Positions 1-64,000 of a DNA stretch of 64,000 nucleotides are shown here, in pieces; positions within the stretch are counted from its first letter, which is position 1; the number at the start of each line of letters is the position of its first letter. The stretch is taken from positions 31,615,515-31,679,514 of the forward strand of contig JAHRHZ010000018.1 of NCBI GenBank assembly GCA_024137785.1. The letters are read 5' to 3'. The position numbers and the translations under genes are program-made. Origin of the DNA: Ginglymostoma cirratum (Eukaryota). A model generated the notes under the pieces. It was given only the letters and a program-made list of their open reading frames with translations. It made no database searches and was not told the DNA's origin.

Positions 1-178
1 CCCTAGAGAAGGTGATGGTGAGTTGCCTTCTTGAACTGCTGTAGTCCATGTGCTGTGGGTAGGCCCACAATGCCCTTAGGGAGGGAATTCCAGGATTTCA
101 CCCAGCGACACTGAAGAACCACAATATACTTCCAAGTCAGAATAGTCAGAGGCCTGGATAGGAACTTGCAGGCAGTGG
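1..178 (-). mobile_element. CR1-like LINE 3' fragment (family whose tail reads AAGAAGGCAGCTCACCACCACCTT...GGGATGGGCAATAAATG)
   Basis: Reverse complement aligns by eye to the 3' parts of the copies at 2090-2300 and 63480-63670. Confidence 0.75.
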
Positions 179-185
179 TTTAATG

Positions 186-305
186 TGCCATAAGATCTTT
201 TATACCACCTAAAAAGAGAGGCAGTGCCTCGATTTGGTAGCTCATCTGTAGCATCCCATCAGGGAATTATTGATGTGTCATCCCAGATTATGTAATTATG
301 TGCTT
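186..305 (-). mobile_element. Degenerate Deu-domain-like SINE fragment
   Basis: GATCTTTTATACCACCT...GGCAGTGCCTCGATTT...CTCATCTG resembles the reverse complement of the Deu core (GATGAGACGTTAAACCGAGGCCCCGTCTGCC...AGGTGGACGTAAAAGATCC), recalled from memory. Confidence 0.45.
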
Positions 306-309
306 GGTG

Positions 310-900
310 GGGGGTCTTTCTGATGGAATTGTATTAACAGCATGCCATATCTCAACAATATCATCCATTAGATGCCCAGGAATATCCAGCTACTTGTTAC
401 GTCCACGAAATTCAACACAATCCCAAACTCAATTTGGCAAGTGAGAGGTACAGAAGAAAGCAACTGATAAACCAAAAGACAAAGAGAGTGAGTGAAACAA
501 TAAGGAGAATGATATAAGATTCTGGTAAAAGAAATACAAATCTGTGGAGAAGAGCTTGCTATAAAAACAGATTGGGCAGAATCTTAATGGAATTGACCAT
601 TTGCAGTGGCAGGGGTCTAGGGGGCCATTAGGATTGGTCATGGGGGTGGGGCAAGGTGCTGTGGCTAACTAACTGAGGCACATCATTTATGACCCCAACT
701 CTATGTCAATGATTTAAATGGTCACTGGAAAAGGTCAGAAGAGTTGTCTCCTGCATTGTCTCTATTGGTTTCAGGGAGGAGGAAAAGCAATACGTGGGCC
801 GGCTGTTCTCTGCCATTTCTCTGATTCTTCCCTTGAGAGGATGCTGAAGGCTGTGAGGGTCCACAGAATGAGTGTTGTTTCCAGAGCACAAGGAGAGGTG
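310..900 (-). pseudogene. Highly decayed PIF/Harbinger transposase N-terminal relic
   Basis: Frame-hopping minus-strand translation gives RQCRRQL...RPLPLQMV...LNF, in the order of the HARBI1-type motifs QCRRRLRL / LPVAVKV / ALNF. Weak. Confidence 0.3.
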
Positions 901-1384
901 CCCGGTTTGTAACAAGTAGATGGAGCTGGAAGTTGCAGAAACAGTGAGCAACAGGAATGTGAATCCTAGAGCCTGGATTCCGGCTACAAGACATGTAACA
1001 AATTCATGAGATCAGAAAAGATATCTCACTTGTGTTGACAGCTACCACTTCCCCAACATTGTCCTGCACAATACTCCTCAGACAAACATAGCTTGCAGTT
1101 CTATTCAGTCCTTTCTGCTCAGCCACATCCTCAAATCCTCATCACTGACGCTCAGCAACATCTTTATGCCATCTCAGGCCCATTTCTCGCAGTCACCCTC
1201 CACAAAGATTGTTTATTCATGCTCTTATACATTCCACTTCTTAAATTCACAACCCTTTGCCCTTGTTTCCTAATAGGAGGAGAGCACATACTCCACTAAA
1301 AGTTTGTGACCTCGGAGTGTCTATCCAGTCATAGCCATGCTGACTATTGAGAAGGAGGAGGAGGGGTCCATGGTTGCAATTACT

Positions 1385-2355
1385 GGAGATTAATCATCTG
1401 AGCCCCAAGACATCACTGCAGGAGTTCCTCAGGGGAGTGTCCTAGGCCCAAACATTTTCAGCTGCTTCATCAATTATCTTCCCTCCATTGGACAGAATGT
1501 TTGCAAACGTTCAGCACCATTTGTAACTCCTCAGATTTTGAAGCAGTCTGTGTCCATATTCAGCAAGGTATGGACAATATCTAGTCTTGGACATTAAGGT
1601 GGCAAAATGACACTTGTGCCCAAGGAATGCCAGACAATGACTAATGGTTAGACCATTGCCCTTTGACATCAATAACATTGCCACCACTGAATCTCCCACT
1701 ATCTACATCCTTTTCCTACCATTGACCAGAGAGTGAACTGGAGCAGCTGCTTAAATACTGTTGCTACAAGGGCAGGCCTAGAGTCAGGAGCTAGAAATTC
1801 TGAGGTGAGTAACTCACCTCCTGACTCCCCAAACCTTGCCACACTCTGCAAGGCACAATTCAGTGATAGAATATTCTCCACGTTACTGCATAAATGCAGA
1901 TCCACCAACACAGAAGAAGCTTGACACCATTCAGGACAAAGCAGCCCAATTGATGCATATTGGCACCATTGATGTGTATTGGCAGCAGTGTGTGTACCAG
2001 TGACAAGATGCACTTCAGTAACTTAGCAAGGTTCCTTCAACAGGACTTTCCAAAATCACAACGTCTAGCATCTAGAAATACAAGGGCAGCAGATGCTGGG
2101 AACACCACCACCTGTGAGTTCCCTTCCAAGTCTCACACCATCCTGATGAGGAACTATATTGCTATTCTGTCACTGACAATGATCCAAAATCCTGGAACTC
2201 CAACCCTAACAGCACTTGTCAAAGTCCCTAGACTCGAAGGACTGCAGCAGTTACAGAAGGCAGCTCACCACCACCTTTTCCAGGGCAAAAAGGGATGGGC
2301 TATAAATGCAACACAGCCAGCAATGAGTGTATTCCCTGTATGATAAATAAAAGAA
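1385..2355 (+). mobile_element. CR1-like LINE, RT C-terminus to 3' end, decayed
   Basis: GGAGTTCCTCAGGGGAGTGTCCTAGGCCCA (GVPQGSVLGP) at about 1421-1450, and a 3' tail shared with the copy at 63040-63740. Confidence 0.85.
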
Positions 2356-2469
2356 AGGGCTGGATGGTAGATTTGATAAGCATTGGCAATGCAATATGCG
2401 GGTCTCCCTCACATCTAGTGACAGTATTAGCTAAGGCACTGCCTCATGACACATAGTAATCATATTGCA

Positions 2470-2587
2470 GTATCTTCTAACCAACCTTCTCAAGGATGTT
2501 ATTACACATCTCTTGAGCAGGTAGGATCTAAATACAGGTCCCCAGGCCAGAGGTAGGGACATTGCCACTGTCCCACACGAGCCCCTA
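2470..2587 (-). mobile_element. Short tRNA-head SINE (same family as 62682-62795)
   Basis: Reverse complement GGGGCTCGTGTGGGACAGTGGCAATGTCCCTACCTCTGG...CCTGCTCAAGAGATGTGTAATAACATCC aligns with the 62682 copy. Confidence 0.55.
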
Positions 2588-2753
2588 AAGCAATTAGGTT
2601 GCTGTCACCATTAACTGAATTGTGAACAGTTGCATAATTTTGATGCTAAATCCTTTTCTAGATTCATTATAAGGGAGCATCAACAGCTATCGGAAAAAGG
2701 AAGCTATAAGGCTCTCAAAGCTCTACTTGGCTGGTCCATGTGCTGAGCCTTGG

Positions 2754-2896
2754 AACAAAAACAGAAGTTGCTGGAAAAGCTCAGCAAGTCTGGCAACATC
2801 TGTGAAGAAAAAAATCAGAGTTAGCGTTTCGGGTCCGGTGACCTTTCCTCAGAACTGTTCTGAGGAAGGGTCACCGGACCCGAAATGTTAACTCTG
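2754..2896. mobile_element. Penelope-like pLTR end (family B) folded back into a 40-bp-arm palindrome with two HHR-like motifs
   Basis: Arms 2816-2855 and 2857-2896 are 37/40 reverse-complementary. The + arm reads CTGAGGA-A-GGGTC-ACCG-GACCC-GAAA-TGTT. Confidence 0.75.
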
Positions 2897-4039
2897 GAGC
2901 AGCAACAGGAAATGTGTAAGGTACTACCAGTATTCCTGGATGTACAGTCCATGCTTGGAGGGAGTTTGGAGGAACCTGTCTCCGTCATGGGTGCCAAGGT
3001 GTCTCAGGTACTTGTGCTGCTTTCCACCTTCTTGGAAAGAGGTGTCTGGGGCAACAGAAACAGTAAGCAACTCAATGTATGCTGACCTGGTCAGTAGTGT
3101 GCACACTCAGTCTGTCATTGCAAGCAAGATAAGAAAAAGCCTGGCCTTGGCCACTGACTCAGCAAGCTACAGTAAAGTGCTCTCTAGCTCTTGGCTAGAT
3201 GGACTATGCGATTAAAGGTAGGAAAGGACAGGTGGAAATGGGAGCTCGTCTCACATTGCTGTCATTTCTAATCCCTAGCACTATCCCTTCCACAGAAAGA
3301 GCTCCATATGCTACTTCTTGCCCTAATCATGACAGCCAGAGGTGGTGGCAATCTTCAGTGGGCAGATGGTGTCCATCATGGTCATCTCAGCAGTGAAAGC
3401 AAGGAAATGAGCAGTCTGCCTGTTGGAATCCATAGGGCAACATCACATGCTCGGATTAATAAGTGAAAAAGGAAGACTCCTTGGTTAATCAAAACATTAT
3501 GTTTATGAATATTTCAATGAACCAAGAATTTCATTTGAAATGACTGTTGTCTTGCAAACTCCATTGTTAACTCCTGAATTCCAAATGGACATTAGTTGTC
3601 AGGAGAATGGAATGACCAGAGATGAAGAGGAGCAAAGAATGGAACTGTGCTGGAGGAATTTTTGACTGTGAAAATGATGTGTATGATGGTTGGGGTGGAA
3701 GTGGGTTTAGCAATTGGCAAGATGGGGGTGGGCGGAGCCATATGGCTTCACACTCTTAGGTTGTCTGAAGAATACCTATCTGGCTGCCAGGTGAGCAGCT
3801 GCAGAAAAAATGGCCGCATCTTCCCCCTTCCCTGTAGTCAAGGATACAGAGTCTTCAGCATCTTTCATGTTTTACAACTCCATTTGTCTCTGCTGTGTAG
3901 CAATATGCATGGCACAACAAAACAAGAGAATTCTTTGGTGCTGGTGCACGCTGAAGGGTGCCCCAAGATCTGTCCAGATGTTCCTTCTGCTGACTGGCTC
4001 CTCTCTTACTTTCCCTTGGCATCAGTGATTGGGGTTTAG

Positions 4040-4430
4040 AAGGACAAGAGGCCTCATTAAGACATAGAAAATCCTGAAAAGGTTCAATGGAGTCAGTGCT
4101 GACAGATTAGATTCCCTGACCAATGGGAACAAACATGGGATCAGCCTTAAGACGAGGGGCCAATCATTGAGGATTGGATGAGCATTAATTACGTCACTCA
4201 AAGGATTGTGAAATTAAGGAATCCACTATTCCAGAGGATTGTGGATACTTGATCATTGAATACGTTCAAGGCTGGGCTAAATAGATTTTTGACCTTTCAG
4301 GGAATTAATGGAACTAGGGAGTGTGGCAAGAACATGGAATTAAAGACCAAGATTAGGCACAATCACATTAAATGGCAGAGTAGCCTTGATGCATCATACA
4401 ATTTACTTCTGCTCCTATTTTTTGCATTCT
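4040..4430 (+). mobile_element. CR1 LINE 3' end fragment
   Basis: Translation remnant NTFKAGLNRFL, with a 3' UTR similar to 53800-53970. Confidence 0.75.
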
Positions 4431-7129
4431 TTGAATCTCCTTGGGCTACTGAAATGCCAGCAGTTTTTATGCATTTAACTATCACCATCCTCACATACTT
4501 CTGGGCTGTTAAAAGTTTGCTCTGTACGTAGATGACCTCTTTCAGTAAAGCTTATTGTTTGGTGCTCTGAGCTTCTGTCCTAATAATTTGTCTTGTTACG
4601 TTTCAAAACCAAACCAAGGTCTAGTATTTTGTTAATTAAACCAATTCTTCTGGCTAAGTTATATTGTTTGCTTTAACTTAGCAACTGAGAAATATAAATT
4701 TGATATAAATGGTGCATATTTAATCACTTTCCCTCAATGCTACTGAAATCAAACAGCGTTTGGTTGTTGATGTGCTAACTTGAATAGTTGCGGTAAGTTT
4801 TATTTTTCTTTAAAGAGCACCAGTGTTTGATCTCCACCTAGAAATGCCTTGAGGCAACATTTTCAATTCTGTGTGGAAATGTGCATGGGCACATCCATTA
4901 TTTCATCAAATGCACCAACAATTCTCAGCTGTGTATTACCCAGCATTTCCTTATGCAGATGTGTTCATTCTAACCAACTGCCTCCAGATAATTGTGGGGA
5001 TTAAATGATCTAAGGAAACCAAATCCTAAACACTGCGAACCTGAGATAGAGATTGTTAAAATATAAATACATCTTTGTCTATGCCAGGCAAATTTCCAGC
5101 TATCTATGACGATCGCATTATGTACTTAAAGATGAACTCTTTCTTGTTTACAGTCTCTCCCTCCGTAGACACTAGCTCATATGTTTTCATTGATAACAGC
5201 CGCTTTATTCCATCTAAGTAGTAACACTTCATTGAGAGAATGAATGTCACAAGATTATTTGACTGTGGACACAACTGAGTTCGATTCTGATCTTACTTGA
5301 TATGCAGATATACATTTTCCAGTGTTTAGTTAATGATAATAAATAAGCAGCAGAAATGTTAGCATATTTTCCCCTTCTAAGCTGAGGCACTGAGGCCAGT
5401 TTTATCCTTTTGTTTTCCCAGCTGACTTTGAATAATTCAACAGAGTAGAGAACAATACTTTGATCTTGGTTTCGGTATTTTAGCTGCACAGCTGAATTTT
5501 ACTGTTCATGATGCTTTACTGAATTGTGTTGATTTTAAATAGGAATTCCAAATAATCTATTTAAACCCCCTGCAATGTAAAACCTTAGCAGCTATTCAAT
5601 TCTTCATCCAAAAATAACACAAAAATTCAAATTCTTCATATTTTGCCCCAGGCCAGTGTTGCACATGTTTGAAATGGTCGTCCATTAATAGCATGGAATT
5701 CATCCAAAGTTAATCTTCACTTCCAATAATGTCTTGTTTCCTGACAGAATGTAGTTCAAAGAATCAGATATAAAACAAAGAATCATTGAAATAGCAATGA
5801 TAGTGTGTCAACAGTGCCAGAATGCAGAGAAGACAAACAGCATACAGGTAAAATCTCAGATTTGCAATAAAATAGTCTCTTTCAACAGAACTGACAATAT
5901 ACTTTATATATTAACAGAACTGTACCTCTCATTAGACAGTATCATTGCACAGATTATCTCGTAATTGAAACAAACAATTTGTGTATGCTTTAATAGTTTA
6001 GTAAGTTAGAACAATCACTGACTGAAGGGATATTCTTTGGCCAGACAATAGACAATGGTTACCTCTGTTTCTTTTTATCTAACATTAAGCAACAGTCTGA
6101 TCGATTACAACAGGTGCTGGACTGAATGATAAACTACTGCAACAAACAATGAAAATCACAAATGCCGAAAATATAAGCTTTTCTGTTGAGGCAAACATAT
6201 TTGGCAATGAAGCATAGAAGCTGAAAGTGGCATTGTAACTGTTTAAGAGAAGATCTGCAAATGAGATTTATAGAAGCAGGGATTGCTTACTATTACAGAT
6301 GATTTGATGGACATGTAGTGAAGTTCTTTCATTGAAATCTGTTAGATGGGAACAAACATGCAGAACAAGATTATGCAGATCTTGTTCTAACCTACCTTTT
6401 GACATCTAAGAATAACAAAATTATGGCATGAAAATTGTGTTGAAATTAGGCTCTGTTTCTTTTTCTTTCCCAGGTATATAAACAATGGCTATAGAAACTC
6501 CTTTTAATTCAGAAAAAGAATATATATTTTGTGAAGTATAGTATGTTATAAACTAAAAATGCTGCTTAGAAATAATTGTAGAGAATCGGTGAGATGAAAG
6601 GATCCACAGCCAACTAGAATAGATGTACAAAATAAAACAAAAAAGAAAACTGTGAATCATAAGTTTTTCACTGAAGTTTGAGATGAAATGATGAAAGGGC
6701 AAACCAGAACTCAGCATTCACAGAAGAGATGACTCATAGATGCAGGAAAGGAAAAACTGCCCAAACAGGGGTGGTATTTAATAAGGCCTGAAAGATTGGA
6801 AAACATGGTAGGAATAGTGACTTAATTAGACAGGAGCTGAAATCCTGGTTTCCCAATCTCTAGAAGTCTTCAGAGCTCCGACCTGCTAGAAATCTTCTGC
6901 ATTGATGGAGGGATATCCCCCCAAGGCCTTATATTTTGCAGGTAAGGGGATCAGTGGTAAAGGTGATGAAGAGGGGCCACTCACCCTGGGAGCTTCCTGA
7001 GAGAAAGTCCAAATTAATTGTCATGTGCTTATCATTGCTGCCTGTGTGATGGCACGTCCCTGTCTTTTAATGAGGAGGCCTTCCAGAGGGAGATCTAAGA
7101 TCCTTTGTCCCTTTTTGTCTAGCCACTGC

Positions 7130-7560
7130 TGTATGGAACCTATGACTGGATGCAAGGTCAATGGCTTATCATGTTGATGCTAACCTCTACATGAGGAAGC
7201 CATGAGCTTACATGCTTCAGAGATGGCGGAATTCAGCTTGCATGAACAATATGATCACCTTCACAAAGCTATACAAGTCCTCTGGCATCTTCTCTATATA
7301 TATTCCCCTAAATTTTTTTGCAGTTTCAACAGTTTTCTTATGGTCTAACCAGAGGCCCATTATCAGAAAGGACCCAGTTCCCCGCAATTTTCTAAGAGTC
7401 CAGGATTTGGCTGTCATATCCTACATCAGCTGCCAGGAGGTATGTGTAATGTACTTGCTAGGTTGTGTTTCCAGTTCCAAATGTGAAGCCTCTCCAACCT
7501 GTCTGGGTGAAACTACACCAGTGAGGGGTATTGGTCAGATAGCTAGCAGTGCATCCTCTA
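7130..7560 (-). pseudogene. Decayed PIF/Harbinger DDE transposase C-terminal relic
   Basis: Minus-strand remnants CCTGGCAGCTG (PGS), WVLSDNGPL (compare WLLGDKGYPL) and VKVIILFMQAEFRHL (compare IEQTIGLLKMRFRCL) occur in canonical order. Confidence 0.5.
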
Positions 7561-8117
7561 GGTGAGTGGTATCATTGTTCCCAGAGGAATAGTCTCAAGT
7601 TCCTACTATGGTTGTGGTCAGGGCCTATGATTGCAAGAACCAGTACTGGAGGGAATAAAGAATCACGTTAAGGACCAGCATTGTAAGACAGTATCACATT
7701 TTCTTACATTTTCCTGTTTGTGTCTATATGTCAGCATCAGGTTGGATACATTCCCACTCTTGTGGCAGATGTGATTGGTCAGCTGTCCTTCTGTCATGAA
7801 TCTGCATTGCCTCTTTCTTTTCAGGGTGGGTAGTTTCATTTTTGGTAATCCGTACCTGTCCTTGACTTTGTGATAAGAAGAATGTTCATTGCAATAGAAA
7901 AAGCCTTGAGGGTATTTTAAAAATTACAAACAAATGCAAAAATCATGTACAATCAAGTGATGTGTGTTGTCCACTTAGAAACTGGTATAGTCTTCTCAAA
8001 ACCATTATCCTTTTAGTAGGGTTTAGTGCATTTAATTCCTCCCTAACTAATTAGTTTACATTTAAAAATTTCTGCAACAAAAGGTTGAGAAGCAGAACTA
8101 CAAAATTACATTGCAAA

Positions 8118-8910
8118 TGTGACCTAATAAGGGTATATAATACATTATACCTTTTGGGAATTTGGGGTTTGTTTTTAGTTCTGTGAAGGAGACTTTTTTT
8201 TTAGAAAAGGTCAGAATAGTAATTTTTGAATAATAACTTCTGAATGTTCAAGAAAGCCTGTAATAAAGCTAAATGACTGGAAAAGCTATCTAAGGATTTT
8301 AATTGCTGAATATTTGTTAAGCTGAGTTCAGTGACCTACAGTGAAGCAGGTGATCAGGGCCATTAGCAGATAGAGTTCAGAAGAGAGATCACACCAACAA
8401 AAGAGCATTTTTTAAAAGTTTTTTTGAGTTCTGTTTTACTTTGAGTTTTGGTAGAAGTCTTCAGACTGGAAAGAAATCTTTGGTTTAAAGAGAAAGGCAA
8501 GGAAAGACCCTGAGTTTCTCTGAAGGTTCAGGGAGAAAGGGTTAACCTGTGATTTTGCCTCTGGGGGAGACAGAGAATTCCATCTGCTAATTGTGCAGAA
8601 GGTCTAAAAGGAAAAGCTTGTAACATTATTATTTAAGTAAAAACTTAAAGCATTAAAATGAGTGACACTTCACAGGTGGGGAAAAAGGGTTGAATTTTTA
8701 TTTTTGCAGTTTAAGATATGATCATTTCAAATTGGCTTACATATATAGTTCTGTGGGTTTTTTCTTTTCTTTGGTGTAATAAATTGGCAGCCTTGTGTGA
8801 ATATGTTCATAGTAACCAAACTGCAAAAGGGATATTTATGATCTTTCGAGACAGGTTTCACTCTGGAACCTGACTTATTCAATATTACTATCAGCAAGGC
8901 TCTTATCAGT
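8118..8910 (+). mobile_element. Putative solo LTR relic
   Basis: TG...CA ends and an internal AATAAA. The 3' segment AGGTTTCACTCTGGAACCTGACTTATTCAATATTACTATCAG matches 32360-32401. No TSD seen. Confidence 0.4.
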
Positions 8911-9469
8911 GTAATAATTTACGAAATTAAAATAATCTACCTCATCCTCCTTGTATGGTTCATATGGCAAATATCATGTTATATGTTCACAGTTCTTTGT
9001 CCCTGACATATACATGTTTTATATTATCATGAATATCATATACATGTGCAGTGCATGCCTCTCCATAGTAGATAAAATACTTGGCTCCAGTGAACTGTGT
9101 TATAATGTGAGCACACAGCAGACAAAAATTCTTGTCTGCTCAGAGTAATTATTCATAAGCTTCAGCACCATTTATGTATAAAATCCAAAATAATGAAGGG
9201 TTCAATTTTCTTCACAGAATACTGAGCATTAACCACTTATCGTTTTACAAAGAAAAGAGATGAAACCACTTCAACTATTTCTCCTCTTTCTCCCCCAAAG
9301 TTAGCCTAAAATCAGCTAAATGGCTATTTCAGCAGACATACACAGGGTGTGAAAATGAGACAGTGAAACTCTTGATTGTGTGTTCCTTTAAATTTGATTA
9401 GAAAAGATATGGAAGCCAAAAGCTACTGGATGATAAGACTCTGAACAGAGCAGAGCAACAAAAGAATCT

Positions 9470-10625
9470 GAGGTACAGAGACAAAATAGCAGTAGCACAT
9501 GTTAATAAGCCCATTAAAAACACTAGTATTCAATTCTGGAGGGAAAGAAAGTTAAAAAAACAGAAGTTATGTTGAGTTCATGTGGAAGCTTAGTTGGCTC
9601 ACACTTTTAAGCACTGCGCAGTTCTGGTCTCCAGGGTTTAAAATGATAATAGAAGCAGTGGAGAAGGTACAAAAATGTTGATAGCAAACCTAAGGGATAT
9701 TCTTTCAGTAAGAGGTGAATGTGCTGCAGCTCATTTTCATACAAGGAGTCCTGATGGGATTATTTAATATAGAAGGGCTTGATAGTCGTGATGTTATTGG
9801 GGAGATGGTATGCCTGACAATGGGCCTGAAAGCCAGGGCCAAGCCCACCTCAAATGTTTCAGGGAGCCCTGGCAATAGGTTATGTCTACCAAACCTGCAC
9901 TGTTAACGTCACTCTGCCCTGCAAACCAGCCATCCAGCCAACTAAGCTAACCACATCAGCTGAGGTCATCATGAAGGTTCCTTCTTTGCAATCTCATCCC
10001 TCACCAGAGGCATGGTGACCCTCAGGTTAAAGTCATCACCAGTTGTGCCTCTGAAATGAGAGAGCAACCCTGTGGTCCTCTGGAACCATGGTGATTTTAC
10101 CTTTATGTTCATCAAGCAGCTAATGAACCATCATTGGCCCTTGTGTCCCACGAAGGGAAAACCTCCAGCCTCTAAGAGCTGATGGCGAATTGACCCATCA
10201 TCTTCATCAGTAAAAAGGTAGCAGGAAAATGGCATATATGTCATTCAATGCCCCCCCTCCAAATTTTTCATTGCTCCTTCTCCTATCCCATTCCTGTCAG
10301 CCCTGTAAAGCCCAAGCAGACGTTTTCACTGTGGGACCTCAAAAACTAGAGGACCATTTGGAAGATAGCTATTAGTAAATCCAATGGGGACTTCAGGAGA
10401 TAATTCTTCACTCTATTGTTCATTCTGTTAAGAATGTGGAATCAACTGCAACAAGGAAGTAGTGGAGGTGAATATCATAGGTGCATTTTTGGAGAAGATA
10501 GATAAGCACTTACCTAAAGGGATGGATAAAGGAATGAAAGGTTATGCTAATGGGATTTGATGCAGAAGGGTGGAAAACCATTTGTGTGCCAGAAATGCTA
10601 ATGTTAAGTTGGACTAACTAGTCTG
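9470..10625 (+). mobile_element. Old CR1 LINE 3' region interrupted by other repeats (about 9810-10320)
   Basis: Remnants GCACTGCGCAGTTCTGGTCTCCA (HCAQFWSP), GAAGCAGTGGAGAAGGTACAA and AGAATGTGGAATCAACTG (RMWN). Confidence 0.55.
9955..10105 (+). mobile_element. SINE fragment (same family as 31922-32115)
   Basis: Shares GCTGAGGT..CATGAAGG...CCCTCACCAGRGGCATGGTG...AGGTTAAA...GAGAGAG...ATGGTGA with the 31922 copy. Confidence 0.55.
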
Positions 10626-11139
10626 TTTTCTTTTCTCCTTCAGTTCTCTGTCTGAAGGCAGGCCTGAGCTAAAGGACCATAATCTCCAACATGGGTAGAA
10701 TAAGGAGGCAGGTCTTTCATGAAGGAATTTTTTAAAATGTACACATGTTGTCTTTGTAAACTGTTTCTCCACGCAGAAATCAGCCTGATGGTCAGAGCGA
10801 GGTTGTTTATAAGAGGCTGCAGCTAAGGATGAGGTAAGCCTTTGTTGGTCTTGGGAGTAGAGATCGCCACAGTGAGTGTAGCGAATAGACTGTGGTTGAG
10901 GGGAGGATTGTGAGATTGTCAAAGATAGGAAAGTGAGGGTGGCTGGCCAAAGGGGCTTTGGAGGGACATGTATGATCATGGGGGAGATTGGAATTGGTGA
11001 GTGGAGATGGGCATCAATGGTTATGAAGAGTTGATCCTTGGAGTGTTGGTGATGGGGAAAGTATTGAAGGAATGTGGATTGGGTATATTACTACAGGTTG
11101 GTTTGTCAGGTTTGGTGGAATGACTTCACACCAAAACTA

Positions 11140-11270
11140 CCCGCAGTGCTTCAGATGTGGTCTCATCAGCACCTCGTACAGTTGCAGTAAGACTTCCTTA
11201 TTCTTATGCTCCAACCCCTTGAAATAAGGGCCAACATTCCACTAGCCTTTCTGATTACCTGCTGCATTGA
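11140..11270 (-). mobile_element. CR1 LINE ORF2 fragment
   Basis: Minus translation MQQVIRKASGMLALISRG matches the CR1 ORF2 C-terminal region seen at 53300-53430. Confidence 0.75.
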
Positions 11271-11306
11271 AGTAGAGTGGTTCGCATCTGGAAGAGTAAT
11301 ATACGT

Positions 11307-11515
11307 AACAAAAACAGAAATCACTGGAGAAACACAGCAAGTCTGACAGTATCTGTGGGGAAAAAGCGGAGATAATGTCATGAGTCTTCATGATAACTTG
11401 ACAACAGACTCGAAATGCTAACTTGGCTTTCTCTCCAGAGATGCTGCCAGACCTGATGAGTTTTGCCAACAATTTCTGTCTCAGATCCCCAGCATCTGCA
11501 GTTCTCAGTTTTATT
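11307..11515. mobile_element. Tail-out inverted pair of Penelope-like pLTR ends (family B, degenerate)
   Basis: The left half AACAAAAACAGAAATCACTGGAGAAACACAGCAAGTCTGACAGTATCTGTGG is roughly reverse-complementary to the right half CCAGAGATGCTGCCAGACCTGATGAGTTTTGCCAACAATTTCTGT, which carries the CCAGCATCTGCAG tail. Confidence 0.65.
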
Positions 11516-11779
11516 AAAGCAATATATGATATGTTCTTCAGTATGGCCACTTGGAGCAAAAAACCTCAAAGCATCAAGGACAAGAAGGTATCAAGGACAA
11601 GATTTTTCAGACCAACAAAATAAAAGAGCTGATTCTTGTTGGCTCAGTCGGATAGTGTTGCTGTTTTAGAGAGTTTGTTGTACCAAGCTCACCTCATTAA
11701 TTACTTACCCCACTGTCTATGACATCACTTATATTCAATTTCCACCCTACCTTATCGTGCACCATTCCTAGAACAACTT

Positions 11780-12058
11780 GCTGACCACATTGCTGTGAAT
11801 CTGGAGTCACATATAGGCCAGAAAGGAAAGATGGCAGATTTTCTTCCTTGAAGGACATTAATGAAACAAATGGGATTTTTTTTTACAATAACTAATAGGG
11901 ATTACATGATTGTCATTTGACCTGCTCTCTATTCCAAATGTTATTGAATTCAAATTTCACCATCTGCTTTGGTGGGGTTTGAACTAACGTCCCCAGAACA
12001 TTGGCTTGGGTTTCAGGGCTCCTAGTTCAGTGACATTACCACTACACCACCACCTCCT
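11780..12058 (-). mobile_element. tRNA-head SINE with conserved core (same family as 33330-33620)
   Basis: Reverse complement of the GGAAGGAAATCTGCCATC...GTGACTCCAGA.CCACAGCAATGTGG core. Confidence 0.7.
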
Positions 12059-13084
12059 CTGTGACCCTCTCTGCATATTATCCTTGCTGCAGCATTACAA
12101 GAATAGTTACCAGTCCTGTCCAAGGTACAACATTAAAGTTCAGAAGCATTCTGTAAGTGGATCAAAGATGTGCCATGAGGGTTGTCAGAGGCTCGAACAT
12201 GCCAGATACCAATGTCTGTGGGCATGAGGTCAGTTGGCGGCTAATTTCCAAGATGAAAATCATTTGGAGCAAGTAGTAAGCTGAATCTACCAGGTAGTTA
12301 CTTTAGTTTCCTTGTGGTTTTTTTATTCATTCACGGATGAGGGTATCACTGACTAGGCCAACGTTTATGGTCTGTCCCTGTTTTCCTGACATTAGGCTTG
12401 TTTGCCAAGTTTGGTAAGATACGAAATAAAATCAAGTGCTGTGGTAAAAAAGACACAGAGTTAATATTCCAAATCTGATATAACTCTTCTTTGGAACTAA
12501 AAGGAGTTGAAAATGTTGGTTTTTATGCTGCAGAGAGAGGGGGAGCACAAATGAGAGAACAGAATGGGATCAAAAGACAAAGGATTACTAATGGTGGTGA
12601 AGGATAGATAGAGCTGTAAGATAGGTATAAATGAATAGGTGTTCACTAAACCCTCTGGCCTTCCCTTCTCTGTTTTTATTTCAGTTTCTGCCCCATAGAA
12701 TATATGAATATTGAAGACGCTGGAAGGGTTGACTTTACTTCTGTTCATCCTGCTAGTTTTAAGAAGGAAATGAAGGACCCTAATGTCTCCAGTCAAATCC
12801 TACCTCAGACATGGTGAACATGCACATAAACCTGTCTGTCCAAATAGAACATTAATGATGGACCTAGTACAGTAAAGTGGACAATTTGAAAGGAGAATGA
12901 TTTGATTATAATAACTTATATAATTTATTTTTCATTGATAACTCATAATTCTAGTATCTCATATCTAGTGAAACGTTAATATGAAATTGAAATTTAAGGA
13001 TTCATGTCTATAAAAATTGCCCTTGTACTCTGATTATGTGCAAGTTTCATTTACGTTCAGAAGGACCTGGAAACCATTTTCTGG

Positions 13085-13960
13085 TTTGTCTCAGGATGAG
13101 ATGATGCTGTGAACAGTACATTTATTACTCATCCTTAATTGCCTGGAAATGGTGCTTCCGAACCTGTTCCTTCAGGCACTGATGGTACACTACATAGTTG
13201 ATAGGTAGGAAATTTCAATATATTGATGCTACGTCAATGAAGGCACTAAGATAAGAATCCAAGTTAGGATGGTGCATGACTTAGATAAGAAACTGGAGAT
13301 GATGGTGTTCTCTATATCTTGCAGCTTGATCTTTCCCTGCGCCATCCCTGTAGCTTTAACACTATATTCTGCATTCTATTACCCTGATGTACTTATGTAA
13401 GGTATGATTTGTTTCGTTAGCATGCAAAACAATGCTTTTCACTGTGTCTTGGTACATGTGACAATAATAAATCAAATTAAATCATCACTGTAGCAGACGT
13501 TGCAGCGCAGGGAGGCATGGCTGTCCATCGTATAGATTGTCCATACTCCTGTACCGATGGTGGAAAGGAGTTGATATGTTGATCAATATGAGCATCAATC
13601 AAGCAAATTGCTAGGTGAAGGCTGGTGTTGCATTTCTAGCCAACCATTGTAGCTGCTTTCATCCAGGAGGGTGGTGTGTAATCCATCATATTCCTACCAT
13701 GTGCCTCACAAAGGGCAGGGAGGCTTTGAGGAGTCAGAGGACGAGCCACACATCCCAAGAAGTTATTAATGTGGCTGGTTCAGTGCAACTATCAATGGTG
13801 AGCCCCTGGATATTTCTAGATGATCTTTACTTGGCACTTATGTGATATAAATATTACTAATCACTTGTCAGTCAAACCTAAATGTGTCCAAGTTGGTTTG
13901 TTATCTATTCAGTTACGAATGGAGGTGAACACTTAGATCATTAGTGGTGATAACTTCTCC
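13085..13960 (-). mobile_element. Old CR1-like LINE fragments, interrupted at about 13340-13485
   Basis: Patchy similarity to the reverse complement of 1600-2340. Confidence 0.55.
13345..13485 (+). mobile_element. Rex1/Babar-type LINE 3' UTR
   Basis: Terminal TTTTCACTGTGTCTTGGTACATGTGACAATAATAAATCAAATTAAATCA, with the (AAATC)n-like tail typical of this clade (from memory). Confidence 0.55.
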
Positions 13961-14120
13961 TCTTGTACTCAGAACCTGTCTCCAAGTTATTGTGTGGGTG
14001 TAGGAAACTGAAAGATGAAAGATATGTGACTACCTGTTGAGACTGCTGGCTGATCATGGCCATGTACTAGTATCTGAATATCTGTAAGAAACATATTAAA
14101 AACAAACATCTATCATGGTT

Positions 14121-14244
14121 AGAGATAGTAGGAACTGCAGATGCTGGAGAATCCGAGATAACAAGGTGTCGAGCTGGATGAACACAGCAGACCAAGCAGC
14201 ATTATAGGAGCAGGAAAGCTTGACATTAGGGGCTAGACCCTTCT
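14121..14244 (-). mobile_element. Penelope-like pLTR end (family A), short insertion
   Basis: Highly similar to the reverse complement of 40431-40554. The 5' end lies inside the HHR motif. Confidence 0.85.
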
Positions 14245-14394
14245 TTATAGCCATTTGTTGAAGTAGAATTCACCCTACAAACAGATATATGTTAACTGAA
14301 CTGAAATTTTGTTCTTGAAAGCTCAATTAAAAATTCAAATTATTTGCCTGAAAAATAAGTACAGCAATTTCAAAGAGGAAATAATCTTTTAACT

Positions 14395-15095
14395 CATCAA
14401 GGAGGTGCAAGCTTCACTGGCTGAGTCAGCATTTATTACCCATCCTAACTGCCCTTGGGAAAGTGATAGTATGCTACCTTCTTGAACTGCGATGGTCCTT
14501 GGGTTGAGAGTAGGTACACCCACAGTGCTGTTCGAGAAGGAGTGCCAGGATTTTGATCCAGAGATATTGAAGGAACCAAGTCAGGATAATGAATGGCTTG
14601 GAGACAAGCCTGCAGATATTTGTTCTCCAATGTATCTGCTGCCTTTGTCCTTCTAGATGGTAGTGTTCCTGGGTTTTGAAGGTGCTATATAAGGAATCTT
14701 GGTGAATTTCTGCGGTACAACTTGTAGATGGCACACATTGTTGCTATTGTGTGCTGGTGGGGAAATGAGTAAATGTTGTAGATTTGGTGCTGATTAAGCG
14801 GCCTGCTTTGTCAAGGAAAGTGTCAAGCTTTTTGAGTGTTGTTGGAACTGCACCCAGCCAGCCAAATAATGACTATTCCTTCACATTCTTGAGATACCTC
14901 ACAAATTGTGGTCCTGATGAAGGGCCCTCCCCCAAAACGTTGACTTTCCTCTGATGCTGCCTGACCTGCTGTGTTACCCCAGCTCCACACTGTATTGACT
15001 CTGACTTCCAGCATCTGCAGTTCTTGCTATCTCTTGTTATAGATGGTGGACAGTCTTTGGGGAATCCGGAAGTGAGTTATTCCAGCAGTACTGTA
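14395..15095 (-). mobile_element. CR1-like LINE 3' part, hosting a PLE-end insertion at 14912-15034
   Basis: Reverse complement of the 63140-63740 family. Confidence 0.8.
14912..15034 (+). mobile_element. Penelope-like pLTR end (family A variant) starting at the HHR CTGATGA
   Basis: CCTGATGAAGGG...AAAACGTTGAC...GATGCTGCCTGACCTGCTGTG...CCAGCATCTGCAGTTC. Confidence 0.75.
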
Positions 15096-15481
15096 AACCC
15101 AGCAACAAACCAGGAATAGATTCCAGGTTTTAGCACCAGTGAGCTGATAAGAGTGCTTCAGATGTAAAGCTGCATTATCCCTAGAAGCTAAAATAATACA
15201 CAGCTGCAGTGAACTAATCAAAATGCAGACTGGGTTCATAAAATATAAAATGGAATAAAAATTTTATGTAAGTAATTAATAGTGAAGGAGTCAATGTGGT
15301 GAGCAGCACATTAGTATAACACATAAGACAGGAAGTATTGAAGCAATAAGATACTGATGGCGTACAGATGAAGCAGAACAGATGGAGGATAGAGATACTT
15401 TTTTTTGGAATGTCATTAAAGTCTTTTAAAGAAATAATTGGGAAAGTGAGTTGAGCATTGTCACTTTACAGAAAGAAGAGT

Positions 15482-15698
15482 CGTAGAGTCAAACAGCATG
15501 GAAAGAGAAACTTTGGTTCAAACAGTTCAAGCCGACCATGTTCCCAAACTAAACTGGTCCCACCTGCCTGCACCTGGGCCATATCCCTCCAAACCTTTCC
15601 AATGATGAACTTATCCAAATGTCTTTAAAAAGTTGTAAATGTACCTGCATTCACCACTTTCTCTAGCAATTCATGCCAAAACAAAACCACTCTCTGTA
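15482..15698 (-). mobile_element. HER1-type CR1 LINE 3' end
   Basis: Matches 22980-23185 (AGTCCCA..TGCC.GC...TGG.CCATATCCCTC.AAACC). Confidence 0.75.
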
Positions 15699-15829
15699 AT
15701 GGATTGCAAAAAGCATAGCACCCGAAAAACAGAATGGATTTAGTTTTAACATGATCATTGGTATCAAAGACAGAAAGAAAATGTCAACAAATGATTATAC
15801 CAGATCAAGACTAGCCATAGTCCAATAGA

Positions 15830-16100
15830 AATTACATATAAACAAATTGCGCTATAATGTAAAGTCACTGGCATCTGTTATAAAGAAAGTAATTCAAGTT
15901 TATTAAACAAGAGTGAAGAGAATAAATCTGATTCATTGTGGTTTTAGTGAAGGCAGATCCAATTCTTAGGGGAATTTTTTAATGATGCATCAGAATTGTA
16001 GATGATGGTATAGTAATGTTGGGAAAATTTTGTTATGCTTTGATTTTCAGAAGCTATTTAACAGACTATCTCAGATTTGTGGCTGATATGAAAATCTCTA
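15830..16100 (+). mobile_element. Very old CR1 RT fragment
   Basis: Remnants of GF..GRS..EFF and GATTTTCAGAAGCTATTTAAC (DFQK.F). Confidence 0.45.
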
Positions 16101-16689
16101 GGGATCAAGAAGGGAACAGTAAATTTGACTTTATCGTAAGAACCACACAATACTGAGAAATGTTGGATCAAATACACATGTATCAAAACAACAGTAGGAA
16201 CATTAAATAAAGTACAACTATGGATAATATTTTACTTGATTTGGAAAATAAGACTGGATATTTAGGTCCAGCTGCTGCTGCTTTCAGCGTGACTTGACAG
16301 CTACTACAGTAGTCCCATCAGCCTATCTGCCTGTTCTCCACTCCACCCCATCACCATACCATTTTGTGAAGGAATGAGGTGACAACAGGACTACATATCT
16401 ACACATGGCAGGTATCCATGTAAAAATTAGGATTTGAGGTCCCCAGTTACCTAGAGTAGGCAGCCAACTATTCATGAGTAACTTTTTAAGTTTAAGTAGT
16501 TAAAGTTTTTATTAAGAATCGGCAGTTTAGTTAAAATACTTGAGCTAAATAGTCAGGGAAGGTATATACCCTGTGACGTTAATCCTGGAAGTCCCTACCT
16601 AACAGCATTATGGGTCTCCCCACACTTCAAGGAATACTGTGGTTCAAGAACACAGCTTACAACATCTCCTCTTACAATTATCCTGAGCC

Positions 16690-17720
16690 TTCATTTTGTG
16701 TCTGCCATTTTCCCTTGCCTCTGGTGCAAGACGTTCTTCATGATATGCCACCTGCTTGGCTCCCTTCTCCATATCCTCCTCATTGAATTAGGACTGGTGA
16801 CCGACCTTGTCCTCATCATTCAGGATCATCCCTCTCCATGGGACTCAATTGTATAGAGCACAGAACACAAATATGATTCACAAGAAACTCTCTGGGTCAT
16901 ACTGAAAGAATTCATCAGATTTGTCTAGTCACATACATCCCATCTTTAGTAGCTCAATTGCCTGCTTGATAGTTGCTTCAGTCAACCTGTGATTGGAGAT
17001 TTTGGGTGATTATCCCCACTCCACTATGGTGTGGATTCCTCACAGGCACTTGTCTTGAATGGGTAACCCTTGCTCCCAGGAATCTATTCCTGAAGATGTG
17101 CAGAAGGTTAGAAATGTTGTGGCAGCTGGAGTGGTCAACTATGTTTCTGCTGTGGCTACTGTCCAGGAACTTTACACATGCCTGTGGCATTCACTTTTGG
17201 TGGTGACCAAGTGGTTGTACATAGATGGAATGCAAACCTTTCCTGTCAATGAAGATCTATGGCTGGTCCATATAAACTTTGTTGGCTACATGTATTCAGT
17301 CACTGACCTCTTGAACCTGAGGAAATCCAGTAATGATCCTGAAGCCAATGGACCCCTTCTTCTGACTGTTAATATCAGTGCAATAGTGTACATATTCACC
17401 TGTCCACTTAGGAGGCCATTTGTCATCACCTTAAAGTGACAAATGTTTGCTGCCTGGGAGATCCCATGCATTTCTTGAGTGGATTGCTTGAAACTGCCAG
17501 TTGAGAGCCACCATGATTTTCAGAGCCACTGACCCCATGGGTCTCAGTTCATGTTGAAACAGAGTGCACATGCCTGGATAATCTAAATCTGCACTGACCC
17601 TGCTTCTCGGGGTTTCTGGAGATGATTAACATTTGTACCAGGGGCTGTTCATTGGTATGCCCCTCTGTGACCTTCCAGCGGCAGGTCCTCCTGCTGGTGA
17701 TACAGGGGGCTCCAACAGTG
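16690..17720 (-). pseudogene. Near full-length decayed PIF/Harbinger (HARBI1-like) DDE transposase
   Basis: Ordered minus-strand remnants: CRFRLSR; VALKIMVALN; HGISQAA; ACVKFLDSSH (compare VCARFPGSCHD); FLGARV..PVRNP; TIKQAIELLKMGCM*LDKSDEFFQYDP..IIFVFCALYN. Multiple stops and frameshifts. Confidence 0.75.
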
Positions 17721-20237
17721 TTTGGCCAACACTCGCTCTGTATCACTTCTTCTCCAATTTACTTTCTTTTATTGAATTCTAGTGTGAAAATTTGTCTTGA
17801 CCTGAGAAGAGCCTCAGAAACCTCTGGTAGAGGAGCCATAAGTCATTTCAACTTTGAAGGACAGACCAAACCTGTGAGCTTCACATGTTTGCCTATTAAA
17901 CTATCCACCTTTTCCCTTGGCTTTGACCTTCAAAAATTGGAACTTCTGACTGTTGTGTATTTCTGTTCTCTGTTTAGCAGCAATTTTCATTGCTGGTTCT
18001 CCCCTCATTTCGCTGTTTATTTTTCTTCCCATCACCCAGCCACCTTTTCGTGCCACTTCTAACCAATCTGTAGAACTATCTTTTACTTCTCCTAACTCAA
18101 CCCCTCATATACCTGATCTGACCCGCTTTCTAAACTCACCCTCAGCCCTGTCACCTTTTGTTTAAATCCCATCTTCCTTTACCAGCTCAGAACCCCATCC
18201 ATTCCCATTCTCGCTTATTACTGTTTCTTTCATCCCGTCAATTTTTCTGATTCTGAATGCTCATTATCCTCTGTGCTATACATCACTGTACAAAACATGG
18301 CTGTGAATTTACAAGATGATATCTTTCTAACGGCCTAAACTTATGTTGACCGGAAAGTGCTTTGGGACAATCTGAGGTTATGAACGGCGATGTCTAAATG
18401 CGAGCTGTTCCAACTTTAGTTAGTTGAAGTGTATGAGCATTGGGCTGGGCTGCTGGCAGAAGCCTGTAATCAGTGAGGCCAGGCTGAAGCTAAGAGCAGG
18501 ACCCTGAGTAGGATCTCTGTTAAATGGGATCAAGCATGAAATAAGTTCCTGCCAGCTGTCAGCCAAGGGATAGCCCTGTGACTGGCAGGTGAGGGTGGGG
18601 CCAAGAATGTAAAATGAGAAATTACAACTGACAGCACAACCTGAAAAGCAGGTTTGGGGGGCAGAGGCTGTGAACAAGGTGAGGGAACAAGAAGGTTCCC
18701 TCATGCCACCAGGAAGAGGTGTAAGTCCATTAACTGTCGCGCGGTTGGTTTTTCCCCATTAAGAATTAAAGTTCAATGGTCTTTAATAGTTTTCCTCATT
18801 TTAAACATTTACATAGCAGTTGCCATGATAAAGCTTGGGAGATTAAAAACACTACTCAAAAATCATAAATATCGAAAGTAAGATTTATGAAGAGGAAACA
18901 TGCTCTGTTTGTATGTCTTCCATTTTATGGAGATAAAAAGGTCAAGAAAAGGGCCATTCAATTATTACATCTTTTCATGAATAAACATCTTAATGCATAA
19001 AATTCCTGAGGTAGGCTCTGTATAAATGAACATATTCATCCATCATTAAACTTCTGTGCTTGATCCTGGGATGCTGTCCTCCATCACTTCAGATGCAGAA
19101 AACCATTGTGTCTAAAACACTATTTGATTATTCTCATCTCTAGCTGTTCCGACAACCTCCAAGCCTGTTTCAACAGGATTTATGAAGTGGGGTTCTTTCA
19201 GAACTGCTTTTTTAATTGGTTGCATCAACATCTTACCATTATACATTGTTGAACTATTTAGGTCATCTGATTTTATTGTCTAAGCAATAAATTTGTTCAG
19301 CGGCAAAAGCCACATCATCTGGATCCTGTCAACCAGATGGGAGAGTCACAACAAATGCCAGATTCCAATGTTTCTTCTAGACATTTACAGCTCCCATGAC
19401 AGTACTGAGAAAAGTATTTTGTTAATAATATCGTAAAAGGAATAGTGTCATCATAGGAAATATTACTTTGTACTAATCTAACTATGTAAACACTAAAACA
19501 CAGAAATTTGTTCTATTTAGGAATTGTACATTAATGGACACTGGTATGACATGCAGTTTTTTTTCATACATTTGTTGTTTTTTAATAGCCTATAAAACAT
19601 ATTGAACAAAGGACAATTTCTAAAGTCTCCAATAACCTAAATCTGTTTCTCTAGGTTTATCTGATTGTACTTCTTGCTCATCTGGTTTCCTTTCATGGAT
19701 TTGCATCTTTTACCATGACAGCTGAATTTTCCCAAAAATGTTAATAAGGATAGTACAACAGACATGAAAAATAATATGTGGTGGAGAAAAGAAAATAGAC
19801 ATTTTCAGTGTAAAACTTTACACTTCTTTAAACTAATCACAGATGAAGTTTGTGGGACGAGGCTAATGCGACACACAGTCAGTTCTATGTTGTAATGAAC
19901 CAGAAGTGATAATAGGAGGAGCTTTGGTAATTAGAAAAATAGATTTAGGTGAAAAAGAGGAATTTACAAGCTCCAACATTGAGTAACATGGAGCTACAGC
20001 TTTGAGATTCAATCTTGACTCCTACCATTTGAGCTTCTGAGTATCCAACCCCATGTTTGATAATGTCCGTTTCTCTTTTATTTGGCGACATAGTAAAGAC
20101 TGAATTTTCTTATTTTACTTTATTTTTGTCGGTGGACTAAAAAGGGGAAAGTACATTATTTAAACTAAACAATAGCTGTGGACGTAATAGCTGCACTTTT
20201 TAAAAAATAAAGTTACTGGAACTCATTGTGAGATGTA

Positions 20238-20326
20238 ACGGGGATGGGCTTAGATTAGTTCACAGGTCGGCGCAACATCGAGGGCCGAAGGGCCTGTTCT
20301 GTGCTGTATTGTTCTATGTTCTATGT
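20238..20326 (+). mobile_element. CR1/HER1-type 3' tail
   Basis: GGTCGGCGCAACATCGAGGGCCGAAGGGCCTGTTCTGTGCTGTATTGTTCTATGTTCTATG, a CR1 tail with TTCTATG repeats. Confidence 0.7.
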
Positions 20327-20596
20327 ATTTACACCGTTTCTTTGCAAGCCATGGAGGAGGACAGATAAGATGCCACACCATTAGGAGTTGTGTATAGAGT
20401 AAGATTCATCCAGCAAAAGATTGCTGATTGGTTTGTGCAATTGTGACTGACTGAAGTCATCAGCCTGACAACAACTTTCTGATTAGTTTCTGTATCATTC
20501 AGTACCTGAAACCCAAAGAAAGCTACCTATTTGCTTACGCTAATTGCTACAAGCTGTTGCCTTTAACCTTAATTAGTGTACCATTCACTCTGTCCT

Positions 20597-20905
20597 CATA
20601 GAATCCCTTCAGTGTGGAAACAGGCCCTTCGGCCTTACAAGTCCACACCGACCCACACAGCATCCCACCCAGACCCATCCCCCTAATCTACACATCCCTG
20701 AATGGTACAGGCAATTTAGCATGGCCAATCCACCTAGCCTGCACATCTTTAGACTGTTGGATGAAACTGGAGCACCCAGATAAAACCCACGCAGACACGG
20801 GGAAAATGTGCAAGCTCCACACAGACAGTCACCTGAGGGCAGAATCAAACCTGGGCCCCTGGCGCTGTGAGGCAGCAGTGCTAACCACTGAGCCACCGTG
20901 CCGCC
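20597..20905 (-). mobile_element. HE1-type V-SINE, full length
   Basis: tRNA head GGCGGCACGGTGGCTCAGTGGTTAGCACTGCTGCCTCACAGCGCCAGG, V-domain TCCCCGTGTCTGCGTGGGTTT, and CR1-type tail ending GGGATTCTATG. Confidence 0.9.
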
Positions 20906-22979
20906 ACTCCCTGCAAAGAAATGAAAGAAGCTGAAGAAGGAGATTAGAAAATAGAAGGTTATTGGAAGGAAAAGGAATATCTCATCAGTCCTGTGGACTA
21001 GTGCTATTGAATTGTGTTTTCCTAGTATCTGTTGTGTGGGTGTGTAGGAACTATTCAAAAAGGGGATTAAAGTTTCAACTAGTAGACTTGGATGTTAATA
21101 GCTCATAGTTTTATTTATCTGTGACTGGAACTTATTTCAATGTGTTAAGTAGTAATTTTTCACAAAATAGTTTTCTGTCTGCTTGATTCCATCAGACTGT
21201 GAGTTATAACAGTGTTCATACTTCCATAAATACTAAATCATTATTACACTTCTCAAAATGTGTATTCTAAATTTCTCCTCTTTCACTAGCTATCATCCTG
21301 CCTCCAAAGTTTTTGTCCTGTTAGCTTTGACCATTTTATTGAATTGCAACTCTGTCATCTCCATGACCAACATTACTATCATCTCCTTGACCAACAATCA
21401 ATCTAACTTTTGCCCAGCCGCAGTACTGAGCGTGCAATGGTCAAAATTGTAATTAGCATTCTGTCATCATCAATATTCTCCTACATTTCTAATCTGTGAC
21501 AGTTTCTCATTATCGACCACCTATACCTTCCTTCAGTCCCTTTTCCCCTTAGTTCACTTCCAGGATACTGGTGTCTCTTCCCTAAGTAAACACAAGCACT
21601 ATTGTACATTGGTGGAACTAGCTTCAATTCTGCTGCCTACGCGTCACCTCTAACGTACCCTAAATATCTTTCCGTGGTCCCTTTCTCTCCACTACCTGTT
21701 ACATTTGATTGATTCACATTGGTGACATTCTGCAGAAGCGTAGGACTGGCTTCCATATGAATATTGGTGACTTGAATATGTGGATATACCAACAAGGAAA
21801 GAGAGTAGGCCACTCGTCCCTTGAAGGCCTTGTCCATCATTCAATAAGATCATGCCCGATCTTGATCTGATTTTCACTTTAATTCTACATTCTTGCATAT
21901 CCCTGATATTCTTTCATCCCCTTGGTAATCAAGAATCTATCAACCTCTGCCTTAAAACTATTTATAGATTCTGTGTCCGCTAACTTTTGAGGAAGGGAAT
22001 TTCAGAGTCAGAGCCCTCAGAGAAAAAAAGTTTCCTCATCTCAGTTTTAAATAAGTGCCCTCTAATATAAAACCCTAGTTCTAGATTCTCCAACAGCAAG
22101 AAACATCCTCACCATATCGACTTGGTCAAATCTCCTGAGGATCTTGTATATTTCAATTAAATCACCGTCGACTCTTCCAAACTCCAGAGGATTAGGGCCT
22201 AAGCTGTCTAACCTTTTCTCATAAGACAATCTGCTTATTCCAGGTATTACTCAAGTAAACCTTCTCTGAACTGCTTCCAATGCATTAACATCCTCCTGTA
22301 AGTAAGGTGACCAACACTGTACGCAGTACTTGAGATGTGGTCTCACTATGTATAATTGCAGCACAGCCTTCCTACTCTTGCATTCAATTCCCCTCTCACT
22401 TAACCGTAACATTCTATTAGCTTTGCTGTTTACTTGCTGTACCTCAATTTTCTGTGATTCATGCATTGGGAAACTCTGATCTCTCTGCATCATCTCAACA
22501 TTTAGATAATGTTTTTTGTATTCTTTCTGCCAAAATGGCCAATTTAACACTTTCCTACTTTGTACTTCATTTTTCAGATCTTTGCCCACTCACTCAACCT
22601 ATGTATCTCCCTTTGTAGGGTCCTTACGTCCTCTTCACAATTCACTTTCCTCCCTATTTCTGTGTCATCAGCAAATTTAACGACCATATGTTTATTGCTT
22701 TCATCCAAAATCATTTATATAAATTGTAGAGTTCAGACCCCAGTACCAGTCCCTGTGGCATGCCACTTGCAATATCCTGCCAGCCTGAAAAAGGCCTATT
22801 TATTCCAACTCCCCTGGGATGCTATTTGTATCCTCTTTAGAGAAGACCAATCCAAAATATCAGTTCAATTCATCTGTCATTTCTTTATCCTCCATTACTA
22901 ATTTACCAGACTCATTTTCTTTACAACCAACATTTATTTTGTTAATTATGTTTTTTTTTAAATATTCGAAGAAACTTTT

Positions 22980-24307
22980 AGAGTCATAGAGATATATGGT
23001 ACGAAAACAGACCCTTTAGTCCAACATGTCCATGCTGACCAGATATCCTGAATAAGTCTAGTCCCATTTGCCAGCTTTTGGCCCATATCCCTCTAAACCC
23101 TTCCTATTCATATACCCATTTGGATGCCTTTTAAATGTTGTAATTGTACTAGCTTCCACTAGTTCCTCTGATAGCTCATTCCATACACATAGAATACAGT
23201 GTGGAAGAAGGCCATTCAGCCCATTGAATCCACACCGACACTCCGAAGAGCATCCCACCCAGATCCACCACATATCCCTGCACTTCCCATGGTTGACCCT
23301 CCTAGCCTGCATGTCCCTGGACACTATTGGCAATTTACCATGGCCAATCCACCTAACCTGCATATCTTTGAACTGCGAGAGGAATCCAGATCACCTGGAG
23401 GAAACCCACACAGACATAGGGATAACATGCAACCTCCACACAGATAGTCACCCGAGGCTGGAATCAAAACCAGATCCCTGGCACTGTGAGGCAGCAGTGC
23501 TAACCACTGAGCCATCATGCCACCTTCTGCATGAAAAAGTTGTCCCTTAGATCCCTTTTAAATGTTTCTCCTCTTACCTTAAACCTATGCTGTCTAGTTT
23601 TGGACTCCCCCACCCTGGGGAAAAGACCTTGTCTATTTACCCTATCCATGCTCCTTATGATTTTATAAATTTCTATAAGGTCTACCCTCAGCCTCTGACA
23701 CACCAGGCAAGATAGCCCCAGTCTAATCAACCTCTCCCTATAGCTCAAACCCCCCAATCTTGGCAACATCCTTGTAAATCTTTTCTCAACCCTTTCAAGT
23801 TTCAAAACATCCTACCTGTAGCAGAGAAACCAGAATTGCATGCAGTATTCCAGGAGTGGCCTAACCAATGTTCTGTACAGCCGCAACATAACTTCCCAAC
23901 TCTTATACACAATGCACTGACCAATAAAGACAAGCATACCAAATGCCTTCTTCACTATCCTATCTACCTGGGACTCCACTTTCAAGGAACTATGAACCTG
24001 CACTCCAAGGTCTCTTCATTCAGCAACACTCTCCAGGACCTTACCATTAAATGTATAAGTCCTGCCCTGATTTGCCTTTCCAAAATGCAGCACCTCACAT
24101 TTATCTAAATTAAGCTCCATCTGCCACTTCTCGGCCCATTGGCCCATCTGATTAAGATCTCGTTGTACTCTGAGATAATGTTCTTCGCTGTCCACTACTC
24201 CTCCGTTTTTAGTGTCATTTGCAAACTTACTAGCGTGTGTTTGTGTGTTCATATCCAAATCATTTATATAATTGATGAAAAGCCGTAGATCCAGCACTAA
24301 TCCTTGT
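22980..24307 (-). mobile_element. HER1-type CR1 LINE, 5'-truncated
   Basis: ORF2 remnants FINYINDLD..SKFANDTK..KCEVLHFG, VRPLLEYCMQFW and LERVEKRFTRMLP. Confidence 0.9.
23188..23522 (-). mobile_element. HE1-type V-SINE nested in the HER1-type LINE
   Basis: Same head, V-domain and tail as 20597-20905. Confidence 0.9.
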
Positions 24308-24310
24308 TCC

Positions 24311-24688
24311 AGAGATAAAAGGTACTGCAGATGCTGGAGAATCCGAGATAACAAGGTGTGGGGCTGGATGAACACAGCAGGTCAAGCAGCATCATAGGAG
24401 CAGGAAAGCTGACGTTTCTCGATGGTGTCAGGCTTTTTCGGAATGCTGTTGGAGCATCCAGGCAAATGGAGAGTATTCCATCACACTTCTGACTTCTGAC
24501 TGGTCGACAGGGTTTAAGAAGTGAGTTGTTTAATGTAGAATTCCTAGCCTCTCACCTGCTCTTGTAACCGCAGTACTTATATTGCTAGATAACAAGGTGT
24601 GGAGCTGGATGAACACAGCAGGCCATGCAGCATCATAAGAGCAGGAAAGCTTGGCCTGCTGTGTTCATCCAGCCCCACACCTTGTTAT
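24311..24688. mobile_element. Composite PLE-derived insertion: pLTR end + about 170 bp CR1-like fragment + pLTR end + inverted pLTR stub
   Basis: Bounded by the perfect 16-bp direct repeat CACTAATCCTTGTTCC (24295-24310 and 24689-24704). Confidence 0.8.
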
Positions 24689-24741
24689 CACTAATCCTTG
24701 TTCCTATCTGTTTTTATATTTTTGGCTAACTTTCTCTCATA

Positions 24742-24954
24742 TAGGTAGTTCTCCTATAATGCGACAATTGCATTCTCGTGTGACCTTATACTATAGAAAA
24801 TCATTGTAGAAAATCATATTATAGGGAAATCACTATCGAAAATTGCTATAATATATAACAGAAAGTTCATATTTTTCAAGCAGCATCCATTATTCATCAA
24901 TCACATTGCAACCAATTCACATTAACAAAACACGCATTATAACAGAACTACCCG
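24742..24954. mobile_element. MITE, probably Tc1/mariner-pogo type
   Basis: 22-bp TIRs: TAGGTAGTTCTCCTATAATGCG versus CGGGTAGTTCTGTTATAATGCG (reverse complement), 18/22 matches. TA on the left, TG on the right. Internal CTATAGAAAATCA-like subrepeats. Confidence 0.7.
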
Positions 24955-25654
24955 TGCTCTAATTGTTCCCTCCTTACTAATCTTTTAGTAACTCTACCTT
25001 TTTTATTTTTTGTCCAATGTTCTGACTTTCCACCTATCTTTATAGAATTATATGCCTTTTCTTTCAATTTGATGCTATCTTCAACTTTTATATTTAACCA
25101 CAGATAACAGGCCTGTCTCTTAGAATTTTCCTTATTTGTTGGAATCTACCTATTCTGTGATTTCTGGAATATCCCCTTAAATGTTTGCCACTGCATGTCG
25201 ATTGATGTATTCCTTAAACTAAATTGTCTGATTCAAGAATAGAATTAACTTCCACATGAATATTGGTAACACCATTCGTACCTTTTTTAATGACCCAAAC
25301 TATCTTGCCACACTCTTAAACTATTGTCTCCTATCAAAATCTGGATGAGCCAAAGCATCTTACAACTTAAAATTAGTAAAGTCAAAGCCATCCTCAGCAC
25401 ATCCAACATTCACCTCTGCAACTCTGGCCCTGATCCAATTAGCCTCATGGGGTGCATCCAAAAGTAAACTTGAAATGATATAACCTTAGCACATTGTTCA
25501 AATGTGACTTCAATACGCTCATTTCCAAGAATTACTGCTTTTTGCCATCCTTATTTTCCCTCTGGTTATGCAATTTAAACCAAGTAAATTTATAACTTTA
25601 CCGAAGAAAAAGTGTAAGTCAGAAATGAATATTTTCAGGTTAAAGTTTTCACTG

Positions 25655-25683
25655 TTACGTTGAAACTCTCTTGTCTTTTAAAA
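25655..25683. repeat. Left arm of a long-range inverted repeat (partner 28435-28464)
   Basis: TTACGTTGAAACTCTCTTGTCTTTTAAAA versus the partner reverse complement TTACGTTGAAACCACTCTTGTCTTTTAAAA. Confidence 0.75.
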
Positions 25684-27354
25684 GGCACTTTTAAAATTCT
25701 GTGTTCAACAGTTCATTATTAGTTATTTCATAGAATGCCATCACATGTAATAGGCGCACATCATTGAAGCTTTAGTATTTTTCCAAAAGTGACCCTGAAC
25801 TATTTTTCACTCAATTGTTCTGTTCAATAGTGTTGTCAGCTGGATGGCAGAAGAATGTAACTGAGGGACTGCACTGTTCAGTTCTGTGGGAAAGGTAATC
25901 ACATTGTACAGATTTTAGATGTTCATTGCCTCTGATTGAAAAAGAAAATGGGTTGAATTTTATAGCAAGACTACAGGTCCCAGTGCTGGCAACAGAAACA
26001 AGTGCCACTTGCGTTCAGGCTGGCAGCTGACAATCACAGGGCATCTGGCCAATTATGTTAGTGAAGGTATGGGTCCTATTTGATTTGAGCCACAGAGAGA
26101 GGAAATGATGCAGCTTCCGCTGACTCAATATGAGCTGCTGATCCTGCGTTCTCTGTTGCTTGGTTTGAAGGGGTGATGGCTTGATTGGCCTGGAATCCTT
26201 TCCCTACCTAACTGCAGATGACATCCAAGGAGCTGAATGGGGGCCTGCAGTGACCATAGCAGGAAGAAGGCCCCTTGTCCCCACAGTACAGCAATGTCTT
26301 CCTGTAAAGTTCTCCTCCAGGATTTGAAGAAAAGGAGTGCAGTCCTGATCCCCATGATACAGGAAGTTGAGACCAGCCCAGTTGACCAGGAAAGCCTGGA
26401 TGGAGACAGTGGAGGATGTCCACAGTCATGGGCTCACCCCTAAACCTGGTTTCAGTGACAGAAAATCAGAGACCTCCTAGATTTTGGTAATTTCTCCACT
26501 TCACTTTCTCTTTTGGAACTCACCTCTGACAACACAAGAGGGTGCACCTGGCAGGACGGGAGTGATCAAACAGTCAGTGACAAGGGGACCAGGAAACAGC
26601 AGATATCAGATGCGTAGCTACAACTCAGGGTATGGTGCCCGTATGTCATTGGTGACTCCCACAGGCTCCCTGAAGAGTGCAGCTGAGTGGAGGAGGCATT
26701 ACTTTGACCCCCACCTGCCTAATCGTGCATTATCCTGAATGTGGATGTTGTGCTGGACTTTGGTTGAAATTAAGTGTCCCTCCTTGCACTTGCTGGAGAA
26801 ATAGACTTACAGAAACAGGGAAAGGACTATCCATTGTAGGTGCAGTGTATAGGTTCCAGACCTGCTTAGTCTGAGCCTGCTGCAGGAGGAGGCATTGGAA
26901 CTGGCAGGAGTTCAAGGCAAATGTGCAATTGCTGGGGGTCATCTTATGAGAGGTAAGCGTGGGACAGGAGGACCCATCTGGCTCACCCAGTACTCATGTG
27001 TCAACAACCACATCAAGCTGGTTAGAATGAAGAAATGGGACACCCTAATCCCTCAATGGTTGTATTCTTCCTTGCAGGTCAGGGTCATCCCAAGGGATTT
27101 GGAGCTCAACAGGGTCCAGCCAGTTATCTCTCAGTAGGATGAGGGATCCTTGGAAGGGGTAATGCCTCATTATTTCCCTGAACTCTCCACGGCGCAGTCC
27201 TCTTATGTTGGTAGGTATGTGTTCAGGATTAGGTCCCGGGTCACAAACCGGTCAGCACATCATACATTCCTCCAAGCAGCTCTGACAGCTGGAATCATTT
27301 ACAGTTGGAGGATTTTGAGACGCCAGGCTCCATGATGAGCTGAAGGCCAAGGTC

Positions 27355-27661
27355 ATGTTGAACTCCAGTCTGGGCTCATGTAGAGCTCCAGTCCAGGCCT
27401 GTGCTGAGCTCTATTCTGGGCCCGTGTAGAGCTCCAGTACAGGCCTGCATTGAGCTCCACTACAGGCCCATGCAACGCTCCAGTACAGGCCTGTGCTGAG
27501 CTCCAGTACAGGCCCACACTGAGCTCCAGTACAGGTCCATGCAGCGCTCCAGTACTGGCCCGTGCTGAGTTCCCGTACAGGCCCGTGCTGAGCTCCAGTC
27601 CGGGCCCGTGCTGAGCTCCAGTCCAGGCCCGTGCTGAGCTCCAGTACAGGCCCGTGTTGAG
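27355..27661. repeat. Minisatellite, about 13.3 copies of the 23-bp unit GTGCTGAGCTCCAGTACAGGCCC
   Basis: Direct count of units with a constant 23-bp period and no spacers. Confidence 0.95.
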
Positions 27662-28112
27662 TGTGCCTTTCCTCTTTAACAGGACCTCTCTTTCTGGTAT
27701 TGCATTTCATGGCTCATGTAGCAACGTTGCATTTCCCCGGCACTTCCCAAGCCGACAGCTGTATGTCCTTCCTGTGTGGCTGGCATCCTGTGATAAAGCC
27801 ACCCCGATCTAGGATAATGATTTATGCTCACTTTGATGTTAGAACCAATGTGTAGAAATCCAGCCTGATTCTACTGCGGTGGTGAATTTGCCCAGAGGGA
27901 CCCCCAGCCATTCTCAATAAGGAATTATACTTTACCCTTGTTTCTTTTTAGTTAAAATTGAATGATTTGCTCACAATGCAAAATTATCTGGAAGTTAACT
28001 CCAATCAAATGCTTGTATGTTTGGAGAAAAATATCTTATTCTCTCTCCATGGTATTTTGTTTCTTTCTGGTGGTTGGCTTACTAAAGGTCAAGTTTAGAT
28101 ATAACCAAAGGC

Positions 28113-28345
28113 TATGTAGAGGATCAGGGCAGGCTGGGATATTAGAATTGATGTGGGCCATGACCAGCCTCTCAAAGCCTCTCAAAGCACTTCATGATTA
28201 TTGAAGTCAGAGCCACTGGGCGTTAGTCATTAAGGCACACTGAATGTGTTTTCTTGGGTATGGGGATGATGGTTGTCTTCTTGAAGCGGGGGGGGGACTT
28301 TGGCTTGTAGGAGGGAAAGGTTGAAGATGTCGGCGAGTACTTAAA
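28113..28345 (-). mobile_element. Rex1/Babar-type LINE RT fragment
   Basis: Minus translation ..[36 protein letters not shown], with a 10-bp internal duplication (GCCTCTCAAA). Confidence 0.75.
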
Positions 28346-28434
28346 CATGAAAGGAACCTGCCTCTCAGCTTCATTTAGGTGGCAAGTTTAAATATTTATC
28401 ACCAGCCTTATGAATGAACATTGGAATTTAACAA

Positions 28435-28464
28435 TTTTAAAAGACAAGAGTGGTTTCAACGTAA
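28435..28464. repeat. Right arm of a long-range inverted repeat (partner 25655-25683)
   Basis: TTTTAAAAGACAAGAGTGGTTTCAACGTAA. Confidence 0.75.
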
Positions 28465-30699
28465 TCTGGAGGGCGAAACATTACTCAGCATAGAATTCCA
28501 AATCAGGTTAAACTAGTGACTGTGTTTTTTTAAAGAAAGTAACTGCGTTTTTCTCTATTGAAGATATTCCAAACTGTCTTTCATTCCATTGCAAAGGGAC
28601 TCTTTAGAATTATGTTCAGAATTGATAAACTTTTATTTATGCTTTATCATCTCATGCTTATTTACACTAACAATAAAAGGTGATTTATCACCTTTTCTCT
28701 GTGTACCTTGCTCTTATGTTGTCTCAGCACATCTTGTATTTCTTAACAAATCTGACCTTACATGCTCCCATCAACTCTGGCAGACCACTTGATACACTTA
28801 GCTTTTGTCAAACCTTTGAAAGCAAATTTTTGGCAAGCAATCCTTTACAGGAAAAAATCCCCTCAAATACAGTAGAATAGGTTGCATGTATCTGTTTTTT
28901 ATTACCTCTTCTAAACTTTCTACATCGGATCAAATTTCCCAGTAAAATTCGCCTCATCTGGGATACATTATCCAGAATAGTGGACGAAAAGCAAGGGCCA
29001 GAGCATTTTTAGCAATCAAGTCTGCTAAAAAAAAATTTCCCACCTAACAATCGTAAAGTAGGAAACATGAACATGAAGTATTACATCAATTTGCCACCTG
29101 GGTGGTGAGAAGTGTGAATTGCTATAAACTACAGCATACAATTGAATATATTGGATATAGACATCAATTGATGAATGTAGGTTGAAGTTTACTGTTCCCT
29201 AAAGCAGCACTATATTTCAGTGATACTGTCAGAGAAAATCTTAACTCCAGCAGCACTGCTGTAATCTAAACAAGGTGACACAAATGCTTTGGCTGCAACA
29301 AACACACGCTCATAAGGTAGTTTCTCCCCATGTCGCTGGACTACAGTCAACACCAGAAAAATTAAATAGTTTTCTCAGGCCAACATGTTGAATTGGCATT
29401 GGAAAGATATTCTCTCAGTCCAACACTGCAGTGCTGGCTAATAATCCAGACTTTGCATTGCTGAGCTAATCTCGTCTGGGTCTTCTCCAACATTGGAACA
29501 GGTTATTGAACAAAAATCAATCTACAATCTGATTCGCATGGAATTGTTTTGCAGTTATTATCAGTATTTGCATGTTCAACTAATTTAAATTTTGTAAGTT
29601 TGAGTCTGTGGAGCACTAACATATTATGAAACTATTTCTATCATGTAAACTTGACATCAAAGTTGTCCCTTAAGGTCATCTTTAACTCACATATCTACCC
29701 ATTCCCATAAAAATATTATGATGCGTGCAAAACAATTTAACTTGTCGTGGATTTATTTAGAAGTACATAATGAATCCAGGAACATAGTTAAATATATTTG
29801 ATAGCTATCTATACAGGATCGTGGACTAGAAATCAACTCTTCCTTTGTGCCTGTGCCTCTCTGTTTAATAGAACCAGTTGGGTGAAAATGACTCCAGGCC
29901 AATGGTAAAAATATTATTGCTGAGAAATTAACCCAACTTCACAGAGATAGACATCTCAGTACTGAATGTACGAAAGCTGGCATATGTCCATTACACTAAC
30001 TACGTATATCGGCAATGACTGTAAAGGGCAGATATGTAATATCATAGCAATGGACTTGGTTTGGCTACAACACAATTGCTTAACTCTGTGTTAATTTGTA
30101 CCATTTTAATACTACTGACTATTGGTTTAAAAATGTTACAGCCTGCAGAAAATGGCAGTCTAAGTTCTGGTTTTATGCCAATTTATAAATTCTGACATCA
30201 GTTTAAAGCTTGTAAATTTCTAGTGGTAGTGACCAGAAGGCACAAACTAAACTAACACAGGTTGCAAAATGGGTTGAGGAATTTGCTGTACTGTATGTGC
30301 TGAGTAGTTATAGGGTGATAACTGCAGTTAGCCTAAACATACACTAATGGAAGTCAACAGTCGAGTGTGTTAATACTTAATATCAGTATGTAGAAGAAGC
30401 ATTATATGCCAATAATGAGAATAAGACTCAGGAAGCACTTTCTCACTCACAGGACCATGGAAATATGGAATTTTCTTGTGGATACGGTAACTAGCCCTAG
30501 TTTACTAAATACTATAGGCATCTGTCTACATTAGAGACGTACAAATGGTTATATATGGCTTGACAGGCACCCGTCCACAAGCGTGGAGTCAGGTAAGAAG
30601 TGCTAGTATGGGGATTTAAATCACATATTTAGTGTAATTTTGCATCACAATCTAGCTATCTAGCTTACTGAGCTAATCCATCACCCTACCCCTCACATA

Positions 30700-30872
30700 C
30701 GATGCATAAAGTGTCGATTGAAACTTTTGAGACTGAGATTGATAGGTTTTTGACATTAAGGGATATGGAACCATGGCAGGTAAATGAAGTTGAGGTACAC
30801 ATCAAGCATGTTATGACTGAACGGTGATGTAAGTATAAAAGGTTGAAGTGTTTACAGTAGACCATATATTTC
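30700..30872 (+). mobile_element. Decayed CR1 3' end
   Basis: TTTGAGACTGAGATTGATAGGTTTTTG (FETEIDRFL) followed by a CR1-like UTR. Confidence 0.6.
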
Positions 30873-31277
30873 CCAGTCACCTAAGCTAGTTTATTTGTTA
30901 CCAATTGTTTTATCCTACATTAAGGACTTTGCCAAAGAGCTGTTACTACTTCGTTAATTCCTTCTCCATATATTGAGTGACAAGAAGCTGCAGTTACTGA
31001 CGTGCACTTTTATCATGTCAAATGAGCTTTTCTTGCCGCATTTTGAATAACTTCAATTGATTAAAGTCACTTCAGAAAGTTTTCATGACAAGGGGAATAA
31101 AACTAAAAAGATTTATATGCCAAGATTTTGTTCAGATATCAAAACTTCACTTAAATGCTCTTCATTACTCTCATTAAGTTCATTGTGTTTTGAAATCACT
31201 TGCAAGTCTTTCAGCTTGGTCAATCAAAAAAAGTTGTCAGTGTAAACGTTGACCCAATGTAAGCTCTAATATAGTAT

Positions 31278-31380
31278 CAGAGATAAAAGGTACTGCAGAT
31301 GCTGGAGAATCCGAGATAACAAGCATGGGGCTGGATGAACACAGCAGGTCAAGCAGCATCATAGGAGCAGGAAAACTTGA
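31278..31380 (-). mobile_element. Penelope-like pLTR end (family A)
   Basis: Near-identical to the reverse complement of 40453-40555. The 5' end is within 2 nt of the predicted HHR cleavage site. Confidence 0.9.
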
Positions 31381-31570
31381 ATATACATGTTTTATGAGCT
31401 GCTTGGCAACTGTGCATCTCCCAAATGTATGTACTGGATAAGTAACCAAACCACCTGCTCAATTTACCACTTAATATATGTGCTGTGCTAATAAGACTAA
31501 CCTGTCTGAAAGTACGGATTTGGCTTCTAAATGTAGATGGCCTTAATTTGAAATTGCCTGGAGGTCCTAA

Positions 31571-31695
31571 CTGAAGGATCTAGGCCCGAAGTGTCAAGCT
31601 TTCCTGCTCCTATGATGCTGCTTGGCCTGCTGTGTTCATCCAGCTCCACACCTTGTTATTTTGGATTCTCCAGCATCTGCAGTACCTTTTACCTC
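31571..31695 (+). mobile_element. Penelope-like pLTR end (family A)
   Basis: TGAAGGATCTAGGCCCGAAGTGTCAAGCTTTCCTGCTCC...CCAGCATCTGCAGTACCTTTT. Confidence 0.85.
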
Positions 31696-31921
31696 AGAAC
31701 CTGTAGGCTTACTTTCAAATGTTGATTCGGTGCAATTGTAGAAGTGTACCCTTGCGACATATTTCCCTCAGAGGTATGGAGTAATTACATTGGATATTGA
31801 CACCTCATTCACGCTGATGTGCTGTAAGTATTTTCAGAGAGCAAACACAGTTTACACCAACATGAAGGATCTTACAATACTGATACCATTATTGTGCCTC
31901 CTTTGTGCTCATACTTGCTTG

Positions 31922-32115
31922 AGGGGGTCAGTTAGCTCGGTTGGCCGGACAGCTGCTTAGTGGTGCCAACAGCGTGGGCTCAATTCCTCCACTGGCTGAG
32001 ATTGCCATGAAGGAGTCTCCTTCTCAATCTCTCCCCTCACCAGGGGCATGGTGCCCCATAGGTTAAACCACCAACAGACAGCTGTCTATTGAGAGAGTAG
32101 GAATATGGTGACTTT
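31922..32115 (+). mobile_element. tRNA-derived SINE, family unassigned
   Basis: A-box-like GTTAGCTCGGTTGG and B-box-like GGCTCAATTCC. The body is shared with 9955-10105. Confidence 0.6.
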
Positions 32116-32159
32116 TAAATATCATAACATGTCTTGCATTGCACATATTTTTCAACTTG

Positions 32160-32414
32160 CAGTTTATTTTTAGTGGCTGTTTATTTTTCAAGTTTTCTTA
32201 TTTATTTTTGGACATTTTGTTCTCACTGATTACTCAGTGTGGCTTGAAGCTTCTTGGTAGATTTTGAAGAACATTTGGAATCTTGTGTACATATATATGT
32301 TTAGTGACTAACCAGCACAGTAAGCAACTGCAAAAATTAAACTTATGGTCTCTCAAGTCAGGTTTCATTCTTGGATCTGACTTGTCCACTATTAGTATCA
32401 GTTGTGGTCATAAC
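32160..32414 (+). mobile_element. Putative LTR 3' part
   Basis: Ends GTCATAACA and shares a subterminal block with 8850-8910. Confidence 0.4.
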
Positions 32415-32636
32415 ACGATGGAAAAGCACTGATCCGTACTGCAGAATCAAGATCCTGCAAAACGGTCCAGTGACAGCTCCTGTGTGATTTCCTCCAGGCT
32501 ACTTAGGTAAGGGGCTTCAATGGGGACAAGAAGAGGTGGCATCTTCAGCTAACAGGCAAGTCTGAATGGAGATCACAGAGGGTGCCAACTGCCATGGGGT
32601 ACTTTGTAGAACCTGGATACATAAGGCCAGAAACTG

Positions 32637-32745
32637 TAAGATAGTGAAGTGGAATTAGGCCATTTGGCCCATCAAGTCTGCTCCACCATTCAATATTGGC
32701 TGATATGTTTCTCAACCCCATTCTCCTGCTTTCTTCCCATAGCCT
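32637..32745 (-). mobile_element. CR1 3' tail
   Basis: Reverse complement of 53860-53960. Confidence 0.75.
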
Positions 32746-33329
32746 AATACAGCCCTTCCAGTGCGTGGATTAAGTTTAATTTCTCCCGTTGTGTTAAATT
32801 GCACAATTTTATCTCCCAGTTGCTCTTCCTTACCAATTAATCAGTCTTAGTTTATGGGGATTGTAGATCTGTCACCCATGAAGCCATGCAACCTTTTTTT
32901 GTTTCCTCAATTTCTGAAATTTAAAATGGTTTCAGCAAAGCCCTTACGCTGATTCAATCAAAATAAATAGATGTTCCAAGCCTTTTAATTTTCAAAAGAT
33001 AATTCGCAAATCCTGTGGTTCGTTGTGCCTCTTTCAATTGCAAATAAACATTACATGTGATTTGAGCTGTAATGCTTTTGGTTTTTTTCAACTGAGTATC
33101 AAACAAGAAACTTGCATGCTTTTGCTGATTTTGACATAACACTTTTGAGAGCTAAAGTGTTCACTTGAATAACTCTAGTATCCCAACTTCAGTGACTATA
33201 ATAATTGATTCCACGGGAGGAATTTCAACTAGAAATATGAACAGATTTGGGTCAGGTTGTGGTGGGTACGATTCAAATCTTAAATCAGAATCCCAAGCCA
33301 AAATTGCCTCTAATTTACTTTAACTGTAT

Positions 33330-33620
33330 TAGGGAGGTCAGAGGACTATGGCAAATAGTGAAATTTGAATTCAGCGTAAATCTGGAATAAAAATCTAGCC
33401 TAACGGTGATCATGTAGCCTTGTTGATTGTCATAAAAACTGTCTTATTTTCTTATGTCCTTTAGGGAAGGAAATCTGCCATCTGTACCTGGTCTAGCCTT
33501 CCTGTGACTCCATACCCACAGCAATGTGATTGACTTTTTACTGCCTTCCGGGCAATTAGGGATGGGCAATAAATGCTGACTTAACCAGCAATGCCCACAT
33601 CCCATGAGCAAGTAAAAAGA
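33330..33620 (+). mobile_element. tRNA-head SINE with conserved core and CR1-like LINE-derived tail
   Basis: Core GTCCTTTAGGGAAGGAAATCTGCCATC...GTGACTCCATACCCACAGCAATGTG. The tail GGGCAATTAGGGATGGGCAATAAATGCTG is shared with the LINE 3' end at 63667-63740. Confidence 0.75.
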
Positions 33621-34693
33621 AAAGATGCACTCCAAGGAGATGGGTTGCTATTTTAAATATGAACCTTCTTGCCATTCAGCTTTTTAACTTTGACTGTGGT
33701 TGACTGGACTGCTCAATGCTTGGGAAGCCCAGAGGAACATCCAGGTGAGAACTTCTGGATCCATGGGCTGAGTAGATACCTATATGCAGAACCCAGAATG
33801 CCTGCTGAAGAATCTACTGCCTTCTGTCATTCCCCACAAAATCTCCCACACACTGCTTCTTCCCTCAAGCTAGACCTCCAATCCTATTTGTAAGTCTCTG
33901 ATCTCCTTCTACACCTCCAAACCTGCCTTTCCAAGGTTTTGAATCCCCATACCCCTCCAGCTAGGCCTCTACCTTAGGCCTCTGGCCTTCCCTGGCAGGA
34001 ACCAAGGATCAAGAGAACACCCTCATCCCCATAATCAGCAACTCTCTTCCCCACTGTTATCGATCCACCTCCCACTCCATCAAACCCCTCCACCTCGAAA
34101 GAGAGTGGGATGTCCACCTCCCATCCTCTGGGATTGATCCCCTGCATCCTCCTGAGATCACAATCCATATCCTCTGTGTCCGGCTGCCTCTGCACACCTG
34201 CTCTCAATCCAACTGAAAACTAAGTTTGTCAATGGGGACGGCTTCCACACAGCCAATAGAGCAATGGACATCATGCACAGCAAGCAGACTTTAATCCTCA
34301 CTGTGTACAACGAAGTCCTGATTGTCATGTTCCTTGCAGTTTTCTGTCACCATCCCTGTCTTGGTCCATATAGGCACAGATGTTAATGTGTAGAGAGGGC
34401 TTGAGGGAGTAGAGTGGGATGACACTTATGTGGATGAAAAACATTTTTATACAGCCATTGGACTGAATAATTTGCCTCTAGTGTGGTATATTTACATTTC
34501 TTCTCCCTTGATTTTTCATCTGAATTCTTTCACTCAATCAAAAAAAATTGAGAAATTTCCAAAAATTTGAAATAAATAATCTGAAGAACTATTTATAAAT
34601 AGTCTGCAAATCTGAATGTGGTCAATTATACAACATTATTACAGTGTGTGTGGGCATGCAGTGCATCATACGCACCTTGAGTGAATAGCACTA

Positions 34694-35965
34694 GAAACAT
34701 AGAAGATAGGTGCAAGAGGTGGCCATTCGGCCCTTTGAGCCTGCTCTGCCATTCATCACTATCATGGCTGATCGTCCAACTCAATAGCCTAATCCTGCTT
34801 ACTCCCCATAACCTTTGATCTTATTCACCCCAAGTGCTATATCTAGCTGCCTCTTGAATACGTTCAATGTTTTTGCATCAACTACTTCTTGTGATAATGA
34901 ATTCCACAGGCTCACCACCCTTTTAGTGAAATGTCTACTCATCTCAGTCCTAAATGGTCTACCCCAAATCCTCATACTGTGATCCCTGGTTCTGATAGAC
35001 ACATGCATAATCAGGAACATCCTCCCTGCATCTACTCTGTCTAGACCTGTGAGAATTTTATAAGTCTCTATGAGATCCCCTTCATTTGTCTGAACTTCAG
35101 TGGAAACAATCCCAATCTAGCCAATCTCTCCTCATATGTCAGTCCCCCATCCCCGGAATCAGCCTGGTAAAGGTTTTTGAGAAGATGTGTAGCTCTCCAG
35201 AGCTACGCAAAGCCGAGGAAGAACACATGTACAGTGTCTTTAGAAACAATGGTTACCCGAAAAGCATAGTCCGCTGATACCTACAAAACGGACCACAACA
35301 GGAAGACACAACACAATCAGAGACACTAATCAATCTACCATACATTAAGGATACATATGAAATGACCACCAGACTACTCTGCTCCCAAGGAATCATGGTA
35401 GCCCACAAACTGACAGTCACACTATGACAGCTACCGATGAGAATAAAGGATCTCACAACCACGACTAACAGAACCAAAGTTATTTACAAGATACCGTGCC
35501 AAAAACATTATATAGGGCAAACCAGAAGAAAACTAGCAATCAGAATTCACAAACACCAACTAGCTATCAAGAGACATGACCAACCATCACTATTTCAATA
35601 CACATGGACAAAGAGGGACACCAATTCGACTGGGGCACTGTAGCCATCCTAGGTCAAGTCAAGCAAAGACATGCATGAGAATTCCTGGAGGCCGTGCACT
35701 CCAATCGGAACTCCAAGAACAAAGATGTAGGACGCCACATACCAACCATTAAGAAACAAATCCGGAAATGATGCCACCCACCCCAGCAAATCAAGACACA
35801 TAAATAGCAAATGGACAGAACACCGACGCTACACTGGGGGTGAACTGATGTTACCCAGTATGGTGACAAAACATCTGTGAGCAAGTTTACCAGCTCAGTG
35901 AGCAAGTCACCAACCACATCAGCCTGGCAAACTTTTGTTGTATTCCCTCGAGAGCAAGAGCATGC
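34694..35965 (-). mobile_element. CR1 LINE 3' region split by a PLE insertion
   Basis: ORF 34799-35020 reads TRDHSMRIWGRPFRTEM..VVSLWNSL..FKRQLD. The CR1 sequence resumes after 35918. Confidence 0.85.
35172..35917 (+). mobile_element. 5'-truncated Penelope/Poseidon-type PLE (thumb, GIY-YIG, 3' end), decayed
   Basis: VFRNNGYP..., LPYI, VIYKIPC.KHYIGQTRRKLAIRIHKH, with no Neptune-type Cys linker. 14-bp TSD ATCAGCCTGG(T/C)AAA at 35158-35171 and 35918-35931. Confidence 0.85.
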
Positions 35966-36812
35966 CCGGAAAATCACCTCATGTTCTTTCACGAAGACTG
36001 TCTGATCAATGGTATAATGTATTGTGGTTTCTTGAAATATGAAGGAATTACACTATTTAACAGATACCAGAGCTTGCATCAAATCCATTTTTCAGGTACC
36101 TCCATACATGAGGCAGAATGATTCAAGTTTAATTCAGGGGACAACCTTTTGGTGATAGAAGTCTGGGGTGAGAGCAAAGCAGGACAACCTCTGGAAATGT
36201 TATTGAAGGAGGTGGTATGAAAGATATTTGTCTGTTTTCAGATGGAGGCAACATACAATCAGGGGCATTTTTCAACTCACAGGGGAAGATGTAATTAAAT
36301 GAAACCATGCAATCTCCAATGTGAATGGATTGTAAAAGCAAATGAGAAAGTAATTTTCTGGAGATACAGGTTGTGAAGGTCACAATCTTTTCACGGTTTG
36401 TTTATTTTTAACTTCTAGTTTTGATTTAGCAGTCTCTGAGTAATCTTGGCCTTCTTTCACAACCCTAGACATAAGGAAGCTTCATTAACTCACAGTTGCT
36501 CTAAAATCTTTACTGGACTCTTGTTTGATCTGGCCCACTCAAGAGTGTGTAAATATATTGTGTTGCTGACTATGATGTAACCATTCTGATGATTATCAAG
36601 AGCTGACTGTAAAATATACTTCTCAAGATCAAGCTAGTGCCTGGGCCCTGTCTCATGGTGCATTTGCCCTTAGGCACCCTCTTTAGGGTGTATTCTTCCT
36701 TCCTCCACTCCAGTTTTCATTTACATCGAATTCCCTTGTCACAGCAGTTATTCGATCAGTTCACAAACATTATGATTTTTAGCTTGAGCCAGCTTCTCCC
36801 TTCATTTTGTTT

Positions 36813-37120
36813 TAGAATAGAATCCCTACAGTATGGAAGCAGGCTATTTAGCCCAACAAGTCCACACTGACTCTTCAAACAGCATCCCACCCAGGCTCAT
36901 CCCCCTACCCTATCCCTGTAACCCTGCATTTCCCATGGTTAATCCACCTAACCTGCGCATCTTTGGACTGTGGGAGGAAACCGGAGCACCTGGAGGAAAT
37001 CCACACAGACACAGGGAGAATGTGTAAACTCCACACAGTCAGGCGCCTGAGGGTGGAATTGAACCCGGGTCCCTGGCACTGTGAGGCAACAGTGCTAACT
37101 GCTGAGTCACTGTGCTGCCC
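36813..37120 (-). mobile_element. HE1-type V-SINE
   Basis: Same structure as 20597-20905. Confidence 0.9.
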
Positions 37121-37756
37121 TGAGATGTAGGTTTCACTGGCTGGTCTAACAATTATTGTCGATCCTAGTTGCCCTTGAGAAGGTGAAGGACCCATTTCTG
37201 TTAACTCTTTGCCATACGTGTTCTGTTCTGTGTGGGTGTATCCTAACCTCCCATGCATCTTCTTGGCAATACAAACCACCTACTTGATCCCAAGGAATGT
37301 GTTTCTGAAGAAAGAAATTGGGGCCAACTCCTAATGCGAGTGTAGCATCGCTTTGCAGAAAAGAAGTATCGACTTATATAACCAAATAAAGACAGAAAAA
37401 TGAATACTTGCACTGAAAACATAGGTCATCCATCTATGCCACAATCTGCAGTACTCGGACTTCTGTGTTAAAATTTTACTGTGATTTTGAAGTTCTATTA
37501 CAGTGAAGTTAAAGGCCACAGAATTGGGTTGGTACAATAATGCAACAGCTCTAAACTTATAAAATGCCAACTGAAAACTTTCAGCCACTTCCGAGAAGAT
37601 AGGCTTTGTTTATGACCAGTCTCTGGGTGAGATTCCCCAATTTGTTTCAGTTCCAGATAGAATATACCAAGCCATGAAGCTCCTGGGTGAGTTGGGGGGT
37701 GGGGTGCGGTTACATCCCTCCCCTCAGTTGGTCACAACAAGGTTAATTTGAAAAGG

Positions 37757-37887
37757 GGTAGTATGAACTGCTGATGATGGAGTATTTGAGATAACAAGGT
37801 GTAGAGCTGGATGAACACAGCAGGCCAAGCAGCATCATTGGAGCAGGAAAGCTGACGTTTCGGGTCTGGACCCTTCTTCAGAAAAAG
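37757..37887 (-). mobile_element. Penelope-like pLTR end (family A) with HHR core and its own TSD
   Basis: Sense strand reads CTGAAGA-A-GGGTC-CA-GACCC-GAAACGTC. 12-bp direct repeat AATTTGAAAAGG at 37745-37756 and 37888-37899. Confidence 0.85.
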
Positions 37888-38160
37888 AATTTGAAAAGGA
37901 TCCCTTTCTCCCAGACCCAAATAAATTTTCGTTTAAAAAGGAGCCAATTTATCCAGGTTTTGAATTAGATAAAAGAACGCTTTTATTAGTTAGCAAAAGT
38001 GAGGAGAAGTCGTAACACAACACACAACACAGATTAAAAATAAGAGATGATTTCAATAATATAAAAGTTAAGAGAAAAGACACATGGATCAGTCTCAGAG
38101 ATAACAAGGCGTGGGGCTGGATGAGCACAGCAGGCCAAGCAGCATCATAGGAGCAGGAAA

Positions 38161-38196
38161 ACTTGACGTTTCGGGCCGAGATCCTTCATCAGAAAT
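38161..38196 (-). ncRNA. Minimal type I hammerhead ribozyme motif (left pLTR, stem II mismatch)
   Basis: ATTT-CTGATGA-A-GGAT-CTCG-GCCC-GAAA-CG-TC/AAGT. Confidence 0.55.
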
Positions 38197-38248
38197 GGGG
38201 GAGGGGAAGAGGGTTCTGAAATAAATAGGGAGAGAGGGGGAGGCGGAT

Positions 38249-38348
38249 NNNNNNNNNNNNNNNNNNNNNNNNNNNNNNNNNNNNNNNNNNNNNNNNNNNN
38301 NNNNNNNNNNNNNNNNNNNNNNNNNNNNNNNNNNNNNNNNNNNNNNNN
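38249..38348. other. Assembly gap (100 N)
   Basis: Run of N characters. Confidence 1.
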
Positions 38349-38366
38349 GGTGAGAGGAAAAACAGG

Positions 38367-40040
38367 TTAGGGAGGCGGAGATGAGCTGGGCTGGTTTTGG
38401 GATGCGGTTGGGGGAGGGGAGATTTTGAAGCTTGTGAAATCCACATTGATACCATTGGGCTGCAGGGTTCCCAGGCTGAATATGATTTGCTGTTCCTGCA
38501 GCCTTCGGGTGGCATCACTGTGGCATTGCAGGAGGCCCAGGATGGACATGTCGTCTGAGGAATGGGAGGGGGAGTTGAAATGGTTCACGACTGGGAGGTG
38601 CAGTTGTTTGTTGCGAACCGAGCGCAGGTGTTCTGCAAAGCGGTCCCCGAGCCTCCGCTTGGTTTCCCCGATATAGAGGAAGCCACAACGGGTACAGCGG
38701 ATGCAGTATACCACATTGGCAGATGTGCAGGTGAACATCTGCCTGATGTGGAAAGTCTTCTTGGGGCCTGGGATTGGGGTGAGGGAGGAGGTGTGGGGGC
38801 AGGTGTAGCACTTCCTGCGGTTACAGGGAAAAGTGCTGAATGTGGTGGGGCTGGAGGGGAGTGTGGAGCGGACAAGGGAGTCGCGGAGGGAGTGGTCCCT
38901 CCGGAAGGCAGATAAGGGTGGGGAGGGAAAAATGTCTTTGGTGGTGGGGTCTGATTGCAGATGGCCGAAGTGTCGGAGGATGATGTGTTGGATCCGAAGG
39001 TTGGTGGGGTGGTATGTGAGGATGAGGGGGATTCTTCTTTGGTTATTATTGCAGGGACGAGGCGTGAGGGATGTGTTACGGGAAATGCGGGAGACACGGT
39101 CGAGGGCGTTCTCAACCATTGTGGGGGGGAAGTTGCGGTCCTTGAAGAATGAGGACATCTGAGATGTACGGGAGTGGAATGTCTCATCCTGGGAGCAGAT
39201 GCGGCGGAGGAGAAGGAATTGGGAATAGGGGATGGCATTTTTGCGGGAAGGTGGGTGGGAGGAGGTGTATTCCAGGTAGCTGTGGGAGTCAGTGGGCTTG
39301 AAATGGACATCTGTCTCTAGGTGGTTGCCCGAGATGGAGACAGAGAGGTCCAGGAAGGAGAGAGAAGTGTTAGAGATGGTCCAGGTGAACTTCAGGTTGG
39401 GGTGGAAGGTGTTGGTGAAGTGGATGAACTGTTCGACTCCTCGTGGGAGCACGAGGTGGCGCCAATGCAGTCATCAATGTAACGGAGGAAGAGGTGGGGT
39501 TTAGGGCCAGTGTAGGTACGGAAGAGAGATTGTTCCACGTAACCTACAAAGAGGCAAGCATAGCTTGGGCCCATGCGGGTACCCATGGCCACCCCCTTTG
39601 TCTGTAGGAAGTGGGAGGAATTGAAAGAGAAGTTGTTGAGGGTGAGGACGAGTTCGGCTAAGCAGATGAGGGTGTCGGTGGAGGGGGATTGGTCAGTTCT
39701 GCAGGACAGGAAGAAGCGGAGGGCCTTTAGGCCATCTGCATGGGGAATACAGGTGTATAGGGACTGGACATCCATAGTAAAAATGAGGTGTTGGGGACCA
39801 GGGAATTGGAAGTTCTGGAGGAGGTGGAGGGCGTGGGTGGTGTCACGGACGTAGGTAGGGAGTTCCTGGACCAAGGGGGTGAAAATGAAGTCTAGGTAGG
39901 TGGAGATGAGTTCGGTGGGGCAGGAGCAGGCAGAGACAATGGGTCGACCAGGGCATTCAGGTTTGTGGATTTTGGGAAGGAGATAGAAGCGGGCGGTGCG
40001 GGGTTGGGGAACGATGAGGTTGGAGGCGGTGGGTGGGATC
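38367..40040 (-). pseudogene. PLE RT-GIY-YIG ORF, N-terminally truncated, with one frameshift near 39437
   Basis: FYLLPKIHK, PGRPIVS, MDVQSLYT, GVAMGTRMGP, LRYIDD, FLDL, Cys linker CNRRKCYTC..FTC, VVYCIRC..C..YIGETKR..RF.EH. The two ORF-track frames join at HEE(L)EQ with no internal stops. Confidence 0.92.
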
Positions 40041-40422
40041 TGCAGCCTGGGAACCCTGCAGCCCAATGGTATCAATATGGATTTCACAAGCTTCAAAATC
40101 TCTCCTCCCCCAACCACATTCCAAAACCAGCCCAGCTCATCTCCACCTCCCTAACCTATTTTTCCTCTCACCTGTCCCCTCCTCCCACCTCAAGCCCCAC
40201 CCCCATCTCCTATCTACTAACATCATCCCGCCCCCTTGACCTGTCTGTCCTCCCTGGACTGACCTATCTCCTCCCTACCCCCCTACCTACACTCACCTTT
40301 ACTGGCTCCATCCCCGCCTCTTCGACTTGTCTGCCTCCTCTCCACCTATCCTCTCCTCTATCCATCCTCTATCCGCCTCCCCCTCTCTGCCTATTTATTT
40401 CAGAACCCTCTTCCCCTCCCCC

Positions 40423-40458
40423 ATTTCTGATGAAGGGTCTAGGCCCGAAACGTCAAGT
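40423..40458 (+). ncRNA. Minimal type I hammerhead ribozyme motif (right pLTR)
   Basis: CTGATGA at 40427-40433, extra A, stem II GGGT/GCCC, GAAA at 40447-40450, palindromic ACGT stem III, GUC cleavage triplet ending 40454, stem I ATTT/AAGT. Minimal HHRs in PLE pLTRs are established. Confidence 0.7.
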
Positions 40459-43400
40459 TTTCCTGCTCCTATGATGCTGCTCGGCCTGCTGTGTTCATCC
40501 AGCCCCATGCTTGTTATCTCGGATTCTCCAGCATCTGTAGTACCTTTTATCTCTGATCAGTCTCAGACATATTTATGTAGCATGGATAATTGAATATTGT
40601 GGCTGTGGTGTTGAATGTTATCAGTGTCTCTGATGTTAATAGTTGAGCAGTCAATTTCAAGAATTTTGTGTTGATTGAAATTCTTTTGTTCTAGCTACTA
40701 TCAAAGTTTGTTCTCAGGACTTGGCTGACGAACCGAAAAATATTCAACTACCTCGCCTGAGGCAATGTCATTGAATGGATCTTCAAATGATATATTGCAC
40801 CTATTGTTCCATCAACATCTCACACTGCTGAATGCACCACACCCTGATACCAAAGGCCTAAGGGCCTACTCCTGCATGCATTTATGTTCTTACATGTGAT
40901 CAAAGATTTACTTTTCAACCCACCTTTCTTCCTCATCAACTCTCCCCTTCTGTATTTTTTCCCTTCCAGGTATCCAAAATTTACCACTTGGTCAATCATT
41001 GGAGCCTTGACATTAAGGGCAAACCTCAGATGAAGAAGTACCATTATTTGATCTAATACTCAAGGCTGCTAGCTTAGATGGTAATGTTCTGTGTAAGTTG
41101 GGGGGTAGTATGGACCAAACTTTGTGAGTTATCTTCTGAGGCCACCTTCTCTCATTCTCTTCTTAGAGTGTCACGAGGGGACCAGATGGAAGCATGTCAT
41201 CTTTCCCCCTTCGCATTTCAGTGATAAAATCTCCAGCCCTATGTCTTATAGCCGAGGAAACCTGTCAGTGTTTTATATGCTGACCTATGCTTTGCATCCA
41301 ATCCTCCTCCGAAACTTGTAGCAGTTGCTGCATCTTGAATGCACCCCCGTGACAGGGCAGGCTAAGTTTAAAGAGGTCCAGGCTAGCTGTGTGCTGTGAT
41401 AATCACGAATAGGCTTGGGTGCCCCGCTGAGAGTGCAGCCGGTCAGTAGCATTCATGCTGGATCAAGGTTTGCGTCCTTCCTGTTTCTAATTACCAGACA
41501 CAGGGTGATCTCACACTGTAATTCCCTGTACCTCATATTGAACCTAATCCAATTTTCCCCTCAAAACATTCTTTGTTGTGGCTTATTTAGCCTTTATCTG
41601 TAACAATTACAAACTCAATGATTTACAACTTTTCACTGCATCAATTTGCACAAGTGGTGCAGCACTTACAGATAATCTAATTCAAGTTGCTGATTTATGC
41701 TTTACTTAAAAGTCAACATAGATGTTTCTATTCCTTGCAAAATAGCTTCTGTTTCTAGGGACTTTCCACAAATCCTTGTTAAGTGTTACTCCTTCAATAT
41801 TCATTCATGTAACAGACTAAAAATGGAAGTGCAGTAATAAGTTACAGTGTTAAGTTCTCCCAGCTGGATATGGGCATAGGTCAGTGCAATCTTGGCCTTA
41901 AAAGGAGAAGAAGTTATTTGGATTAGTTTTAAAAACCGGATATGGAGCTTTCCTGTTTGCCTTACTGTCACTTTTTTGCCTTCTTTCTTAACTGCTCTTT
42001 TCTCTGTGAACACTTGCAATGTAGTTTGGGAAATTTTCATGTACTGAGCCCAAGATGTTGCTGAGTTAACAGCTGCAGACAAACATAAATTTATTCTTCG
42101 ATATGAAATAATGAAGCAACAGATTTATCACCGATTGGCATATTATCAAGGCAGCATGTAATGATTTTCACCAGTCTACAAAAATTATTGACTAACATTA
42201 TGTAGTTTCCAACAATCTTCCCATAAACTGCAAAATATCACATGGGAAAATGTGGACAGAGCAATTGACTCTAAAACGCTGCAGAATAGTATCTTCAATG
42301 AGAATTTCCATTTGCATCATTAGGTAACAATGCAGATTTTTTTAATACCTTACAGAATGCTTGTATGTGGGAGTTATATGAATAGAAACATCTGGAACGT
42401 ATATGGTACAGTAATGCAAATCAGATTCCTTTGGCAAAAGATAGTTTTAAAATGTGCACTTGTTTTAATTTTATAACATCAGTGAGGGATTTCTCTGCTG
42501 TTATTAAAACCCCTTCATATGATGTAGAACTGCAAGGCATAAGCCAAGCTTTCAAATAGCTGGGAAAACTCTGAACAAATGTACTTCATTTGATAAATTG
42601 CTGAAAAAGATTATGGGAAATTCCTTCTCTTCCCAGCCCATCAATTTATTTTAATTCATCCCTGTCATTTGCTACTTGGGTTTCAAACACAATAAAAAAA
42701 AATGTAACTATTTTGAATCGACAGAAGCGTAGACAGACATTGCTTGTTGCTAAGAAACAAAACATACAGTGGATAGTGTTGAGCTTTTGTGTTCTTTGTT
42801 TTGGGCTCAGGTTTAAATGGAAGGAATGTCAATTTGAAATCCCTGTCTCACCACAGAAATTGACACTCTTCAGTGGTCAAGAATGATGTTGTAATTTATA
42901 AAGTTAAAGCAAAATTACCTTGCCTTTCCATGTTTGTGCCTCAAAATTGTCTGCCTTAACTGGTAATGTTATTTTAATTGAAATACAAAAACCTCTATTC
43001 AAGTATTGTTTTAAATTAACACTCTCAAGATTTCATAAAAACACAAACAGAAAATGAAATTGTTACTCGTGTGAAATTCCTCACAAAGGGATAAGTACAA
43101 GAAAATCTAATTTTTTCCAAAAGTTATTCATCTGCTAATCAAATTTCAAAGTTGGAAGTTGATTTAAAATTATTCAACCACACGACTCGGCTACTGTGTT
43201 ATCAGTTAAAAAGTAGAACAGATATTCTTTATTTTTTGTAAAAGTTGCAATTTTCTCCCATGGGTTGTTGTGAAACATAAAGATATATCCTGATCTACTG
43301 CAGGTCACGCAGTAAGAATGCAACTCATCTGTCTGCACTGCATCTTCCGACCCATAATTACCAGTTGCTGCCGGATGAACCTAAGTGGATAGGTATAACA

Positions 43401-44117
43401 CTCACAATCTTGTGGCAGAATGTAATACAGGCATGAACTTGTGGTATCAACAAGTCTGAAATTGCAATACATTCAGATGTGCCAAAGTACCCTAAAAGAA
43501 ATCTGTCCACACTTACTCAAGCACACAAGCCTTTTGTCTGCTGAGTGGCAGATTACAACAACATAACCTAAATCCACAAAAATGAGTGCTACTTCTGAAC
43601 AATATTTTGAACTAAGTCCAGGTGAAATACTTGCGTGACAAACACAATTGTTTTTATAAATAACTTTACATTCACTACTGAATTTCCTCTCCTCTTTTGG
43701 AAACAAAATTTTACAAGACCATACTATTCTCACTAACAAATACCCAAAGGAAATGTCTGGTAAAAATCAAAATTGGCTGAAGTTCCTTTTCAACCAAAAC
43801 AATTTTACGAAGTTCACGATCTCCCGACGAGACTCTTTATAGACAACCAGAAACCCAGAATGACTTACATTCTTATCCAACAGCTGTTCAAATGGAAGTC
43901 AAGGCACAGACCTTAGGGTTCAGTGGATACAACTATGTTAACAACATAGTCTGGCTGCAGCTATATAACTATTTGGGAGTGTAAGATCACAGCATCATCC
44001 CTAATATGTAATGTCCAATTGCAAACCTATGTGTAGGAGCACAAAGGGTGACAAATTAGTCTACATACTTATTATATTTATTGTTAACTGCTTTGTTACA
44101 TTCGAATTTTGTGTAAC

Positions 44118-44315
44118 AATTTGTATTAAATAGTGCCTTTAGTGTAGTAAAGCGTCCTAAACACTTCAATGCAATGCTATCAGACAGAATTTGATACATA
44201 AAAAAAGGGCAGATGACCAGAAGATTGGCCAAGTAGTAGTCTGTTAAAGAAAGAAAGAGAAGCAGAAAGGCAGAGAGGTTTAAGAAGGAACTTGGGTGAT
44301 TGACAGCTGAATCCA
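44118..44315 (-). mobile_element. L2-like LINE 3' end, decayed
   Basis: The reverse complement ends GAAGTGTTTAGGACGCTTTACTACACTAAAGGCACTATTTAATACAAA, resembling the L2 tail AAGCGCCTTGGGA..TTT..TAC.TTAAAGGCGCTATATAAA. Confidence 0.5.
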
Positions 44316-45349
44316 CGGATGAGGCAGCTCATCTTGTGGTAATGTTGGTTTAGAAAGGACTATTCCTCACTCTGTTGATCCATGAATGGATAGATCCAAT
44401 GCCAGAACAAATCCATCAGCATCAACATGACATAAGGAAAAACAAAGGAATATATTTTTGAATTTTATATGTATAACCTCTTCTGCCTAACCAGCCCCCA
44501 CTACCCCAACAAGAACCTTCAGAGTATGCACTAATGTGGTACACCAACACCAAAATCTTGGATGTTACTGTCTTACAGTACTGAGGTGAGTACTGAAGTC
44601 TGGAAGTTTGTTCGAATCCACAATTTTGTTACCTCTTATCATGCTCTGATTATGAATAGTTTAAATTTTTAAACTGCAGTCATCACAAAATCAGTAAGCC
44701 ATGGGATAAAAATGAAATAGGATTTTCTAAATGGAGCAAGAATCCATCATTACCAAAACCTAAGTACAGCCTAATCATGAGGGAGATGCACGGCAGATAC
44801 AGCTCAGCTAAACCATATGATGTGGAGGTGGATGTTCATCTGTAAGCTTTGTTCAGATGTCCTCACCAAGGAGGGGTGACATAATCAGCAGATTGATGGT
44901 ATATTCAGCCAAGTTGGCTCTCTTGGGAAAGCCAAAGGACAGGATGTACTTTAAAAGGAAATACACAAGTTGCTATCATTGGACCAGTTTCCAGATAAAC
45001 AAATAATACTTCAGTACTTGATGTATTGGAGACCGCCTTTCTTGAAGAGTAGGCCAATCTTTTGAATCTTTCATTTGGGATAGAATGTATTGACTCTAAT
45101 TTTAAAGAGTAAATATAACTGGTGGGGGTGAGGGATTTTCAGCGCACGTTTGCTCGCTTAACAATGAAAATATTGGCACACGACCCATGAGATATATATG
45201 GAATCTTATAGAGGTCTGTGTAATATAGGCTATGGCTAGATGTGTGGCAGAATTTGGCAACAAATGAAGTGTAGCCCATCTTGACATTGCAATTACCTTG
45301 CCCCTGCACCCCCCTCTGCGTGTTTCTCACACAGCAGTGCTGAGTTTTT

Positions 45350-46341
45350 TTTTTGCTTTTTTTTTTAGTAGTGCTTATTTTCCGCAGCACTCGTTTTGTG
45401 TGTGTGTAGGTGCTGAACGCCGGTGAAAAACACCCGTTGTATAAATAACTTTATTAACATTCCACTACCAGGAAAAACACCGTAGTGACCAGGGAACCAG
45501 TGACAAGCAGAACCCCCGGCAGGGCAATCCTCTTGTGAAACTTAAAGTGAAGGAGAGAGTAAGGATTAAATCAAAATAGTATTGGAGGGGGAAATAAAGC
45601 ACTCCACCCACCATGGCACCCATCTCTCCCTAAAGGCACCGAGAGCATTGGTGGACACTACATGCTCCTTCTCCAGGGACACCTGGGCTCGAACATAGCC
45701 GTGGAATAGGGGCAGGCAGTCGGTGGAAATGATCCCTCCATGTCCTGGACTTGTTTATAGCCAGCTTGGCCAGGCCCAGGAGCAGGCCCATGAGGACATC
45801 CTCTGACTTGCCTTCTCCCCTCTGCACAGGATGCCCAAAGATCAGGAGTGTGGAGCTGAAGTGCAACCAAAAGCAAAGGAGAAGGTCTTTTAGATAGCTA
45901 AAAGTGGAGTGCAAACATCCACACCCAATATATACATCATCCACGGACTCCACAGTGCCATAAAACAAACATTTGGACTGGGAGTCCATGAACCACTGCA
46001 ATCTGCAGTCACAAGAGACAACTGAATGCAATCCCCTCCAGTCCAGATCCCCGAGGAAAAGAGGAAGGACTCCCATATAGCGAGCCCTCCACTGGGGACC
46101 TCCACCACATGGTTGTAAGTAGACACTCCGAGGCATGTCTGGGCAGTGGGTGAAGGAGAAGAGGTGGATGGTGTGCAGCAGCAGTGTACAGGGCCCGTAG
46201 TTTCGATTCTTTAAAAGACATGTAACAAAAATGACAGAGGTGGCTCAGGTTGTGGGTACAGGCTCTCGGGGGAGGTACAGGAATCCTGGGGCCCATGTGA
46301 AATTCTGTCCGAGCAGGCATACATGCAGACTGGATTCCACT
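45350..46341 (-). mobile_element. Tx1/L1-clade LINE 3' fragment with poly(A) tail and TSD
   Basis: ORF 45630-46136 resembles the zf-RVT-type C-terminus (QWR.RY.GVLP..GDLDWR.LH..C.FYG.VESV..VY..C..L...LLLGLAKLAINKSR). A-rich tail at 45345-45366. 14-bp TSD AGTGCTGAGTTTTT at 45336-45349 and 46342-46355. Confidence 0.85.
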
Positions 46342-46468
46342 AGTGCTGAGTTTTTGATTGATGGCCTTATTGATTGTTAAAGGCCTTGTTAACAGCCCAA
46401 TTTGCCTCATTAATATTCAGCCTCCTATCTTACCAAACTCTCCAACAAGCTAGCCATCAGGAAACATT

Positions 46469-46577
46469 CAGTTCTGAAGAAGGGCCACTGGGCTCAAAAC
46501 TGTCACCCTGTTTTCTCTTCACAGATGCTGCTGGACCTGCTGAGTTTCTCCAGAAATTTCTGGTTTGTTTGTTTCAG
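46469..46577 (+). mobile_element. Penelope-like pLTR end (family B)
   Basis: CAGTTCTGAAGAAGGGCCACTGGGCTCAAAAC...CACAGATGCTGCTGGACCTGCTGAGTTTCTCCAG. Possible 9-bp TSD CATCAGGAA at 46455 and 46579. Confidence 0.7.
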
Positions 46578-47414
46578 GCATCAGGAAGACTGGAGAAGGA
46601 AACTAAAATGAGCACCTGGTGGATTCAGCTCACTGCTTGCTTTGAATAATGTTCATTTTGGACACTGGACACTGAAGTCTCATGGCACACTCCTAGGCAC
46701 CACAGATTTTCATTGTAATGTTGCAGCAAGGACACAGTGCACTCAGAGACACAAACTCACCTCATGGATTGGACCAGGCTGCACCTCTGAGCTCTTCATT
46801 TGCTTTTTTAGTGCTCACTCATGATGAGCATACCTGGTTTTTCACAGCATCCTGTCTTACCTTTTTATTGTTTGCCCTTTCATTTCACTAATGTCTTGTG
46901 TCGCTGTTTAGTGCAGCCATATAACCAGGAATAGTTGTTAGCTGACCTCTGTCAAGTCAAAGATGATAGCCTTCACCCAAGGGCTCCCTGCACAGTGAGT
47001 CAAAAGCAGCAGCTGAGACTAGTTCAGGTCCTGCTCAGGGTGGTCAGAGTCAGGATCCCCTTCACATAAGGGGGGATGAACCATATGTTGGGCAGCCCAC
47101 CACTCATCTTGACTCTTTCTGCTCTATTGTGGGCTGTTTTCCCCAAGAAATGAGAGCAAGGCCAGTATTCAGGGAGATGAAAGTGACTGTTACAGCTGTT
47201 ACATTTGGTGCTGCTGGTGAGGTGTCCCAAGCAAGTGAGTAACTAAGCAGCATAGAGAACATTCAGCGTTAGTGCTGTCTGTGGTTGGGAGGGGTGGAAG
47301 TGACTGAGAGAAGATGTTGCATGCATTAGTGAAATTGGTAGACAAAGAGCCTTGTTGGGAGGTGGCTACAGTAGCAGAGATAGAATGAGTATGAAGCATT
47401 GGAGAGACAATGGT

Positions 47415-47650
47415 GGCCCTTATGCTGGCAGAGTGGAGATGGACATTGACCATCTTTCTTCAGAGATAGGCATTCCTCCAGATGGCACAGACTGCTTTAA
47501 ACCAGGCAGCAACCTCAGATCAGGCTGGCATGGTCTGGTGCCATTGCCTCAAGCGAGGGTCCTTGGGGAGGAGGAAATCCTGTATTGGCACCATCCCATC
47601 CAGCAGGACCTTCAGGGACCTGCCCACAAAGCAAAGTGCAGGTTTGCCCT
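47415..47650 (-). pseudogene. Harbinger Myb/SANT-like DNA-binding protein relic
   Basis: GKPALCFVGRSLKVLLDGMV...WHQTMPA*SEVAAWFKAV..WRNA..*RKMVN, homologous to the relic at 51014-51260. Confidence 0.6.
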
Positions 47651-48744
47651 GTCTGCTGTGTTGGGGCAAATGTCAGGAACTGTGCAGGGCAGCTCTGGAC
47701 TGACAGTGCTTGTCCAGGTTCACAGCAGCTTTTCAAAGATGGAACAGCTGCAAGGGATGCCAGTCCTTGGCAGATATTCACTGAGTGGTGTGTTGTTCCA
47801 GGAACTATGCAGGCTAAAATAGTGTGGAAATTGGACATAAGAGATGCCATAGTGGCGTAGTAGGCAATTAAAGAAGTCAGTTTGGTATGATAGGGTGAGA
47901 GAACTCATAAGGCCTTGTGTGAGAAACCCTCCAAAAAAACATGACGCAACTCAGACCTAGCTGAAAAAGGCCAGATTCAACCCATGAATGAAGATTGGGG
48001 ATGTGCCAGTGTGTGTGGCCTGTTGAACAGATATAAAGTTGTCTGTGGCAGCTCAGCATAGTGAGCACGGTCAGAGAAACAGTGACAAGTATTGTGGAAA
48101 GGAGTCAGTAATTGTGGTGTGGGCAGTAGGTGGTAAGTTTGCAAACAGAAGAAGAAGGCAATGTATTGAAATGCGTTGCTGTAATTTGAAGAAAGGAGGA
48201 CCATCGGGGATTGCTAATGCTGGGACCATGGTACAGGACCATGAGGGCTTTTCAGGTTGTAACATCTACAAATGAAAGACTTTTCCCTCAGCATCTCTCG
48301 TCAGGTCATTGAAGATCTTCCTACATTACTGTTAGGTTGTGATGTCAAGTTTCTGGAATTCATTTATACTTCCGACCATTACCAGATTGGGGAGTTAGTG
48401 AAGTCGGGTATGTGAGGGCTTCAGGGAGTACTATGATCCTGTAGGTGGGAAAAATATCCCCTTCTTCCCAGTCACCATTTACAAAATGCATTTCCTCTTT
48501 AAGTGGTGAGGTAAGCTTTTGAACTCTTTAAGCATTGAAAGATTTTGCACATCCCTAGCCCCACCCCGACCCCAACTGGCAAACTGCCAATTATAAACCC
48601 ATGTTGTAGTGCTGACAGATCACTCCACTTACAGAAATAAGCCACATATCTAAAGATGGTATGTGCCTTGAGTCATCAGGTTCAGGTGGGTGCCCCACCC
48701 ACTTCATACTCAGTCGTCTGCGACTTTGAAAACATTTTAATAAT

Positions 48745-48965
48745 AAACAATTTTCTCAAATCGGGTTTTGTTGGCCAAGCTGATATTACTGCCCGTTCCA
48801 AGCCCCTTTGATATGGTTAGAATTAAGTGACTTGCTCGGCCACTTCAAAAGGCGGTAAAGAGTCAACCACATTGATGTACGTCTGAAGTCAGACCAAATA
48901 ATGATGACAGTTTTTCTTTCCTCATGGATATTAGTAAGGCACTTGGGCTTTTTTTTTAACAACAC
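48745..48965 (-). mobile_element. SINE fragment (33330-33620 family)
   Basis: AGAGTCAACCACATTG...AAGTCAGACC...GACAGTTTTTCTTTCCTCATGGATATTAGT is the reverse complement of the core. Confidence 0.55.
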
Positions 48966-50511
48966 AAAACTTATGATCAACTTTACTACTATTCGCTTTT
49001 CATTTTCAGATCACCAGCCCATCAGCACAGACTCCAATTTGTCATCAACTAATCCTTTTTTTGGGGGATATGTGAATGTCATTATGACAGGCTACGAATA
49101 AAGCCTTGAATTTCAATGAAACTTGGAATTGAAGATCCTTTAGGAATAGGAAGAAATTCCCAATCCCCAAGATATATCTATGAAGCTTGCGTTTTTCCAA
49201 TTATAGTGACTTTGGGTGACATGACTTGAACTGCATGTAACTACAACAGTATGTTGACTCCAGGATGCATGTACAAGGCTAACTAGCATGTGCGTAGATC
49301 TGGAAAGTCCAATTCCCTTTTTACTGTGAATAAATATCCAACTGCAATAGAAAAGCACATGTTAAATAAAATTAAAATACTAACTGCTTGAAGAACTCCT
49401 TTACAGTGATATTTATGTTTAAATTCAGAAAAAAATACAGTGTTCAAATCCAAAACAGAAAGCCACTTTTGCTTTACTTTACTAGAAAACTTTTTAAAAA
49501 ATATTATCGATGCACAATGCCATTAGAGTCAGAACCATGATCGAACACACCGCTCCCTCCAAGCAAGATTTCTTTTAATATGAGCAGATGTGACATTTAC
49601 ATAAACACTTCACCTTTTTGTATATTTGGCGGCAGTTCCTAAACAAAAGAGTTACTGTGTGGAGTAAACCGCAGACACACCCTGTGAGAGTTAATCAGAC
49701 AGCCAAGCCAGTACCAAAGACACATTCTTTAAAAAAATGCCATAAAGGAAATGCATGGCTTGAAGAAAAAAGCTCCCTTCTGTTTTTACTGGAACTTTTC
49801 ATCAGCACTGTAATCCCCGAGTGGTTTGGAGTTCTGTGCCAAGCAGTTACTTCACCCCCTGCACTGTTGGTCCTTTTTCCAACCTTTCAGTCAATGTCTG
49901 AACTTATAATAAACAAAGGACTGCTGAAAGTTAGTCCACTGTGGGAAAATGGGAGGATACAACAAGTTTTGGCCACTATTGTTACTTTGTAACTTAATAC
50001 CTAGCATTTTATTCGAAAAAATGTCTTAGAATTTGTAGCGTTTCTTGTATGCCCGTGGGGATCATGCAATGACTTCCAGCAGGATTTTCCAGTATGAAAG
50101 GGAAAGTCACTCAAGGCAGAAATAATAGAGGAGTTATTTTTGAAGAAAAAGAATAAGTAAAATGTTTTGTGATTGGAATGAATATAACTTTTATTCTGCA
50201 GCATGCAGGCACATTTACTAACAGGTAATGGTGACAAGATACACTCAATGGATAAGAGGTTTGCTGGTGTACTGTGAGAATTGTGAAAACTGCAATAAAT
50301 TTTTAAAAAAACACATCGTGATGTGTAAATAATAATAACCACAGGCTGAGCTATTTAATCTCACCTCAAAACTAAGAGATTGCAAGGTTAGCTAATTCCT
50401 TTGTTTGTAGGTTCACTGTGCAGATTTGGTTTGAAACAGGAGATAGGGTGATATGGGGAGAACGAATCCTGAGTTGACATACTGGGATAAAAAAGGTGAT
50501 AAGAAATTGGC

Positions 50512-50597
50512 AAGAGTTTAGGCCCGAAACGTCAAGTTTTCCTGCTCCTATGATGCTGCTTGACCTGCTGTGTTCATCCAGCCCCATGCTTGTTATC
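50512..50597 (+). mobile_element. Penelope-like pLTR end (family A), tail-less, with its own TSD
   Basis: TAGGCCCGAAACGTCAAGTTTTCC...CCCCATGCTTGTTATC. 13-bp direct repeat ATAAGAAATTGGC at 50499-50511 and 50598-50610. Confidence 0.9.
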
Positions 50598-50705
50598 ATA
50601 AGAAATTGGCTGCCTCTTTTACATCTTTCACATTTTTTATTTTAATTGATGTGAACAATAAACAGTGTAAATGTAAATAGGCCGTGTGATGAAATTGTCG
50701 ATTTG

Positions 50706-51640
50706 GGCTGGATTTTCCCCTTTGCAGTGAAAGTGTGATGGCAAGTGACTATCATGGCATCCAATCCATCATGGCCTGGGGTGGATTTTCTCATGCAAAC
50801 TTCCACTTTCCAACTCACTATTTAGCCAGCTGAGCTTTTCAGTGGAATTATCAGGGAACTGCATCGCCAGAGAGGCATTAGCTCTTGCCAATTGTGAGAA
50901 CTCGTGGCTTACATGCCTTGGGGATCATATATAAAACCCATGTACACGCCACACAGATACAGCAAAACTGGATGTATCACCCAAACTGTGATGATCGAAC
51001 CTGAAGCTTAAAAATGCTGCAGAAGAAAAGCAAGCTGGCTCCCCACTATCGGGACAAGAATTGGGAGGTATTGGTGGATGGGACGATAGCGACAAGTGCA
51101 GCCTTCTTCTTTGTTGAATGTATAAGGACGCCATACCACCAGACCCTGTCAGCCTCAACCCAAAAAGCACCATGGATAAGTGCTGTGCCCCACATCACAC
51201 TGGACACCTAGCAATGCCACAAGAAGGTCACTGATGTCCTGCAAGGGCAACTGGTACCAGCTTCTCTCTGCTACCCACACAGCTAGTCTCACTCTAATTC
51301 TGTACGTAAATCTCAGTAATGCACAACTCTCTTCACTTGCATGCATCTCATCCACTCAATATTTCTCACCCTACGTATCCCCCCCGACCACTAATAATTA
51401 CTGCCCTCACTGACATGGAGGAGGAGCGATAGGCAGTACCCCAGATCGTCTTAGGATGCTCCAGAACTGTTCAGCACCTCTACTTGTCCCTGCCTGAGAT
51501 CTCAAAGCCTGCAGCAGTACAAGCTGAGAAGGGTGAGCCCAAGTCTTCCAAGCCAACAGGGCTAACCACAGCACTGGCTTCCTCAGACCCAGCTGGTGAA
51601 GTTGGGTGTGCATTTAGACATATTGGGAGGACAAGGAAGA
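50706..51640 (+). mobile_element. Decayed Harbinger-type element end with Myb/SANT relic (51014-51260)
   Basis: Starts GGGCTGGATTTTC (putative TIR). Translation KLAPHYRDKNWEVLVDG...YHQTLSA...ISAV...*QCHKKVTDVL. Confidence 0.6.
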
Positions 51641-51714
51641 AGAAAATTTGGGAAGAGGTGATGGTTTAGTGGTATTATCACTGGATTATTAATCCAGAAA
51701 CTCACCTAATGCTT

Positions 51715-52058
51715 GGGTGGTGCAGTGGTACAGCGGTTAGCACAGCTGCCTCACAGTGCCAGAGACTTGGGTTTACTTCTAACCTCATACAACTATCTGT
51801 GTGGAGTTTGCACGTTTTCCCCATGTCTACGTGGGTTTCTTCTGGGTATTCCGGTTTCCTCCCATAGTTTAAAGATGGATAAATTAAGTTGGTTGGCCAT
51901 GTTAACTTGCCCCATAGTGTCTAGGGATGTGAGAGGTAGGTGAGTTAGTCACACCAAATGTGGGGTTATGGGGTCTGCTATCTGTGTGGGATGCTCTTTG
52001 GAAGACTGGTGCAGATTTGATGGGCCAAATGGCCTCTACCTGTACTGTAGCGATTTTA
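51715..52058 (+). mobile_element. HE1-type V-SINE, preceded by a 5' stub of another tRNA-head SINE (about 51655-51714)
   Basis: Head, V-domain and tail as in the other HE1 copies. Confidence 0.85.
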
Positions 52059-52436
52059 TACTGTGTACATCTGTATTAGGTGTGCAATGTCATTATTAAT
52101 AAGCTTTTACTTTTGTAAATATGTTTTATATACTGTTAAATTGGCTTATGAGGTACAAACTTTGGAAGAAAATATGTTGTAATGGCTAAGCATTGCTCAA
52201 CTCTCACAAGGAACCAATGTTTGACTGCAGATAGCCTCAAACATCAGGAATCCTTAGCTGTGACCTTGAAGACCACAGCCAAGGTCTCAATGCGGACGAC
52301 ACAAAGCAAAACACAATGTGCAAGGAATGTCCTGGCCTGCGTACATTATTCCATTTTTACACCCAATTGAGTCAGTGTATGGAATCAGTGATGATTAAAT
52401 ACATCTTTGCAGAGAAGTATTCACTCTATGTATTAG

Positions 52437-53974
52437 TTTTTCAAAGGAGATAGCTGAAGAGATAGTGGATGCATTAGTGGTGATCTTTCAGGAATCGCTA
52501 GAGTTAGGAAGGGTCCCAGAGGACTGGAAAATTGCTAACATGATACCTCTGTTTAAAGAGGGAGTAAGGCAAAAGATGGAAAATTACAGGCTGATTAGCC
52601 TAACCTCGGTCGTGGGTAAGATTTTGGAGTCCTTTGTGAAGGATGAGATTTCTCAATTCTTAGAAGTTCACAGTAAAATCGGGCAAAGTCAGCACGGCTT
52701 CATCAAGGGGAAGTCATGCCTGACAAATCTGTTAGAATTCTTTGAGGAAGTAATGATCAGGTTAGACCAGGGACAGCCAATGGATGCTATCTACCTGAAT
52801 TCAAGAAGGTCTTTGACAAGGTACTGCACAGGAGGCGGCTGAGTATGGTAAGGGCCCATGGTGTTAGAGGCAAGGTGCTAGCTTGGATAGGAGATTGGCT
52901 GTCTGGCATAAAGCAGAGAGTGGGGTTAAAAGGGCCTTTCTCAGGATAACAGCCGATGACAAGTGGGGTTCTGCAAGGGTCAGTGTTGGGACCACACCTT
53001 TATATATTAATGATCTAGATGAAGGAACTGAGGGCATTCTGGCTGTTAGCAGACAACACAAAGATAGGTAGAGGTACAGGTAGTACTGAAAATGTGGGGA
53101 GGCTGCAGAAGGATTTGGACAGGTCAGGAAAGTGGGCAAAGAAGTGGCAGAAGGAGTAAACATGGGCAAGTGTGAGGTCATGCACTTTGGTAAGGAGAAT
53201 AGAAGCATGGACTATTTTCTAAATGGAGAGAAAATTCAGATGTCTGAAGTGCAAAGAGACTTGGGAGTTCTAGCCCAGGATTATCTCAAGGTAAACTTGC
53301 AGGTTGAGTCAGTGGTTAGGAAGGCTAATGCAACTATGGCATTTATTTTTAGAGGACTTGAATATAAAAGCAGGAATGTACTTCTGAGGCTCTATAAGGC
53401 TCTGGTCAGGCCACATTTGAAGTATTGTGCGCAGTTTTGGGCCCCATATCTCAGGAAAGATGTATTGTCCCTGGAGTGGGTTCAGAGGAGGCTCATGAGA
53501 ATGGTGCCAGGAATGAAAAGCTTAACATATGAGGAATGTCTGAGGACTCTGTGTCTATACTCGATAGAGGTTAGAAGTATGAGCAGGGATCTAATTGAAA
53601 CTTACAGAATACTGAATGGCCTGGACAGAGTGGATGTTGGGAAGATGGTTCCATTGATAGGAGACACTAGGACCCAAAGGCACAGCCTTAGAGTCAAGGG
53701 AAGACCTTTTAGAACGGAGATAAGGAGAAGCTTCTTCAGCTACACAGTGGTGAATCTATGGAATTCACTACCACAGAAGGCTGCAGAAGCCAGATCATTG
53801 AGTACATTTAAGACGGAGATAGATAGGTTCTTGATTGTCAAGGGGTTCAAGAGTGACAGAGAGAAAGCGGGAGAATGGGGTTTTGAGAAACCTATCAGCC
53901 ATGATTGAATGGCGGAGCAGACTTGATGGGCTGAATGGCCTAATTTCTGCTCCTATGTCTTATGGTCTTATGGT
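52437..53974 (+). mobile_element. CR1 LINE, RT to 3' end, frameshifted
   Basis: VPEDWKIAN..PLFK..NYRLISLTSVVGKILE..QHGF.KGKSCLTNLLEFFEE; KCEVMHFG..VRPHLKYCAQFWAP..VVNLWNSLP; tail (TCTTATGG)n. Confidence 0.92.
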
Positions 53975-56389
53975 TCAAGGTTCGGACATGTACAATGGAC
54001 AGTCATACGTCCAATCTCCCTTTGGTACAATATTCACGAAGGTAAGCTGCTCAAAAATGCTTCCCATTGCAACTTCCTTGCTGCCCTAAATGATTCTTGA
54101 CGTTTGCAAGGCAGCTTAGCAAACTATGTAGACACTGAATCAAACAAGGTTTCTGATAATGGAAGGGTCTAAAGGAAATTCTTCAGGATTCCTACCAACT
54201 TAGTGACTATCATAATGGACTTCCCTATGCAGCTTTTAGATAGTCTTTTCTGACATGTCATAAAAGCTATCTAACCTTAGTTTACTAACATCCCATGATG
54301 CTAACTTACTGCCTGCTGCTTTATCCTTAATGATCAGGGAGGTTATGTCATGTGCAGATATTTTAAAATAAGATTGGCCAAAGAAATCTTGCATACAATC
54401 ATTTGGATAATGAGAAATTTATTCAGCCTCACAGAATGTCAAGAACTGAAAAATAACGAGGTGTTCTTTGCACTAAGCAGATGCTGCTGCCAGATTAGGA
54501 CCAAAGTATCAGGCAATTAAATGAAGTCCCCACACCCATTCATTCTGGGACGGATGGCTGTTAAGTTCGACCTGGTCTCTCACATTCTGTAGTGAACTGC
54601 TCCGTCATGCTGTCAACGTTCTGTTTCTCTCCCTCAGAAGATTGCTATCAATCCCCCATTTTAGTCTGCAGCCAGGATATCTCCCATTTGTCACCTCCAG
54701 ATATGAAGGGTATGGTTTGCCATGTTGATGTGGGATGCACTTTGTGGGTTATACATTTTATCCTCATTCTGCACCAGTTTGAGTGATTCTCAAAGGTGTC
54801 ACAAGCCATGTTAGGAGTGGGTAGCTCTTGTCCTCTTTGAAGGGGGCAGGACCCTGTGAGTTCTCTAGTATGTAAGAGTCATGCAAGCCCCCAGGATGAC
54901 TGGTGCAAACTTCCATAATTTGCCATCAGGGTTCAAATATAATTTTCTGTTAACAATCTCTGTAAGTTGGTGATAGGATGCACACAAAGCAATACAGGCC
55001 CAGTTGGCTGTGCCTTGCACCTGTGGGAAGCCACCAATGGTGCAGAATCCCAGTGATTACGCTGCTTGAGTCTCCTCATTTTGAGGGAAGGATATGAAGA
55101 GATGTGTTCTGGATAACATGGGATCAGAAACAAAGATATATTTATATTTTGAAGATTGGAAGATTCCACACAGTTCCTCGTTGTTCCTTAAGACGAGCTG
55201 CTGGCATAAAAATATTTAACACAGTTGTGACCTTGACAGCCTCAAGATGGGATTGCCACCTAGTTCTTCTGAGTGCAAGTCCTCCTGCAGTAGATCCCAA
55301 TGTTCAGTGATATTCGGGCAGGACATATGTAATTGGTACTGGCACTGTCTTTCAGACAGTTGAAAAAAATGACAGCAAGGTCCATACATCCACTGAAGAA
55401 CCTCGTCATGGCTCTTCATCTGCTGCTCCTTCTTCTGGAGCCTGTGTAGCAGCTACTGCAGTTGCTGTTCTTGCTGATGACGTTCTAACCACTGTCTCCT
55501 TCTGTGCTACTTTATGATTTGCACTAATGCCACATTGACTTCAGAGACCACATTCTCCACGAGTAGATCATCTATGGGAAATGTCAAAAAGTTAACACAA
55601 TTTTATTAAAGGAACTACTGAGCCCTCACATCCATCACAATGAAGCCTCATGTTATGCCCTCACACAGTGTGGCATGGAGGCTTCCAAATTGTTATACCT
55701 CCAAACCGGGATATATGATCTTATCCGATTGTACATTGCAAAACCAAAGGTTATGGGCTACATTGGAACTAAATTCGGCCAGTAAGCAACCGTGATAGCA
55801 TCCCTGAAGTAAAGGCCCCTTCCACATCACAGACAAAATCATTCCATGTAATGGTTAAGATTTGCATGAGGCTATAATTCTAATTCTGCGTTCTGGGACA
55901 ATTAATCGTGTTAATTAAACATAAATTGAAGACAGACGGATGACAATGAAGGCACAATTTGTACAATTGCTAGAAGGGGCAATTACATCATCACCGAAGA
56001 GATAAAAAAGCAGTAATACATTCCATGTGCTTTGCACCTAATGGGACCTGCTTTCTGAGGGCTATGTGCAGATGACTTTCAATCTGACATGGTGAGATTC
56101 CCAATTCATGTTTGTGTGAGTGACTTGGAGGCTTTGCCTATGATGCACAGATTTCCCCTCGTCCCTCATGTTTCCTTTAGTGTTGCAGTTCTTGTGTCCC
56201 TGATGATCTTTTAGCTTCCCCCATTTCAATTGAGACCCTTTACTCAAAGTATTAATGTGCCCCCCACTTAACACCCATAGCTGTGACTTTGGAAATTCCT
56301 ATGCCCATGTTGGCTCAACACCCTCACCACATCGAGCCCAGGGTTACCAGGACCTGTATGAATACCACCTTCCCTTCTGATGCTCCCAA

Positions 56390-56900
56390 TTCCCACCACC
56401 ACCCCTCCCCAAAATTTTCACAATGACATCCCACTTTACTAACTATAATTGTCTCCCGTACCATTGGACATTTCTTCAGAGACTCAGTGCCTTTAAGACC
56501 ATGCCCAGGCTTGTTTTCCCAGGCCTCAATGGACTGCCCAATAAATCCCCTAACATTATTGACCAAACTCCCATGACTGTCCATGACCCACCCCTGGATT
56601 GACTTGACAGGACAGACCTGACTGACCACAGCCAACCGTGAGACTGATGTCTCAGCAGCACTGTTACTGACCTACCTATAAATCCCAGACTGCTTGCATT
56701 TGATTGTAGCACTAAGAACACAAATCCTGGACTCATGTAGGACAAAGTGGCTGAATGACTGAGACCAGACACCCTGTGAGTTGGAAAAGGATACAGAGGC
56801 ACACTCCATGTTTGAAGTTCTGCAGTTAGTTGTGCTGTTAAGTAGATTCCATGTAGGGAACTCAGTAAGGACAGTTGGACTGCTCTGCACTGTCAGAACT
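56390..56900 (-). pseudogene. Very degenerate Harbinger transposase relic
   Basis: FSNSQGVWSQS (compare F.NRKGFHSLN) and SHG..VRGFIGQSIE..SLKKCP..IIV..CHCEN (compare SH..TR..IEQTIG..LQY.P..IIV.CC.LHN) in the correct order. Confidence 0.35.
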
Positions 56901-58817
56901 CAGGAAAAAAATCGTAGGAATCCTGGGGCAGCTGTATGTTGGAATCAGGGCTGAGAAGAAGTCTTGGGATGTTGGGTAATTGGGAATGCCACAGGCTCTG
57001 TGTTGGGGGAGACTGTAAGGGGCTTAAAAAAACTATGTGAGCATTAAGACTTCTGTAAAGCTGAGAAAGTAAAGGCTGAAAAGCTCGCTGGTAGCTTTTA
57101 CTTGATACAACTGAGCAAGATTGGAGGTCCTGAAAAAGTCCTTGGGGAAAGACTGGCTTGGTAAAGGGAGCTGTTGGTGAAAAGCTGGAACTATGCTTAT
57201 GAGTGTGTGCTGGAAAGCAGTTTGGATTCCACTGAAGCGTAGATCCAAAAAAGGAGAGAGAATGACCAGGACAGGAGCAGACACTGTGTCTGTCCCACAC
57301 ATAGCATTACAATCCCAACAGATGGCAATACCGGACAAGTCAGATGACAGAATGAAACCTGACTTGGGAAATCATACGTTTTCTTTTCTACAGTTGGCAA
57401 GCATCGTTGTTAGTCATTGACAGATTAATACACATGAGGCTGCAGATATTCTTTATCGATAGATCATAAGTTCCACAAAAGAAGAGTAAAAACAGTTATA
57501 TATATAACATTAGAAAGTTCTTAATATAGATGTCAAAATCAAGTTTCAACCTATTTTGCAATACGCTCTTTCTTCAGTTTCATTTCCTTGAAATGCAGAG
57601 ACAGTTTTACAATTCCTTTCCTACTCAGTGGGCCGGAACGTCTCTCAATTTTGATGGCATAATCTTTGCTAGTTTTAACAACTTGGAGACTCAGGCACAA
57701 GCTCTCATGACTTGGAAACACCAAAAACTGGAAACCACTTCTGCTGAAATCTCTGGTTCTGATGAACTGACTTTAGTTTCCTGTACAGAGCAATTGTTCT
57801 AACTTCTTAACTGAATTCTAGATTCTCCTGAACTAAAAGTTTGAACTTTGTTCTGTAGTCTAAATACTAGGCTACTTGCCTTAATGTGTTTATTCTATCT
57901 GTCAAAAGGACAATAGTATAAACATCTCATACTTTGACAATACCAAGACATATGCCTACTGTGAAATACTTTTTTAAAAACTTACCTTCACAGAACTGAA
58001 AATACGCAAGCGTCTTTTTTTAAAAATCCTAATTCTAACAATGATGATAATATATGATTCTTCTTTATCGCAGAAGAAAATCGTGAGAGGGAATTTCAAG
58101 TTCAGATTGGCAAAAAAGAAGAACTGTGATCTTTTGTGAAGATTAATGAGATTTGATGACCTGCTGTGTCATTAACATCTGGAGGGAATTGTTGAGAAAT
58201 CCATGGTTTTCCATCTTGATTGCATTTGCTATTTGATGTGCACTATGGGGTGTTTGGTCACAGTCTACTATCGATTAACCACATATTAATTCTGGATGTT
58301 ACCAATAAACTGTACATATATTATAGATTTTATTACTGTTCTAACACAGTGTAGTAAAGTTTACTGTTGTTTATTCAAAACCTTGGTGTCTTGTGGCTTA
58401 ATTCTTTAGTAAGTCTCATGGATCACATATTTTCTCTGCTTTAAAAAACAAGTTACTGCTCCCAGCCAAATTGCAACATACTTTGGCAGTCTGGGGCGAG
58501 ATCATAACAGCTGTTGAGTTGATACCATCAATTTTACACAATTGTGTAAAATCAAAATCTCTCCCAGAAAAGTCCAACTTTATAGGAATAGCTATATCAA
58601 ATCTGCATCTCATAAAAGATTTTTGCTACCACATTAAAGGGAAGCATTCTCCATTACAGGTCTTATTTCTTCCTTTTTGATCTTGTGGGAAAAGAATGTG
58701 GTGCTCCTGGTCCAGGGATAAGGAATGAGGACTGGTCACCATTTAACTGTAAAACTGCTTGCAATGCAAGGGATGAGGCGAACAAAGAATACATGATGTC
58801 GTCCAGAAGTCCAGATT

Positions 58818-59125
58818 GGGGCAGCACAGTGGCACATTGGTTAACACTGCTGCCTCACAACTCCAGGGACCCGGGTTTATTTCCAGCCTCGGGCAACTGT
58901 CTGTATGGAATTTGCACATTCTCACTGTGTCTGCATGGGTTTGCTCTGGTTTCCTCCAACAGCCCAAAGATGTGCCAGTTAGGTGGATTGGCCATGCTAA
59001 ATAGTGTCTAGGGTGGGAAATGCAGGGATAGGGTAAGGGGTGGGTCTGGGTGGAATGCTTTTTGGAGGGTTGGTGTGGACTCAATGGGCTGAATAGCCTG
59101 CTTCCACACTGTAGGGATTCTATGA
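58818..59125 (+). mobile_element. HE1-type V-SINE
   Basis: Full head, V-domain and GTAGGGATTCTATG end. Confidence 0.9.
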
Positions 59126-61030
59126 AGTCATGGAAGTAAATATGCAAGAGGCTACAGGACGATTTTGGAATACTCTATATTTGTGTAAATAAAAAGTGTG
59201 CATGGTGCGTTAAGTTCACTCTCAACCTGATGTACATTCACAGAGGCAACATATGAAAGTATTTGAGCAACCTTTTAGTTCTTTCTCACACGTGCATGCA
59301 TTTCAATAGGGCAGGTTAGGCTTTCCAGTTGGCACTGAACTAAGTTCCTTCTCTCACCAAACAAAAAACAAATGCTTCAAGCTATACCCACAATGCATTT
59401 TTCTTAGACAACATATGCTGTATGCTTATTGACTCATGCACAAATTGAAACATGGGGTGGATTTTATTGCCCCCTGGGAGAGGGTGTCAGGAGGCCCAGC
59501 AGCCATGTGCCAACAAGGGCTCTTCAGTGTTAAATCAGTGGTGTTGATGGGACAAGAGAAATGCCAGTTGTTTGATTGGCTAGCAGGTTGCAAATGCAAG
59601 GACTTCATTCCCAAACTAGGATGAAGGGATGCTGTGGACAGATGGTGTGGGTGCTCGGCTGGTGAGGGTAGAGACATGAATAGAGTTACTTATTAAACAA
59701 TTGTGGAGTGAGCTGGCCAAGCAGGGGCAGGCTTACCCCTAACATTTACACCAGGGCAGGTTGACGCAAAGCTGAACAAAAAAAATCTAACCCATGGGAT
59801 GGGGTATCACTTCATCTTCTCTTCAGATTCTAGTGCCCATTTCCTTTGCGTTTTCTTACAGGGAAAGCCAGACATATGAGTCTGCCCGCAGATGTACCAC
59901 AAATTTCCCAGCACCCTGTCTGTAAATCACAAAAAGGCATCCACATTAGGAATTCTGGGTTTGTAGTTCATTGAGGTAGCATAGTAGGGTTCATGGTAGA
60001 GGTCTTCCTCGTTTGAGCTAATACATCTTTTAATTTTTATTCTTTCTGAATTCACTTACTCTGAATGTCATCATGCACACTCTGCTTGAAGAAGTATTTT
60101 GCTGCCAGCATTCTAACATATGTTCTTTCTGTTTACATAGGCAGCCAGGAAGGCCCAGAAGCAGATGGCAGTGATGAGACCAACACCTCTCATCATCCTG
60201 CGTTACTTATTCCAACTGCTACAACTATCAGCACATGTACTTGCAATCTGTGAGATTTCAGTAATGGATTTTAGGGATGAGCACCAGGTAAAACAATGAC
60301 CATGAGTAAGTGGAAGCAGGTGGACTGGAATGAGCTGGATGGAAAGAAGAAAAACTCACACCCTAACAAATGATCCATTTAAGAACTTGTCTTCTGTCTC
60401 TCTCTCGATCCCCTCTCCAGAATTGGGGAAATTTAACTGAGACAACACCATGCAACTGGTCAATCCTGATCCTACTGTAAATGACCTCATCCTCACTGCC
60501 AATAAAACTGCGTCCAATTCTTCTTTGTCCTATCTTGGAAAAGCAAATTCTCTTATAATCCTAATTATTCCTCTACCTGATATTAGATAATACACGCCAG
60601 GAATAAAAGCTGCAAACTTATTAGTTTGTATTGCTCACTGTTTTACTAAGTCACTGCAGAACATACATCACACACAAAAAGACATTGTTGATTGCAGTAA
60701 CAATTCTTTAATTGTGAAAGAATATACCTTTTCGGATCAAGTAGAGCACTGAGTTCCTATATACCAACAAAGGTAAGATCTATTGGTCACTGTAGTAGTG
60801 GTGGAGAAAAAAAGAATGTACATAATAGATAATAATTTGTTATGGCAGGCCATCTAATGATGTCTGTTGTTAATTAGTCATGCCCTTGTACATTAAGTTT
60901 TTACAAGGTATGTTGCTAAAAGTGCAAAATTCTAATGTCACAGCAAGGGAAATTGGGTATCTGGAACTTGTGCCAACAATGCAAACAACTGTATATTTCA
61001 GATTGAAGGATTATGACACTAAACGCATTT

Positions 61031-61110
61031 TGGACTCAAAGCACTAAGTCTCTTTCTCCGTCCGCAGATGCTACCAGACCTGCTGAGTTTCTTTGGCACT
61101 TTCTATTTTT
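61031..61110 (+). mobile_element. Degenerate Penelope-like pLTR end (family B)
   Basis: GCAGATGCTACCAGACCTGCTGAGTTTCTTTGGCACTTTCTATTTTT. Confidence 0.6.
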
Positions 61111-62592
61111 AAACTCAAAATCAAATCAATTTCAGAAACAGAATTAAAAAGAGTGTTAGAATGGTTGGACTAGGAGAGAGAAGAAAAGGAGGCAAAAAAG
61201 AAAAGTTGTAAAAACATGGAATGTGAAATTTTACATTTTAAAAATAGCTATCAATTAAAAGCTAAAGGAATGAGGCTCCACACTTGTAATAGTCCATTTT
61301 CAGTGACATTGGAATTGATCGGCAGAAATTATCATTTAGCATTCTATTGAAGGACACTTGGATTTGAAATGATAAGGCTTAATTTTCTTAGGTACCTTTA
61401 GTTAATTTTTGCTGTGTAAATGTTATAATTTCACACCATTCTATGTTTTTAAATGGTAAGGCAGACATTTTCTAGTCTTGGCTTGACTTGACTAGTCGTC
61501 AAGTGGTTCAACTCAAGAAAGCAATTTTTAGATATTCACATTTAGTTGCACATCAGCATCTCACCTGAAGTTGCTGTACCAATTACTCACAATTGATAGG
61601 AACAATCGTTCCACATATTTTTTACAGTAAATGCTGATGTAATAAAACCAGTCATGACATCTGAGTGGAATTGTAGTTTCTTTCTACATAAACTAAGATC
61701 TTAAAATCTTGCATCTTCAGGGAACCAGGCATGTTTTGTGTCGAAAGAGAAAGAAGCTTTTAGACAGGACATATATAAGGAATTTTCAACATTCTAAACT
61801 AGAGTAATGTGTCAATTCCTCTACGATAGATTTTTCAATTAATTCAGATCTCTAGACCTAGTCACAGACACTTTTGATAGGCTATGAGAAGTAATATTAT
61901 CACTCGTTTCACAGAATTCACAGTTCTTTGTCATTAGTGGCACTCGAACATCTAAAATTTACATAAATACTAACAAGTGAACCAGATATTTGTATTTGCT
62001 CATGTTTCTCCTAAATTAACTGTAGATATAATGCTTCAAAGGAATGTTATACTTGTTATGTATTAAGTGTTGAATTATGTCTAAAAATATACGCACATTT
62101 TCAACTGGAGGGGAAGTGGGACATTGCAGTCAGTTTCAGCATTTTCAAGTTGTCAACCTTTAAAAGCACGGAAGTTTACTGATCATTATTAAATGGTCAC
62201 GTTCCTCAATCCAACAACTAATGAGCATAGTGTTTTTATGTAGACTCATTATTAGTCTCAATTGTGTGTACATTGTATGATAATATATAAAGTAATGGTT
62301 CTAAAAGGGTTAAAGTTGGAGACTGCATTAAGATTCACCCAGTCTGTTTATGTCACACAGTCTTGGTGTGGGAGATGAGGGATCGACCATGAAATTTTTG
62401 AAGAAACAGATGTGTCATCATCGTCTCCTAATTATCTTAGTTATGATGCCCAATTAGCTCATGTAACTTGTACCTATTGCTAATGCATTAAATTAAGACA
62501 CAAGCTTCTTCTCATTAAAACATGTCAGTGGTTTACGTTCTGCCACCGTTAACCAAACAGATTCTTAATCTCAGTATAATAAGGAGGAGCCT

Positions 62593-62674
62593 CTAGTAAT
62601 GGCCAAATGGTTAAGGTGATGGATTTGAAGTCCACAGTGTTCTCCCCACACAGCTTCAAATCCTGCCAGTTAGA
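62593..62674 (+). pseudogene. tRNA-Ser(TGA) pseudogene
   Basis: 82 nt, colinear with vertebrate tRNA-Ser as I recall it (TGGCC.A.TGGTTAAGG.GATGGA.TTGAA.TCCA...TTC.AATCCTGCC). Anticodon TGA at 62626-62628. CpG-type decay breaks the acceptor stem and T-loop. Confidence 0.75.
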
Positions 62675-62681
62675 GTTGTGA

Positions 62682-62795
62682 GGGGTCTTGTGGCACAGTG
62701 AGACCTATTGTGTTCCAACTCTGAGCCAGGAGACATGGGTTTAAGTTGTGTCTGCTCCAGAGGTTTGCAATAACTTCCCTGAGTAGATTGATAAT
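62682..62795 (+). mobile_element. Short tRNA-head SINE (2470-2587 family)
   Basis: GGGGTCTTGTGGCACAGTG...CTCTGAGCCAGGAGACATGGGTTTAAGT...CTGCTCCAGAGG. Confidence 0.55.
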
Positions 62796-62877
62796 GAAAC
62801 TATCTAGAAAGGAGAATTGGTGGCAGCAACCTATCCCAAAAATTAGCTGGTAGTACTTGGTCCGGCAGCACATAAAA

Positions 62878-62957
62878 CATAGAATCCTTACAGTGTGGAG
62901 GCAGGCCATTTGGCCCATCAAGTCCACCCTGCCCCTCCGTAGAGCATCCCACTCAGA
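62878..62957 (-). mobile_element. HE1-type SINE 3' fragment
   Basis: CATAGAATCCTTACAGTGTGGAGGCAGGCCATTTGGCCC. Confidence 0.7.
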
Positions 62958-63039
62958 AGTCCAGCGGGGATGGGATAATTTTGGTTGTAGGTGAGTAAAG
63001 TTAAAAATCTGTTAGACAAGGGGAAAATATTTACGTTAG

Positions 63040-63740
63040 CAGTGCTGAGGATCAGGCTGGGAAAGATAGGTGAATAAAGCCTGAGGGCATTGGGTTTATC
63101 ATTGGCCAGAAACTGAACTGAACTAGCTATATAAATACAATGGCTACAAGAGCAGGTGGGAGGCTAGGAATCCAGTAGTGAATAAATCACCTCTTGTCTC
63201 CAAAAAGCCTGTTCACCACCTACAAGGTGCAAGTCAGAAATATGATGGAATAGCCCCCCACCCCAGTTGCCTGGATGATTGCAGCTCCACTCAAGGAGCT
63301 TGACATCATCCAGGACAATGCAGCCCACTTTATTGACACTGCATCCACAAACATTCACTTCTACAACCAGTGATCACCAGCAGCAGTGTGTACTATCTAC
63401 AAGGTACACTGCAGAAATTCATCAAAGCTCCTTAGATAGCACCTTCCAAACTCATAACCACTTCCATCTAGAAGGACAAGGGTAGCAGAAACATGGGAGC
63501 CATTTGCATATTCCCCTTCAAGCCATCCACCATCCCGATTTGGAAATACATCCTTCAGTGCCGCTGGGTCAAAATCCTGGAACTCCTGCCCTAGCAGCAT
63601 AGTGGGTCTCCCTACAACACATGGACTGCAGCGGTTCAAGAAGGAAGCTTACCATCACCTTCTCTAGGGCAACTAGGAACTGGCAATAAGTACTGGCCCA
63701 GCCAGCGATGCCCACAACCCATCAATGAATTAAAATAAAG
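63040..63740 (+). mobile_element. CR1-like LINE 3' region
   Basis: TACAAGGTGCAAGTCAGAAATATGATGGAATA (YK.QVR.MME), with a 3' tail as at 2250-2350. Confidence 0.85.
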
Positions 63741-64000
63741 CTCACCAGGGAGACATCCACAGAAGCTAAATAAAGATATTCAATATGCTTAAAACATTGA
63801 AGCAAATCACTTTTAATCCACTTTTAACAATTTGAACCCAGATTTATCAGCTGAATGAGAATGAAGATTTTCTTGTATAAAATGAAGATGATCTGTATAT
63901 CTTTCCACGCAAGCCATGCCATCATTCATTGGTTCAGAACAAAGTTCAGAAGAAATTGCCTGGCTCAAAAGTCCAGGGTGCTGTAAATAAAAAAAGAAAG

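Follow-up and report, generated by a model that had tools for sequence, protein, structure and literature searches.

A shared 5' boundary at the hammerhead motif in short Penelope-like element copies of Ginglymostoma cirratum

Penelope-like insertions in the window

The window, i.e., the whole analysed stretch of 64,000 nucleotides, harbors a long copy of one Penelope-like element (PLE) family (family 1) and short copies of two families (Table 1). The long copy, which contains an N gap (38250-38348), shares one insertion with an inverted pLTR arm that is 95% identical to 38095-38478 and serves as reference for all family-1 breakpoint coordinates. The insertion is bordered by a 12-bp TSD (38087/40555), and the unit of hammerhead ribozyme (HHR) plus tail is present at both ends of the ~3.8-kb element.

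Table 1. Features of the window with positions and strands.
Feature	Position	Strand	Remarks
Family-2 head-to-head pair	2754..2896	-	joined just upstream of HHR core; no TSD found
Old family-2 head-to-head pair	11307..11503	.	no TSD found
Family-1 short arm	14121..14245	-	from ~40432, long end; no TSD found
Old family-1 short arm	14913..15035	+	from ~40427; no TSD found
Complex insertion	24295..24704	.	16-bp TSD; one arm starting at 40447, then 168 foreign bases and two inverted arms (starts 40454, 40479)
Family-1 arm	31276..31380	-	from 40453, adjoining predicted cut; 6-bp flank repeat only
Family-1 arm	31572..31698	+	from 40431; no TSD found
Family-1 solo arm	37745..37899	-	from 40424; 12-bp TSD
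Family-1 PLE long copy, 5'-truncated	38095..40040	-	RT, zinc-finger linker, GIY-YIG, 3' UTR, HHR, short end
RT thumb, CX4CX2C linker and GIY-YIG endonuclease frame	38367..39470	-	PF01541 E 1.8e-5, motifs
RT-coding part	39392..40040	-	MDVQSLY and YIDD motifs; RVT_1 E 6.9e-6, under curated cut-off
Inverted pLTR arm, long (tail) end	40043..40555	+	same insertion as long copy
TATA-like box	40392..40398	+	31 nt upstream of initiator-like A; putative function
Initiator-like motif, A at 40423	40421..40427	+	5' strand of HHR helix I; putative RNA start
Minimal type I hammerhead	40423..40458	+	predicted cut 40454/40455
Two 3' ends, ~40516-40523 and 40553-40555	40516..40555	+	bound 35-nt tail; bimodal ends
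Family-2 solo arm	46455..46587	+	starts 5 nt upstream of HHR core; 9-bp TSD
Family-1 solo arm	50499..50610	+	from 40433, short end; 13-bp TSD
Old family-2 fragment	61031..61110	+	begins ~20 nt inside HHR; no TSD found

The RT-coding part is separated by a frameshift from the adjoining frame, whose GIY-YIG endonuclease has two cysteines between its motifs and histidines downstream. According to PMC8557442, EN+ PLEs are defined by an RT followed by a C-terminal GIY-YIG domain with an inter-motif cysteine pair and histidines further down. The family-1 parent shows all of these features; it also has the pLTR in direct or inverted arrangement with optional tail and TSD, and its pLTR carries a minimal HHR motif. 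A domain search of the element revealed neither RNase H nor integrase. The RT-EN linker, CNRRKCYTC, fits the Neptune-clade pattern CX2-5CxxC, which is also common to Nematis, and no clade-named proteins were among the best 120 of 704 homologues. The parent is likely an autonomous, Neptune-like PLE. The family-2 endonuclease is 44-60% identical to that of family 1 over the matched stretches.

The motif at the boundary described below is a minimal HHR, for which cleavage is predicted. The core letters CUGAnGA and AAA are invariant in all 18 aligned copies, helix II is 93% paired, helix I comprises just 4 bp with 80% pairing, and conservation is higher in the HHR than in the UTR. Covariation within the HHR did not exceed that of shuffles (109/500), neither the HHR nor the unit, folded as single strands, did better than shuffled sequences (isolated motif z -0.03), and an Rfam scan gave no hammerhead match at E<=1. 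Two sub-threshold miRNA matches in the same scan both lie on fold-back pairs.

The observations of the original prediction on these insertions were partly confirmed. Each of its eleven spots holds the pLTR terminus of one of the two families, and its three TSDs match exactly (37745/37888, 12 bp; 50499/50598, 13 bp; 24295/24689, 16 bp); a further 9-bp TSD was found at 46455/46579, and flank repeats of at most 7 bp at 7 of the 12 window loci tested. The positions 24311 and 24652 belong to a single insertion, in which three arms and 168 foreign bases lie within one TSD; at 24652, one of two window cases near the cut site, an inverted junction is centred on the palindrome AAGCTT. At 2754 and 11307 pLTR-end insertions are indeed present, but each is a head-to-head pair and not a single unit. 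On the reference, the family-1 5' ends of the window map to 40424, 40427, 40431, 40432, 40433, 40447, 40453, 40454, and 40479; of these, 40479 lies outside the ~40-nt interval around the HHR that had been proposed. That no copy extends into the UTR proved to be a selection effect: of the 89 arms sampled, 37 continue beyond the edge of the HHR, as does the window's own long copy.

The 5' boundary across the genome

For the breakpoint statistics a grid sample of this genome comprising 1.06 Mb of letters was used; genome searches, which give the 40 best-scored candidates only, did not enter them. Among the family-1 arms that reach the HHR, 49 of 89 end at 40419-40433, a stop rate exceeding that of the flanking stretches by ratios of 12.3 and 12.1, and stops within 40421-40425 account for 28 of the 68 arms at risk. 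The stop lies ~5 nt upstream of the HHR core, with C40422 as commonest first base. In family 2, 43 of 61 arms end at the same offset (ratios 7.9 and 16.8). The clustering of the 5' ends of the short copies is real, and a smooth profile of truncation can be rejected. The peak is kept in young copies alone (at least 88% identical, 15/30) and among arms joined directly to the flank (30/60). An excess at the HHR, as originally predicted, exists at its 5' edge, but neither across the HHR nor at GTC/AAG: only one of 104 arms at risk ends at this cleavage site, and a separate test for excess there gave p 0.93. A splice acceptor was rejected as the source of the boundary, since no AG lies immediately upstream and the nearest is ~20 nt off. 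Among the titles found in a search of mainly open literature, none deals with a strong-stop model or a fixed 5' boundary of PLEs.

The same boundary recurs where the unit is joined to coding sequence. Of the 5' units of near-full-length copies, read through from the ORF, 8/10 stop at 40422-40428, and at 22 junctions an ORF segment is joined to a unit starting at 40420-40428. Inverted neighbors combine a long end with a short end in all 25 classifiable pairs, and 19 of 52 peak arms are joined by inversion. TSDs were found in 8 of 20 solo copies compared to 3 of 380 mismatched pairs, and 30 copies have no flanks in common beyond two weak matches of 23-24 nt; as had been proposed, the short copies are independent insertions. 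The sample, which was not random, contains 92 arms per 1.06 Mb, corresponding very roughly to 380,000 arms genome-wide.

Short and long copies have haplotypes in common. A separate lineage of short copies was not detected, neither in the grid sample (nearest neighbor of the same class 0.507 vs. 0.499 shuffled, p 0.44) nor with all loci (p 0.17). One haplotype comprises six short and no long copies; the single-base deletion marking it also occurs in long copies. Among 96 HHR cores four same-strand neighbor pairs lie within 1 kb and no longer arrays were found, and a simple pattern search revealed no Pol III A/B box inside the unit. Within 12 near-full-length copies, in several of which the two units overlap little, the likeness of 5' and 3' units did not significantly exceed that of shuffled pairs (p 0.18).

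Promoter-like motifs are found at the boundary. The TATA-like box occurs at the 31-nt offset in 26 of 36 UTR-bearing copies and is missing from the short units, and the initiator-like A is located at -4 from the core in 34/36; an AT-rich box precedes this A by 31 nt in family 1 and by 29 nt in family 2. The initiator-like motif is loose and also matches at -30 in 25/36 copies, and because it overlaps HHR helix I its position cannot distinguish an RNA start from a stall. A planned test for a cap-derived G gave 19/46 vs. 28/92 (p 0.14), and a p-value of 0.007 (15/25) was reached in a post hoc subset only. One deep RNA run, unstranded, poly(A)-selected and covering mostly embedded copies, showed no piles of starts or ends and is uninformative for the RNA start; 84-87% of its aligned reads continue into unlike sequence. 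A second run yielded 19 reads.

Origin of the short copies

The short copies are debris of a known class of retrotransposons, and their ends record the reaction. With a probability of roughly 0.6 we regard these HHR-plus-tail units with fixed 5' boundary as dead-end run-off products of an autonomous-type PLE. A TATA/initiator promoter in the pLTR would start the RNA at ~40422-40423; for Penelope, the start site has been located in the pLTR (PMC2377424). The protein would nick the target DNA and cDNA would begin inside the RNA, at either tail site of the 5' unit, so that the RT would reach the RNA 5' end after copying no more than the initial 98 or 134 bases. Sealed to the target, this cDNA would give a solo copy with TSD; joined to a second one that starts from the opposite nick and uses the other tail site, it would give a head-to-head pair of long and short end. 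A cDNA shifting to another RNA position would produce the chimeras of ORF and unit or, with the 3' repeat as its landing site, a seamless pLTR. Short copies carry no TATA-like box and are predicted to be unable to spread themselves.

This scheme draws on in vitro work with an anole PLE, for which PMC11167929 describes internal RT start at two sites with extension of both strands, a product length that tracks the RNA 5' end, and dispensable HHR cleavage. By analogy to that system, the two 3' ends of the unit may be RT start sites. Those data concern the Poseidon clade, which is not that of the parent here, and this counts against run-off, as do the haplotype of short copies only and the commonest first base, which is C40422 and not the initiator A.

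According to the main rival, which we consider rather unlikely, the RT begins at the 3' tail, and a folded or protein-bound HHR serves as a template boundary at whose 5' edge the enzyme stalls or is lost; the copies would still be by-products of an autonomous element. It is consistent with a boundary that coincides, in both families, with the 5' strand of helix I, with comparable stop rates in the 5' units and in all arms (8/10 vs. 49/89), and with some junctions (L027, L065, L184) in which a few bases from the unit's start are repeated. The arms running past this point (37/89), the short and incompletely paired helix I and the shuffle-like folding of the isolated motif argue against a stall, which moreover leaves unexplained why both of the diverged UTRs have a TATA-like box at promoter spacing. 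The product length of the anole RT was unchanged in HHR mutants (PMC11167929).

The interpretation of the original prediction was partly supported: the RT stop at the HHR it had considered survives as the rival just described, but not its SINE-like unit. That a ribozyme-cut small RNA or a self-propagating SINE- or retrozyme-like family gave rise to the copies is improbable and contradicted by the data. Dispersed copies with TSDs are present as in SINEs, two window arms begin at 40453-40454, the haplotype of short copies exists, and animal retrozymes derive from pLTRs (bioRxiv 10.64898/2026.07.22.740005). Against a ribozyme-cut RNA speak the missing excess at the cut site and the catalytic core that short units retain upstream of the cut; against such a family, the absence of a lineage apart from the autonomous partner, the presence of the marker deletion in long copies, the lack of common flanks and arrays, and units with no TATA-like box and, by a simple pattern, no Pol III box. 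Neither tandem HHR units nor cleavage-defined ends, both characteristic of non-LTR retrozymes, were observed.

An antisense-template, self-priming route to head-to-head palindromes, as proposed for rotifer PLEs in PMC3846280, appears similarly improbable: it would fit the frequent inversion-joined arms with palindromic junctions, but poorly yields solo copies with TSDs or sense chimeras of ORF and unit sharing the boundary, and the template used in vitro is sense (PMC11167929). An alignment artefact, in which homology would end at the conserved HHR owing to divergence of the upstream UTRs, is refuted despite the higher conservation of the HHR, since the peak remains in the young copies, copies at 73-80% identity align on through the UTR, and the flanks are mutually unrelated and TSD-bearing.

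Comparison with known systems

In the accessible text of PMC8557442, complex EN+ PLE insertions consist of a pLTR and an adjacent inverted, 5'-truncated copy with a 30-40 bp tail at one end, and the available part of PMC3846280 reports solo pLTRs. The copies presented here resemble these insertions in the parent with RT and C-terminal GIY-YIG, the inverted arms, the tail on one arm, the TSDs and the HHR in the pLTR. They differ in that about half of the arms have one 5' boundary, whereas those portions of both sources describe variable 5' truncation, and in the joining of the unit to many ORF positions, unlike the insertions described there. In Anolis Poseidon, as supposed here, two RT start sites bound the tail, lying where pLTR and ORF meet, downstream of the HHR; extension of both strands and independence from HHR cleavage are further likenesses to the run-off scheme. 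It belongs to another clade, and short genomic run-off copies and template jumps are not described in the accessible part of that report (PMC11167929). With animal non-LTR retrozymes the short units have in common that they are short, non-coding and pLTR-related with a type I HHR. Retrozymes, however, form tandem repeats, and processing between their HHRs yields linear and circular RNA (PMC7229834; bioRxiv 10.64898/2026.07.22.740005), whereas the units here are solo or inverted and carry at their 5' end a minimal HHR whose cut site is not the boundary.

A functional parallel may exist to LTR elements. Their minus-strand strong-stop DNA is a short first cDNA that begins internally, close to the 5' end of the RNA, and is followed by strand transfer. 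We tentatively consider it possible that PLEs replicate by a target-primed strong-stop, starting in the 5' unit, running off the capped RNA start and transferring to the 3' repeat, which would rebuild the pLTR and the upstream TATA box; short copies, inverted pairs and ORF chimeras would then be failed or misdirected transfers. The strong-stop of LTR elements is tRNA-primed, whereas nicked target DNA would be the primer here, and the jumps lead mostly to non-homologous sites, unlike the transfer in LTR elements. If true, this model would supply the missing mechanism of pLTR regeneration; PMC2377424 names the rebuilding of the pLTR in PLEs as an open question, and PMC8557442 describes the role of the HHR as unclear. 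The fixed boundary at a promoter-like site, the strict long-short pairing and the frequent template jumps lead to a predicted RNA start at 40422-40423. That minimal HHRs are mostly scattered as single motifs (PMC4209133) may be explained by the commonest product ending right after the whole HHR has been copied.

Penelope-like copies in the window

The window (C18:31615515-31679514 in the 4.36-Gb genome) contains one long insertion of a Penelope-like element (PLE), in which a truncated copy and an inverted arm, i.e., a copy of the terminal repeat (pLTR), are enclosed together by a 12-bp target site duplication (TSD). Among the matches listed, the closest named relatives of the reverse transcriptase (RT) derive from the cartilaginous fishes Chiloscyllium, Mobula, Stegostoma and Rhincodon (71-89% identity), which makes a shark the likely host. 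Near-full-length copies of family 1 comprise ~3.8 kb and carried frameshifts or stops in 13/13 examined; long copies of family 2 carry a pyrimidine-rich UTR and endonuclease-coding sequence. The unit composed of the minimal hammerhead ribozyme motif (HHR) and the tail was found also at the element's 5' end, ahead of the ORF.

All short copies listed in the original prediction were present in the window and the three TSDs claimed for them were exact. Several entries are not solo units: those at 2754 and 11307 each consist of two arms in inverted orientation, and 24311 and 24652 belong to a single three-arm insertion. Nine short family-1 arms start, on the reference arm, at 40424-40433 (five), at 40453-40454 (two) or elsewhere (two). 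The foreign stretch within the three-arm insertion, which may reflect a jump of the RT onto foreign RNA, shows ~68% similarity to window 63123-63277. The fold-back PLE hairpins may feed small-RNA pathways.

Positions of PLE parts and further repeats (window numbering unless stated)
Feature	Position	Strand	Remarks
Long copy, 5'-truncated	38095-40040	minus	RT, CX4CX2C linker, GIY-YIG
Inverted pLTR arm, mapping reference	40043-40555	plus	head to head with long copy
HHR core	40427		
Predicted cut	40454/40455		
Unit 3' ends (short, long)	near 40520 and 40555		
Foreign stretch	24419-24586		168 non-PLE bases between PLE arms, within one 16-bp TSD
Fold-back PLE pairs	2816-2896, 24593-24684		weak Rfam miRNA-precursor matches, under gathering scores
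Second dispersed repeat, ~310 bp	20596-20905, 23187-23524, 36817-37120, 51723-52035, 58819-59125		70-78% alike among copies, SINE-like in size
Pieces of another retroelement	52399-53908		RVT_1 match 52399-52842; presumably CR1-like
Degenerate tandem repeat	27356-27661		
Recurrent ORF-side jump points	~320, 354, 430, 460 nt past tail		mostly after CA or TA; locus groups L201, L202, L216; L207, L209, L222; L214, L224; L211, L221, L228

The 5' boundary ahead of the hammerhead core

For the breakpoint statistics 13 large contigs supplied 160 stretches of 10 kb, of which the initial 100 lay on a grid and the last 60 beside letter-bearing ones, so that the sample is systematic and non-random; 52 of the 160 were all N and 1,056,566 letters were left. 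The yield was 136 arms with a 3' part, 28 of them censored (N gaps, or extension past the reference start); six arms were excluded by a loose family-2 motif flag, two of these maybe falsely. Among the family-1 arms at risk 49/89 end at 40419-40433 and 28/68 inside the five bases 40421-40425. The end rate in the former interval, which was picked after viewing the sample's first part and includes non-independent arms of single insertions, is 12.3 times the downstream and 12.1 times the upstream rate (p ~1e-24). The peak persists in arms joined directly to flanking DNA (30/60) and in young copies (15/30), and in family 2 43/61 arms end at the matching offsets. Because of this sharp peak, the smooth truncation profile named as speaking against the original prediction was not seen; its predicted ends at the cut site failed as well, since 1/104 arms ends there. 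No fixed 5' boundary for PLEs was found among the titles of a literature search.

At the element's 5' end, the unit reaches the HHR edge in 10 of 30 loci chosen for the ORF start, with eight units stopping at 40422-40428 and two continuing into the UTR. Motifs were scored with the textbook initiator and TATA consensus patterns. An initiator-like motif whose A lies 4 nt ahead of the core occurs in 34/36 HHR copies with pyrimidine-rich upstream DNA (mostly related family-1 copies, two chimeras), and 26 of the 36 carry a TATA-like box 31 nt ahead of this A. In family 2, whose UTR is unlike that of family 1, TATAAA or TATATA lies 29 nt ahead of the matching A. A TATA plus initiator pair is noted in a rotifer pLTR too (PMC3846280) and the Penelope start site is located in its pLTR (PMC2377424). 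An extra G, as expected from a cap, was not significantly enriched overall (19/46 vs. 28/92); the post hoc subset with starts at 40421-40423 (15/25, p 0.007; 13/22, p 0.013, with same-locus repeats collapsed) is suggestive of a cap-derived base.

Junctions of the short copies

The 52 peak arms join flanking DNA (30, a few being short inversions), an inverted arm (19) or sense element sequence (three). Inverted neighbours combine one long and one short 3' end in 25/25 classifiable cases (p 2e-8, or 4e-7 with n=21, as four may not be true partners); seven more were unclassifiable. A tail at just one end is known already from PMC8557442. In all loci collected, 22 junctions connect an ORF segment directly with a unit whose start lies at 40420-40428 (two loci counted twice, with a search favouring such loci), often via a few A residues plus one G, or via 1-5 shared bases. 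Arms linked within an insertion show 0.5 differing diagnostic sites vs. 2.7 in shuffles (22 hand-picked pairs; 0/5000); a stricter test, which set 5' against 3' units within 12 near-full-length copies, showed no significant likeness (p 0.18).

The recurrent ORF jump points may reflect favoured 3' ends of the RNA, or short transcripts present at high levels. In L027, L065, L184 and L228 the 5' junction contains one or several extra copies of the unit's first 4-13 bases, a pattern similar to realignment at the end of a template. Assembly gaps of ~400 N often lie between inverted arms (L108, L169, L183, L199, L200, L212, L221); inverted insertions are therefore probably under-resolved in the assembly.

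Origin of the short copies

These copies show a fixed boundary and two alternative 3' ends, pair a long with a short end, form chimeras and share haplotypes with the long copies; with a probability of about 0.6 we attribute the short copies to run-off at a putative RNA start. As described in PMC11167929, RT starts internally at two tail sites with both strands extended, the RNA 5' end determines product length, and HHR cleavage is dispensable. The element RNA probably starts at about 40422-40423; RT initiating within the 5' unit would run off after 98 or 134 nt, and the product would then be sealed, paired or moved. Moved onto the 3' repeat, it would rebuild the pLTR and its TATA-like box, which is the boldest step of the mechanism. 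The boundary offers a testable clue to PLE replication.

As the initiator-like bases double as HHR helix I, a stall at the ribozyme has to be considered too, and we regard it as rather unlikely. Retrozyme- or SINE-like units of their own are improbable: the leading haplotypes are common to short and long arms (5 short/8 long; 3/3), and nearest-neighbour class is as in shuffles (p 0.44; 40 short, 31 long). One haplotype comprises six short and no long copies, and its marker, a single-base deletion, occurs also in long copies. The short copies represent no new mobile family but by-products of an element of known type. Antisense self-priming as the source of these arms, inverted pairs included, is similarly improbable. 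TSDs of at least 9 bp flank 8/20 solo copies vs. 3/380 mismatched pairs, and among 30 flanks compared for shared sequence only two weak matches of 23-24 nt were detected; the short copies are real insertions with a real, sharp boundary, and an artefact is most improbable.

In the deep poly(A) RNA run X18 the unit is covered ~10 times deeper than the UTR, and its excess over the ORF start is larger still. The run is unstranded and 84% of the reads continue into unlike sequence, as expected from copies embedded in other transcripts. The joints fall at the same boundary as the genomic arms, family 2 being examined likewise; X18 cannot place the RNA start. At one collected locus, the ORF position L229:2146 is joined through AGAAAA to upstream positions 1680 or 1473 (472 and 118 reads), and the depth drops beyond it.
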